Below are positions 1 to 54,827 of a stretch of 54,827 nucleotides of DNA, in pieces; position 1 is the first letter of the stretch, and each line of letters starts with the position of its first letter. The stretch lies in contig NMRA01000546.1 in assembly GCA_002633005.1 (NCBI GenBank), positions 59,967 through 114,793 on the forward strand, read 5' to 3'. The DNA is from Phoronis australis. Lineage: Eukaryota > Animalia > Phoronida. The notes under the pieces are model-generated. The model had not been told where the DNA came from. It saw only the letters and a list, made by a program, of their open reading frames with translations, and made no database searches. A program made the translations under genes and the position numbers.

Positions 1-3000
1 GATGAACAAATTTAGTATAATTTCATATTTTATTTGGAAATGCTAGTGTCCTTAAAATTAATTAAAAACATTTAAGCAAACCAATTGTTTTAATTGTTGT
101 ATTATACCACGGCATATTAATGCGTAGAAACGGCGCACAACTAGTGACTGGTTTAACATGAGAAATACACATACGCGGTCTGAAAATAGTGAAATTCAGA
201 CACCTATTACCAAGCCTGCCTGAAGGGCTGACAAAGTTTTTATTGTATTAATTTCAAGGGCATGGAGTCTTCTACATACCCATGTTATTATTTTTAGTTT
301 TCTCGCGGGGGCAGCTTCGCTATAAGGGTACAGCTTACTGCTGGTTTTTCACAAGACGGAAATGTGACTCCACGGAAACAGTTCCAGTGTTACCATGGTA
401 ACCGATATTGCAATGTCGATGCCGTTTTTACTGACACTGGTCATGAACCTATCATGTGATATCAAAATTGTTCAGAAACAATTCTGTTTGAAGCAGAAAC
501 TGGAGTAGAAAATTTGGTCAAAATGACTCATTCCACACCAAGAAGTTGCCTCATTTTGCCCCCCAGAACACTTCCCTTGTATCTCCTAAACCACCAAACT
601 TTGTGGTGTCATACTTCACCCATTTTCTCTCTTCCCTAATGTGATTTATCAGACTAAACATGGATCTGAATGGCTGACCCCCCACCTTGCCGCTTGTTGG
701 CTGTACAGTGGTCGGTGGATCCGTGGACTGATACTTAATACACAGACTAGTATGATCCTTACAGTGTTTTGACCCAGTAAGTAACTTAGAATGTATTTTA
801 AACGGATATTTTCAGCAATACAAGCTGAACCAAACCCACGTTAAGTATGGAATTAGACATGCATAATTGTTACCATGGCGACTGGGTGCCATAAAAGCTT
901 ATTCCTTAAACTAAAATTTGACAAGCATGATAATAAATAATATGAAGCTACAGGTGTACATATACAAGGCAGAAGGATTCGAGTGAGGCTTATACTTCTC
1001 CATCCAAATGTAACCCATCTGTAAATCAAGTAAGTTATTTTCACCCTTTGTTGGTTTGATGCATATTGAGGTAGAATAGTTATAAAGCATTAATCAAAAT
1101 CACATTTTACGCATGGAATTTAGAACAAGATATGTGTCCTATTGTGAAACATAATCATACTTTGGACAGAAGTTGACTTTCAAACAAAAACGATTTTAAA
1201 ACAATTTGAACAGAATTTAGCAGATAGTTAGGTCTTGACCAAAGACAATGTAGCCGGTTGAACACGTCTTTCAGTTCAGACAAGCCTACACGCTGTCCAA
1301 CAAGATTTGTGAACACTTATTAAAACCCTTATTACAAGTTACACAAGGGAGATTAAATTCTGGTGTTAACTATTGGATTTTACAGAATAATGCTAAATTT
1401 TACCGCCAAAATATTTGTGAAAGTAACGTTAAAGCACTTTAAATGCATAACGTATGCCGTTGATATGAAAGCTGTTCGATCCGACGAAAATGAAGTCAAA
1501 ATTTGACAGCTAAATGTCAATAACTTTTGAATACAACATGCGATTTCGATATTTTTTCATTATTGTATTTCCCGACATGAACACCTTTTTCTGTGATGTA
1601 GACTTTTGTCTACAAACCGAAAAAGTAAATTTCGGTTCAAACGCTTCATACATGCTCACACCCTTAATTCAAAGGAATTTCTGTATAAATAAAAGTTAAA
1701 TCACATTGATATGGGGCACAAATCGGAATACTTAGTTAAATAATCACATGAATTATTCATGTCAGCCTAAAATTGTCTCTAAGGTCGCCAACCGGCACCA
1801 CGTAATTTTGTCATCACTTGTGCTTACGTAACCTCTGTCCCATGGTCAGTTATGAACGCTAAATGCCGGGTAAAATGGAAGTTAGGAATATGTCAGACAG
1901 CATTATGGTCCCTAAAATGTTGATTCTCATTAATTATTTTTCTTAAAACCATCTTAAATGTAACAAAGTTACAAAAAAGATTTGTTTAAAATGTGTATAA
2001 TATGCAACATTGGAGGATTTTTGAGCAAAAAACGAATCAAGCCTATTCAAGAGATTTTTTAAATTTGCTCTCATACCCAACTAAGATCTTTCCAAAAGCA
2101 TGTTCACAGCCCCACAAACTGGCTTGTAGAAGAACTTGAGTGACGCCCAATTTCAACACTGACAAAAAGTGCCCACGGATTTACATTCCCAGTCACGTGA
2201 CGAATGTTAAAGCCGAGAAATAAATTGTTTATAAAATGATAAGAGCTTTGTGGCTAAAGTTGTACAGTGCTTAGGACGGATAGTTATAATGTGCGGGGAA
2301 TCGAAGGTATTGCGTGTACAATACATGTATTTTTGCGTTTGCGGTAAATTATGCTTCAAAGCACTGTGGTCTTCAGGATCTGATACTTATCCTAGTCTTT
2401 ATCTACACGTACACGTCAATGTATACACCATGCTTTAAATAGTAAATGTTATGTCAGTTAGTTAACGTATTGTATCACTTATCTGTGTCTCAAATAACAG
2501 CAAAAGATGTCGCTCAAAGCACCACGTGAGCTGGGTTTAAAGAAACTACCAGAGGAGATTGCGTTTGAACTAAGTTATAGGAACATGACAAGTTTATATC
2601 GACAAGTGTCCTTAATCAAAATCTGTTTGTTTCAGCAAGCACAGTTCAAATGCACACTTAAAGTGGCTATGGGAAACAGGTAGTGAAATGCCCCACTTTT
2701 CAGAACTCAGGTACCTCTGAACTGATTAACCAGTATACGAGCCTTTAGCTAGACATTCATAAAACGGTACAGTGAACTAGTTTGTTATTTGATACTCTGG
2801 TTTGTTAACGGACCCGATTATCACGTTTAATTTAACTAAGGAATTCGATACCACCAAGCACACATATCAACAAATATACAATCAATGCTTTCAGCGTTCG
2901 TAACAATGCAGAGTGTCAGAACAGTCTTTCATTGTTATTTCATGCCAGGGGCGTTTAAAAATATATAACATCTTGAATCCATCTGTTCGTGGGAACTGTT

Positions 3001-5406
3001 TGTGTAAGGTCACATCTTGACGTAAAGGTCATTTGACGAAAAGACTCTGAACAATAGACGTATTTGGTATTAAGAGCATTCCTGAATTAAAAAGCATTTC
3101 TGTGTGAGTTATTGAAAAGCAGAAAAGTAGCGATTGTTGAGACTCCACAATGGCAAACATGAAAGTATTTTCGCACATAGAGGTCGTAAACTAAAAAACA
3201 ACATGCAACGATAGTTTATTTTCACAGGTGCAGCCAAAAATTATTCACAAGCAGTTTTTGTGTAAGGTATGATAAAATGTGATGAAGCTTCATATCATTA
3301 ATAGGTGCTAATTGACAATTAATTAAGACTTTTTATAAGTACACGTATAGGATCTCTTCAGAAGTTTAACGCAATCTTTAGTTTCAGAAACGGTTTTCCA
3401 GCGGCCGGCAAAATATTGAAATTTCCTCCTTCTGTTTATTTTTGTGACCTTTGTAGCCCCGCATGCGCTATCATTACTTGTTGCAATGGCTTGGTTTGTT
3501 TTTCTTTCAATTCGCTCTAATTAGTTTTTGACGATTTATTCGTACTTATAGTATTAAAAGCATGCTTCGGCAGTTTTTACTCGTGTTGACATTCAATAAA
3601 TTTCATAACACAAAATGATGAACTAAAATGGCGTCAACATGTATTTTGTTTTTGTGTTTTTCCTTTTTTCGAAAACTGTTTCACAGACCCAGGTTTAATG
3701 AAATGTGTGTCTTACTTAAAATTAACGATATTTACCTCAATTGTTTTCCTTCTTTAAGAAAAAGTGTACATTAATTTGGGCGCATTTTCATTTTAAAAAA
3801 TTTGGTGAGTATTATTCAAACCAAACGCACCCTAGTCTCTGTAGAAGGCGCCACGGTCAGGTTTTCAAACTTGTCATGAACGGGTTTGGGCCTGAGGAAT
3901 TATTTGGACTTTTGGTAATCTGTACATCCATCCGTCATTTGACTCATATACAACAATAGTCTGCAGTAAACAATAAACGCAATAACACATCACCAGGATA
4001 GTAGTGCTAAACTTAACAGAATTTTCACACCTCTTGTGTAATTTGGCTCCGGCCACGACGGTCTTGGCGGTGAAAATTTTGACACGTATTTGAAATGCCT
4101 TGCAGTCCTTTCCAAACAGCATAGCCAAGTAAAATACATAAACTCTTTGTAAATGTTAAACGAGCAAATACGTGTTTGCTTGAATGAGTTTCAAGGTCAA
4201 AATATATCTGGGAAGGGCAAGAACTAGGCTTTTGACGAAGTTTGACGGAAATCGGACGGTGTACATTGAGACCCACTTTAGAGTGAAGAAATACGATTTA
4301 AGCGGATCCGAATAGCTATTCTCAAGGTGTTTTTCTGATGTCACACAGTAGATGTAATCCTTTTGCAGAATGCTTTCACTTTGTTGCAAAATCAGATGGA
4401 GAAAGGGAGTTTTAGGTAAACAGTGCACGATAGCGGAGACGTCTATTCATCTGCGACCAATGAGGAAATGTGTAACGAGAAAAAACGGCTGATCAATACA
4501 ATCAATACATATAGTGAAGCTGATGTATTATGTATGAGTAAGGTTAATATTGATCTTTAGTTATCAGATAACAAAGCAAGCTGTGTGACATGTTTGTTGA
4601 GTAAATAAGTTATATCCATGGCACTGTTTATCGGTCCCAAGGAATTCAACCGTTGCATCCATACATGTACAGTGTACCTACAGAACAATTGCTAGGGTTT
4701 GCTTGCTTAAAATTGAGCCAAGTTTTACTACATCAGCCTGCAGTGTACATGTGTAAAGCGATACTTTATATAAAGCAAGATCATTTAACGTTTGACGAAC
4801 TAGAATATCGCTATTTGTGAATTCCACAGGTGTGGTGGTTCTGTAACGATAAAAATGTCGACACTTTCTTCAAGAAATCCAAGAACAGAAAATCTTTTGA
4901 AGGTCGTCTTTAAAAAAGAATTCTAGTTAATGAAAAGAGAATAGTATGTAAGAAATTCATAAGGGTTGACAGACCGTTTGCAATTCATATGTCTGTCTAA
5001 CAGGTTAAAATGCTGACCAGACAGTGTACAGTTTACATGTCAAATGATTTAACAAGTAGATCAGACCGCCTGGTATGTTTGATGATCGCGTGCAATCTTA
5101 CATGTCTCAGAGTTTAAAGTGCCGATTAGATCTTCGGGGATGTCTGATGACCGTGTACGGCGTGTCTAACTACTGATAGTACGCAAAAAACTGTGCCCTT
5201 TTTGTTTAAATAAATTAAAAACTCCTAAACTGTGACAGGCTATCATTAGAATTAAGAGGAATTCACATTAATACGAATAAATTCTAAAAAAATCTTGGTA
5301 GAAGGCTTCAACAAATGTGGAAGGCATAATCGTTCATACTGCAAGTTTTTGAGAAAGTGTCGAAACTAATGAACGTCTGAGTATATTTGACAGGCGAACT
5401 GTGTAT

Positions 5407-5789
5407 NNNNNNNNNNNNNNNNNNNNNNNNNNNNNNNNNNNNNNNNNNNNNNNNNNNNNNNNNNNNNNNNNNNNNNNNNNNNNNNNNNNNNNNNNNNNNN
5501 NNNNNNNNNNNNNNNNNNNNNNNNNNNNNNNNNNNNNNNNNNNNNNNNNNNNNNNNNNNNNNNNNNNNNNNNNNNNNNNNNNNNNNNNNNNNNNNNNNNN
5601 NNNNNNNNNNNNNNNNNNNNNNNNNNNNNNNNNNNNNNNNNNNNNNNNNNNNNNNNNNNNNNNNNNNNNNNNNNNNNNNNNNNNNNNNNNNNNNNNNNNN
5701 NNNNNNNNNNNNNNNNNNNNNNNNNNNNNNNNNNNNNNNNNNNNNNNNNNNNNNNNNNNNNNNNNNNNNNNNNNNNNNNNNNNNNNNNN
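5407..5789. other. Assembly gap (383 N)
   Basis: Run of n. Confidence 1.
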
Positions 5790-7354
5790 ATCTTTCTAAG
5801 GGCCCAAGGGCAGGAGTTTTTCAATCGGTCCGCTTTTACAATGGTTGGTGGCCCACGTTTTGTAAGTCTTCTGGAAAAAACTTTTTGAGAATACTTTTAA
5901 AGGCCTAACATGGTGCTAAAATGATCATATTTACATCTAAGATACGTGTATTGACGAAAAACATCAAAATACGGTGTAATAGCATACCCATACAATAGCC
6001 ACATCACGGACTCCTTTAGCGCCAAAAATTTGAGATGGCGCTTGCACTAACCGAAGTCTATGAAATCATCGTTACAACGAGTTGACTTTCACCGAGTCTC
6101 CATCGTATTGGAATCAGCGATGACTGGCAGTTTAATTTAGTGCAAAATACGTGGAAAATCCAGGAAACACATTAGTTGTTTATTTCATGTCAATATGTAT
6201 TAAAATCGATCGTTACCTTTATACTTTTTATTTAATTATTTAGCACACATTCCAACACGAGCCCGTATGGGAATCTCTGGGAGGTTGACAGGGTCGCCGA
6301 AACAGCCGGAAAAAAGTCTTCGTCTGAGTTATTATAAGGCAAATTCACAATGTTTATTATAAAGTGTCATTTGCTTTACACAAAAATTTTGATGTTAAAA
6401 GCTTTGCAATTATGTCTTCTTGAAGCCGAAGGCGTGAACGCTGCGCGATTCAAATACATGTACGGGCCTCTGTCGAGGGTGTCTCCTATAAAGGAATCGG
6501 AAACAAAAGGCCGTTAAATTTGGTGCAAAATACGTGGAAACGGTACAGCACATTAGCTTGATCATTTCGAACAAAGCAATTATATTCAAATTCACTGAAA
6601 ATTTTATATTATAAACTTAATTTTCAAAATAATTTGTCTTGAAATCCTGCGACCAGTAGTCGGCGCGATTTTGACTCGGTCAACCTCAAAAGATTGAAAA
6701 TTTTATAGCAACACAAAGGTTTCGAGTATATGCAATAAAAAGCTATGAAATGAAGTCTAGATTGCATGAAAACCTACCGAATTATAAGGATTTGTAATCA
6801 ATCAAAAATATATTTCCATATGGGCCGACAGTATCCGATTTCCGTTAGGCTTACGGGAACAAACCAGAATCAGAATATTCCGATTTGGGCCGGAACAGTA
6901 ACACAAAACGTCGAAGTGCTCACGTCAGATCTTAATTGTAGCCAGCCAGTTACTTGTTTGAAGACTGTCGCCAAAATACAGCTAGGCCTACGCGACACTG
7001 TGGATTTAGTTCCGTTAGACCACGTTATTTCATAGAGGCCGGGTACGAGTACTGTTAGTCACCTTAATTAGTCTCTGTAGTATGCAAGAAGCAAAAACAA
7101 AAATTTTATGAACAGTACTTGCATTTATGATGTTAAAAAGATGTTTTAGCCGCTGGAGGCTATCTTTAACAGATCAGATTAATCCTGGTGTTTTTTTACT
7201 TATTTTACTAGAGAGTTCCTAAAATTTAAGAGGTTATTGTATTTAGAGCTGCACACTTTTAAGAAATTTCACTTTGAAGTAGCGTAATATTCACCGAAAA
7301 AAATCAATTGTAGGCTGTCTGATACACGTTGTACCAGACATGCGCAGGCCTAGC

Positions 7355-7506
7355 ATATTTTAATGCTTTATTATTATATGGTTAAAACCGAGCTGAGTAG
7401 CTAGGAACCTGGCTCAAGAGTTCAGCAGTGTGACTCGCAGGTTTGACTCGAACCCACGACCTGAGTACAGAAAGCGGGCACTTATCAAACAGGCCACCCT
7501 GCCTCC
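7355..7506 (-). mobile_element. tRNA-derived SINE, copy 1
   Basis: Minus strand reads GGAGGCAGGGTGGCCTGTTTGATAAGTG (A box)...GGTTCGAGTC (B box); near-identical to 30485-30634. Confidence 0.75.
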
Positions 7507-9301
7507 GAAGATCTTAGTGAAGAGTGAAATCATAATAACCAGTCGACGTCACGAACGAGATGGTGACTGCTAAAAGCCCTCTTTTAAAAATTTTGTTCAT
7601 GACAGAACTTGTTGTTTATATTTTCTTATAGACTTGATGGTTTTGACCACAATCACCAACAACTTTTTTAAGGCTGTACTCTACTCACTTAGCGACATAA
7701 ATTATTTGCAGGCGTAATAGAAAAAAATTATCAATTTTGAATGTGAAATCCATTTTAAAAAATGTGAATGCAGTATCTTGACAAAGCACGATGGCATGCA
7801 TTCTAAACCTGCCGACGTCACACGAATGGCGCGCGCGATTTGCCACAGGCCCCTTTAGTTCAAGGAACCATGAAGTTTATGTCCCTAATGAGTGTCGAAA
7901 TTGTGCGGAAAAGAAATCTTTGCGTCTTACGTTGAATCAACTTTTTTTTTAAAAACCCCACCTGTAATAACACTTAATAGCATGAAAGCGTTCAGAAAAT
8001 CTATCAAGCCCTTGTGTTGGTTTGACTTAGATGCAAGTATATTCAAGGAACATGACCATGGTAACCGACAACTAAGTGGATAAATTAAGTCAACCGTCAA
8101 ATTATTCATCAAATTCAATGGTCGATACTTGTCATGTATTGTTTTCCCAATAAACTTGATAGAACAAACCATTTAACAATGCGGTGAATTTTAGTTTCAA
8201 CGATAAAATTATTGGTGTTGAGACAACCACAACTGAGTGACTGTCCCCAATTGACAGCAGGTGAATGGAAATTAGCCCTTGATGTCAAAAATGCATAAAC
8301 GGTTGTAATACATGCAATTCATTTTTAGCTATTACGTAATACCCGTGATGTTGAGATTAAATATTCTGTGGGTATTTTTGGTGAAAAGTTTGTACTTACA
8401 TCTAGCCTTTTTTAATAGATTGTGAAGTGAAATTGTATTCCAAATTGTAACTTATAATGTCGCAAACCTTTGGGGAGCACGTGCCACCTGACTTTGGCAC
8501 CAAGCCAACTTTTACAGCGATTATAATCCCACGTTCCGCCCGAGATTTTGGGAACTCACCAACTATTACAAAAATAACCTCAAAGTGCTTCTTCAGGTTT
8601 CGTCCGGTGGGTTATTTTTGCTCTGTATACACATTTATTCAAAATGAAGCTTTGTGTTAAAATAATAATATTGATAATACTCATAATAACACGTAATATA
8701 AAACATGTTTTCGTAATTCTAGGACTTTTTTAATTAGTTCCCTTCATGCATTTTCTTACTTTTTGAGGTTTCAGTTAGCTAATACGAAATGAAAACCATA
8801 AAATCTCAGCAAATAACCATTTTTATGCCAAATACCCACATTGACTCAATAAACGCATTAAACAGAAAACCATGTTTATAATTCAGAAAGCAACTTTGAA
8901 AAAAGAATTTAAACTTGTCACAAACAACTTGCACACACTGTACTTAATAAGTGCGAAATGTACAATGATGCAAAATGTCAGTAGGTGTCACTGAAGACAG
9001 ATAAGCAATGGGCATTGTGAGCACTAACAAGATGTTTAACTCCTGACATGTTTTGATGACTCCAACATCAACAAGAATGAGCTAGTCAGCCAACAAGACC
9101 CTCTGACCAACAAAACTTAAGAAATTATTGAATGTGCATTAAACATTACGGCGTGTCACTGGTCATTAACGTGACAACTGCCGTCTGTACCAACTGATCT
9201 CGGGCTAATTAAGGACATATCAATAGCATACTCCCCAAAAGGTCCATTACGCGAATGGCCCGTAGATGTAAATAGTAATCCTTTCAGGTGGAATTTTCTT
9301 A

Positions 9302-9312
9302 GGGATATTCCC
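9302..9312. promoter_or_regulatory. kB-like site GGGATATTCCC ~360 bp upstream of ATG
   Basis: Matches GGGRNWYYCC; TGGAATTTTC lies just upstream. Confidence 0.3.
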
Positions 9313-9576
9313 TCAAACAGGACAGTTCGCGACCCAATGAAGAGAGCTTCGAAACTGCCAACAAACAGGGGTTCGGGGACAACAAAGACTGGGTGAATAG
9401 TGACCATAGGGTAGAACCTGAAAATTGGATCCTAGACCTCCACTAGCGCTACCTGCCGGTATGCCTGGAAAATTAAGGCGTAAACAACTCGGCTGACCGG
9501 CATACCCAGAATTCCTTATCGCACACGGTTGATCGATCATCAAACAAGAATCGAGTATCTCCAATAGTAACACAAA

Positions 9577-9584
9577 TGACGTCA
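9577..9584. promoter_or_regulatory. CRE/ATF palindrome TGACGTCA ~90 bp upstream of ATG
   Basis: Perfect consensus in a proximal promoter position. Confidence 0.35.
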
Positions 9585-9672
9585 ATGAGTTTTTACAATG
9601 ACGAACCACAACCTGAAAATAACCGTCCCGTCGTACAGAGTTGGCACAGATTAAAAGGCACCTTGAAAAAAG

Positions 9673-9738
9673 ATGGCAGCAAAAAAGGCAAGACGCGAAC
9701 CTAAAAGATACCTCCTCACCGAAGATGAAAAGAAAAAG
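9673..9738 (+). CDS. Putative exon 1 (MAAKKARREPKRYLLTEDEKKK)
   Basis: aagATGG start context, 22 open codons, donor AAG|gtaggt in phase 0; reads into exon 2 as the first helix of an ankyrin N-cap. Confidence 0.65.
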
Positions 9739-12700
9739 GTAGGTACAGTGTCTGTGCTTTTGTCAATCGTATGTTTGACCTTGAATACCTAATGTACAAC
9801 GCTGTTAACCCGCAAGCCCGAATTTCCGTGAACAGCAAGAAATCGAAGCCTTCAGCGACTCATGAAAAGGCATCACTAAAACTTGCGAATTCGAAAAGGA
9901 TACACGTACGTTTGCTTGTTACTTGAATTGGTCTGGGAAACATAATTATTTTACAAACAATGTTAAGAAATCAATTTTACAAGAGTAGAAACATGCCTTT
10001 TCATGTATTTATCCTAAACAGGGGGAGGGGGTATGGATATTTTGAAATCCAACGCACGTCGTATTCATGCAGATCACTGTTATATTGCAAATTTACAAAA
10101 AGAAAAAGACATCCGAGTGCTCATTATGCCCTCACCGTTGAGTCTATCGCAGTTTGTTATTAAACCTTGAGTATCTACACTATACTAAAGTTGTCCACTG
10201 TTATCCTGTTACTGACAAGAATATTTATATAATACTAATGTTGACCACTGTTATCCTGTTACTGACTAGAATATCCATGTTATACTAAAGTTGTACACTG
10301 TTATCCAGTTACTGATTAGAATATCTATATTATACTAATGTTGTCCACTGTTATCCTTTTACCGACTAGAATATCGAAACCCTCAGCGACTCAGAGCTAT
10401 ATGTATAACACAGCAAAATTCGTAATATTTTTCCGACTTTATTATAAATCACCTATTCTCATCAAATTACGTCATGAACTGGGAATTTCCTGACGTCATA
10501 TAACAGTTGTGTCGGAGCTCAGTGCCGTTTGCATGAAACAGCCCCAAATAAGGAATTGACTAAGTTTTTTCAAATCTCATGTGAGCCTCTAGATTTGTGA
10601 AACCACCGCTTTTTCAGCACTAATTAAACAACCGTTGTAGGGGGCTTCTCAGTGTCATTTGAGAAGTTTATCTAGGAAACGCAGTGAGTGTGACGTAGAC
10701 ACACACACAGGAGATGTACACCATTGTTCTTAACGTAGTATACATAGTGTTTTCATGTAGTGTGACATAGACACAGTAGGGTACATGTAGCAGAGGGAGG
10801 GGAGCCGACAGAACATTGACAACGGGAATCATCTAAAAATATTGTTTTTCGAAATTGTAGCTGATTTGTAGTTAAATTGAATGAGGTTTGTATTTAATGT
10901 TGCATCTATTTTACTTTTATTAGTGCTAGTGTGCATTTGAGTAGAGAGAGTGTGACATCTAGTAAACGTAGTCCCATCCATCACTAAACCTCTGCACGCT
11001 ATTGTGTAGGCGCACTGGACATCACCAAACCTCTGCACGCTACTATGTAGACGTACTGAACATCACCAAACCTCTGTACGCTACTATAGTATGTAGACGC
11101 ACTGAACACTTTTTCACCTAGCGTACCGATGCTGGTTAAGGCATTTATATACTGCTTCGTCACACAGACTAAAAAGATTGGAAAACTTGAAAACCCAGTT
11201 TACTGAAAGTCATTATTCCTATGATGAGAGGGTGTGGTCTCTGTGTCTCATTTGTATTGTGCTTCAAAAATAATTTTAAAAAACTGCGTTAGATTTTACA
11301 TTACAAAACTAGAACATATACGCACACGACGGCACTGAAGCAATGAGTGCAGAGAGGAGAAACGGAATTTATAGAATATTTTGTGCTTGAACATACAGTT
11401 TATGTCAAATTGAGGCATCAGTGTTTTGTTACACGAATGTTGATAGACTTTTCAACGAAAGAGTATTTGAAATGTATGGAAATATTTGTAAAGTAGCACG
11501 TGGTTATGAACATTGTAATCATTATTCGTATATTTATGCACGGTAATCGCAGAGACCAAAACTTATATAAAGGTGAAAAACCACGCAGTGTTAAATTCAT
11601 TGTTAATTGTGCATTGTTACAGAAGAATGATAGGTTGTCGCTACGTATTTATGTTATTGGCAATATTGTTTACAGTTCACGTTTTGATATAAATGTGTGT
11701 GCCAAGTTGTAAACGATCAAATGCGCACTTCAAAACTGTGTGCTGATAGGCCGTACCCGGGGTGAATATTTACATTTTAGTTTAGCATCGCACGGAAGAG
11801 GATACGGTGTGTGCATACACCACCTGCTGGTAGCTAGGGGCAGACTAAAGATGTTCTACCGGGTTTTGTCGGCTGGTACAGTTTTCAAATATTGGGCAAG
11901 TTGGTTGTTTACTAGAACTTAATTTAAGCCTTCACGTGCTTTAAATAATTCATATCTACTGACTCAAAGACTTACGTGGTTCCGCTACGCGTGTGTATTT
12001 GTGTCATGGCCTAAGCTACACTTTAAATAGCTGTAGACGGTAACCGTGTATTCTGTGGCGAGCATAAACTGAAAGAGGCGCTCTGAGTTGTTCACAGTCG
12101 TAACCAGTGACACGTGACTGGAAACATCCATTCACAGATCAGTACTCCTCTATCATCAGGCAAATGTACTGGCAAGCTGAAGATATTTACATTCTCAGTA
12201 AACTTCCCAGGAGAACAAGAAAGCTTAAGTAGTAAAATATTCACATGTCGCGGCAGTGGAACATTACTCCGGCGTTATTGGGGATTCTAAGGTTGCTTCT
12301 GAGAAAACTGCCAAGCTGGAATATTAAAATAGCTGTAAAATTTGGCTAATGAAGGTAGTTGAATTGACCCGTTACTAGTGTCACTTGCTATTTTGCAGAC
12401 AGCTCTTCACTGATTGGTTGAGGTAACTGCCTAAGGTCTAGTTTTTCAAAAACCTTTCTCATACCCTTTGTCAGCACATGAAAGACAACAAAGCGCTCTT
12501 TCATGTGTACAACGCTCGATGACAACTGCCATTTGCACAAGCGCGTGGTCCGGGGTCGATAATTCAACTCTTTTACTTGCCGTGTGACTAGAACGTTGTA
12601 ACCTGGCGTGCTGTCAGTAGCGCTAGGACCTACGCTAGGACCTACCTAAAATCTAACCAGAATCACGTGTTCTCTTTGAAAATACACGGCAATACCTCAC

Positions 12701-15700
12701 GCAATATGGTGAAGTCTTGCTTTTTAACGGGGGTCCTAGCGTTACTGAACGAGAGGCAGGTTCAAGTAGATTCACCCGCCCGCGTTGAATAGTACTGTAT
12801 ATGCAATGGGATGTAACCCTGCCAATACACGTTGAATTGTATATGCAATGTGATGTAACCTGCCAATACACGTTGAATTGTATATGCAATGGGATGTAAC
12901 CCTCCCAATACACGTTGAATTGTATATGCAATGCGATGTAACCCTGCCAATACACGTTAAATTGCATATGCAATGCGATGTACCCCTGCCAATACACGTC
13001 GCTTTTTGACACCACCAAAATCAAAATCAGGAAGCCATCAAATGCGACCAACAACGTTAATCCTAACTGTTTGTCTATTACCCGTGTACCTACATGCATG
13101 TGCTCCTATAGCATTCAGTACATACATGTATGTTTTCCTCTTCCAAGGCATACTGACTGTGCTGGAGCTTTACCGGAATGTTGATTCATTTTGACTTTCC
13201 ATTAGTGGTCAACAGTAATACATGTAGTTTCAACAAGTCGACACATCTCGCACTAAAAGTCAGCATTTATTTGTCCACCACACCCCACATATCTGTATGT
13301 TTTTGTAGACAGGGATAAAGTACGCATTGATATTTTACTTGTGAATATTTTTCAAAATGAAATTAACCGTATTTCGAAACACTGATTTTTGCAAAACAGT
13401 AAAACAGCTTTGTCCCTTCACAGTGAAAATGTAGACAACTGATAGTTGGAGGAGACATTCGCTTTAAAGAAAAAGATTAGTGTATAGAAATCTTCTACTG
13501 ATTATCGTCCAAGCATTTCAACTGTATGATCCAAAGAGATTCATCGGTGTCACGGCGGCCTTACAGATTGTTCTTTTTTCAACCATATTCGCTCTGTGTT
13601 TCAGAATTTGAAAGGTATATATATACCCGTGTTTTGTATGAAAATAACTTGACGTAAAACCAGTCATTATTCAAGCAGTCTGATCTCACTGTCTCTCGAT
13701 ATATTTCTCCCATTTCTAGATCAGTGAGAAATGAGAGAGGGTGCTCGACTGCAGCGTTGTAATCACGTGGACATTAGGATGCTAAACCATTTAGATATTG
13801 AACCCAAAAAAGTGACTGATATGCGAGGGAGCAGTTTTCATGAAAAGGTCCAAGGAAAGTTTATGAACTGCATTTCTATTGGTGTTTGAAATAGACAAAT
13901 GTAGTACACATTTTCCGGTGAAATTGTGTACTCCAAAATGAGTTTTTTGTGGAAAATCCAATCGACAAAAGTTCTGTTTTGTTGGTAACTTTGTCAATAA
14001 ATCCCCTTCAAGGGTTTTTGTTGGAACTGATATGCGCTACCTTTGTAAGGAGGCAAGTTCTAAAACTTTCACCCATCTGAGCGTCACGCCTCCGGTAACA
14101 ATCCAGTTTACTTTTTCAAATAACAGGCAACGCTGCTTACGCCCTATATGTAGATCTTTGTTTTCTTTCACCTTCATAAGGGTCGTATTCTCGTTCTAGC
14201 GATGATCTACAAAAGTCAATGTGGAATTCACAACACCGCGTTGTGACAACAAATACTCACTGAACATAGTGGTCCGGGAAAATTTGTTACTAGTTAACTC
14301 CACCATCTCCCCCAAAACAGCTGGAGCTCTCAGTACATGAGCGGAGTATCAAAGCGTATTTGGACATATGGCAAAGTTTTACGTAATTATGCATGTGCCC
14401 ACTGCCAGGAATAATTCGAAGCTCTTTGAGACCTACATGAAACAAATAATTTCATTCGGTTACGCTATATAATATTTTCAAAAATTATTTAAAGGCCGAT
14501 GCTCTTTTATTCATCTATTGTATAAAATGCATAGTTTGCACAAACTCCGTCTTCCCAACTCCACTACAGACCTTCGTTGGCCCGTTTCGGCACTGCCTTG
14601 GTCCCAGGTGTTGCACCGGCCCCCTATTTGGATTCAAGGTGTTCTAGGAAAAAGCAGGCATGCGAATGTAGTTTTTAGTGGCTCAGATTTCCAGCGCCCC
14701 ATGCGCTGGATCACCGGTTCGGGTACGACACTAATATCGTAAATGCGGGGATGCTCAAACAATGTTTAAATGGCACTTGGAAGTATGAAGCAATGAAATG
14801 ACTCGATGGCGATAGCACATGTACCCTGGGTGAAATATAATTCATATTGGTTCGTTATTATTTTCAGGTTATAAAAGCAGTGGAAGATGGCGACTGTGCG
14901 CCTATTCAGAAATTGATCAAGAATAAAAGGAACCTTAACCAACCACTGTACAGATATGTAAGTATGCATACTTGAACACTCCCCTAAAATGAGCCTTGAA
15001 AATATTTTTTACAACCGTTACCTTTCAAATTAAATGACTTTATGTTGAATATTATGTTTGTCGCCAAAACATGTTAACAATTTTATTGCCATAGCAGATG
15101 GGATTAATCGATTCCATCACTTTGTTGTCTATTAGTTACAAAAAAACATTTAATTTTATTCATTTGTTATTGGGTTTGACGTACACGTAATTTGACCTCA
15201 TATGACCTTGAGGTTCCCTACCATTAACATAAATATTCATTTCTCAATCTGATCACTTTTTGGACTTTGCGCTTTCAGAGAAAAGAAGTCTTAAGTGCTC
15301 CTCTCGCGGTCCACCAGTTACTGAGAGAGCTAGTGTTAGTGTTAAAACGTTATTATCAATTGCATACTGAGCATAACCTGGGCAAAGACAGGACGACATT
15401 CTTTCTATTACGAATGCTAAGTTCAGTCGCTACATGTATATAGAGCTCCTACAAATACGCATACTATTTACTTTTGTCTAGAATCTTTTGGAATATTGTG
15501 AGTCCAATCCCGTGTTTGCGAGTCATTGAACGGTGTTTGCAAGTACGTGAGTCGTGTTTTTACGTCCGTGACCTTGTTTAGGGAGTCCGTTAACCGTGCA
15601 GTTTAGATACATGCCTTGTTTTTGTTCCATAAACGTATTATCAATGTCGTAAATCATGAGAAGCTGACACGTAAACAAAACCTCTGCATACTTAAGTAAT

Positions 15701-18700
15701 TTGGCCATTCGCAGTACCCGCGGTAGCGGGACTCAGTTCAGACACTCAACTGAGCAAAATTATATATCATGCCGCAACCTCAGACTTCACTATGTAACTT
15801 ATCACAAACACATTCTTAATTCTCAGATTTTGAGGATTAACGAAAGTCACGATACATAGAATTATGCAAATCTATCTGTGACTCGTCTGATGCTACTTGG
15901 TACGATAAGGCTAAATCAGTGGTTAACTCATGGCCTCCACTGGGGGGAGGGGGTGGGGGGTGTGCTGTCTGGACGTTAAACTAGTACATGCGCGCCCAGC
16001 CTTCAATATGGGGCCTCGAGTTCCTGACTTTGTGGACCTCATGGTAACAAAAATAGTGGGCGGACTAAAAAAAAACAAAAAACAGACGGGAGCACCATTG
16101 TAAATTACGCGTTTGCCCAAGTTTAACGGACTGATGCCTCGTTTTCTCGGACTTTTTGTCTCTCTGGGGCGGACCTTTTAGTCCAGTTCGGTGCGCGCAT
16201 GTAGTGTACAGTGTACACGTAACTTGCCCCACTTTGAACATCTTAATTACTCCAGATACTGTTCAGGAAAAAAATCATTTTGCAACTGAACAGAATTTGA
16301 AAATATTCAATGCAAATTTCTGCAAGATACAGCATGATCTCGAAGAATTGGACAGTTCAGTCAAGTTATCGCTCTCATTTGTGGACCCGCCTGCAAATTA
16401 CTCAGACTTTGTGGTATCTATCTTAGTATAGTATGATTTGTGCGAGTAGAAGAATATAATGATAGCTCAAAATTTTATGTCTGCTTGTTTAAAATATAAG
16501 TTGCAATAGTTTCAGTAAAAACTCATATTTTGTCAGCTGAAAAAGAGGTCGTTTGCCTATTAGTGGACTTAGAGTTGTAAACATCACTTTTTTCTGTTTT
16601 TTTGCGAAATAAACAGGACGCGTTTTCAAACAGGCCGTTACTTTACATTTCCGAATTATGATCCCCTGCCAGGACTCGCCCTTGCGCGCAAACAACAAAA
16701 CCAAGTAGTGTCGCAATGGGATCTACTATCTGCATAGGCATCTCACCATAGGGGTTTAGGGGGGAGGCGGGGTGGCAGTAGCCCCCTGTTTTCAGTGCTT
16801 CGCCACCCAAGGACTACGGGCGGTGCTCCTCAAGGGGTTTGCGTGCTATAGATCCCACTTTCTTTAGTGTTGCGCTACCCATGATCTGGGATATTATGAT
16901 TTTATAATCAGGGCAATTAACATGTTTTTCCAAGACAAAGTTTGGTGAATTGATCGTTTCAGAATTATTGGAAACGTCACTGTTTTGTGACGTTTTATCA
17001 CGTGCTCCGGAGTATTCCTCAACACATCCGAAAATTTGCAAAATTATACCTAGGTAAATAAAACAAAATACATTTCAACAAAACGCGTCAAAAACCCATT
17101 CCGCATTATTTCATGTTTTTGCGATACATGTATGTTTACAAATGTTAGTCGTTTATAGTTCCGTTCTCTGTTAGTGTTCTTTTGAACTTAATTTGGCAAG
17201 AACAAAATAATTGTCGGACCCACATGAGTTGCTTCAAATTTGCATGGTTTTTGCCGAGAGGTGTACATGTAAAAACCTAGAACGGTTATGTTGAAAATTC
17301 CAAATAGCATATTGCGACTTGATATGAGTGGCCAAAATGTCAGCTTGCGTGAAACGTTATGTATGTAGAGTGGTACAATAGTAACGTGTCAAGAATGAAT
17401 GGCAAATGTAGTGATATACAGTGGCAGGTATAGGATATCATAAGGGGGGGTGTGACATTTTTGTCTCGGGCAAATGCGACCACGCCTGCATGCACTTACC
17501 CAGCATAAACCGGAATTCAAACCTTCAACTGAAAACAAACCACTAAAAAAAAGATTCCGCTGTTGGTCTGAGCCCTCCGCCACACGCACAACCAAATTTA
17601 AACTACGCTCATTGTTAAATATTGTCTCATCAGCATGTTCATTACGGCGATTAATTAATTAACTCAATATTTCCTCACGCAATGAAGTTGGCTTGATTTC
17701 AATCCTGCGGCATGTTTAACTGCTAAATTGTGCATCAGGTTTTGAAAATAGTAGTGAAGTGCAGTACAGTGTTGACGTCCAAATGCATGTTTAATTATTG
17801 ATTTCCAGTCTTCTCGTAATAAATGGATTAATGTTCACGTGACGCATTGTACTTGTGGGGTGATTTTTCATAAACGACGAAATTTTAAAGATTTATTGAC
17901 GTGTAGATATTTTTCAAACAGGCAGTTGTTTTAATGTTCAACATGTTATTATAATTTTTGGTATGGGTGCAATGTTCTAGTACGCATTACTTTCCATCTG
18001 TACCTATTTTTATTTACTTTGTCCGTTTATTAACCGAGTGGTCCAAGTAGCCGTCCGCTAGTCGAGACGTAAATAAAAGTGCGGCTTATGTTCAAGATGT
18101 GGATTTTTTTGTGATCCGTGTTTGCTTGTAATAAAAGAAATCGTGATGTACCCTTTGCATATGAAATTCGTTGAAACCTCAAATTTTAACATTTCCCTCT
18201 TTAAACACCATTTTAGGTTAAACTATCGATCATCTAAATTTCTGGTACAAATTAGAAAATTGCAACCATGAACAAAACACCATTTAAAACGTCTGCACGT
18301 CAAACGAATGTCAAACTACTCAAATAGAAGAATTATAGCTTCATGGTGATTGGCCATCGTCTCTTTAATTGGTTCATTGTGATAAGGAAATGCCCTTTTA
18401 AATATATTTAAGAACAGGCAAATGTATTAATTCATCACGTGTACACGTGAAAACTGTATCCTACGGCAAAGCGCTATTTTCAAAAGCAACGGTTCTTCGT
18501 CTACTAAGCCATAGTCCAGTGACCCGTCATTTCAAGACGGATAAGATCAGAACCCTAACCCTAACCCTAACCTTTACCCTAACCCTAACCCTTACCCTAA
18601 TCTGAACCCTAACCCAAACCTAACAAAAACGACTAAAAACATTAAACTTTCATCCGTTTACCGCTTTTTAAAAGAGCCTTGCAGTTTTCAAAATCAATTT

Positions 18701-21700
18701 CAGCTCGTTAAAGGAGAGGTGGGTGCCTGTCAAAGCTATTGGCATGTTATTGAAGATGTTCAAGAGTAACATGTGGCGATTTCTAGAACACTGGGTGCTT
18801 GTTCCGACAAATGCCGCGTTTGCTTTGGAATAGTTGGCAACCCAAAACTAGTTTGCTGAAACGCAAGTCTTGGCCACCGTTGTAATTCAGTCGTTTGATG
18901 TCATTTTCGATCAAAAGAAATAATGAGACACATGTTCAAACACGCTGTTGCATGATATTTCAAAGTCATAGGCTAATCCCCTGCACTTACCTCAACCGTG
19001 CGTTCAAACAACGGGACCGAGCCGTGTAGCAATACTGTCTGGGACACTCTAATTCTATAATTTCAACATATTACATAAAAATAATACGTTTTTCCACCAC
19101 ATAGTTTGTTAAGTTAATCGTTACAGAATTACTGGAAACGTCGCTGCTTTGTGACCTGTGATCACGTCATCTGAATACTTGAAAAAGTAGCCAAAATACT
19201 AGTGAACAAAACGCGTCAACGATGTATTCTGCACTATTTCATTCACATGTGAGTTTACCACCAAGACATGAATGAGATTTTTCTCTGTTAGTGTTCTTTA
19301 AAACTTCATTTGGCAAAAACTAAATGATGGGAGGATCAACGCCAATTGGTCCATGTTTGCCAGGTGTCTGCCTGAAATGTACATAAAAAACTCACTAATC
19401 ATATGTTGGAAATTCGAAGCCGCACATGGCAAGTTGGTACTGGTGGCCGAATCCTAAGCTTGCATGAGACTTTGAGTCTATACAGTTTTATTATTCTCAC
19501 GTGCAGGGAATGTTAGTTAACGTTGACGACGCAATTGTGGTTTTAAAATAGGGACGTTCTTGTCATGGTCGTGTGGCGGTCTTTTCAAAGTTCAAATTTC
19601 ATTCTCGATCATTTGAAGATAGTGGATCGTGAAATTAATCAATACGAGTGATTATCACCCTGCTGTAGGTACGTGTAACTAGTGAACACTCGGGTCTGGG
19701 AATCGCACTTGTAAAGTACGAAGAAGCTACATGTTCCAATTCTTGACCTTTTAATTTGATGCTCTGTTCTAAAGGTCACTGATATATTGCGAACTCAATA
19801 TTTATTTCTCAACACGATTATAACGATCGCAATGACTTTGCTTGATTTAGTTCGGAAGCCATTTAATTCGCAAACATAGGTTTTGAACATTTCAGTGAAA
19901 TGAAATGCAATGTCTACGTGCAAATGCGTGTCTAGTTATTAACTCGCAAACTATCTTTTATTAAAAGTTTGGAACCGGATAAACTTACTGAATTGAAATG
20001 TTGGAAGTAATTCTCTACCACTTGAACAGAATTTAACCCGCTCTCCTGGTCTTTTTGTTTTTTTGTAAATGTTTTTAATTTCTGTTCATGTCCGATCATT
20101 TTCTTTTGTTTCCAAATTTCAAAAATACCAATTTTCAACACACAAGGTAAAGCACGTCTCCTTATTTGGAATGGCAAGATATCAACTTAGCACATTTCCC
20201 TTATATGGAAATGGGGTCGTTGACATCAAGCGACTTCTAAGAACTGACTGTGAGCTGATAAGCCCATTTATCATATGTACATGTAGGAGGGGGACTAGAA
20301 ACTGTATGGTGACTACAGAGTTTTGTCTTCAAGCTTATGATAAAAATTGTGAAATGTTTGATTTTTCTGTAAATTTATTAACAAGATGAAAGTGAATTCC
20401 TCTGTATTAGACGTTGCGAGGTTCTACATTCATGACAATTTGTTTAAAAGATATATTTGCCAAACTTTCGCGTTCCATGCCTCTTTCATAAGTTTACTGA
20501 TATACCACGGTGACCACGCATTGTACTTCTTTGGTGATTTTAGTAAACAGTGAAATTTAAAAGATTTATTTAGATCATTTCAAAAAGGCAAATGTTTTAC
20601 CGATGCAACATGTTATCATTATTTTTGTTGTGGAGGATATGACTCTATGACACATAATTTTGCATTTGTGCACGTTATTTATAAGTCTGTTTTCTATACT
20701 TTATCCAAGTAACTGTCGGGTCCAAATGGCCATCGGCAAGTAGAGACGTAACATCAAAATGCAGCTTATGTTGATGTTGACCTTTTTGTATTCCTTGTTT
20801 GCTTGTCATAAAAAGGTCGTGATCGTTCCGTACTGAGTATGAAAGTCTTGGAAACCGCATATTTTTGACATTTCGTTCTTTACGAAATATCAATAATAAA
20901 ATGTTGAATAAGGTAAATCAACGATCATGTCAGTATTTTTATGCAAGATAGGAAACGGTGTCCGTGCCGAATTACAATATTTAGGATGTCACACGAGTGT
21001 CAAAAAACTCAAGATACAACCAGTTTCATGATATTTGTCTTGGTCATAGTCTCTTTAATTGATTCCTCGCGATAAGGAAATGTCCCTTTAAATATATTCA
21101 AGAACTGGCGAATTTATCAATTTATCGCATGTACACGCGAAAACTGGCCGGCAAAGCGCTGTTTTTAAAAGCAGCAGTTCGCTTGGCCAGGCCACTGCCT
21201 CGACGTCTGGAGACTCAGAACAACAGAACAATTCGTTTGGATTTTTGGCAAAATGGGAACTACGTGATGTATTGACTTTGCTGAACATCAATCTTGATAA
21301 GAGGAATGGTTTTGGTAAAATGTGTTTAATTTGTAGAGAAGAGTTTGTCCTGTTCCAGGACGTTTTCTCACTTGGAAATTTGTTCAATACCATTGTCATT
21401 AAAATGTTGAATTGTTCTCTGTGTACTTGTTCCTAACCAGTAACACATCATATACCAAGGATTGCTTAATTGTGTTATTTTCCTTAAACTACTTCACACT
21501 TCAGTTGTATTTTAAATTAACCTATTCCAATATCATTTTAATCATGTATTGGTGTTCTACCATAATTCTATTCCTGTTTCTTAATCACCCAAATTTGTTA
21601 GAAACTATTTTGGGCCTCGTGGAGAAGTGAAACTGGACTTATAAGCTAGTTTCACCGTGTTTTTCAATTGATGCACCCAGCAGGTATTCAGGTAGATCTA

Positions 21701-24700
21701 ATAATAAAACCAGGCGACCTCGTAAGTTTTACCCATATAATCGCTGCTTTCATATAGAGCACATTTGATTTCAACATTGCTGTGTATTACGTCGTATTTT
21801 ATGTCAAAAATTATTTTCCGGCAAACTACATTCCGTCCTGTTTAGCCGGTTAAAAAACAAAATATCAATTAATTTTTTTACTCCGATCCAATTGATGTTT
21901 AAAGATTATTATTAAGTTTGAATAAAGTCACGTTATTGTCACTAAAAGTGATATACTGTAGCTTGGTTTAGCTATAACTAGTCGTCCAGACTTTGATAAA
22001 AGTTTTCATATTTCTAAGAACATGTATGTCTTCGCACTGAGAATTATTAACATTAACAAACAAACTACGAGAGTGTAACCTTATTCTTTAAAATGATGAT
22101 CTATTCCAACCACGAGTAATATATTACCTAGTAAACAAAATAGATTTGGTAATTGTGTGTACAATTGTGATATTTCAACCTTTGCATGACGAGTAATTAA
22201 GATTCACAGTGAAGTTAGTGATTGTGAAGTTTGCTATAACCTGTTCATTGTTTCTGCAGCGCCAGACAGCACTTCACCTGGCAGCAGTGAGGGGCAGGAC
22301 GGAGGTGGTGAGGGTGCTGGTGCAGGGTGGGGCCGATGTAGACGTGCAAGATGAGGTAACAGAAACTAATTGAGACGAAATTAGAATTAAGACAATGTTA
22401 TCTTTATTACAAAAGCTGTAGCCTTTCTGAAAATTAAATAAAATATTTTGTGTGTAAATACACTTTTCATATCTCATGATTTCAACAAGTATTTTTCAAT
22501 ATGTACAGTGTACATGCATCTTAAGAAACATTGAGGTTTGAATTGTGTCAACAATATATTTGTCGACTTAACGTTGATACTTTTCTATTCTTAATGACAA
22601 TCGTCCATTCAACATTACAACTTTATATTAGACCCAAAGCCAGAAAATCGGTGAAGAAATACAACATGGCGGGATCGCTGTCAAGTTATGGAGGAACTCT
22701 GTAATTTCTGGCATTCGATGTCTGCAACATGTTCTGTTGTTACAGCAAAATTTTAAAATTACCTGTAACACTTGAATGTTGAAATCATTACAAGTATTGA
22801 AGCGTCTAAGAGGGGTCAATAATGTCTCATTTATATCACCTTAGAAGTTCACTTAACCCCGTGTATGTTAATTAGCTCTAAACGTTGATTGTCCATTCAC
22901 ACATCTCCATTGTATATTACATAGCGGGACTGGACACCGCTGGAGATGGCAGCATGGCATGGTCATACAGACACAGCGGAGGTGCTGTTGTCCAACAAGG
23001 CCAGTGTAGATGTACGTGATAAGGTAAGTAATGACACACTGGTTGTTTAGTCGAACTAGTTGTTTACACAAGGAAAGTTTAAAATGTTTACTGACATATA
23101 TCCTTGATCTTTTTCTCAATTTAATGTCCCAAAAGCGCGACAAATTAAATGTCGTCTGCTTAACATTCGTGAACAGCCAAAGCTGCGTAGACTAGTAAAG
23201 ACAAAGCAGAGTGACTTACGTGTACAGGTTAAATGATACATAAGGTAATTAAACTGTCCCTAATGCGTTTGAACCAAACGAACATTACACTGCGATAGTC
23301 CAACACTTTACACAAGTTCACTTTCCCCAGGGTATGTTAATTAGCTCTAAACGTTGATCGTCCATTCACACATCTCCATTTTATATTACATAGGAGGGCC
23401 GGACACCGCTGTACAGGGCAGCAGTGGGTGGTCGTCCACAGGCAGTGAAGCTGCTGTTGGAGAAAAAGGCCAGTGTAGATATACGTGGTGCGGTAAGTAA
23501 TGACACACAGGTTGTTTAGTTGAACTAGTTGTTAACAAACAAGATGATTACAACTGTTTAGGAACAAATTTTGTTGATATTTTTTCACAATTTATTGTCC
23601 TAAAACAATGACAAGTTCAATGCCGTCTGCTTTTGTTGATGAAGAACCAAAGCTGCGTAGAGTTGTAACATGCTCTGTAACGTTTTAAAATCTGCAACAC
23701 TTGATTCTTGAAATAAGTATTGTAGAGTCTTAGAGGGGTCAGTAATTTTTCATTTATGTCACCTTACAAGTTTACTTTACCCCGTTCATGGTAATTAGCT
23801 CTGAACGTTCATCGTCCATTCACACATCTTCATTATATATTACATAGGCGGGCCTGACACCGCTGTACGAGGCAGCAGAGCGTGGTGATACACAGACAGT
23901 GGAGTTATTGTTGGCCAACAAGGCCACTGTAGATGTACGTGATAAGGTAAGTAATGACACACAGATTGTTTAGTTGAACTAGTTGTTAACACAAGGATAG
24001 TTTAAAATGTTTAGTTACATATTTCCTTGATCTTTTTCTCAATTTAATGTCCCAAAAGCGCGACAAATTAAATGTTGTCTGCTTAACATTCGTGAACCCC
24101 CAAAGCTTCGTAGACTAGTAAAGACAAGGCAGTGTGACTCACCTGTACAAGTTAAATGATATATAAAATAATTAAACTGTCCCTAATGAGTTCGAACCAA
24201 ACGAACATTACACTGCGATAGTCCAACACTTTACACAAGTTCACTTTCCCCGTTTATGTTAATTAGCTCTAAACGTTGATCGTCCATTCACACATCTCCG
24301 TTATATATTACATAGGTGGGCCGGACACCGCTGTACGTGGCAGCAGGGCGTGGTCATACAGACACAGTGAAGGTGCTGTTGGCCAACAAGGCCAGTGTAG
24401 ATGTACGTGATGATCAGGTAAGTAATGATATACGGGTTTTTTAGTTGAACTAGTTGTTAACACAATGATGTTGAACACACAGCATGTGACTTGGCTGAAT
24501 CATTCAATGATTTAATTAATCGTGATTTATGATTTCATTTTAAACATGGACATTTTTGTTGCATTCCACCGCACGTGACGTGACGTGCACGCGACTTTAA
24601 CTAATTATAAACAGTTTTTAGTTCACCTAGACTTGCACAGGGACTTGGTTCTTTACTTGCATTACCACAGCACTCATTAAATGAATGTCGATCTGTTGTA

Positions 24701-27700
24701 TTGTATAAGATCTAGTTGTTGTATTTGAAACACTCTTTTCAATCACGTGACTATATCAGATCAGAGGAACTTTTAAAAATCCCACGCAAGTTATGTCTGA
24801 GTTTAAATGTCAGGTTGTAGTCCGTCCTGTTAAGTCACACCATTCATCAGTATTGCAACTGGTGTTGAAGTTTGAACTGGAAAAGTATAAAACTCGACGA
24901 CTTGATCACCCACCCACATCACTACTGTATAATGCTGATCAACATTATCTATTTTTATTCACTTACTGTAGTGGGGCAACACACCGCTGCACGTGGCATC
25001 TGCAGGTGGACATACAGAGGTATTGAAACTACTGTGCATGGAAAGCGGATGCGCCATAAATGCTGTCAACAAGGTATTGCAAGAGTGTTGTACTCTTTGA
25101 ATAGTTAAGACTGCAATAAATGTGTTTTGGACTATGAGTTCGAGAATCTATTCTTTCGTAATAAATATCTCGTCAAAAATGATCTGTCTCCTACTTACAA
25201 AGAATCTCTTCTTCACTCCATGTACCTCCCCAGATCACTCAGTGATTCAAAGCAGCTTGTCTAATCGTATTAATTTGGCATAAATAAAAACAGACCGAAC
25301 GCGCCATCAATGGTCGACAACAGCCACAGGTTCAGATTTCCTCTATTCATTAATTATAACACATGCAGGTTTTTAATCGGTTCACTGCAAGGAATCAGAT
25401 GCGAGTTTAGGAAGGAAATCTTGGAACGTTTTAGTCTTGCTTAGATTAATATAACGATAATTTAGCAATCAATTTATCCATGCGTCCCATGGCTTAACTG
25501 TACATGTATTGCAACCCCACCACACAACAGTGTTTGTTCCTGCCATGGTCGGATTTACTATTCTAAGAAGTTGAAATCTAGGGCGTGACTGAGGCAAAGT
25601 CCCGGGCAGTCCGTCGAAAGCACAAGTCCTTTTACCAGGGTGCCAAGCCGAGCACTCTGAACCTAGTAAACGAGCTGTGATCCACAATACATGTAAATCC
25701 AAAATATGTGTATACATGTGCAGGTACTTTAAATTGTGTATACACTGAAGCTGGTTTGTTTACGATTTTTGCGTGAATTTTGTTGTCGGAAACAGTACCA
25801 TGTTTTTTACCTGTCGTCTGCTTCACTTGTTTCAAAAATATGGCATCGTGCTTCATCTCGTTGATCTCTCGTCTTTTTGTTATGTAAGCAAGTTTTATTG
25901 TTTAGCTGCGGAAACTTTTAAAGCTATACGGTCGTATTTCATCATTTCAATGCGGAGCTTGTTTTGTCGTACGTGATTTCTTTTTGAAACATCTTGAATA
26001 GGAATGGACGTGATTTTTGTTGATGGCTACGTTATCAAAAGTTTCATGTGTCAAACATACATTAGCCACTCCAAATATCTCATTTACTGCTTTTAAATTG
26101 TACAACAGAAACTTCAAAATGATGTAGGAACTTATCCGAGGTCCACCACATTGGAGAATGAATACATGTACGCCTGATGTTCGGAACTGATTTTACAGTT
26201 TTGTGGGTAGTGCTCACACGGTACTCTGAGTTTGAGGATTTGTTCATTTATCAACAAACTATTCCATCAAAAAGACCTACATCTTGCTTTAAAACCACTT
26301 CTGTACATATTTCAGTTATTAAATCGAAGCGCCATTGATTTATTTATATGCCATGAAATGTGTTGGTGAAAGCCATTTTCATTCAAACTGCTATTTCTGC
26401 CCTATGCGCAAGCCAGTGATGTCAGGCTATTTTGCTCTGGGAATCCCTTCATAATCACCACATGCAGTAACAAAACGATGAATACTGACTGTTTGTTATA
26501 AGTGACACGTTTTGTACCCTTAAAATATCAACACAATTATTTAAGTTTGCCAATTTCAAGCTGAAAGAATTCAAATTTATGCCGGGATATCTTGCACAAA
26601 AATAGATTAATTACGAATGGGTGCCTGAACGTGTGAAACCCTTGCTTTCCTAGAATTTTGCAAACTCGCAAGGAAATAACAGATTATTTCCTTTGCTCAG
26701 TTGCACTTGATTCAGTTATTTTAGTTGACCAAAGTGAATACGTTTTGGAATCAATTTTATCATTTTGTTTTTTTTTCGGACATAGGCAGATACATTTGCG
26801 TAAATGTTGTTTCACATCTTGAGCTTAACATCATTTTGCTTCACTCTTAACTTAAACAATGCAAATGCCAAAAGTGAAAAATGTCACGGTAGGGCAGACA
26901 GTGTAAAAATAGTTATAACTTGGTGCCAAACACACCACGGTGAGTCGTCTAGCGCTCGTGAGCTATCATTCAAACTCGTACTAAACAACCCACTTTACTT
27001 TTTCATCACATGTTCAAGTCATGTGGCCTCAGAATATTTTAGATTATTGAGCAACTATAGTAAAAGTATTTGCCTATATCCGTGCAATAAATTTAAAAAA
27101 AAATGAAAAGTTGGCGCTGGGAAATGATCCAATACATTGTTTTTCCGATAGAGTACAGTACAATTGCCAATTATACTGATCGTGGCCAACTGTCGTATTT
27201 TTTGTTTTGTCCAGCAGTGCACACCGTGAAAATGTTTAGGTTTACTGACTCATGGTAAAACCGGCACGTTACATGCTATAGCCCTCACTTTCAGTTCTGC
27301 TAAAGAAAAAAGGCACTCATATATTTCCAGTCGGCTAAACACAAAAGTTTCGAGCTGTTGTGGTCATTACTGCACTCGTAATGTTCGTTCGACTAAACGG
27401 GTCGTTTCTTCAGTTGCTACGATTATCTCACCCGTTTTCTGGTAGACCCAGATTTACCGCTTTATATCAAGTTTTCAATTTCCCTTCTCTAATACTGAGA
27501 ACTATTCAGTAGCTGAACTAAATAACATTGACTATGTGTCATGAATATTGTTATTTTGTTAGTTTTCAAAGCGCCGACTCCTTAGTGTCTCTTGTTTACA
27601 GGAATCCTAAGTGTCGACGTTTTTACAGTTGATGAAGAAATTCATTTCTCAGATTAATACGCATGCCAGTAGTGCCTGTACTTTCCTCAAGCGTTCAAAT

Positions 27701-30700
27701 TCATTTTATTGAAACAAAACGTAGAAATTCGGAAATATAAAAGTATAGCCCATATAATAGACGTAATTGACATTTGACATGGACTTTGACGTCCATTTAT
27801 TATTCCTCCCATATTTTCTCAATAACGAATTTTTACGGCACCTAACTTAGTTTGCTCGCTGATGGCCACGCGTGTCCTTTGATGAAACTGTCATATAACG
27901 CTTCAATAAAGCATGATGCAGTTTCTGGATTCGAAGTTGGACATCCTTTATCAATCATTGTGGCGCACGTGAGAGGAATGGCAAGTCTTTCTTTTCTCTC
28001 CGGGACTGCAAAGTCCGAATTCTTCCAGTCAATACATACAGTATGGACGGTTGAAGAAGTTAATTCCACACGCCGTGTATGTCCAACACGCTGTACGCAA
28101 AATGGTTGTGAGTCCTTACGTATCGGATATTTATTTGGTTGGAAACTCTAAATATTGGCATCTGAAAAAATCAACTTTCACGCAAATTACTCTCAGAACG
28201 CAGCCAATGTTTTCCATAAAGTGAACGTTTGCAAATCTACATTTTGTGGAATAATTGAATTAGACAGCCGACATGAATTAAATGAAACAATTTCGTGTGC
28301 GAAAATGGACTTTTGCGGTATTACTTGGTAAACTTGTCGTGTAGATTTCTAGAAAAGATTCTAAAAATGTGCCAGTCACGAAACAAACAACGCTAATTTT
28401 ATAAAGATGATCGATTGCTAGAACGTGTGAAATATTTGAGCTTATTTGAAAGAAACGCACAGCAGTAGACGCGTGCATTTGAATCGTTTCATTTATTGTG
28501 ATGGTGACACATCAGTTTACATAGCGTCTGAGAATGATAAACGAACGAACAGTCTTGGAAGTAATTTTTGAAAAACGTGTCAATGTCGCAGTTGTCAAAC
28601 AGGTAAAACACCAATGTAAATCACATTGTGTAGCAAGACAGAACTTTAAAATATAATGAAAACACTTTCCGACTTAACTTTAATTTTCAAGTGTTGTGTT
28701 CTCTTCATCTAAGCGCTAAACATTCGTATAAACGTTGGTGCTGATTATCCAGGTTACCACAGTTTTAGATCACGACATACATTACATGTATAATTTATAC
28801 TGACCTCAATTTCAACATAGCTATAATTTTGTACATAATCTGACTCCATTTCCGGAACATTTACTTCCATGTTCACTAAAGATATGTTAGTGATTGGTGG
28901 CAACATATTATTGTTGGACCACATCTTATGTTCTCATAAGTATAAACAATAGTTTCAAATTGCCTTTATTATTCAGTGAAAAGCTACCAAAGTGGTTGGA
29001 TTACAAATTTATTTTTGTGAATGAAATATATCCTCATCGTTTCTTTCGGTTTGTATTTTGCAATTTTTCTAGCTATCTTCACTGAAATTGTCACCAAAGT
29101 ATCATTTACACAAACCTGTTCAGTTATTTAATGTTAGTTGTCCCAGTCCGTTCAACTTTGCATACATTAGTCGTGCTTACATGTCGACGGGTGCCGCCAT
29201 TCGGAAATTTAGTGAAGCTTGCTTTAGAGCCGAGGCAATAACTGTTATGTCAGCAAAAGTTTCATTGATTTTCTTATACATGCACAGTGTACACAATTCC
29301 AATATTTGCCTTGTGAGCTAATATGTCTGTTTTATACATTTTTACCTTATGTGCACGAAGTTGCACGAAGGCGTGGATTTAAAAAATTACAACAGTATAC
29401 AAAAATAATTATGCGCACATATACAACGGATTTCCACCTGTGCCTATAAGCAAGGCATAAGCATGCGTCTACAAGTATATGTGAAACACTTAAGAAGGAA
29501 ATTTCCTTAGTTTCTTTATTTCCTAAGCACGGAACGCACTTGTAATGTTGTGCAGTGGGTTACGATTTCCTTGGTTTACTCGAAAGAATTAAAGTGCATT
29601 ACAATGTGACAAGTAAATATATGACACGCATGTACAGCATATGCTTAAGCGGTCGAATAAATGTCAATGGCAATCTGACTATTCGTGTATTCGATCAGCA
29701 ACACAGATATTGATACCTGAAAGCTATTCCTACTGTGACAGAAGAATGGCCAAATTCAGTTGACATAATATAGACCGAGCATCTGCTTGAGCGAAATCAG
29801 TTTGCAAAATTTAAAAAAGAAAGGACCAAATAGTTTACGTAAGCCACTGGTGTGCCAGCTGCAAATGACTAACGTTCATTGAAAAATAACGATCACACCC
29901 AGTGGGCTCAAGGATTAGGATCATTCATTATGATTCGGCGAATTTAGTTAGTCATGGTGAATGCGCTTTTGATCATTTTCATCATTTTGTTTTTCTTTAG
30001 ACTTGGGCGGATATATTTGATTACAAGTTGTTAGACATCTTGATGAGCTTAGCAGTATCTTGCCTCACTCTTAACGTAAATAATGCAAATGACAAATCTG
30101 ATTAAAAATGTCACAATCATACAGGTACAGTAGGTTGCGCTGTGTAAAATACAAAGTAGGTGTCGAACACACCTTGGTACGTCGTCAAGCACTCGTGAGC
30201 TATCATTCATAAACTGAGTAAACAACGTGCTTTTGCATCACGTGTTCAGTCCATGCCACTTTAGTGTATTCTAGTTTTTTAAGTAGTTATAGTTATAGTG
30301 TATGGTATATCGGTAAATAAATAATCCAATGCTTACATGTAGCTTTACCAATAGAGTACAATGCACACGCAATCCTGCTCTTGACAAACTGTCGTATTTT
30401 TATTTTTCCAGCAGTGCACTAGCTCAAAGTGTTCATTTTTTTAACTCACGGCAAAACTAGCATAGCACGTAATATATCGCTCGAGGAGGCAGTGTGGCCT
30501 GGTTGATAAGTGCCTGCTTTCTTTACTCGAGGTCGTGGGTTCAAGTCCCACCAGGTCACACTGCTAAACCCTTGAGCCAGGTTTCTAGGTCCTCAGCTCG
30601 GTTTTAACCATATATTAACAAAGCATAAAAATATTTCCAGGTGATCAGTGCAATGGGTCCACATGCGANGAGACGCTGTGACGTGAAATTTAAAGAAGTT

Positions 30701-33700
30701 GCCTACTTAATGCTAATTGAAATGGATTATCAGGGTGTATTGTACAGTCATGTTGTTCTTAAATTGTGTATTGAGCTAGTCCTTGAATTAAAATTAAAAT
30801 TAAAACACGGCTTGATTATTGGATCTTCTAAAATGTGAAAACGCATATCGGTTTTAAGTAGCGGAAGACCACAGCGGTGAAAAGAAGATGGTCGGCGACA
30901 TGAACTATTCCGTTGGTGTGGCACTTGTCGTTGAAAAGCTTGACTATTACAAAGTTATTGTCAAACTGGTGCTCGATAAAATCAAAATCTGTCGAAATGG
31001 TTTAATTTTTAATGTGTCGATAACGTACCTGATTAATGTGTTTGATTTTCCTCTGATATCTATCTCTTTTCAGTTCTGACTGAAAGTGTCTCTTATCTCA
31101 GTTCGGCTAGAGTAAACTCTCCGCTACTCCCGGGGGAATTGATTCAAATGAATAATAACTCGATCGTTTTGGTTTTGCTTAATTATTTGTCATTTCTTTA
31201 TACAATTTGAAGTTTCTGCGTCACGCAATTCCACAACCGTGTTCAGCTGTAGGAACATGGCACCTTTCCTTTTTGTTTTGTTAAATTTGAAAAACTAATT
31301 GGCAAACATTGACGTTAATTCAATTTTGAAATTCTTTGTTAAATGAAAACTACTGAAAATGTACCAACCATGAATAAATCACTTAATTTAAGGCGGATGA
31401 CCCATTGCTAGTGCTTGTGGAATATTAAAGCATTTTTCTTTGAACAAACGAAGTACATTACATCCTTGCGGAACTAAACATATAATGCATTTTTAGAACA
31501 CTAAAATGCAAATGACCCGTACTATGTAAAGCGATGGCGTTCATTTTGGCTTACCAATCAGGACAAAAACTTTATGTAATGGTTAAGATTATGAAATAAT
31601 GCTTCTCTAAAGAACAATAAAATGGCAAGCAAACTGTGCAACGAATTCCAAAAATGGCGAACACTGAACACTGTCTGGGTACGGAGTAACTCAGCTGTAT
31701 GGTGTTGCGCGATGTGTTCACACGTATCTTGTTTTCCTTAACTTAATCATCATTATTTTAATATTAATAATACTATTGTCACGCGCATTTTGTCACACGT
31801 CTTTGTGCTACGTTTGTTATGGCATGATAAGCAAAGTAAGGAACTTTTACAGAGCAATTGAAAATAGTAATGACCCATGCTATACAGCCGTGGCCTTAAG
31901 TTCGAGTAAATGGCCATACAGCACAATGAGTTCATGGCCTTGTATTCCGGGGATTACGGTACATGTATGTTTACGGAAACATTGACAATCCGTACGATTT
32001 GCAGACATTAGACATACTCTGTGAAGTGGACCAATAGGCTGAATAGTAATGGAGTTTTTAAGTAATGTATTGAATATGTCCTTAATTAGAAACTAAACGC
32101 TCGGCTTGGTTTCCGGGAGTTGTACATGTACGTGAATAATCGATTGCTACCGGTACTCAGTCGTGCATGTCCGATGGTGGTCGGCGACATGGAATATTCC
32201 GAGAAGAAAGATGTGGCAACTGCTAATTAAATACACGTTGATCAGAAAATTATTACTGAACATGTAAGCAGGATAAATGAAAATCGTTTCACTTTGGTTC
32301 ATGGAAATTAACCGTATTGTTATGTTTGATTTTCCTTGAGGGTTTATTTTTTCACATCTTCACAGAAGGTGTTGTTTTTGTCGCTCTGTTGACCAAGCGG
32401 AAAATCGCTTTGTTCAATAAGTTCGTGGGAAGTGATGAATTATAACTAGGTCACTTTTATTTCGGTTTAAGATATGTCAGTGTTCGTTTACACTTTGTCT
32501 GAAATTGCTAAAGAATTGCCACTTACAGTGTATTCAACCATGTCCAGTCATTCATCTTTATCGTTCGGTTTGCTGCGTGTGCGCGTATTTAGGCCATGCG
32601 CCTTGATTGGTTGTGTTTATGCGATGCAAAATGGCAAACATTGGCGTACATTTAGTCAAATGAATAGCACTGACACTTGATGAAAAAATAAAATAAAAAC
32701 ATCCCGTTTACGAAAGGCACCTGGACCAACAATTGAACACTGTACATGTATGAACGGCAATCGTTGAGTTAGGTGTAAAGTGCGAAGCGGAGAAACTGCG
32801 CTAACAGGGCGTAAGATTGCCATTGCGGGTGTTGAATGTTGTCTCCACACTGAGGTTGATCTCAGAAAATCCCTTCTCACCTATTTTTTAAACAATTAAT
32901 GGGACCCAAATCCAGCTTTGTGAACTTCGATTTCCTACAACTTTTACTTACATGTACAAACTGCTAGACAAACTTGAATGCATACCTAGATGAATTGCCG
33001 AAGAGGTCCTTAATGAAAAATGTAGACTTCAACGAAAACCTTGCAACTAAACGTGTAGAAAAATGGAAAGAGTTGTAGTTTCATTTAATTTGATAACTGT
33101 GTGTGAATTGAAGCAACACGGGAATGATTCGTTGCACATTGATTTGAAAATATCGACGAAAGTCTACGATTCATGAATGACTATTTCCAATTATTTACAA
33201 ATTGGAGACTCATTTGCAAACCTGAAACATTTTCAACTTGCATACACGTCATTATAATCCTTACGTCATCCGCATATAGCGCAAATCAACAAAACGCGCA
33301 GGACCTACTAACCCCTGTGCCAGACAAGCAAGCGTTTTGTCAACTTGCATGAAACATTGCGAGTTGGTGCACATTTCTCCAAATTTGGTGATTGCTAGTC
33401 CCCAGTTGCGGTCTAGATGATAGTACACTGGAGCTAGGCTGTAACGGCACTGAAATCTTTTCCACCTCGTAATTATAGTCACTGCTTTGTACTATCTAAC
33501 AAATCAAGTCTCTCGTACTTTATGCGTAGGGGACTTAAGCACTGACAAATGGTGCGTCGAGTAATGTTGCAGTCAAAACACTGACGGCATGTTGGTTTCC
33601 CCACATTTCCTCTCAAACATGTTAGGTCCAACAATGGCAACAACCTTACACAATCTTGCTTGGCAGTCTTTGGCATCCAGTTTTTATTTCAATTCGATCA

Positions 33701-36700
33701 CAAATAATTATTTATTTTGAGAATTTGAATAAAACGTGAAGTATACAAGAAAGGTAATGAGATGCTAAGAAATATCCCCTGAAACCCCTGGTTCGCTTGG
33801 TACTTTAAAACAATGGAAACAGTGGATTTTGAAGATGATCATCTAGATTTTTGAAGTTCTTTAATCATTTTTTAAAATAAAATTGAAAAAATTCTTACCT
33901 CATGTCTTGCACTCTGGCCCACGGGGTCTAATCTCTAAGTACAGATGCACTCAAATCTGTCACCCTGTTTATCTGGTTAAAAACGAAGTTCAAGTTGGTG
34001 GGCATTATTGGCGTGAAATCGCAACTTATGAGATGACCAACTCGAGTTGAAGGCAATGAGTACACTTGTGCTACTTTCGAGTGCACAACTTATGGTATGG
34101 CCAACACCAAAGAATGATGATATAGATGTCATTGTTGTTGACAGAAATGGAATCCTATCGCAGAAAGGAATATTATGAAGGCCTAATTTCATTGAAAACA
34201 TCTACTCTGTCTGCGCTGTTAACAGAACTATCTCAGAAATTTCTCACCCGTAAATTAATGAATATGCCATAACACAATTTAGTCGCACCATTGCAATCCA
34301 ATGAAGGAGCGACTGAAGTGTCCTCTTAAAATTCCGAAGTTGAACCGGCGTGAAACCAATCTATCATATTAAAAACAACTTTGAAATGGTGGGTCAAATG
34401 TCACACTGTTTAGAGGTTTAATGGCCAAGTACCAAAATCTAGAAAACGAAGAGTCTGTAAAATCACCGATTGAGAAATGTCAGAGAAAATGGTCTTATTG
34501 CCAGATGGGCTGTGAATACAAAGTCTGAATAAGGTCCGACTTTTGTAAAATGATTTTCTTGTTTTCCCACTGTTTTTAATAATGATGATTGCGGTACAAC
34601 GTTTCTCCTATCTTGAGTCTGAAAATATGTCATGTTGTATTTTTCAGTTTTGACACTTCCGTTCATACTGCGGTCCTTATGATTTTTCCTTTATTGGCAA
34701 TTCCATTTTTAATCCATTGCAACGTACTTCTTCAGATTATTTCATAACAAGTAAGCTCTCTGTGCCTTTGTTTCGTGTAACATCAACCAAGCCTACATAT
34801 CATGTTGGAACAAAAATGGACTTTTAGACTGTTGGTGGCCCTGTTATTAGAAAATACCTCTGTGAAAGAAAACAATCCAAACAATACACTAATCACGTGG
34901 TCAAATGTGGACCAGTAATATCACATATTGTTTTGTAACTCAGCAAAAATAGTCTAGTCTCAGATTACGACATTAAATTACCGTGGAACACCAAAAATAT
35001 CACAGTCCATAAATGACTTAACACGTTGCTTAAAAAGGTGTTTGTGAGCGTATTATCATGATGAAATAACTAACGTGAAACCTACTTTGAGTTTTGCTCG
35101 TGGGCCGTAAAACGAGTGGCGCTGTCGTCTGAAATAACGAGCGGAAATCAACAATTGATCGAACTTCAAAACCACTTGCTGGAATGCAAAACCCAGTGAC
35201 CGGTGGTCCAACTTGTGGGACTCCTATACTAGATGGTTGCATCTAACTGCGGGTTGGCCTGACCTAAACTGGATTGGCTAGTGCTCAAATACACATCAGG
35301 GTCTACACGTTGAAAGCGAGTCTCTGAGGCGGTCAGGCCGTCGTGTTTTATCTCCAACCAACTAGATATACCACCGGCCAATGTATCGGTTCCAACCAAC
35401 CATTTCTTGTGTGATTTCATCACGTTTTGAAGTCCGGACAACACGTTTGATTTACCGGACATTTGGTTCTGCAGTCCAACCGAGTGTCCGGGCAAACGGT
35501 TTTGAAATCCGACAAATAGCCGACATCCCCATGAATAAGGTTTTGGATGAATTTATACAAAATGCAAAACAGGCAAGTTCTACTGATTTTATAGTCACGA
35601 TTTTAGGGTGTGGATCCAGGTGTTTCATTCTGCAAGATTCAGAAACCGTTATTTTTTGCTTTGACAGTGGACTGTGAGAAAGTGATTTGATGAAGCAAAT
35701 GTGGACTTCACGAGTGATGACATTTGGCAGTGGACTGTGAGAAAGTGATTTGACGAAGCAAATGTGGACTTCACGAATGATGAAATTTGACAGTGGACTG
35801 TGAGAAAGTGATTTGACGAAGCAAATGTGGACTTCACGAGTGATGATATTTGGCCAAAAGACACTGTATCTCACCTTGAGTCTTTCCACTTGTCGTACAT
35901 GTATGTTAGAGGTGGTATAGGTTCTCCAAATGTTATGGTTCTATAGAACTGTTTCACACCATTGAAAATATCGACTTTCCAATCGCAAAACTTCTTCACT
36001 AAATCTCTTATGTCCAGCATGTCACAATCTCATGGGTTCAAAATAAGTTTACTCTCAGTCTCGTTCTTGCCGTGCTTTGTATACACTACATCCATCACAC
36101 GGTACATTATGTTCCGCAGCATACCTTCATGTAACCCAGCATCTCCACATGTACACTGTGCTGCATGTTTCTACACCACTCCTTCGTGTAACCCAGCATC
36201 ACCAGTGTAGACTGTATGTTCTACACCACCCCTTCGTGTAACCCAGCATCACCACTGTACACTGTATGTTCTACACCACTCCTTCGTGTAACCCAGCCTC
36301 ATCGCGTGTACAATGTACACTGTACACTTTATGTTCTACAGCACTTCTTGTAACCCAGCATCACCAGTGTACATGTACGGTGTACGTTCTACACCACTCC
36401 TTCGTGTAACCCACCACTAGCGTTCGTCATAATTTTACTGCCATTCTCGTACTAACCGTGCCTTGATTAAAACATTGCACCAATCATACGATACATTATG
36501 TTCCATAGCAAACCTTCGTGTAACCCAGCATCACCACGAGCCATTGGCGAAATATATAAAGTCGAATCCTCCCATTTAATTGCTGCCAATAATTTCACAA
36601 AAAGCAGAAAGTAGTATGTTCATGTCTATGTAAGATTAATAAACATGTGTGGTCATTTGATGTGATCTTCGTCTTTCATTCAAACTTTTTGTTACAGAAT

Positions 36701-37106
36701 GGAGAAACCGCTTACGACGTTTGTGGACGTGAAGGCAATGTCGACGAATCAACTGTCGAAAACATAAAGGGATTCTTAAAGGTAGAATTCAAGAAGATTT
36801 TCGGATGATTAGTGAATAATTCTAAGATATTGTTGACGGTATTTGTGTGATAATCTTGTGGTTTTAATCATTGGACTCTCTTTTGTGAATTTTTCACAAT
36901 TTCGAATACAGCACCTAATACCGCATGGACGCAAATTTGCGGAATTTCCTATAAAAAATGAAGAGTAGCTGCAAATTTGGGTGTAGGCATTTCCATCGTT
37001 TTTAAAACTTATCTGGTAATTGAAAATCCCGGTGGTCTTACTTTAAAATGACAATCGACCACAAAGATTGGCATTTCTAATTTCAAAATAAAATAAAACA
37101 CACGTG

Positions 37107-37157
<51 letters not shown>

Positions 37158-40100
37158 AAAGACGTACACACAAACGGCACATTTTTTCTAATTAAATACT
37201 GTTGCTTTACGATTTGTTTGTACTGTGTAATGCCACTTAACGCGTAGACTAAGCTGTAGAGATATTCACTTTAAAGGAGAATGCCACCCGATTTAATTAG
37301 TCTTTTTGCCGTCTTAATCGGTCTATATCCAAATCGCCTCGCATATGGTCGACCTTACCTTGCCAAGAGGTGTCGCTTTAACCTGTGAGGAAGGTGAGAA
37401 ACGACGCTAGCGACGTCAGTGGTTCATACGCAGAGTGAATGTCGCTATGTTGCGGTGCTTCGTTCCCGCTTGCCCGAACTAAGCAGCTGCGAGGAAAGCG
37501 GGTATAACGTTTTTTACTTTCTCGAGAGTCCGAAATGCTTAGGAAGTGGCTCATGGTAGCGAAGAATGAAATGTACGCTGTAAATAGCAAGTATGAGGCC
37601 GTGAAACATCTCCGAGTCTGTCGCCTGCAGACGTCGACCGTGCCTGACGAATGCCGGCTTACCAAATAACTCCATACGTTCCGTTGTCTGAGCTTGTTCA
37701 CGGCGCCTCTCTAGTATTTCTTCATCACTGTACTCCTGTTCGAGTCGATAGCCTGTAAAACTTAACAATCCACCTGCGAAGTCGGGACTGATGAGCTCTA
37801 GCTCGTCTTAAGTCGGCATTGCCAGTTGCCACGTTGGTGTTTATTACTGAGCTTTCTGTTTCAAAATGAATTATTCTCACCCTAACCAATACTTATATAA
37901 AACTGAAACAAAGTCTGTCTCATTAGATGCAATTTGTAATGCATTTGGAGTGTTCGTGAGTGCAAATGATTTGAGATGCCAGCAATGAATAAATAAATCA
38001 CTGCGTTACCGGCTTTAGGTGCAATAAAACTAATTGACGGTACACCTAGGCCGTGTGAGCTCATGCTAATTTAGTTTTTGCTGACAGAAACTGTTGTGAA
38101 ACAACTCAATTTCCATTCCACGGCCAGGTGTTAGGGGAATCTTTATTTACATTAACATTACTCAATTAATGATTGTCAAGTTACAACTTCTGCCCTGTTG
38201 GTTCTGTGGCTAAAGCGGAACCCGACTGAATTCGCAGCCCCCGACGGTGAGTAAGTAGATTTGCAGTTTCGTGGCTAAGTCACCAACATAATCAGGTGCA
38301 CATTACTTTGGCTCACTAGTATAGTATTTTCTTGACTGGAAGTTTAGTTTCCACTGAACTTTGGCTGATTTATGTTCGTGATGTCTGATCAGTTTCCGAG
38401 CCACTGGCTGGGATAACGAGTCAATCCGACCGGCCGCGACGGGCCTGATCGTATTCCGAGCCACTGGCCAGGCTAACAAGCGTTTTGTGTTGAGAACTCA
38501 AAAAACCACAAGTCTAAACAACACAGATCTAGGTTCTCCTGTCTGTATCTCATGGAAAATACTTCGAAATTATCTCCGAACAGACCCCAAACTCCTGCTA
38601 CGGACCTTAATGGCCTGCCGAACTTTGTAGGCTACGGTATGTCCAAATACCAATAAATCCGTAAGAGCGAAATAAAACAACACATTTTTATGAGAATTCG
38701 GTGTGTTTTTAATGGTTTTTCATCGCAGTTTGATGATTTATTGGTGTTAAACGATGAATTCAAGCGATAAGCTGACACCAGTAACCCGTGTTGTGAACTG
38801 CTGATCAGACTGCGTGTGAAACCAATTACGTCATTGGATAATTTCAACACCTCCATCTGCCGTCAGGTGTCAGGTAACGCCACCGAACGTGTCGTTATGG
38901 AGTCGAACTACTCGATCTAGAGTGATACATAATAGGTTGTTTTTTGGGTGGCATGCTCCTTTAACAAACGAGGCAACTTGCACCTTTGAAAGCGCGATAT
39001 CTAATACATAAAGAGGTTGAAGATTGCGATTTTTTCAGGCACAAAAAAGTAGGATACTGCACTTAATGCGTTTTTTTAAGAGTCAGTCAGTCAGTCGATA
39101 GGGAAAATATCAAACTAAGTTGCAGATTCTTGAGTGACCTGTGCTGCTGCGCGAATTATTTTTTTGTTTTTTTGTGAATAGAAACCAGTAAGAGAGCGCA
39201 AATTTTTCTTTTAATTCTTGTCGCTATAAGCAATTACAGTATATCCAGGAGACGTGACGCTCAATGGACTGGTACATGTACGTACTTTCGTGGTCCCCCC
39301 CCCCAATACTGATTTTCAGTATTGTAAAAATGACGACGGTTAATTTTATAGTATTCAAATACTGTGTCAACCGGTTCGTTTTTAATGGGGTCTAAATTTA
39401 ATGTGAACTACTGTGAAAAATCACAATACTGGGATCACATAAATAGATGACACGTTTTTAAAGTTCATAGGGCGTTCTCCCGTTCAGTGACTTTACCAAA
39501 CATAGAGCTGTTGTGAGCCTTTAGATCCATCTCTTTTGTTAACTGCCTCGCTGTCTTTTGTGTGGTATGACAACATGCAGGCCAATTATCTGCCCGGCTT
39601 ATTACCGAAGACATGTGAAAACAGTCACCCAGTGCGTTGGTACGTTCAGACGGGATAGATTGTCTTAACTTTGGTGGTAGTTGGGTGATTTTGGTGATTC
39701 AAAAACTATAAGCATGATAACTATTTGATGGGTAATTCAGAAATGTTATTGATTGATGCAGCATAGCCCAACCAGGGCTAAATACGATCTTATCGGAGAT
39801 TAGATCAATTATAGAATGAAAGAACGCTGACCCCCCAATCCTAAATGTCAGAATTAATTAATCAGTCGCCTGTGTAAGAGTATGCCGTAATGTAAAACAA
39901 TCGAAGAAAACATACCCAATTCCTTTCCCGTGCATCGGTCGGGATTGCCAACGTACAAATATTCTCTCGTGCACGGCATTCCTTTTTACCCCCTGAATCC
40001 CCCACATCAAGAACCGTACACATGTTGGTTTTTTATACATGTAGTATCCTCACACAGTGTAAATATTTACTCACAATGAGACTAGCCCCCCTCCCACAAA

Positions 40101-43100
40101 AAAATAAATTCTCTCACGCACACTTGGCCTTCTCACCCCTTCAAGTTTGACTCTGATAGTAAGAAAACTTGGGTGTGGTTGGGATTGCAAGATTCTTAAC
40201 ATGTGGCAAAGTATTTTGGATTCAAACAGCTAGTCAGATATTATATCCTGGCACGAGCAGTTTAAAAATGGCCGCAGCTGCCGATTTGGGCAATTGAACC
40301 AAGGATTGTTCGAAAACGTGATTGTTTTCCCTTCAATTCAGCTCCCACACATCATATTCCTGGGGCTCGTTCCAACAAAACTGACTTAGCTAAGACAAAT
40401 CTTAAAGTTTAGTAAATTTCAAAATAAAAGTTGAATTTGTCTCAAAACCAATTCAGGAAAGAGGTCTTAAGTTTGACTTAAGAGTTTGGCATAAGTTTTG
40501 TCTTAATTTTGACTAACTTACCGAATGTGGAAGTTTCAAAGTTTGGAAGTTAAGACAAACCTTAAACTTAAGTCAAAAATGAACTTAAGTCAGTTTCTTG
40601 GAACAGGCCCCTGGTCTGCACGCCATTCACTACTTTTTCTCCCAAATTGGGGCATATATTGAAAAGCAAGATTCCCTTGCCGCGCGCCACTCAGGTCAAC
40701 TCCAAACCTAAACATCTGCTTATCGAAAGATCGCCAATTGCGCTTTTTAGAATTTTAAAAAATGCCTGCTGATTCCTACCCCTATTGCGGGGAACCGATA
40801 AATAGTAACGGGACAGGTTTTCACGGTCGTGGCGTCATATTTTCATGGCTTGAACATTCCTCATATTAAATTTAGACCTTGTGACGTCATTTTTTTCATG
40901 GCTTGTGAAAAATGTAACTGGGGTCATCATAGACATCACATAGACCGGGCGTGCACCTCTCAGCTAGGAGGCACTGAAAAGTTCTCACGGGGGTTTGCCT
41001 GTCAGAACACACGTCAATGGCCTCTTCACCCTTTCTTCACTCTGTCAAAAACTGCACGCAAATAACGAAAAATTTTGAGTCCTTTCTCATCACAAGCCCT
41101 ACAGATGAGTACAGAAATGTTATTCTCTCTTGTGTTTTTGACCCTTTCGCTCCAAGGGAAAACCAAGGAAGTTTAAGAAAAAAGGGACAAAACTACAAAA
41201 TCGGCACATTTCACCCCCAAAACCAACACTTCCAACATTAGATTCCGAAAGCAAATTCCTTACCAATTCCAAAAATGTGGTCCAAAAGTACTGTCAACCA
41301 ACTATTTTTTTGCAAATCTGGCTTGGTTGAGGGCTAACTGTAATCGCAACCAATTTATAAGTTGCTACACAGCAATGCACAATTGCAACAGGAGGCCACC
41401 ATCATGAAAAAGAGTGCAGCTTCAGCCGAGAAAGTGGCCTTTTTTATTCTCAGCGGGTTCACAAATATAAAAAAACACATTAACATAGCCTACATGTACG
41501 TGCAATGCCTACTTACAAAATCCGCCCAACTTTGGCCTACCCAAACTTTTAATATTTTGGGAGTGCAAATTGGCCGCGACCGCAGCCTAACTGTTCAGTG
41601 CCAACTTAAACAAGACCACCTTTTCCAAATTTTGTTCATAATAGTTCCTCTCCATCAGCTCACCTACTGTGGCAAATAAAAAGTTGAACCGGTGATCAAT
41701 TTTGTTTTTATGAAGTGTTCGGATGTGCACAGCCCGGAGCCTGGGGTTTTCAGGCCAGACCCACTTTACACAGATTAAGACAGCCGATGTAGTTCCCTGC
41801 TCTGGTTTGCCCTATACTGACTTTTACTGGGACAAATCCAAGAAAAGTGATACACTTAAACGTGAAACAAGCAATAAATGTTTAGTTCAGATTAGTTTCC
41901 TGACCCTAGAGCTTCACTGTAATCCTCATTGAGGCTAACTCATTGTGTATAGGGGACATATTTTTGACAGAAGTCGACTTGGGTAACCATGAAAGGCATG
42001 GATACAAGAAATTTGGACAGCTAACTTTCTCTCGCAACCTTGTTGTTGAGTGGTGAGCACATACAAAGTAGCCTGGAAAGCGACACATTTTCATTTGGAG
42101 CAACGAGAGAAAAAGGACAATTCAGAAGGGACACAGTTTATTCAACAAAGACGGCTACCCTTCCAGTAGACAAAGACAGCTAGATGGCGCAATAGACAGT
42201 TGCAGTACTGTGCGTTTCCGACATTTTGAAACTAAGGGGGTCACCAACCTCGCTGATGGCGATGGCACTGGGCCAACACTTTCTTACACAAGGTCAGGCC
42301 AAGCACCAAAACAGAATGCAGATACCGTGAGACCAAACTATTTGACGGCAGGAAGGGATATCACCGTAAACATACATCCGGGGCTAGAATTAGGTTTACA
42401 GCGTTAGGGTTACAGGGTTAGGGCAAGAGCTCCAGGGTTAGAGTCAGGGTAGGGGTTAAGGTTGTACTTCCAAGGTTAGGGTTAGGGTCCTGGTGTTAGG
42501 CTTATGATCGTACGATTAAGGTTTGGATTAGGGCTAGGCCGGTTAGGGCTAGTTAGAGTAAAGATTAGGCTGTTTCTACAAATAATGTAAAAATTAATCA
42601 GCAAAAACTACTGCCAAGACTTTGATTAGTGACATAGAAAAGAAATAGTGCCAAAACTTGGAATTATTTGACAGTTGAAATTCGACCACTTCTTTTTAAA
42701 TAAGAACGCATTTCTCAACTTTTGTTCGGAATAATTCCTCTCCATCTGTTCACCTACTGTGTCAAGTAAAAAGATAAGCCAGTGGCAATTTTGTTTTTAT
42801 GAGGTGATCGGATGTGCCCAAACTGAAGGCTGGCGTTTTCATGCCAGAACCATGTTACACAGATTAAGAGACCCGATGTACAGTAGTTCCCTGCTATGTT
42901 TTGCACGATACTGACTTTTATGGAACAAATTCAAAAAAGTGATCATTTTAAATATGATACAAGGAATGAAATTCAATTAACAAGTCAAGTTTTCGCAGTA
43001 CTGGCTGGAGCATACGTCGTATTTTTGTAGACTTTTGATGCGGTTAACTGGAACCAATCAGGAGTTTATTGTCGCATCTAAAATTGGTAACAACCTTCAC

Positions 43101-46100
43101 TCATCCATCCACTGGGGAAAACGTGACACTCCTAGGGACATGAACACAGCACTCCGTTGGCATGTTGTATTCTGAACTTCATGAAAAATCATGATCGGAT
43201 TACTTTACAGCTATCGTAGTGTTGCGACATTTCGACGACATGTCGCCGACATAGTCGCTTGACAAATCCATCGCATCTTAAAAGATTCCAACACAATTAA
43301 TTCAATTCTCTGATTTCGTTAAAAGTTGAAATCACATATAATAAGCATGTAAATAGTTATGACGTAAAACATTCCCTTGCCATGATGACATTCATTTGTA
43401 GAGTGCTGAGCTGCATTTGAAGTACAGTGATCACGGATTGGAAAGGCAAGACAGTTGCATGGTTCTGAGTATTGAACGGCGTTTTTGGCTTGTACATGTA
43501 AATGCTCTCTACAGTGTACGCATATGATCTTTGAAGCCAGAGAAAGGAAGTCCTATTGTGTTAACAAAATTTGGAGACCCATTCAATTAGGATAAGTTAC
43601 ATGTGCTTAGTTTTGATTTTCCTATTGAGACAGACAATCAGCGAGCACTGCACATTTAGTTGTTTGAGAATTGTTAAATTTCGTTAGACCGATACCTCTT
43701 ATTTATTATCACAGGATGAAGAAAAATCCGAGGAAGTTGCACGGGAAAATGATCACCAATCCAATGCCATCTACCTTAAGCTGCCTTCTAGCGATGTGGT
43801 ACGTAATCAGAATTGTATGGAAAAGCTGGCATGAATGAACTTTTCTCACCAAAATTTCAAAACTCGTCGACGTTTATATGCGCCCACATATTTATATATG
43901 GGCGCATTATGCCGTCATCTCCGTCCGTTCGTCCGTCCAGCATCCGTCCGGTGTCCGCTAATTCATCTCCAAAACCTTTTGACATACGTTCATGAAATTT
44001 GGCACATGTGTTCCATTCATTAATGGGACGGCATGAGCGAAATTTGGAACAGATCCGACTACCGGTGTGCCCCCTAGTGGCAATTTTAGTTTTTTTACGC
44101 TAACCTTTGTATCTTCAAAAATCCTGAACGGATTTTCATGAAATTTGATATGTATGCACCTATTAGTGAGATGACGGATTTGACTTAGTTAACGCCATCT
44201 AGTGGCCATTTTTACTGCTTTCGAGTATGTCTTTTTGCGTCCACCCCTCTATCAACCAAACCGCTCAAAGGATGTTTGTGAAAATTGGCCTGTATGTGCT
44301 TACTATAAAGAGGACGGTTGATGATGAATATTCTGACGATTTTGACTACTGTGGCGCCTCCTAGTGGCATTTTTGCGCCTATGTCTGTATCTCCTAAACC
44401 ATTTTCAGGATCTTTACGAAATTTAGTAAGTGTATTTATATGATGTTAACAACAGATGACGACGACTTTTGGACGGATCCAACTACCGGTGTGCCCCATA
44501 GTGGCAATTTTATTTTTTACGTTTTCCTTTTGTATCTTCAAAAGTCCTTAACGGATTTTCATGAAATTTAATAAGTAAGCACCTACATGTATTATTGAAA
44601 TGACGCTATCCTTCCGTTTTTGGATGGATTTGACGCAATTTGCGCCACCTAGTGGGCATTTTACTGTATTCGAATCTGTTTTTTTGCGTCTACCCCTCTA
44701 TCAACCAAACCGCTCAAAGGATGAATGTGGAAATTGGCATGTATGTGAGGACGATGGATGATGATTTTCCGACGATTTCGTCTACTGTGGCGACTCCAAT
44801 TGGTAGTTTTGTTTTTGTTGCGTCTAGGGCTATATCTCCTAAACCGTTCACAGGAATTTAGCAAGTGTATTTATATGATGTTGACTACGCATGACGACGA
44901 CTTTCAGACAGATCTGACTACTGCTATGCCCCCTAGTGACAATTTTAGTTTTTTACGTTTCACTCAGTATCTTCAAAGGCGGATTCAACAGACACTGTGC
45001 CCACTAGTAGCAATTTCATTTTATTCTGTTTTCCTTTGTTTCTCTGAAGTTCCTTGACAGATTTTTATAAAATATGGCATGTTCCTGTTTTTGGATGGAT
45101 TGTATGTTTTTGCGCCATCTAGTGACTGTTTTTATGATACAAATAAATAACCTTAAAAGCACATCATTTACAATGCATTCGTGAAACATAAACAGAAGGA
45201 ACTATTGGTCGCTATTCTATGTTTAGAACCTGGGTAAAATTCACATTTTATTATAAAATAAACACTTAAATATTACGGTTTTGGATTGTGAAACGCTATC
45301 ATGAAGTTTGTCATTTACTTGTCTCCTTGTCTCATTTGATAGATGGATGGAAGAGATGCATCTACCTTGAAGGTGCAAACCTCCCATTTAATGTACTCCA
45401 TACACGTGTGTGCCTAATATCTTCAAATATTTTGGCATTTCTTTCATGAAACGCCGGGCTAAAAAGTATTGCCAATATAACAAAAAGCAATCGATTTAAC
45501 GCAGTTTTGTTGATTTACGAAAAGCTTGATTTCATAACTGGTCTCAGAAACTTACATCTCGACATAGGAGACACCGCAAATCTGTGTAATTACTGTGCAA
45601 TTTGATAGGGTACCCTTTGATGTGTTCTTACTAATGTTAAAGGGTGCTTAGTTAAAGGCTTACAGTTCATTCAAAGTAAACCTTCTTTTCCTGCAGATGA
45701 TCCACGTCTCTCAAACCGTATCCGGCGAAAATCCAACTGGAGCCACTGACTCTCTTGGGTACCATGACTACGCTGACGCATTAGCGGATTTTTTATTGGA
45801 TCACGAGCTAAGCACTGGAACTACAATCGGTCTTCTTGGCAACTGGGGGGCTGGAAAAACGTTCTTGTTGAACATGTTGAAGAAACGAATAATGGAGAAA
45901 AACGCTGGTAATAATTTAAAATATTTTTGACAAACAACCGCCAGACCCGTTTCAATGAAACCGCTTTTGGTCACGAGGCACCGTTACAGGCAATTGCTAT
46001 TACGTCGTTCATCCAGCCGTGTTGTATCAAAATATTTTTGGCAATGGGATGCCTTAAATACGACGCGCTTTTCCTCTACAAATGGAACCGTTTCTCTGAA

Positions 46101-49100
46101 TGAGCAGGAAATTCAATGACTAGAATTCGACATTGGCTACGTGTGTTACTGCAGGCTTCACGGTAAGGAGAGATAAACTGGAAGTTTTCGTCTCAGGGGT
46201 CGGAGCTCTGCCTCCAAGACGCCTAGTCGGTACAGGCCGCGTCGCTCAGTTGCCTTTTTAGGTAATCCCATAGTGCACTGATTGCCAGGGCCAGGTCTCT
46301 TATCTTTGTACTCAAAATGAACTCGAAATTATTTTTGGCAATTTCACTGCTCCTATTGCGGGAGCTTAAGATAAGTGGTTATCAGGCTGTGCTCGAATAC
46401 ATCATAACTTATGCATATGAGTTTACAGTTCATCATAATTATGCATATGAGTTTACAGTTCATCATAATTATGCATATGAGTTTACAGTTCATCATAACT
46501 TATGCATATGAGTTTACAGTTCATCATAACTTATGCATATGAGTTTACAGTTCATCATAACTTATGCATATGAGTTTACAGTTCATCATAACTTATGCAT
46601 ATGAGTTTACAGTTCATCATAACTTATGCATATGAGTTTCCAGTTCAAGTTCGCACTTGAAAACCCTGATGTTCGTGCTCGAAACACAAGTAGAAACTCG
46701 AAATTTCGAGTTCAAACTTGAACTTTTATCTTTCATATTGGGTTTATAAACTGCAAACTAAGGCTATTTATATCATCCATGTAAGTCATTATGTACTCCA
46801 GCACAGAATAATAGACACTTATCTTGAATTCACAGTAAAGTAGAGTAGAATAATGCCGAACATAATTTTGAGTTACATTTCCAGTAAAGGACTGGAAACC
46901 GGGCCAGGGATACATGTAGGTTGTTTTGTCCTCGGCAATGAAGTTTGGCCACCGTGTATAGAACATGATTGGGACGTGAATGGAAATAAGTAACACTGGT
47001 CTGTGGTCTCATCGGTGCGTGCTGCATGGGCGGCCCAGCACTGAAAAGTGAGGGCGTGGCTATAGCCTCCCAACTCCCATAGACCATTGGCGCCGGAGCC
47101 TTGTAAAGTGGGGGATATAGCCCCCGACAGTCCCTTATGCTTCGCCGCTTATGTGCTGATATGGAGTGGTGCTGGGAAGCCCTGCTATCATAACCCGAAA
47201 AAATAAGGATTTTTGAAAAAGGTCTTCTTTCAGCTGGACTTGAAGCACATTTATACCGAAAAGTTCCCATTCATTTTATACTGAAGCAAAGAAAAAATGA
47301 TTGAGAACCTTATCAAAAAATTGTTCCGATGTCTTTCCAAATAAGAAATAAACGGGCCACAAGCAACGTGAATCTCCCTGTTTTCGCGTAAAATACGCGA
47401 TCACTAACGGGACTACGTCACAGCCAACAATGGCATGTCTGACGTGGAAATTATATGTGTGTGATATTTCAGGTTCACATTGTTTTTTACAAAACCTCTC
47501 TATTGTAATGGTGGGCGAGATACGTATTCGATTCTGATCTGCGAATGCTGACTCCCGTTCAGTAACGCTAGGACCTCGCTAAAAAGCAAGACTTCGCGAG
47601 ATTACGTGAGATATTGCCATGCATTTTAAATAAGAACATTTGACTTTGACTAGGTTTTAGCTAGGTCCTAGTGTAGGTCCTAGCGTCTACTGAATGCACG
47701 CCTGGTAACGGCTACCTTAAGTAGCATAGCTCGTAAAATATTAATTATTGTTTTTGCATTTCTTTGGTTTCAGATGACAAAACCCAGAAAATAAAGTGGA
47801 GTGTTGAGGAGTGGAGGGCATACCCTTTGTGGGCTTATTTCGTCACGGTGTGCTGCATTCTCGCCGTTATAACTGGCTGGACGTGGCTCGCTGTACTGTT
47901 GGAAGCAGACGCCTTTGAAGACCTTGATTTCTATCTCTACGTTAGTACAAGGAACATCTGTATAGTTGTGATGCTCATTACAATTGTGCTTTGTTATCAG
48001 GTTTATTTACTTTGTCATTCACGGATGCGATTTCTATTCACCGGAACAGTGGTGGTCATTGTCTTTACTGTAGTTTTATACCTTTGTTCACCTGATCACC
48101 TTGCAGTCCTTTCCAACATGAGCAAGCTTTTTCGTTTCGCGAAGAGTGCATTACCCGATCGCCTTGCGGCCTTCACCAACGTGAACAAGCTTTTGCTTCA
48201 GGTGATGAGTACGTATTCTCTCGTGATTTCCACATCAATTGTTGTGCTCATTCATTTGGTATCCAGGTTTGTGAAGCACTTGGAAAACTTCCTAAAGATC
48301 GTACTTCTCGTCTTTTGCCAAACGCCTCCGTCACCCACTGAGAAGGCTAAAGTAAAGATAATTGAAGTTCAGTTTAGTGCTTGGGAATATGCAGGTTCTG
48401 ATTTTCTTTGGGCAGGTATTGTATGTAACATGTCTGCTAAAGTGGAGGAGTATTTTGGATTCTGGAAAACAAGACTGTTTCAGGTTTTTCATGCGTTGAC
48501 AGACATGTCAGTGGTGGATGATGAAGAACCGAATGTATCAGCAGACAGCCAGTACGTGAACATTCGACTACGACGAATTTCATCCTTACCCTGCTATGTA
48601 GTGGCTTGGTTCTGTTTCTGTGGGACGTCAGCCTTTTGTATTAGGGGTTTTGTTACGCTTGCTAAAAAATATTTCCCAGATGAAGCATTTCCTGCCGTAA
48701 TTTTTTCAGTGATACTTCTTGTGGTGAGCAAATACAGCGCCATCAAATCATACCTGGTATCACCGGCGCAGCGTATAATGAACATGTACAAATCGTTTTC
48801 AAATTCTTCATTTGAAGAAGAGCTGGGTTTCATGTATCGAGTGAAGGGGGAAATAAATAATTTAGCTAAGTTTATCAAATACATGAATTGCGTCGACCAA
48901 AGGCATTATCGCCTGTTGATAGTAATCGATGACATTGATCGTTTAGAGAAGAAAAAGATCCGTAAAATTTTACAAGCAGTGAATGTTCTCCTATCTGACT
49001 CATCCCATCCTTTTATTTCGATTCTAGCCATTGACCCCAGAATTGCAGAATCCGCTGTAGAGCAGTCTTTCATGTCGAACAGGAGCTCCAAATCCTCTGA

Positions 49101-49926
49101 TCTAAGTGGCCATGAATACTTGAAGAAAATTGTCCACCTTCCTTTCTTTATACCTGTACCGAACAGACATGATGTCAGAGTTTTTTATCAGGCTTTGACG
49201 AAAGGGAGTGATAGCTCTGATTCCGCATACAACAGAAGTAAAATTGAAAGTAAACGAGGTGAATTAGCTGGAGTTAATACTGGCGGTGAAGAAGGACGTA
49301 GAGTAGGAGGAGAAGCAGGGAGAAGAATAGTAGAACTGAAGAAACAAAATGGGGAGGAAATAATGGGAAGAGATAAAAAACAAGATAAATATGGTGAAAC
49401 AACCGATATCAGGGATAGGGTCTCTAGAGACGATAAGCAGGCGGTAGCAGTAGCCATCGAAGAATACGACAAATGTGCCCAGTTTATTTATCGCAATCCA
49501 AGGAGCATGAAACGAATATTTAACGTCATGATGCTAACCTTGAAATTGTTTTGGAAAAATGAAATTAAACGAAAAGAAGACATCTCGGATTTGGCGATGT
49601 GGACGATATTATCAGAACAGTGGCCATGTGCAGCAAATTGGTTGGTCGCAATTTACGAGGATGAGAAAAATAATATTTCCTCAGATACTTGTGTTGTTGA
49701 TCTTTTTGAAGGTAAAGAAGACGAACTGCATGAAATTAAAAAGACACCTGTTTTTGAAAGTATGGATCGCAATTCGGAAACGTTTTTTTCGTTTCTACGC
49801 ACTCACCCGCGGAATGCCAGCGACTTGATGAAATTTACATCTGTTTCTGTCAACACCGATCACAGCATCAGAGATAAAATAGCAAGAATGAGGAGAAAAC
49901 GCGAGCATAGTTCTGTTAACACGTAA
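9673..49926 (+). CDS. Multi-exon gene: ankyrin-repeat, transmembrane KAP-family P-loop NTPase (NKPD1/Kidins220-like), ~1,095-1,115 aa; join(9673-9738,14868-14957,22260-22355,22925-23023,23394-23492,23848-23946,24316-24417,24972-25073,36698-36781,43715-43798,[45343-45372 or 45405],45697-45907,47774-49926)
   Basis: Exons read by hand with AG/GT boundaries. Phases are all compatible (phase 0 throughout, phase 1 between 45907 and 47774). The spliced product is stop-free and reads as ankyrin repeats followed by KAP motifs GxWGxGKT, FSAWEYA, hhhhDDhDR, YLKKIVHLPF, NPRxxKR and EQWP. Confidence 0.85.
10181..10376. repeat. Minisatellite, 50-bp unit x4
   Basis: tatactaaagttgtccactgttatcctgttactgac... 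starts at 10181, 10231, 10281, 10331. Confidence 0.95.
10467..10498 (+). promoter_or_regulatory. Composite CRE-like / NF-kB / CRE element in intron 1
   Basis: TTACGTCA (10467), GGGAATTTCC (10481-10490) directly abutting TGACGTCA (10491-10498). Confidence 0.45.
10979..11108. repeat. Minisatellite, 41-bp unit x3
   Basis: catcaccaaacctctgcacgctactatgtagacg.actgaa repeated. Confidence 0.9.
12603..12759 (+). mobile_element. MITE (Harbinger-like), copy 1
   Basis: Imperfect TIRs tcagtagcgctaggacc ... ggtcctagcgttactga, CWG at both ends; inverted second copy at 47548-47704. Confidence 0.65.
12797..13000. repeat. Minisatellite, ~42-bp unit x5
   Basis: gtatatgcaatg.gatgtaaccctgccaatacacgttgaatt repeated; explains the repetitive ORFs 12653-13099 and 12762-12950. 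Confidence 0.95.
14868..14957 (+). CDS. Exon 2, ankyrin N-cap (VIKAVEDGDCAPIQKLIKNKRNLNQPLYRY)
   Basis: Acceptor ttattttcag|, donor TAT|gtaagt, 90 nt, phase 0-0; AVxxGD...LI pattern of a capping repeat, joining the RQTALHLAA of the next exon. Confidence 0.8.
16920..21180 (+). repeat. Diverged direct duplications in intron 2: ~16920-17360 vs ~19085-19473, and ~17838-18495 vs ~20512-21180
   Basis: Shared colinear words, e.g. cagaatta.tggaaacgtc, aacaaaacgcgtcaa, ttctctgttagtgttcttt; acgcattgtactt, gataaggaaatg.cc.tttaaatatatt.aagaac. Confidence 0.75.
18551..18624 (-). repeat. Interstitial telomeric-like (TTAGGG)n tract, ~12 units
   Basis: aaccctaaccctaaccctaacc... with degenerate units. Confidence 0.9.
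22260..22355 (+). CDS. Exon 3, ankyrin repeat (RQTALHLAAVRGRTEVVRVLVQGGADVDVQDE)
   Basis: tttctgcag| acceptor, GAG|gtaaca donor, 96 nt; canonical TALHLAA..G..EVV..L...GADV. Confidence 0.93.
22925..23023 (+). CDS. Exon 4, ankyrin cassette A (RDWTPLEMAAWHGHTDTAEVLLSNKASVDVRDK)
   Basis: tacatag| ... AAG|gtaagt, 99 nt = one 33-aa ankyrin repeat. Confidence 0.93.
23394..23492 (+). CDS. Exon 5, ankyrin cassette B (EGRTPLYRAAVGGRPQAVKLLLEKKASVDIRGA)
   Basis: tacatag| ... GCG|gtaagt, 99 nt, phase 0-0. Confidence 0.92.
23848..23946 (+). CDS. Exon 6, ankyrin cassette C (AGLTPLYEAAERGDTQTVELLLANKATVDVRDK)
   Basis: tacatag| ... AAG|gtaagt, 99 nt, phase 0-0. Confidence 0.93.
24316..24417 (+). CDS. Exon 7, ankyrin cassette D (VGRTPLYVAAGRGHTDTVKVLLANKASVDVRDDQ)
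   Basis: tacatag| ... CAG|gtaagt, 102 nt, phase 0-0. Confidence 0.93.
24972..25073 (+). CDS. Exon 8, ankyrin repeat (WGNTPLHVASAGGHTEVLKLLCMESGCAINAVNK)
   Basis: ttactgtag| ... AAG|gtattg, 102 nt; canonical GNTPLHVA..GH.EV.KLL. Confidence 0.93.
26750..30460 (+). repeat. Diverged ~500-bp direct repeat pair: ~26750-27260 and ~29973-30460
   Basis: Shared tcactcttaac.taaa.aatgcaaatg, ctcgtgagctatcattca, atagagtaca, aactgtcgtattttt, ccagcagtgcac. Confidence 0.75.
30485..30634 (+). mobile_element. tRNA-derived SINE, copy 2
   Basis: GGAGGCAGTGTGGCCTGGTTGATAAGTG...GGTTCAAGTCCC, then a non-tRNA tail (ttgagccagg...cagctcggttttaaccatata) shared with copy 1. Confidence 0.75.
35661..35853. repeat. Minisatellite, 63-bp unit x3
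   Basis: ttgacagtggactgtgagaaagtgatttgacgaagcaaatgtggacttcacg at 35661, 35724, 35787. Confidence 0.95.
36100..36538. repeat. Minisatellite, ~50-bp unit x~7
   Basis: ttctacaccactccttcgtgtaacccagcatcacc repeated with indels. Confidence 0.9.
36698..36781 (+). CDS. Exon 9, ankyrin C-cap (NGETAYDVCGREGNVDESTVENIKGFLK)
   Basis: tttttgttacag| ... AAG|gtagaa, 84 nt; joins as NAVNK|NGETAYDV, a typical terminal ankyrin half-repeat. Confidence 0.85.
37110..37158. repeat. (CA)n microsatellite
   Basis: Direct reading. Confidence 0.98.
37447..37630 (+). pseudogene. THAP zinc-finger remnant (transposase N-terminus)
   Basis: MLRCFVPACPN*...GITFFTFSR/ESEMLRKWL...KHLRVCRL: CxxxxC, F..F, KW and RVC motifs with one stop and one frameshift. 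Confidence 0.7.
38129..38865 (+). mobile_element. Interspersed repeat nested in the Kolobok element; second copy at 52337-53079
   Basis: Both start tgttaggggaatct and share tttggctcactagt.tagtattttc, tgtaggctacgg, cgtgttgtgaactgct, ctgccgtcag. Confidence 0.65.
40363..40610. mobile_element. PIF/Harbinger-type MITE
   Basis: TIR GGGCTCGTTCCAACAAAACTGACTTA vs TAAGTCAGTTTCTTGGAACAGGCCC; CTG duplicated on both sides; internal ttaag repeats. Confidence 0.8.
41610..42960 (+). repeat. ~280-bp direct repeat pair (~41610-41890 and ~42700-42960)
   Basis: Shared ttcctctccatc.g.tcacctactgtg, aattttgtttttatga.gtg.tcggatgtgc, ttacacagattaaga, atactgactttta. Confidence 0.8.
42383..42570 (+). repeat. Degenerate interstitial (TTAGGG)n tract
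   Basis: gttagggtt, gggttagggc, ggttagggttagggt, ggttagggctagttagag. Confidence 0.8.
43715..43798 (+). CDS. Exon 10, linker (DEEKSEEVARENDHQSNAIYLKLPSSDV)
   Basis: ttattatcacag| ... GTG|gtacgt, 84 nt, phase 0-0, open. No domain motif, so supported only by splice signals and phase. Confidence 0.6.
43873..45130 (+). mobile_element. HINE/DINE-like (non-autonomous Helentron) element with tandem core repeats
   Basis: 5' stem-loop atgcgcccacatatttatatatgggcgcat, (CCGT)n microsatellite, then ~130-160-bp cores containing ttcatgaaattt and gcc.c.tagtgg. Confidence 0.7.
45343..45372 (+). CDS. Possible small linker exon 11 (MDGRDASTLK; alternative in-phase donor after 45405)
   Basis: Long pyrimidine tract followed by gatag| acceptor; donors AAG|gtgcaa or CAC|gtgtgt both keep phase 0 but are weak. 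Confidence 0.35.
45697..45907 (+). CDS. Exon 12, KAP NTPase N-terminus with Walker A (D.LG...YA..LA..L ... TIGLLGNWGAGKTFLL)
   Basis: cttttcctgcag| acceptor; KAP-diagnostic GxWGxGKT; donor G|gtaata in phase 1 matches the next exon. Confidence 0.92.
46368..46827. mobile_element. Degenerate inverted-repeat element (MITE) containing a minisatellite
   Basis: aagataagtg...ctgtgctcgaatacatcataactta on the left matches the reverse complement of taagtcattatgtactccagcacag...cacttatctt on the right. Confidence 0.6.
46401..46646. repeat. Minisatellite, 30-31-bp unit x8
   Basis: atcataa(c)ttatgcatatgagtttacagttc, almost perfect copies. Confidence 0.98.
47548..47704 (-). mobile_element. MITE (Harbinger-like), copy 2
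   Basis: Reverse-complement match to 12603-12759. Confidence 0.65.
47774..49926 (+). CDS. Terminal exon: TM helices, KAP NTPase core (Walker B RLLIVIDDIDR) and C-terminal helical region
   Basis: 720-codon ORF in the track; real start is the acceptor tttggtttcag| at 47773 (phase 1). Motifs FSAWEYAGSDFLWAG, ELGFMYRVKGEI, PFISILAIDP, GHEYLKKIVHLPF, NPRSMKRIFN, WTILSEQWP. Confidence 0.95.
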
Positions 49927-51237
49927 CTGTTGTCAAATAATACTCAACTAACAGTTAAATCTAGAACACCAACCATTAAAACCTAAAGGTCGTGTCAGAA
50001 AAAGGCACACAGGTGTGGTGCATGGATCAGTGCCAAATTTGGACTAATTAATAGCCTTTAAATTTTCACCGCATTTGTAGACTTGAGAAAACATCGATTT
50101 GCCTATTTATTATGTTTAATGGTCTTTCCTAAGTTTGATCCACATTGGGTTGAATTTTTACTGAAGGAACAATTATAGGTGACAGCAAATGTTTTTTTAG
50201 GATACGGAACTCGCCGACAAGAATTGTGTAATCTGATCCTTAGTTTCCACTCTATCAACGATCATTAACAAAAATTTGCGGTATAAATCAAGTAGTGTTA
50301 TTCATTGACAGGAGAGCTGTGGCAGAGCACACACGCACAACTAATCGTGTCACCAAACGTTAAGCACAGTGTGACACCAAGTGGCAACACTGGACCGTCT
50401 GCTCGAATCCGCCTGACATCAAAATGAAAATCAGTTGATCCGAACGAGTGAGCATTCTCTGAATTAGGTCAAACACTTAAGGCCGTGGATGAACTGCTGT
50501 GTGTAGCAGATCAACTTTTCCCACATTGCCCTTTATTACTGCCTGGTTCTGTTCTCCTAACACTTTCAGAGAAATGGTATCTAACAAGAGTACCCGTACT
50601 ATTCAATTGATTCATCAGTACAATCTTTCATGATAGCTATTGATTATTGGTATTTTACATCATAAGCGGAATTAAGTACTAGGGCCTCATCCCCATACGG
50701 ATAAAAGAAAAACGTACTAGGAAAGTCTTCTTAAATGATTACACGAATATCATGCTTAATTTCAAGATCCGGTTGCCGCTTTGCGACATCTTAAACCCGC
50801 CAATCTCAGTCTTTTGTACTATTCTTGTGTATCGAAAATGCTTTTGGACATAGTTGTAGACATTGCTGTACGCTTTTATTAGATTGGATACCAAACAGTT
50901 ATGTTTGAAATTCTCATTGGGTTAACAAACATGGATAAAGTATATGCTAACTTGTTTACAATATTGATCTAGAACCCGAATGGGTGCAGTGATATAATTT
51001 GTGCCTTTTTCCTTTTAATTTGATGTTTCATTCTTCGCATCAATAGGTTTTACATTGTGATTTGATGTTTGATAGTTGTATAAAATTCAAGGACTTGTAA
51101 TATCTGCTGTATTAGCTTGATTGTTGCATTATGTCACACTCTTTAACCATGGCAACGTAGCGCGCGAGAGTGTGGCGTCATTGTATTAGTATGATGCATC
51201 TGACCCGTGTTTGTTTGCTTTATTTGTTTAGTTTTTT

Positions 51238-51243
51238 AATAAA
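51238..51243 (+). terminator. Candidate polyadenylation signal AATAAA (ATTAAA also at 49975-49980)
   Basis: U-rich upstream and GT-rich downstream (gttgtgtcagtgtcgtg), ~1.3 kb after the stop. Confidence 0.3.
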
Positions 51244-52336
51244 TAGTTGTGTCAGTGTCGTGATGTGACTCAGATTCAGTTTTTCAATATTCAATATATT
51301 GAGGCGTCGTTGTTACTAACATAAATAACGAATCGCTCGAAACTTGGGGACTATTTTAATATTTTAATACATTTTGAAACCGACGCTCGTTGTTTTGATT
51401 TACTACTTTCACAATCTAAAAAAGAGGGTAATTGTTACGACATGGATTTTACTGATTTTGTGTTGCAAACATTCCAGGGACATATATTCACCAGATGGAT
51501 GTTTTGTACTCAAAGTAAACACCATAAATGGGATTTTTGTTTAGTGTCTAATGTTTTACAATTCAACGAAAAACTATCTAAAATGCGCATGCTGAGTGCT
51601 GTCTCTCCACGTGATGACATTATACAGAAAACATCGCATTGTACGCGAAGTTCACCAGACTGCTGTCATCCCTAAAGTGACACCTTTTGTTTCGCTATAA
51701 CCTTAGCTTTAACAACACCTCCAGAGTTTATCGTACCACTGACTGTACAAAATTATTCCTCGATTTTGTGCCGGTCTCATTGAACTTCAGCCTTTTCCAC
51801 ATGCTCCTCCCAATGAAAAATTTAGACCCTACCTCAACGTTAGTATAAAACATCTTCAACCTACATGAAAAAAATTAAAACTAGAAGGTCTTTAAAATTC
51901 GATTTTCTACTTTTTACCAATTTACCAGTACTTGGATCGTGTAACATTGCCGTTTTAAGAAAATTAAGCCAAACTTTGTCGTAGAGCAAAACAATGACAT
52001 CAATAACACTGTTAAATTTTATTTGATATCAATGTTCAGCGTGAGATCTTGGAAACACAGTTTTCTAAAATATCAAAATTAAAAGGTTTTCATAGTTCTC
52101 CATGCAGAAGAAAGACGTGTCTTGGGTATGTCATGTTCACAGCGCTAAAGTATCTGAACATTTCATGATAAATCCTGATGTTCCAAAGTTAGCAAAATTC
52201 GGACATTTTTCTATGGTAGTATATAGCCTTAGAATGTATCTGGACATGTTCGGCTGTATAGATTATATCATTATGATTTAAAACAAGAGTAATATAAAAT
52301 CATGAAGCATTTTCGATTTGATATCCTATTCTCATA

Positions 52337-53079
52337 TGTTAGGGGAATCTGTATTAAGATATTCATATACGTTGTGTGAATGGCTATTACTGTCCAACTT
52401 TTGCCCTGACGATTCTATGGAATGGTGCCGAACCTGACTTTGCGGCACTCCATCGAGCTAATAGGTAGATTTTCAATTCCACGGCTAATTCACCAAAATA
52501 ACCACGTGCACAATTTTTTTTCGTTTGGCTCACTAGTGTAGTATTTTCGTGACTCGAATTTTACTCTCCAACTTTGGCTGGTTTATGTTCGTGATGTCTT
52601 CAGTCCCGCCGTGATGGCCTGATCGGGTTCCGAGCCATAAGATGTCCGGGATAGCAAACGTTTTGTGTGTTTAGCACTGACAAGAAATCGCAACTCTAAA
52701 ATTAAAACACACAGCTGTGTAATCCTGTCTGTATTTCACAGACGAAAATTTTGAACATATCACCGAACAAACTCCAAACTCACGCGACCGACCTCGGTAA
52801 GTTAGCCTACCGAGCATTGTAGGCTACGGCACTTTCAAATTCCTAAAAATCCGTAACGGTGAAATAAAATAACACATTTTTTCAATATATCGATGTATTT
52901 GTAAATGTTTTACATAGAAGTTCGAAGATTTATTGTTGTAAAACGACCAATTCAAGTAAAAAACTGACACCAAAAAGCGTGTTGTGAACTGCTTAGCAGG
53001 CTGTATTCGAACCTCTGAATTTCAAAACTTGCGCCTGCCGTCAGCAATCGTGATTTGTAAATCGGTTAACATTCCCCTA
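52337..53079 (+). mobile_element. Non-autonomous DNA-element-like repeat with short inverted ends (taggggaat ... attccccta)
   Basis: Homology to 38129-38865 and 9-bp inverted termini. Confidence 0.55.
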
Positions 53080-53272
53080 CATTCATGGTTTCGCTGGATA
53101 CTGAGAAACGTCAACTTTTTCGGCTTAGTTATAGCTTGAATTGACGTAAAGTAGAACTTTATCTGTCGCGTACACAGATGAAACTGCGCGTTAAGATTTT
53201 CTGTTCCATGCTCTTTCTGAGTTAACCCACTTGTTGACTAATTTCTACGTTTACCACCCATCAGGGATATAA

Positions 53273-54270
53273 ATGTACATGTATTCAACCATATTTATCA
53301 CTCAATTGGGAAGTTATACCCGAAAACTCATATACAAAGACCTTGGCTTGCTACGAGCCCATAATCTTACATTTACTCCTCATTGTCGCGAACTTGCTCA
53401 TCAAGTACAAAAATTAATTAATCCAATTATCTTTCGTCATCTCACCTCCATGCATCTTGAAACTCTGTTGAAGTCTTTTATACTTCCACATCTACTTTAC
53501 TGTGACATAATCTACCACTCCACAAACGCTGGCATACTTCTCCAAATAGAAAGACTACTTTACCAAGCAGCTTTAGCCATAACAGTAGCATACAGAGAAC
53601 CCAACACAGTCAAGGTTCTAAATAGTCTTAACTGGAGCAAACTAGCAACCTGTCGTAAACTCCACCTGTCCATGTATACATTCAACTCTTAAACAACATA
53701 TGATTTTCTAGCAAAATCCTCTTTGACTCATACAAAAGACTTAACACAAGACCAGAACTACGGCAATGCAATATGTTCACTATACCATCTTCCTTCTGCC
53801 AGTCGTTCGAGAGATCTGCGATAGTAATTTGCAATGACAACTGAAATTCCTTACCATGCAAAATAAAAGCGTCACTTTTAAAAATTACTTTAAACTGCAT
53901 ACCACAACTCAAGTCTTGCAGGTCCCAGTGACATCATTTCAACTTCCTAGCATCCTACACAGATCAAAATGCGGACTATTCCTAAACAACAAGAAATTAA
54001 GACATAATATTAATAATATTTCACCTCTGAAATACTGTGGAGACACTCAGACATATGCTTGTGTTTTTTTGCTCGCTAACTATGCAGGGTGCAGAGCGTA
54101 CAGCTTTTCCTCAATGTTTACAAAAATATTCTGATATTCCTCAAACGTATAACACAATGTAAACAACTCAACACAAAGGAAAATAAGGTTTTATTCGAAA
54201 AAATATTACATTTTCTTCTTAGTAACAAATTCCTTTGGGTGAGTCAATAAAATTGTATACATGTAAAATA
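53273..54270 (+). mobile_element. 5'-truncated, decayed LINE (CR1/L2 group) ORF2 C-terminus
   Basis: KDLG...LTFTPH...KSFILPHLLYCDIIY...IERLLYQAALAIT...LNWSKLATCRKLH, typical of the post-RT region; stops and frameshifts downstream. Confidence 0.8.
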
Positions 54271-54723
54271 ACTTATTGTGTATGAAAATTATCTATTTAC
54301 ATTCGTAATCGTATGTCATTGTAATCTCAACATCAGTTTTTAATTTATCTATCTGTGGATACTTATATTTATTGTATATAGATTTCGTGCAGTGAAGATT
54401 TCACATTTCATAATAAACTTAAAACATCTGCAAAATTGTTTGAACACACACTTCCGATAACAGTTGTACTGCATGGAGGTCGGAAAACAACACCTTAGCC
54501 TAGGGGTGCTATTTGTTCGGAATAAAACTCTACACTCAGCGGAACAATTATGAGGTAACTGACCAAAATACATGATTAAAAGGTACATGATATTTCTAGA
54601 CATACATGTACTTGTTTCATTCTCAAGTGAGGATAAAATCACTCAGTAATGCCACAACAGAGCAAAAGCTGAAGACATACACAGTGGGACACGGCAGGTG
54701 TGCAATACTGCACAGACTGAAAG

Positions 54724-54827
54724 CAGTGGCGGATCTACGTTTTCAGTAAGGGGGGGGGGTTTAGGAATCCCGCAAAGGTCGAATCCGAGGCGCGTGGCGC
54801 AGAGCGGGGGGGAGGTCGGGAGGGGGG
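54724..54827 (+). mobile_element. Left end of a hAT-like non-autonomous element (runs off the window)
   Basis: CAGTGGCGGATCT terminus followed by G-runs and a GC-rich body; other end not visible. Confidence 0.5.

Follow-up and report, generated by a model that had tools for sequence, protein, structure and literature searches.

A SAM-less ankyrin–KAP NTPase gene of Phoronis australis with duplicated, fast-changing ankyrin exons: a candidate non-self sensor

Introduction

Among the animal KAP NTPases, Kidins220 is a neuronal scaffold and NKPD1 has been little studied. Two recent reports demonstrate that bacterial KAP and YobI NTPases sense phages and serve as effectors (bioRxiv 2026.03.01.708804; PMC13552941). 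A stretch of 54,827 nucleotides from Phoronis australis (contig NMRA01000546.1, positions 59,967 to 114,793; hereafter, the window) raises the question of whether an animal gene may use such an NTPase for a similar purpose. An earlier note had seen here a hypervariable ankyrin array fused to a KAP NTPase, and had read the gene as a lineage-specific receptor with KAP in place of NACHT or NB-ARC. If the binding repeats of a KAP gene evolve like the repeats of immune receptors, a bacterial defence module would extend into animal innate immunity. The reading proposed here, given about an even chance, is that of a divergent SAM-less ankyrin-KAP NTPase with duplicated, fast-changing ankyrin exons, which would be anchored in the membrane and would sense foreign proteins.

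Results

Exon organization of the predicted gene

A model of 13 exons on the + strand runs from the ATG at 9673 to the TAA at 49926 and encodes 1,104 aa, the terminal stop codon being the only one. AG/GT was found at every exon boundary, the lengths of exons 1–11 are divisible by three with phase 0, and phase 1 occurs only at the joint of exons 12 and 13. The exons are the following:

9673..9738, + strand: exon 1, ATG and predicted basic leader of 22 aa (splice donor and frame alone)
14868..14957, + strand: exon 2, probable cap at the N-terminal end of the ankyrins, 30 aa (AG/GT, phase 0/0)
22260..22355, + strand: exon 3, ankyrin repeat 1, 32 aa (Pfam Ank, E 1e-9)
22925..23023, + strand: exon 4, ankyrin repeat 2, tandem unit A (Pfam Ank; exon-plus-intron tandem)
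23394..23492, + strand: exon 5, ankyrin repeat 3, tandem unit B (Pfam Ank; exon-plus-intron tandem)
23848..23946, + strand: exon 6, ankyrin repeat 4, tandem unit A' (Pfam Ank; tandem match)
24316..24417, + strand: exon 7, ankyrin repeat 5, unit B', 34 aa (Pfam Ank; sense-strand RNA)
24972..25073, + strand: exon 8, ankyrin repeat 6, of another exon type, 34 aa (Pfam Ank; RNA joints)
36698..36781, + strand: exon 9, C-terminal ankyrin cap, NGETAYDV (homology to Kidins220, AGETPYNI; sense RNA depth)
43715..43798, + strand: exon 10, uncertain candidate linker (splice sites and frame alone)
45343..45372, + strand: exon 11, uncertain candidate linker, 10 aa (splice sites and frame alone)
45697..45907, + strand: exon 12, KAP start (DSLGY) and Walker A, GNWGAGKT (Pfam KAP_NTPase 1–47)
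47774..49926, + strand: exon 13, hydrophobic inserts, Walker B, remainder of KAP, C-terminal helical domain and stop (Pfam KAP_NTPase 46–292; predicted model; fold match)

Exons 3 to 8 (E3–E8) each encode one repeat in a symmetric exon of 96–102 nt, phase 0/0. Since Pfam Ank scored above the cut-off only in these six of the nine small exons tested, with no ankyrin family in E2, E9 or E10 at E ≤ 0.1, the array was taken as six full repeats and two cap-like exons. The exon-modular layout described earlier was thus retained, with the count of about eight units covering both the full repeats and the cap-like exons. Exon 2 gave a weak tblastn match to E6 (E 0.2). Motif scan and tblastn turned up no additional ankyrin exon in the window and no other copy of KAP. 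Exons 10 and 11 are not needed to reach the linker length of the homologues. The ankyrin exons and the KAP exons are predicted to form a single transcript.

The Pfam KAP_NTPase profile matched exon 12 over positions 1–47 (E 5e-11) and exon 13 over positions 46–292 (E 9e-25), with scores of 42.7 bits and 88 bits, respectively (cut-off 20). Both Walker motifs are intact, A (GNWGAGKT) at aa 365 and B (LLIVIDDIDR, hhhhDDxDR) at about aa 768. Hydropathy gave approximately four hydrophobic segments 3' of Walker A and two ahead of Walker B; these predicted membrane helices lie inside the NTPase domain, with peaks at aa 402–555 and 659–713, between the two motifs. With profile, motifs and predicted inserted helices all present, the sequence places the gene among the KAP P-loop NTPases, and the membrane KAP module reported downstream of the ankyrins was borne out. 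So was its ending without a SAM domain: at E ≤ 0.1, Pfam detected none in exon 13, and two Kidins220-type proteins gave no tblastn match 3' of the stop. Pfam detected no NACHT, NB-ARC or ROC-COR domain in exons 12–13 and no effector domain in the model, and a weak match to YobI was obtained (E 0.025). The solved fold closest to the predicted exon-13 model, which excludes the Walker A exon, was that of RdrA, a ring-forming defence ATPase (Z 14.3, rmsd 4.0, 228 aligned), with a small lead over ORC (12.8). Foldseek with the predicted model returned nothing at E ≤ 0.001, and neither did a sequence search of exon 13 against the PDB.

Duplication and diversification of the ankyrin exons

An exon-plus-intron tandem with a unit of 469 bp spans 22845–24472, and the stretch 22751–23537 matches 23683–24462 at 87%, the copy of A-B to A'-B'. 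Four ankyrin exons (E4–E7) were born by this exon-plus-intron duplication. In the register pairs, E4/E6 and E5/E7, replacement sites differed at 34 of 141 (24%) and silent sites at 3 of 51 (6%), a significant excess by Fisher test on the site counts of these four repeats only (p = 0.002). The introns of the register pairs differed at 26 of 369 positions (7%), close to the silent-site level. The alternative pairings of E4–E7 gave p = 0.034 and 0.002, and third positions took 5 of the 36 minimum changes (p = 0.008).

The framework residues TPL, AA, G and LL are invariant among the repeats. The most variable codons are 1, 3, 8, 11, 12, 14 and 33, and also 23, and some of them coincide with positions that vary between the aligned DARPin modules. 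Six positions of the repeats, which we take to be the DARPin library positions, received 12 of the 31 changes (p = 0.004; p = 0.063 against the 20 non-framework positions alone). In these four repeats, the excess of amino-acid change therefore falls mostly on the predicted ankyrin binding face, and the hypervariability ascribed to the array was confirmed for E4–E7.

Exon identity reached 87.5% in both E4/E7 and E6/E7, and 78% in the register pair E4/E6. Between A-B and A'-B' the exons were 17–22% apart and the introns 7%, which indicates that divergence or exchange took place after the copy had formed within the gene.

Expression of related transcripts

RNA reads were mapped over 22150–37050, covering exons 3–9. 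Joints between two E7-type exons were found in three RNA runs, and joints between two E8-type exons in two; this locus cannot produce either. Joints from E7-type to E8-type exons were also present. The 12 junctions listed, out of 150, were all in frame, and a hand count of these 12 gave seven residues at codon 1 with the third base fixed. Related transcripts, from alleles or paralogues, differ in the number and order of their repeats. Joints from E3 to E7-type and from E4 to E8-type exons exist as well, with junction letters that differ from the locus, so they may stem from other loci rather than from alternative splicing of the repeat exons.

In run X1, 27 of 3,367 reads were at least 99% alike to the locus, repeat-element reads included, and most of the mapped reads were at 90–95% or below; most of the signal therefore comes from alleles or loci other than this one. 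Intron 3 was matched at about 86% by a contig and by reads at high depth. Run X4 contained many ankyrin-type contigs and 0.00 of the exon-13 words, and consequently the variable arrays may be parts of other genes. No RNA run with exon 13 was found among the matches listed. Sense-strand depth was 39–59 in the exon 7 bin, reads of related copies included, and 5.4/6.0/1.4 in the exon 9 bin. Intron 8 was covered by sense-strand reads only, in two runs, at a depth of 0–6 per bin outside the repeat bins; together with the Kidins220-like junction of cap and KAP described below, this points to one gene. The mapped stretch ended at exon 9, and no read joining ankyrin to KAP was seen in it. The exact splice junctions of the locus itself, E8–E9 included, were absent among the joints listed (15 of 78).

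Relationship with other animal KAP proteins

The junction from cap to KAP, NKNGETAYDV, is near-identical to NKAGETPYNI of Kidins220. Moreover, cap, linker and KAP form one continuous sequence in Kidins220 and in amphioxus and hemichordate proteins, and both exon 9 and the beginning of exon 12 match it. Since this junction is common to the gene and Kidins220, ANK-KAP is most likely the ancestral animal layout, and the idea of a lineage-specific fusion was not supported. By their annotated sequences, SAM-less ANK-KAP proteins also occur in amphioxus and hemichordates, and thus the combination has precedents. Additional KAP lineages lacking SAM, some of them with ankyrins, were found in amphioxus, hemichordates, tunicates and Lingula, which corrects the statement that animals possess only Kidins220 and NKPD1.

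Kidins220/ARMS (ANK-KAP-SAM) resembles the gene in its N-terminal ankyrins, its junction and its KAP domain with hydrophobic inserts. It differs in length (1,612–1,974 aa in the seven proteins of the tree, versus 1,104 aa), the gene having neither SAM nor tail. Unlike Kidins220, the gene has six repeats, and four of these are young copies subject to diversifying selection. The Pfam scan covered 113 of the 152 first-round homologues; P0117 and P0118, among the 39 unscanned ones, were labelled Kidins220-type in the first tree by length alone. Nesting of the gene within bilaterian Kidins220 was rejected (AU p = 1.25e-7, with seven bilaterian-type rows and the cnidarian-type row left out), and the best tree placed this long-branched gene as sister to the whole Kidins220 clade, an unsupported position (55/47). 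In line with the earlier note, therefore, it is not the conserved Kidins220 orthologue in the strict sense. Separation from NKPD1 in the KAP-domain trees was less clear: the gene fell outside the supported NKPD1 clade in two of them, and the grouping with NKPD1 was not rejected (AU p = 0.059 and 0.28).

A large last exon is part of the exon layout of vertebrate NKPD1, and a KAP domain with this feature is shared by the gene. The named NKPD1 matches P0021, P0025 and P0031 are without an ankyrin family, versus six Pfam Ank exons in the gene, given the one-gene model. Many NKPD1 proteins carry a SAM_KIDINS220 match.

A short ankyrin array or cap straight before KAP, with no SAM, is also the arrangement of C2-ANK-KAP of Branchiostoma (XP_066286223.1) and of the hemichordate PAW-ANK-KAP proteins (XP_077866181.1, XP_070579626.1). 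The unnamed SAM-less KAP proteins of invertebrates are only about 24–28% identical to the gene; the best match, P0001 of Lingula (28–35%), shows no ankyrin. A single clade with the short-ANK KAPs of amphioxus and hemichordates was rejected (p = 0.025). The ankyrin region of amphioxus C2-ANK-KAP is 76–91% conserved across species, and hence hypervariability does not extend to all SAM-less ANK-KAPs. For the ankyrin exons themselves, the 120 matches listed, of 130, were all generic ankyrin proteins, with no close relative among them.

Discussion

By its sequence, the gene is not an NLR: it is without NACHT or NB-ARC, its repeats are N-terminal and it has no effector domain. The notion of KAP standing in for NACHT or NB-ARC is therefore reduced to an analogy. 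Nevertheless, the chances seem balanced that it senses non-self in the manner of fungal NLRs or of bacterial Tmn. Fungal NLRs have near-identical ANK repeats of varying number with variable inner-helix and beta-hairpin positions (Dyrka et al., 2014; PMC4986451), and the repeats here appear to follow the same pattern of variation. Fungal NLRs differ in being STAND proteins (NACHT/NB-ARC) with C-terminal repeats and an N-terminal effector, whereas the gene has a predicted membrane KAP NTPase and N-terminal, exon-encoded repeats. Selection on the concave face has been described for the candidate ROCO-LRR receptors of brown algae (PMC11378527; Zambounis et al., 2012, cited there). As here, these have one repeat per symmetric exon, N-terminal to the NTPase, and selection on the binding face; in contrast, they combine LRR with a ROC-COR GTPase rather than ankyrin with KAP.

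Among bacterial systems, Tmn (YobI family) detects a phage protein with its repeat arm and, assembled into a decamer, exports Mg2+ (bioRxiv 2026.03.01.708804), and bacterial KAP fusions give phage protection (PMC13552941), which agrees with the phage-exclusion role named in the earlier note. Tmn and EF_KAP appear to share with the gene a P-loop NTPase with inserted membrane helices, and the repeat arm of Tmn is comparable to the candidate ankyrin sensor. Tmn, EF_KAP-type proteins, PifA and RdrA differ in that their variable region is C-terminal and non-ankyrin.

In the proposed mechanism, the ankyrins would be cytosolic, and their variable face would bind a ligand that, given the selection pattern on the repeats, is probably non-self. 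Binding would switch on the ATPase, and a ring would assemble at the membrane by ATP-driven oligomerisation, as suggested by Tmn and RdrA. Since the protein has no effector domain, output would pass through the membrane helices or a partner. New specificities would come from duplicated exons, from exchange among the copies and from point changes at a few codons.

Other readings of the gene have to be weighed against a sensor. It is unlikely, although worth serious consideration, that it is a signalling or trafficking scaffold of the host derived from Kidins220, its ankyrin face being a target or decoy for parasites or tracking a fast-evolving endogenous partner. Positive selection by itself cannot separate a sensor from a target, and the shared junction, the unsupported sister position (55/47) and the lack of an effector domain all fit a scaffold. 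However, expressed relatives differ in how many repeats they carry and in what order, which suits a repertoire more than one evading target. Moreover, the SAM domain and the tail are the known scaffolding parts of Kidins220, and both are lost here. Somewhat less probable is that the diversifying exons come from a separate, genome-wide family of ankyrin arrays by exon shuffling or gene conversion, the selection having been earned elsewhere and the KAP role being ordinary. The predominance of reads at 90–95% or below, the match of intron 3 at about 86%, the content of run X4 and the departure of exon similarity from the duplication history (87.5% versus 78%) would agree with such an origin; the local duplication of A-B, with its introns 7% and exons 17–22% apart, argues against it, as does the fact that E8-type exons, which lead into the cap, belong to the expressed variable family.

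That the model merges two adjacent genes, one of ankyrins only (exons 1–8 or 1–9) and an NKPD1-like KAP gene from exon 11 or 12, appears improbable. Exons 11 and 12 both start with ATG, exon 9 is flanked by introns of 11.6 kb and 6.9 kb, exons 8 and 9 would hit a stop within eight codons if left unspliced, no spanning read was seen among the reads mapped up to exon 9, and the NKPD1 grouping had the AU values given above. Against this stand the match of exon 9 and of the beginning of exon 12 to continuous proteins of other animals and the reading of intron 8 on the sense strand only, outside the repeat bins. Least probable of all, and already disfavoured, is a neutral origin of the repeat variation, the duplicated exons having changed under relaxed constraint or by CpG decay. 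Only four copies are available, with one to four CpG-type differences per pair. Yet neutrality would predict equal rates, whereas replacement sites changed about four times as much as silent sites and about three times as much as introns, and the framework was kept invariant. CpG hypermutation as the cause was rejected, since the replacement excess persisted when CpG-type changes were left out (p = 0.04); CpG o/e in the window is 0.89.

Returning to the non-self sensor, a broader idea is possible but rather doubtful: a third class of animal NTPase immune receptors, beside NLRs and ROCOs, consisting of membrane KAP NTPases akin to anti-phage KAP/Tmn. In this lineage, a family of them would have a natural DARPin-like repertoire of shuffled ankyrin exons and would use a membrane ring of its own to kill or alarm the cell; in amphioxus, the module would be wired directly to an NLR as output. 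Two models of B. lanceolatum (XP_066275097.1, CAH1256141.1) fuse (ANK-)KAP to NACHT-LRR, so that KAP precedes NACHT there instead of replacing it. The idea can now be tested, as the variable codons, a Walker A control and these amphioxus ANK-KAP-NACHT-LRR models have been defined. In the literature searched, which leaves out most subscription journals, no publication describing such a family was found. One paper on fungal NLRs (PMC12258605) makes no mention of KAP, and a further paper (PMC7145615) mentions the KAP domain once, in a green-algal NLR-like locus.

Gene model and domain composition

The window has a G+C content of ~38%, is eukaryotic DNA and holds a single long ORF. By motif scan and inspection, 13 exons with AG/GT borders were defined, and their joined product of 1,104 aa has zero internal stops. 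Exons 1-11 are in phase 0/0; the model is least secure at exons 10 and 11.

9673..49926, plus strand: gene under study, 13 exons
47737-49926, plus strand: single long ORF
~5407-5789: assembly gap (383 N), upstream of the gene

Exons 3-8 each gave one ankyrin repeat with Pfam, and exons 2, 9 and 10 gave no ankyrin match. Exon 12 carries positions 1-47 of the KAP_NTPase profile and exon 13 positions 46-292, and both the Walker A and the Walker B motif are intact in the predicted protein. Judged by hydropathy, up to four segments following Walker A and two preceding Walker B may lie in the membrane. A SAM domain was found neither in exon 13 (Pfam) nor downstream of the gene. Since the exon model, Pfam domains, Walker motifs, hydropathy and missing SAM agree, the earlier note was right in describing ankyrin exons followed by a TM-containing KAP module without SAM, and its array was refined to six full repeats and two caps (Pfam, joined model).

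Exon 13 by itself, which lacks Walker A, was modelled with AlphaFold2 at a mean pLDDT of 75 and a pTM of 0.70; in this model the first 110 residues were poor, and the P-loop core and C-terminal helical domain were confident. Foldseek returned no match to the model at E<=0.001. On re-alignment the top rank went to RdrA (RADAR defence system; Z 14.3, rmsd 4.0, 228 aligned), with ORC subunits below it (Z 12.8). The RdrA match is a likeness of predicted fold, not of function.

Duplication and selection in the ankyrin exons

A 469-bp exon-plus-intron tandem contains exons 4-7. A two-exon block was duplicated (22751-23537 versus 23683-24462, 87% alike), and exons 4/6 and 5/7 are therefore register pairs. 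Compared by site counts over four repeats, these pairs differed at 34/141 replacement sites, 3/51 silent sites and 26/369 intron positions (Fisher p=0.002 versus silent, 4e-7 versus intron). The replacement excess was also observed under other disjoint exon pairings (p=0.034 and 0.002) and with CpG-type changes taken out (p=0.04); of 36 minimum changes, 5 fell at third positions (p=0.008).

Across exons 4-7 the framework residues TPL, AA, G and LL did not vary. Codons 1, 8 and 11 carry four residues in the four exons, and codons 3, 12, 14, 23 and 33 carry three; codons 3, 11 and 12 align to positions that differ between DARPin modules. The six DARPin library positions held 12 of 31 changes (p=0.004 for all sites, p=0.063 for non-framework sites only).

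Relatives and phylogeny

The exhaustive exon-13 search gave 2,576 clusters at E<=0.001, with no close relative among them; the best match was a Lingula protein (35% over matched stretches, 28% by BLASTP). Classification, by Pfam on 113 of 152 matches and by name for 30 looked-up proteins, yielded ANK-KAP-SAM proteins of the Kidins220 type, NKPD1 of vertebrates and additional SAM-less lineages, namely amphioxus C2-ANK-KAP, hemichordate PAW-ANK-KAP and tunicate KAPs. PAW-like/ANK/KAP proteins were seen in Saccoglossus (P0156, P0011, P0166) and in Ptychodera and Glandiceps (P0018, P0300, P0013). In one Saccoglossus model two PAW-ANK-KAP copies are merged head to tail, and two further models sit on equal-sized contigs, a pattern suggestive of a tandem cluster.

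The end of exon 8 with exon 9 reads NKNGETAYDV (NKAGETPYNI in Kidins220), and the start of exon 12, ENPTGATDSLGY, resembles Kidins220 SPTETDGDMLGY; both also match amphioxus proteins. These junction matches support ankyrins and KAP being one gene, and ANK-KAP is thus likely the ancestral animal layout, as judged from sequence.

In a second search, eight Branchiostoma C2-ANK-KAP clusters were found among 26 matches, seven of them at 79-86% identity to the query. Two predicted B. lanceolatum models from different annotation sets, P0005 (XP_066275097.1) and P0297 (CAH1256141.1), have (ANK-)KAP fused directly to NACHT-LRR; over the first part of KAP their likeness is 96-99%, and beyond it 68-91%. 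Amphioxus NLRs usually have a death-fold domain at this place, and the two models could reflect either a genuine KAP-NLR hybrid or a joining error. In B. belcheri, P0112 has KAP followed by OTU-like and EF-hand Pfam matches. A KAP clade of ENA records (P0002-P0004, P0006, P0008, P0010, P0014), with several copies on megabase contigs, has no Walker A match in the called ORFs, which would follow if Walker A lies on a separate exon in their genes too.

Trees were built with FastTree (153 rows) and IQ-TREE (34 rows, 119 omitted; LG+G4), the IQ-TREE outgroup rows being counted as prokaryotic from their domains and sources. The window KAP was a long branch within the animal group (support 100/99) and in both trees joined none of the supported clades, which were those of Kidins220, NKPD1, amphioxus, hemichordates and tunicates. 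Nesting in bilaterian-type Kidins220 was rejected (p=1.25e-7), as was a single clade with the amphioxus and hemichordate proteins (p=0.025). Grouping with NKPD1 was not rejected (p=0.059 and 0.28), and a sister position to all Kidins220 was unsupported (55/47).

Expression of ankyrin arrays

Three raw-read runs (X1-X3) and one contig set (X4), chosen by species label, were used, and reads were aligned to 22150-37050 at 85% likeness. Sense-strand depth was 6-70 in the ankyrin bins. Outside repeat bins, intron 8 was covered on the sense strand only in X1 and X2, at a depth of 0-6 per bin, and almost not at all in X3. Of 78 joints, 15 were listed, 13 of these at ankyrin exons. Among them, E7-type to E7-type joints had 26 and 19 reads in X1, 28 and 21 in X2 and 4 in X3, E8-type to E8-type joints had 13-24 in X1 and 9-22 in X2, and E7-type to E8-type joints were present; no exact junction of the window locus and no E8-E9 joint occurred among the 15. 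E8 occurs once at the window locus, so other alleles or loci are the source of the tandem E8 forms. Across 25132-37050, X3 departed from X1 and X2, a tissue or genotype difference: intron 8 was almost uncovered, and the listed joints included no tandem E8-type.

All 12 junction rows listed (of 150; 11 from X4) were in frame; codon 1, read by hand, was M, L, G, R, V, W or S, its third base always G, as in R, E, A, V and W of the window. Only 27 of 3,367 X1 reads were >=99% alike, repeat-element reads included. Given these few reads and the non-locus joints, a family of variable ankyrin arrays is expressed. These RNA data do not tie the arrays to KAP. The listing gave no RNA data set for exon 13, and the share of exon-13 words present in X4 was 0.00.

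Intron 3 (22355-22917) had an X4 contig match of ~86% and X3 sense reads up to 192, nearly all unlike the window; this signal is an expressed related intron copy (retained intron or UTR of another locus).

Proposed function

The product is a KAP family member, neither an NLR nor a strict Kidins220 orthologue. The diversifying ankyrin array, predicted to be joined to KAP, is real; the ANK-KAP layout is already in public annotations, and the listings of the literature searches showed no KAP NTPase bearing a diversifying array of exon modules. The chances are about even that the protein is a non-self sensor whose cytosolic ankyrins would bind a variable ligand. By analogy, we infer that the KAP ATPase would then oligomerise at the membrane, with the membrane helices or a partner passing on the output; an ion channel formed by the protein itself, in particular, is unlikely. 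Fungal NLR ANK repeats (PMC4986451) and brown-algal ROCO exons (PMC11378527) have a selection pattern like that of the window's ankyrin exons, and for the activation step we draw on Tmn (bioRxiv 2026.03.01.708804) and bacterial KAP defence proteins (PMC13552941).

Other readings were weighed against the sensor. A scaffold whose ankyrins are a parasite target is a rather doubtful but serious candidate, and borrowing of the ankyrin exons from another ankyrin family is slightly more doubtful still. Two genes joined by the model, beside the junction matches, would be very improbable, and neutral decay of the repeats, beside the replacement excess, scarcely credible.

Other elements in the window

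Older duplicated or dispersed repeats, 65-83% alike, are mostly intronic, and none holds an ankyrin exon:

16915-18495 / 19079-21180: repeat pair
26708-27261 / 29931-30457: repeat pair
38129-38812 / 52337-53003: repeat pair
41606-41878 / 42696-42970: repeat pair
44043-44977: repeat
12598-12759 / 47548-47709: repeat pair

A short dispersed, SINE-like repeat (30483-30668 and 7355-7506, an 87% inverted copy) had very deep RNA coverage on both strands. Degenerate telomere-like hexamer repeats were seen in introns (18551-18624 and ~42390-42560), and a 139-aa open frame (53273-53692, plus strand) presumably resembles a LINE reverse transcriptase at its C terminus.

Follow-up and report, generated by a model that had tools for sequence, protein, structure and literature searches.

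Four ankyrin exons lie in tandem in the window (the whole stretch of 54,827 nt from Phoronis australis that was analysed), and an earlier note, made from the letters alone, had described them as diverging faster than their introns, almost only by amino acid replacement. To understand why a repeat array should change in this way, we asked whether the excess is real, which residues it concerns and to what protein the exons belong. Our preferred reading is that the four exons probably supply, as a positively selected array on the cytosolic side, the sensor of a KAP-family NTPase anchored in the membrane, and that foreign proteins which change fast are its predicted targets.

The array was found to consist of four tandem units of 454-469 nt apiece, with one phase-0 ankyrin exon (A-D) per unit and with neither stops nor frameshifts in the exons. 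Exon A, the one of the four that was tested, matched Pfam Ank with E=1e-7. The cassette repeats are 58-70% identical to each other in protein, and 13 of the 33 codons are invariant across A-D, including all the framework codons that had been named as unchanged. Alignment of the four copies revealed a homogenised unit, made up of ~62 nt of intron 3' end, the exon and ~43 nt of intron 5' end, with 85-88% identity in all four copies; the non-sister intron cores aligned poorly, and the cores grouped AB with CD. The exon trees were star-like, and the four informative exon sites gave three incompatible splits. We infer that tandem duplication came first and was followed by conversion across the exon and its flanks. 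Unequal crossing-over and gene conversion via the conserved flanks would hold the framework and the silent sites similar between copies and shift the cassette number, and selection would retain new residues at the hairpin and inner-helix face. No further, donor, inverted or inactivated cassettes were detected on either strand within the window, and a search of metagenome contigs with the shared intron end returned 0 matches.

Table 1. Positions within the window of the exons, sister introns and homogenised units, with the evidence for each
Feature	Position	Strand	Basis
Candidate N-cap-like ankyrin exon, 30 aa, phase 0-0	14868..14957	+	AG/GT ends, open frame; no Pfam match; weakest exon
E0, older non-cassette ankyrin exon, 32 aa	22260..22355	+	Pfam Ank E=1e-9; E0-like ends precede D-type exons in reads
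Homogenised units of cassettes A-D	22863..24460	+	Alignment of four copies
Cassette exon A, ankyrin repeat, 99 nt	22925..23023	+	AG/GT bounds, phase 0-0; A-to-B splice joint in reads
Intron AB (7% diverged from its sister, intron CD)	23024..23393	+	Pairwise alignment
Cassette exon B, 99 nt	23394..23492	+	AG/GT bounds, phase 0-0; B-to-C joint in reads
Cassette exon C, 99 nt	23848..23946	+	AG/GT bounds, phase 0-0; C-to-D joint in reads
Intron CD	23947..24315	+	Alignment with sister intron AB
Cassette exon D, 102 nt, 34 aa	24316..24417	+	AG/GT bounds, phase 0-0; sense-strand reads, multi-allelic codons
E5, last full ankyrin exon, 34 aa	24972..25073	+	Pfam Ank E=6e-10; D-to-E5 joint in reads
E6, candidate C-cap half repeat, 28 aa	36698..36781	+	GT-AG, open frame; no Ank Pfam match
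E7, candidate linker exon, 28 aa	43715..43798	+	GT-AG, open frame; chosen by eye
E8, KAP NTPase start with Walker A	45697..45907	+	PF07693 42.7 bits; PADLOC PifA E=7e-13
E9, remaining KAP NTPase with about six hydrophobic segments, Walker B, a helical domain at the C-terminus and the stop	47774..49926	+	PF07693 87.9 bits; hydropathy; model pLDDT 73.6

The nucleotide counts behind the claim of fast exons were largely reproduced. Our recount of sister introns AB and CD gave 26 mismatches and one gap over 370 nt, where roughly 28 differences had been claimed, and the figures of 21/99 nt for A/C and 18/99 nt for B/D were obtained again in ungapped alignments. Against intron AB/CD the exon excess was significant (Fisher p=1e-4 and 1.6e-3). 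However, AB/CD is the most similar intron pair, and it was the one used in the earlier comparison; the other sister pair, the introns upstream of A and upstream of C, is ~14% diverged, and the A/C excess was not significant against that pair alone (p=0.13). With all alignable intron pooled (56/599, vs 39/198 in the exons), the excess was again significant (p=2e-4). The near absence of silent change stood as described, with a single silent codon difference between A and C and no such difference in B/D or A/D, and over the six exon pairs of A-D pN ranged from 0.17 to 0.36 and pS from 0 to 0.13.

A tree-free count over A-D showed that 2/40 changes from the majority letter were synonymous, vs a neutral share of 0.283 (p=2.3e-4). 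Codon models were run in our own implementation on 4 exons of 32 codons under three topologies and two frequency models, and gave an omega (dN/dS) of 8-10.6 across A-D. Under all topologies and frequency models M0 differed from omega=1 (p=1e-4 to 4e-4), and M2a beat M1a with p=4e-5 to 5e-4, in a sample of four short sequences and with a test that recombination can inflate. Variable columns were counted as 5/32 at third positions, 16/97 in the flanking intron and 26/64 at positions 1+2, the latter in excess with p=9e-4. As the third positions match the flanking intron in variability, a low dS is excluded as the cause of the high dN/dS, and synonymous constraint was rejected as its source. Positive selection on the cassette exons is, in our judgement, highly probable.

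The position of the changes was compared with that in DARPin libraries, in which positions 2, 3, 5, 13, 14 and 33 are randomised and position 10 is a framework residue able to contact the target, according to the accessible text of PMC8248824 (for general background, also in part, see PMC8229355, PMC8602657, PMC9590205 and PMC11284679). Positions 2, 3, 5, 13, 14, 33 and 10 correspond to exon codons 33, 1, 3, 11, 12, 31 and 8 respectively. Codons 1, 3, 8, 11 and 12, which had been put forward as ligand-contact positions, do vary at codon positions 1-2 only, but codons 7, 14, 16, 19, 20 and 23 were flagged as well and are partly off the contact face (codons 19, 20 and 23 with changes being on the outer helix). 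Similarly, the description of the variable codons as largely DARPin-randomised was right for codons 1, 3, 11 and 12 and wrong for codon 8, which is position 10, a sixth contact position that the original library left unrandomised; position 33 was randomised there, and its counterpart, codon 31, is invariant in A-D. Among the eight codons with at least three amino acids, five were at DARPin-randomised positions (p=0.0013), so that the natural variation falls largely where engineers randomise, plus position 10. The DARPin-randomised positions are also the most tolerant positions of any ankyrin. Such an overlap would be expected from tolerance alone, and the separation of selection from relaxation therefore rests on the omega values. 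With the face assigned by DARPin numbering, the positive selection is on the concave ankyrin face, and the location of the residues suggests that the selected trait may be binding specificity.

The earlier note had missed that these exons are part of an ankyrin-KAP NTPase gene. A model built by eye and by frame test has 11 exons, from 14868 to 49926, with GT-AG introns, one open frame of 1,072 aa and a single terminal stop; no ATG exon was found upstream of 14868. In it a cap-like exon is followed by six ankyrins, then by a half repeat as C-cap, a linker and the KAP NTPase, and each of the six ankyrin exons holds one repeat and is of phase 0-0. The PF07693 matches of 87.9 and 42.7 bits compare with a curated cut-off of 20, and Pfam gave KAP, with no NACHT or NB-ARC domain. 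By the usual motif definitions, Walker A was placed at model residue 333 and Walker B at ~736-746, both intact. Six hydrophobic 19-mers, assigned by hydropathy only, are found between residues 379 and 679, i.e. between Walker A and Walker B. Because Walker A comes before the first membrane segment, the ankyrin array is predicted to be on the P-loop side of the membrane. No separate effector domain was found in the model, which lacks its first exon, and the frame of the last exon contains no SAM-like domain PF23307; there is no long tail, as the model ends at 1,072 aa. The DNA of the window is intron-rich and of animal type, and tRNA and Rfam scans of it gave no matches.

The best sequence relatives were KAP proteins of Lingula, Branchiostoma, hemichordates and tunicates, 25-35% identical (best KAP identity ~34%). 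Those of the NKPD1-like kind came from Lingula (P0001), Branchiostoma (P0134 and P0135) and Saccoglossus, Ptychodera and Glandiceps (P0138, P0145 and P0140). In a domain scan of 40 of the 150 matches, mostly long ones, six were of the Kidins220 type with the SAM-like domain PF23307, five from outside the Kidins220 clade had ankyrins before KAP, and one amphioxus model joined KAP to NACHT-LRR. Phylogenetic analysis (FastTree with 91 rows and IQ-TREE with 34 chosen rows) placed the phoronid KAP domain outside both the crown Kidins220 clade (support 100) and the vertebrate NKPD1 clade in both trees, on a long branch among invertebrate lineages. Forcing it together with NKPD1 cost 16.4 lnL and was narrowly unrejected (p-AU 0.07). 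A search with the ankyrin profile yielded 134 generic ankyrin proteins and, among the 120 listed, no member of this family; five of the matches of top identity were examined and were unrelated.

Kidins220 (ARMS) is the described animal KAP protein with ankyrins, and it is a signalling scaffold. It shares with our gene model the apparent order of ankyrin repeats followed by a KAP NTPase with inserted membrane segments, and a position of the phoronid protein as sister of Kidins220 was unrejected (p-AU 0.49). The selection may thus be real and yet concern no pathogen sensor, the protein being a Kidins220-like scaffold that escapes a parasite protein or a molecule of self/non-self, gamete or symbiont recognition; sequence alone does not distinguish the chase of a ligand from the escape from one, and the lack of a detected effector domain would suit a scaffold. 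However, Kidins220 has a SAM-like domain and a long tail, both missing here, and its repeats are old and dissimilar. Of 26 ankyrin-KAP proteins, the 20 with at least three motif-anchored repeats had a mean repeat identity of 25-39%, none of them with similar repeats, and the NKPD1-like invertebrate proteins carry only a few, degenerate ankyrins, with less than three motif-anchored repeats, and no recent cassette array. Cassette duplication, differing exon orders and many co-existing variants also suit a repertoire more than one escaping scaffold. We consider the scaffold or other recognition role rather unlikely, and a non-self sensor, on balance, the probable function of the ankyrin-KAP protein.

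Ankyrin exons and NTPase could also be two neighbouring genes, with the selected array ending at E5/E6 or splicing elsewhere. E8 opens with an ATG, long introns (11.6 and 6.9 kb) run along E5-E6-E7-E8, and among the 15 joints listed of the 148 seen in reads none was E5-E6 or beyond; the several upstream exon types in the reads may mean that part of the family is joined to other partners. On the other side, the phases are compatible, no stop interrupts the 11 exons, the acceptor at E8 is clean, and neither a stop-bearing terminal exon nor another gene was recognised between the ankyrin exons and KAP. The ankyrin-then-KAP order recurs in P0135, P0138, P0140 and P0145. The model aligned with the amphioxus protein P0135 across the ankyrin-KAP junction (residues 33-386, E=1e-13), with E6 colinear with the last ankyrin ahead of its KAP domain. 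Two separate genes are improbable on this evidence, and the reading frame and homology make it very probable that one gene contains both the ankyrin exons and the NTPase.

To see the exons in RNA, three runs (X5, X6 and X7) were chosen by the species label of the best-matching DNA dataset, ~18% of each run was read, and reads, which pool loci and individuals, were mapped with a filter at 80% likeness. The exon-covering reads were nearly all first mates on the minus strand, i.e. sense RNA under the usual stranded protocol. GT-AG joints A-B, B-C and C-D were present in few reads each among the 15 joints listed of 148 (B-to-C in 1, 5 and 2 reads of X5, X6 and X7 respectively), and the D-to-E5 joint was seen with replaced letters at the junction. 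Upstream of D-type exons the reads contained D-type, E0-type and at least two further exon types; the D-to-D joints (29 and 30 reads) and the E0-to-D joint (6 reads) could reflect alleles, paralogues or exon skipping, and an A-to-D joint (one read of X7 plus X1 contigs) was inseparable from other alleles. X1, labelled DNA by guess, carried spliced joints and was left out as DNA evidence. Exon D attracted 362, 323 and 244 reads in the three runs, of which only 5, 12 and 13 were at least 99% alike to it and most were less than 95% alike; their sources are therefore other alleles or loci and not necessarily this one. The reads on exon D are thus a pool of alleles and probably paralogues, and the transcription that had been asked about is confirmed for the exon family, spliced and on the sense strand: the reads document expression and diversity for the family and not for the window's own allele.

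Within this pool, codons 1, 3, 8, 11 and 12 were multi-allelic at ~200-300 reads per run in the three RNA runs. The summed read diversity, over codons 2-31, was highest at codons 8, 11, 12 and 3, and codon 1 was multi-allelic at lower depth. In codons 3, 8, 11 and 12, a set fixed beforehand by the earlier note, 7/7 zero-fold sites had a variant of at least 12% in at least one run, vs 1/17 of the other four-fold sites (p=2e-5); over all read sites the zero-fold excess over four-fold was not significant (15/56 vs 3/21, p=0.37). Variability in the reads followed that within the locus (Spearman 0.60, p=4e-4). The diversifying selection proposed from the four copies is backed by the multi-allelic reads, together with the codon models, the third-position test and the overlap with DARPin positions. 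RNA editing was rejected as the main cause of the variants, provided that X2 is DNA, because 30 of the 33 variant rows on exon D were also present in X2 contigs, which keep the intron flanks and have no joints.

Relaxed constraint after duplication, with gene conversion or CpG decay mimicking selection, is already largely refuted and very improbable. The sample is small, divergence reaches 14% in the upstream sister intron, the codons that vary are at tolerant positions and some of them contain CpG; but relaxation predicts an omega near 1 and not 8-10, is at odds with so few synonymous changes (2/40), and would not leave A-D free of stops and frameshifts or the D reads without a single indel row among 33. 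CpG decay was rejected as the main cause, as the CpG-bearing codons 5 and 31 are invariant in the four copies and in the reads. A targeted or somatic diversifier that writes the variable codons by directed hypermutation or by copy-choice from donor exons is scarcely credible, since, although multi-base changes cluster inside single codons and the reads hold many variants, these reads pool loci and individuals, the third positions of codons 1, 3, 8, 11 and 12 are unchanged in A-D as predicted by selection and not by a mutator, the window has no donor or inactivated cassettes, and all six letter pairs occur. An adenine-specific DGR-type mutator was likewise rejected as the main cause.

With selection on a concave face as the preferred reading, the array can be set beside known systems. 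The accessible parts of the reports indicate that the pattern itself has already been published, both in the ankyrins of fungal NLRs (PMC4986451) and in the exon cassettes of brown algae (PMC3341825; PMC11378527). In Podospora, PNP-UDP/NACHT/ANK arrays are described there with alike repeats, selection on the concave face, at its hairpin and inner helix, and variation in repeat number (Dyrka et al. 2014, PMC4986451). Our array resembles these, as far as that text goes, in its internally similar ankyrins, its selected concave face and the attached P-loop NTPase. The repeats here, at 58-70% protein identity, are under the 85% threshold given in the same text. The fungal proteins have a NACHT or NB-ARC NTPase with an effector and C-terminal repeats, whereas here the KAP NTPase is transmembrane, the repeats are N-terminal and no effector was found; moreover, the host is an animal, and each repeat has its own exon with duplicated introns. 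In brown algae, ROCO-LRR and NB-ARC-TPR genes carry repeat-per-exon cassettes with concave-face selection and variable exon combinations, by the available text of PMC3341825 and PMC11378527. These features, and the location of the one-repeat exons N-terminal to the NTPase, are those seen here, but the algal repeats are LRR or TPR with ROC-COR or NB-ARC in place of a membrane-anchored ankyrin and KAP protein, and the inactivated and inverted intronic cassettes of that text have no counterpart in the window.

Bacterial KAP NTPases defend against phage, and EF_KAP needs its Walker B for this defence, according to the accessible part of PMC13552941. The corresponding part of PMC13001434 states that PifA leads to membrane depolarisation and that Tmn, a protein of the related YobI family, uses its repeat arm to bind a phage protein and exports Mg2+. 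The phoronid protein gave PADLOC matches to PifA and QatA (E=7e-13 to 1e-4). The alignment-based fold, which is without Walker A, had a pLDDT of 73.6 (a single-sequence fold of E9, with pLDDT 38, was discarded) and had no Foldseek match at E<=0.001; its top fold match, RdrA of RADAR, was weak (Z 8.1, rmsd 6.1, 289 aligned; Foldseek E 0.06). These matches to PifA, QatA and RdrA are distant kinship only. As far as the sources describe them, PifA, EF_KAP, QatA and Tmn share with our model KAP homology and membrane segments in or beside the NTPase, and Tmn in addition a helical-repeat sensor arm; the homology is nevertheless only distant, and Tmn belongs to the YobI family and has an arm that is not ankyrin.

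We propose that the variable ankyrin surface faces the cytosol on a membrane-anchored NTPase switch and owes its diversity to duplication, conversion and selection in the germline. By analogy with PifA, EF_KAP and Tmn, a bound ligand might act as the switch for NTP turnover and for oligomerisation, and the output might pass through the membrane segments as an ion flux or by way of a signalling complex. That the protein is itself a direct membrane effector is a tentative suggestion from this analogy, and it is similarly doubtful, though possible, that the locus belongs to a natural DARPin library, i.e. a family of exon-modular, recombining and selected ankyrin sensors on a transmembrane KAP NTPase that acts like PifA or Tmn.

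In the literature searched, outside which most subscription papers and supplements lie, we found no report of diversifying ankyrin cassettes on a KAP NTPase of an animal and no functional account of invertebrate NKPD1-like KAP NTPases; the animal KAP NTPases present in it were only the scaffold Kidins220 and the little-studied NKPD1. A strongly selected ankyrin face on a KAP gene suggests that the KAP family acts in defence or recognition in animals, and would bring the fungal and brown-algal recipe of homogenised repeats whose binding face is selected into animals and into a further class of NTPase. If the library reading is true, NLRs, TLRs and ROCOs would be joined by a new class of variable immune receptor in animals, and the lineage-specific invertebrate KAP NTPases would gain a role in defence. 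The analysis makes such a role testable, as the variable codons are named, the cassettes can be swapped and Walker mutants are straightforward.

At the last full ankyrin exon, E5 (window 24972-25073, + strand), which is not one of the duplicated cassettes A-D, matching loose read ends differ from the window in the first codons, which suggests that variability extends to the hairpin of an exon that has not been duplicated. Contigs of run X1 lying on window 22351-24414, a run labelled as DNA by guess, included intronic stretches as well as joints with exact splicing. This mixture can be read in two ways, as the product of a total-RNA library or as a sign of processed copies.

The N-terminal modules of invertebrate KAP NTPases were found to be varied, with PAW-ankyrin-KAP and C2-ankyrin-KAP architectures among the hemichordate proteins P0138, P0145 and P0281 and the amphioxus protein P0135. 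In the gene model of a second amphioxus protein (P0134; Branchiostoma lanceolatum XP_066275097.1), the KAP NTPase is itself N-terminal and joined to NACHT and LRR domains; this arrangement may reflect either a genuine KAP-NLR fusion or an annotation that merges separate genes. Ankyrin arrays accompany a STAND-type NTPase (PF20720) in the gastropod proteins P0019 (Nucella) and P0021 (Babylonia), and their internal similarity is high, with a median best-neighbour identity of 0.85-0.88. These arrays may represent the same evolutionary regime as the window cassettes, placed on a STAND scaffold instead.

Repeats and candidate mobile elements in the window
Feature	Window coordinates	Remarks
Short dispersed element	7355-7506; 30485-30668	Two inverted copies
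Interstitial telomere-type hexamer repeats	18541-18624; 42390-42540	Opposite strands
Open frames	35144-35940	Both strands; near 63-nt tandem repeat
Nested direct repeats, ~140 and 435-450 nt	43965-45120	In intron preceding Walker A exon (E8)
139-aa open stretch	53273-53692	

The region of open frames on both strands is likely to be a transposon remnant; reads of all three RNA runs contained a strand-switching joint within it (35179/35450). Judged by eye, the 139-aa stretch resembles the final part of a LINE reverse transcriptase, and a Pfam search with it gave no match. ARAGORN and Rfam scans of the short dispersed element were likewise without a match. This element showed very deep coverage in RNA and contigs and, on our own reading, contains tRNA-promoter-like boxes; it is probably a SINE.
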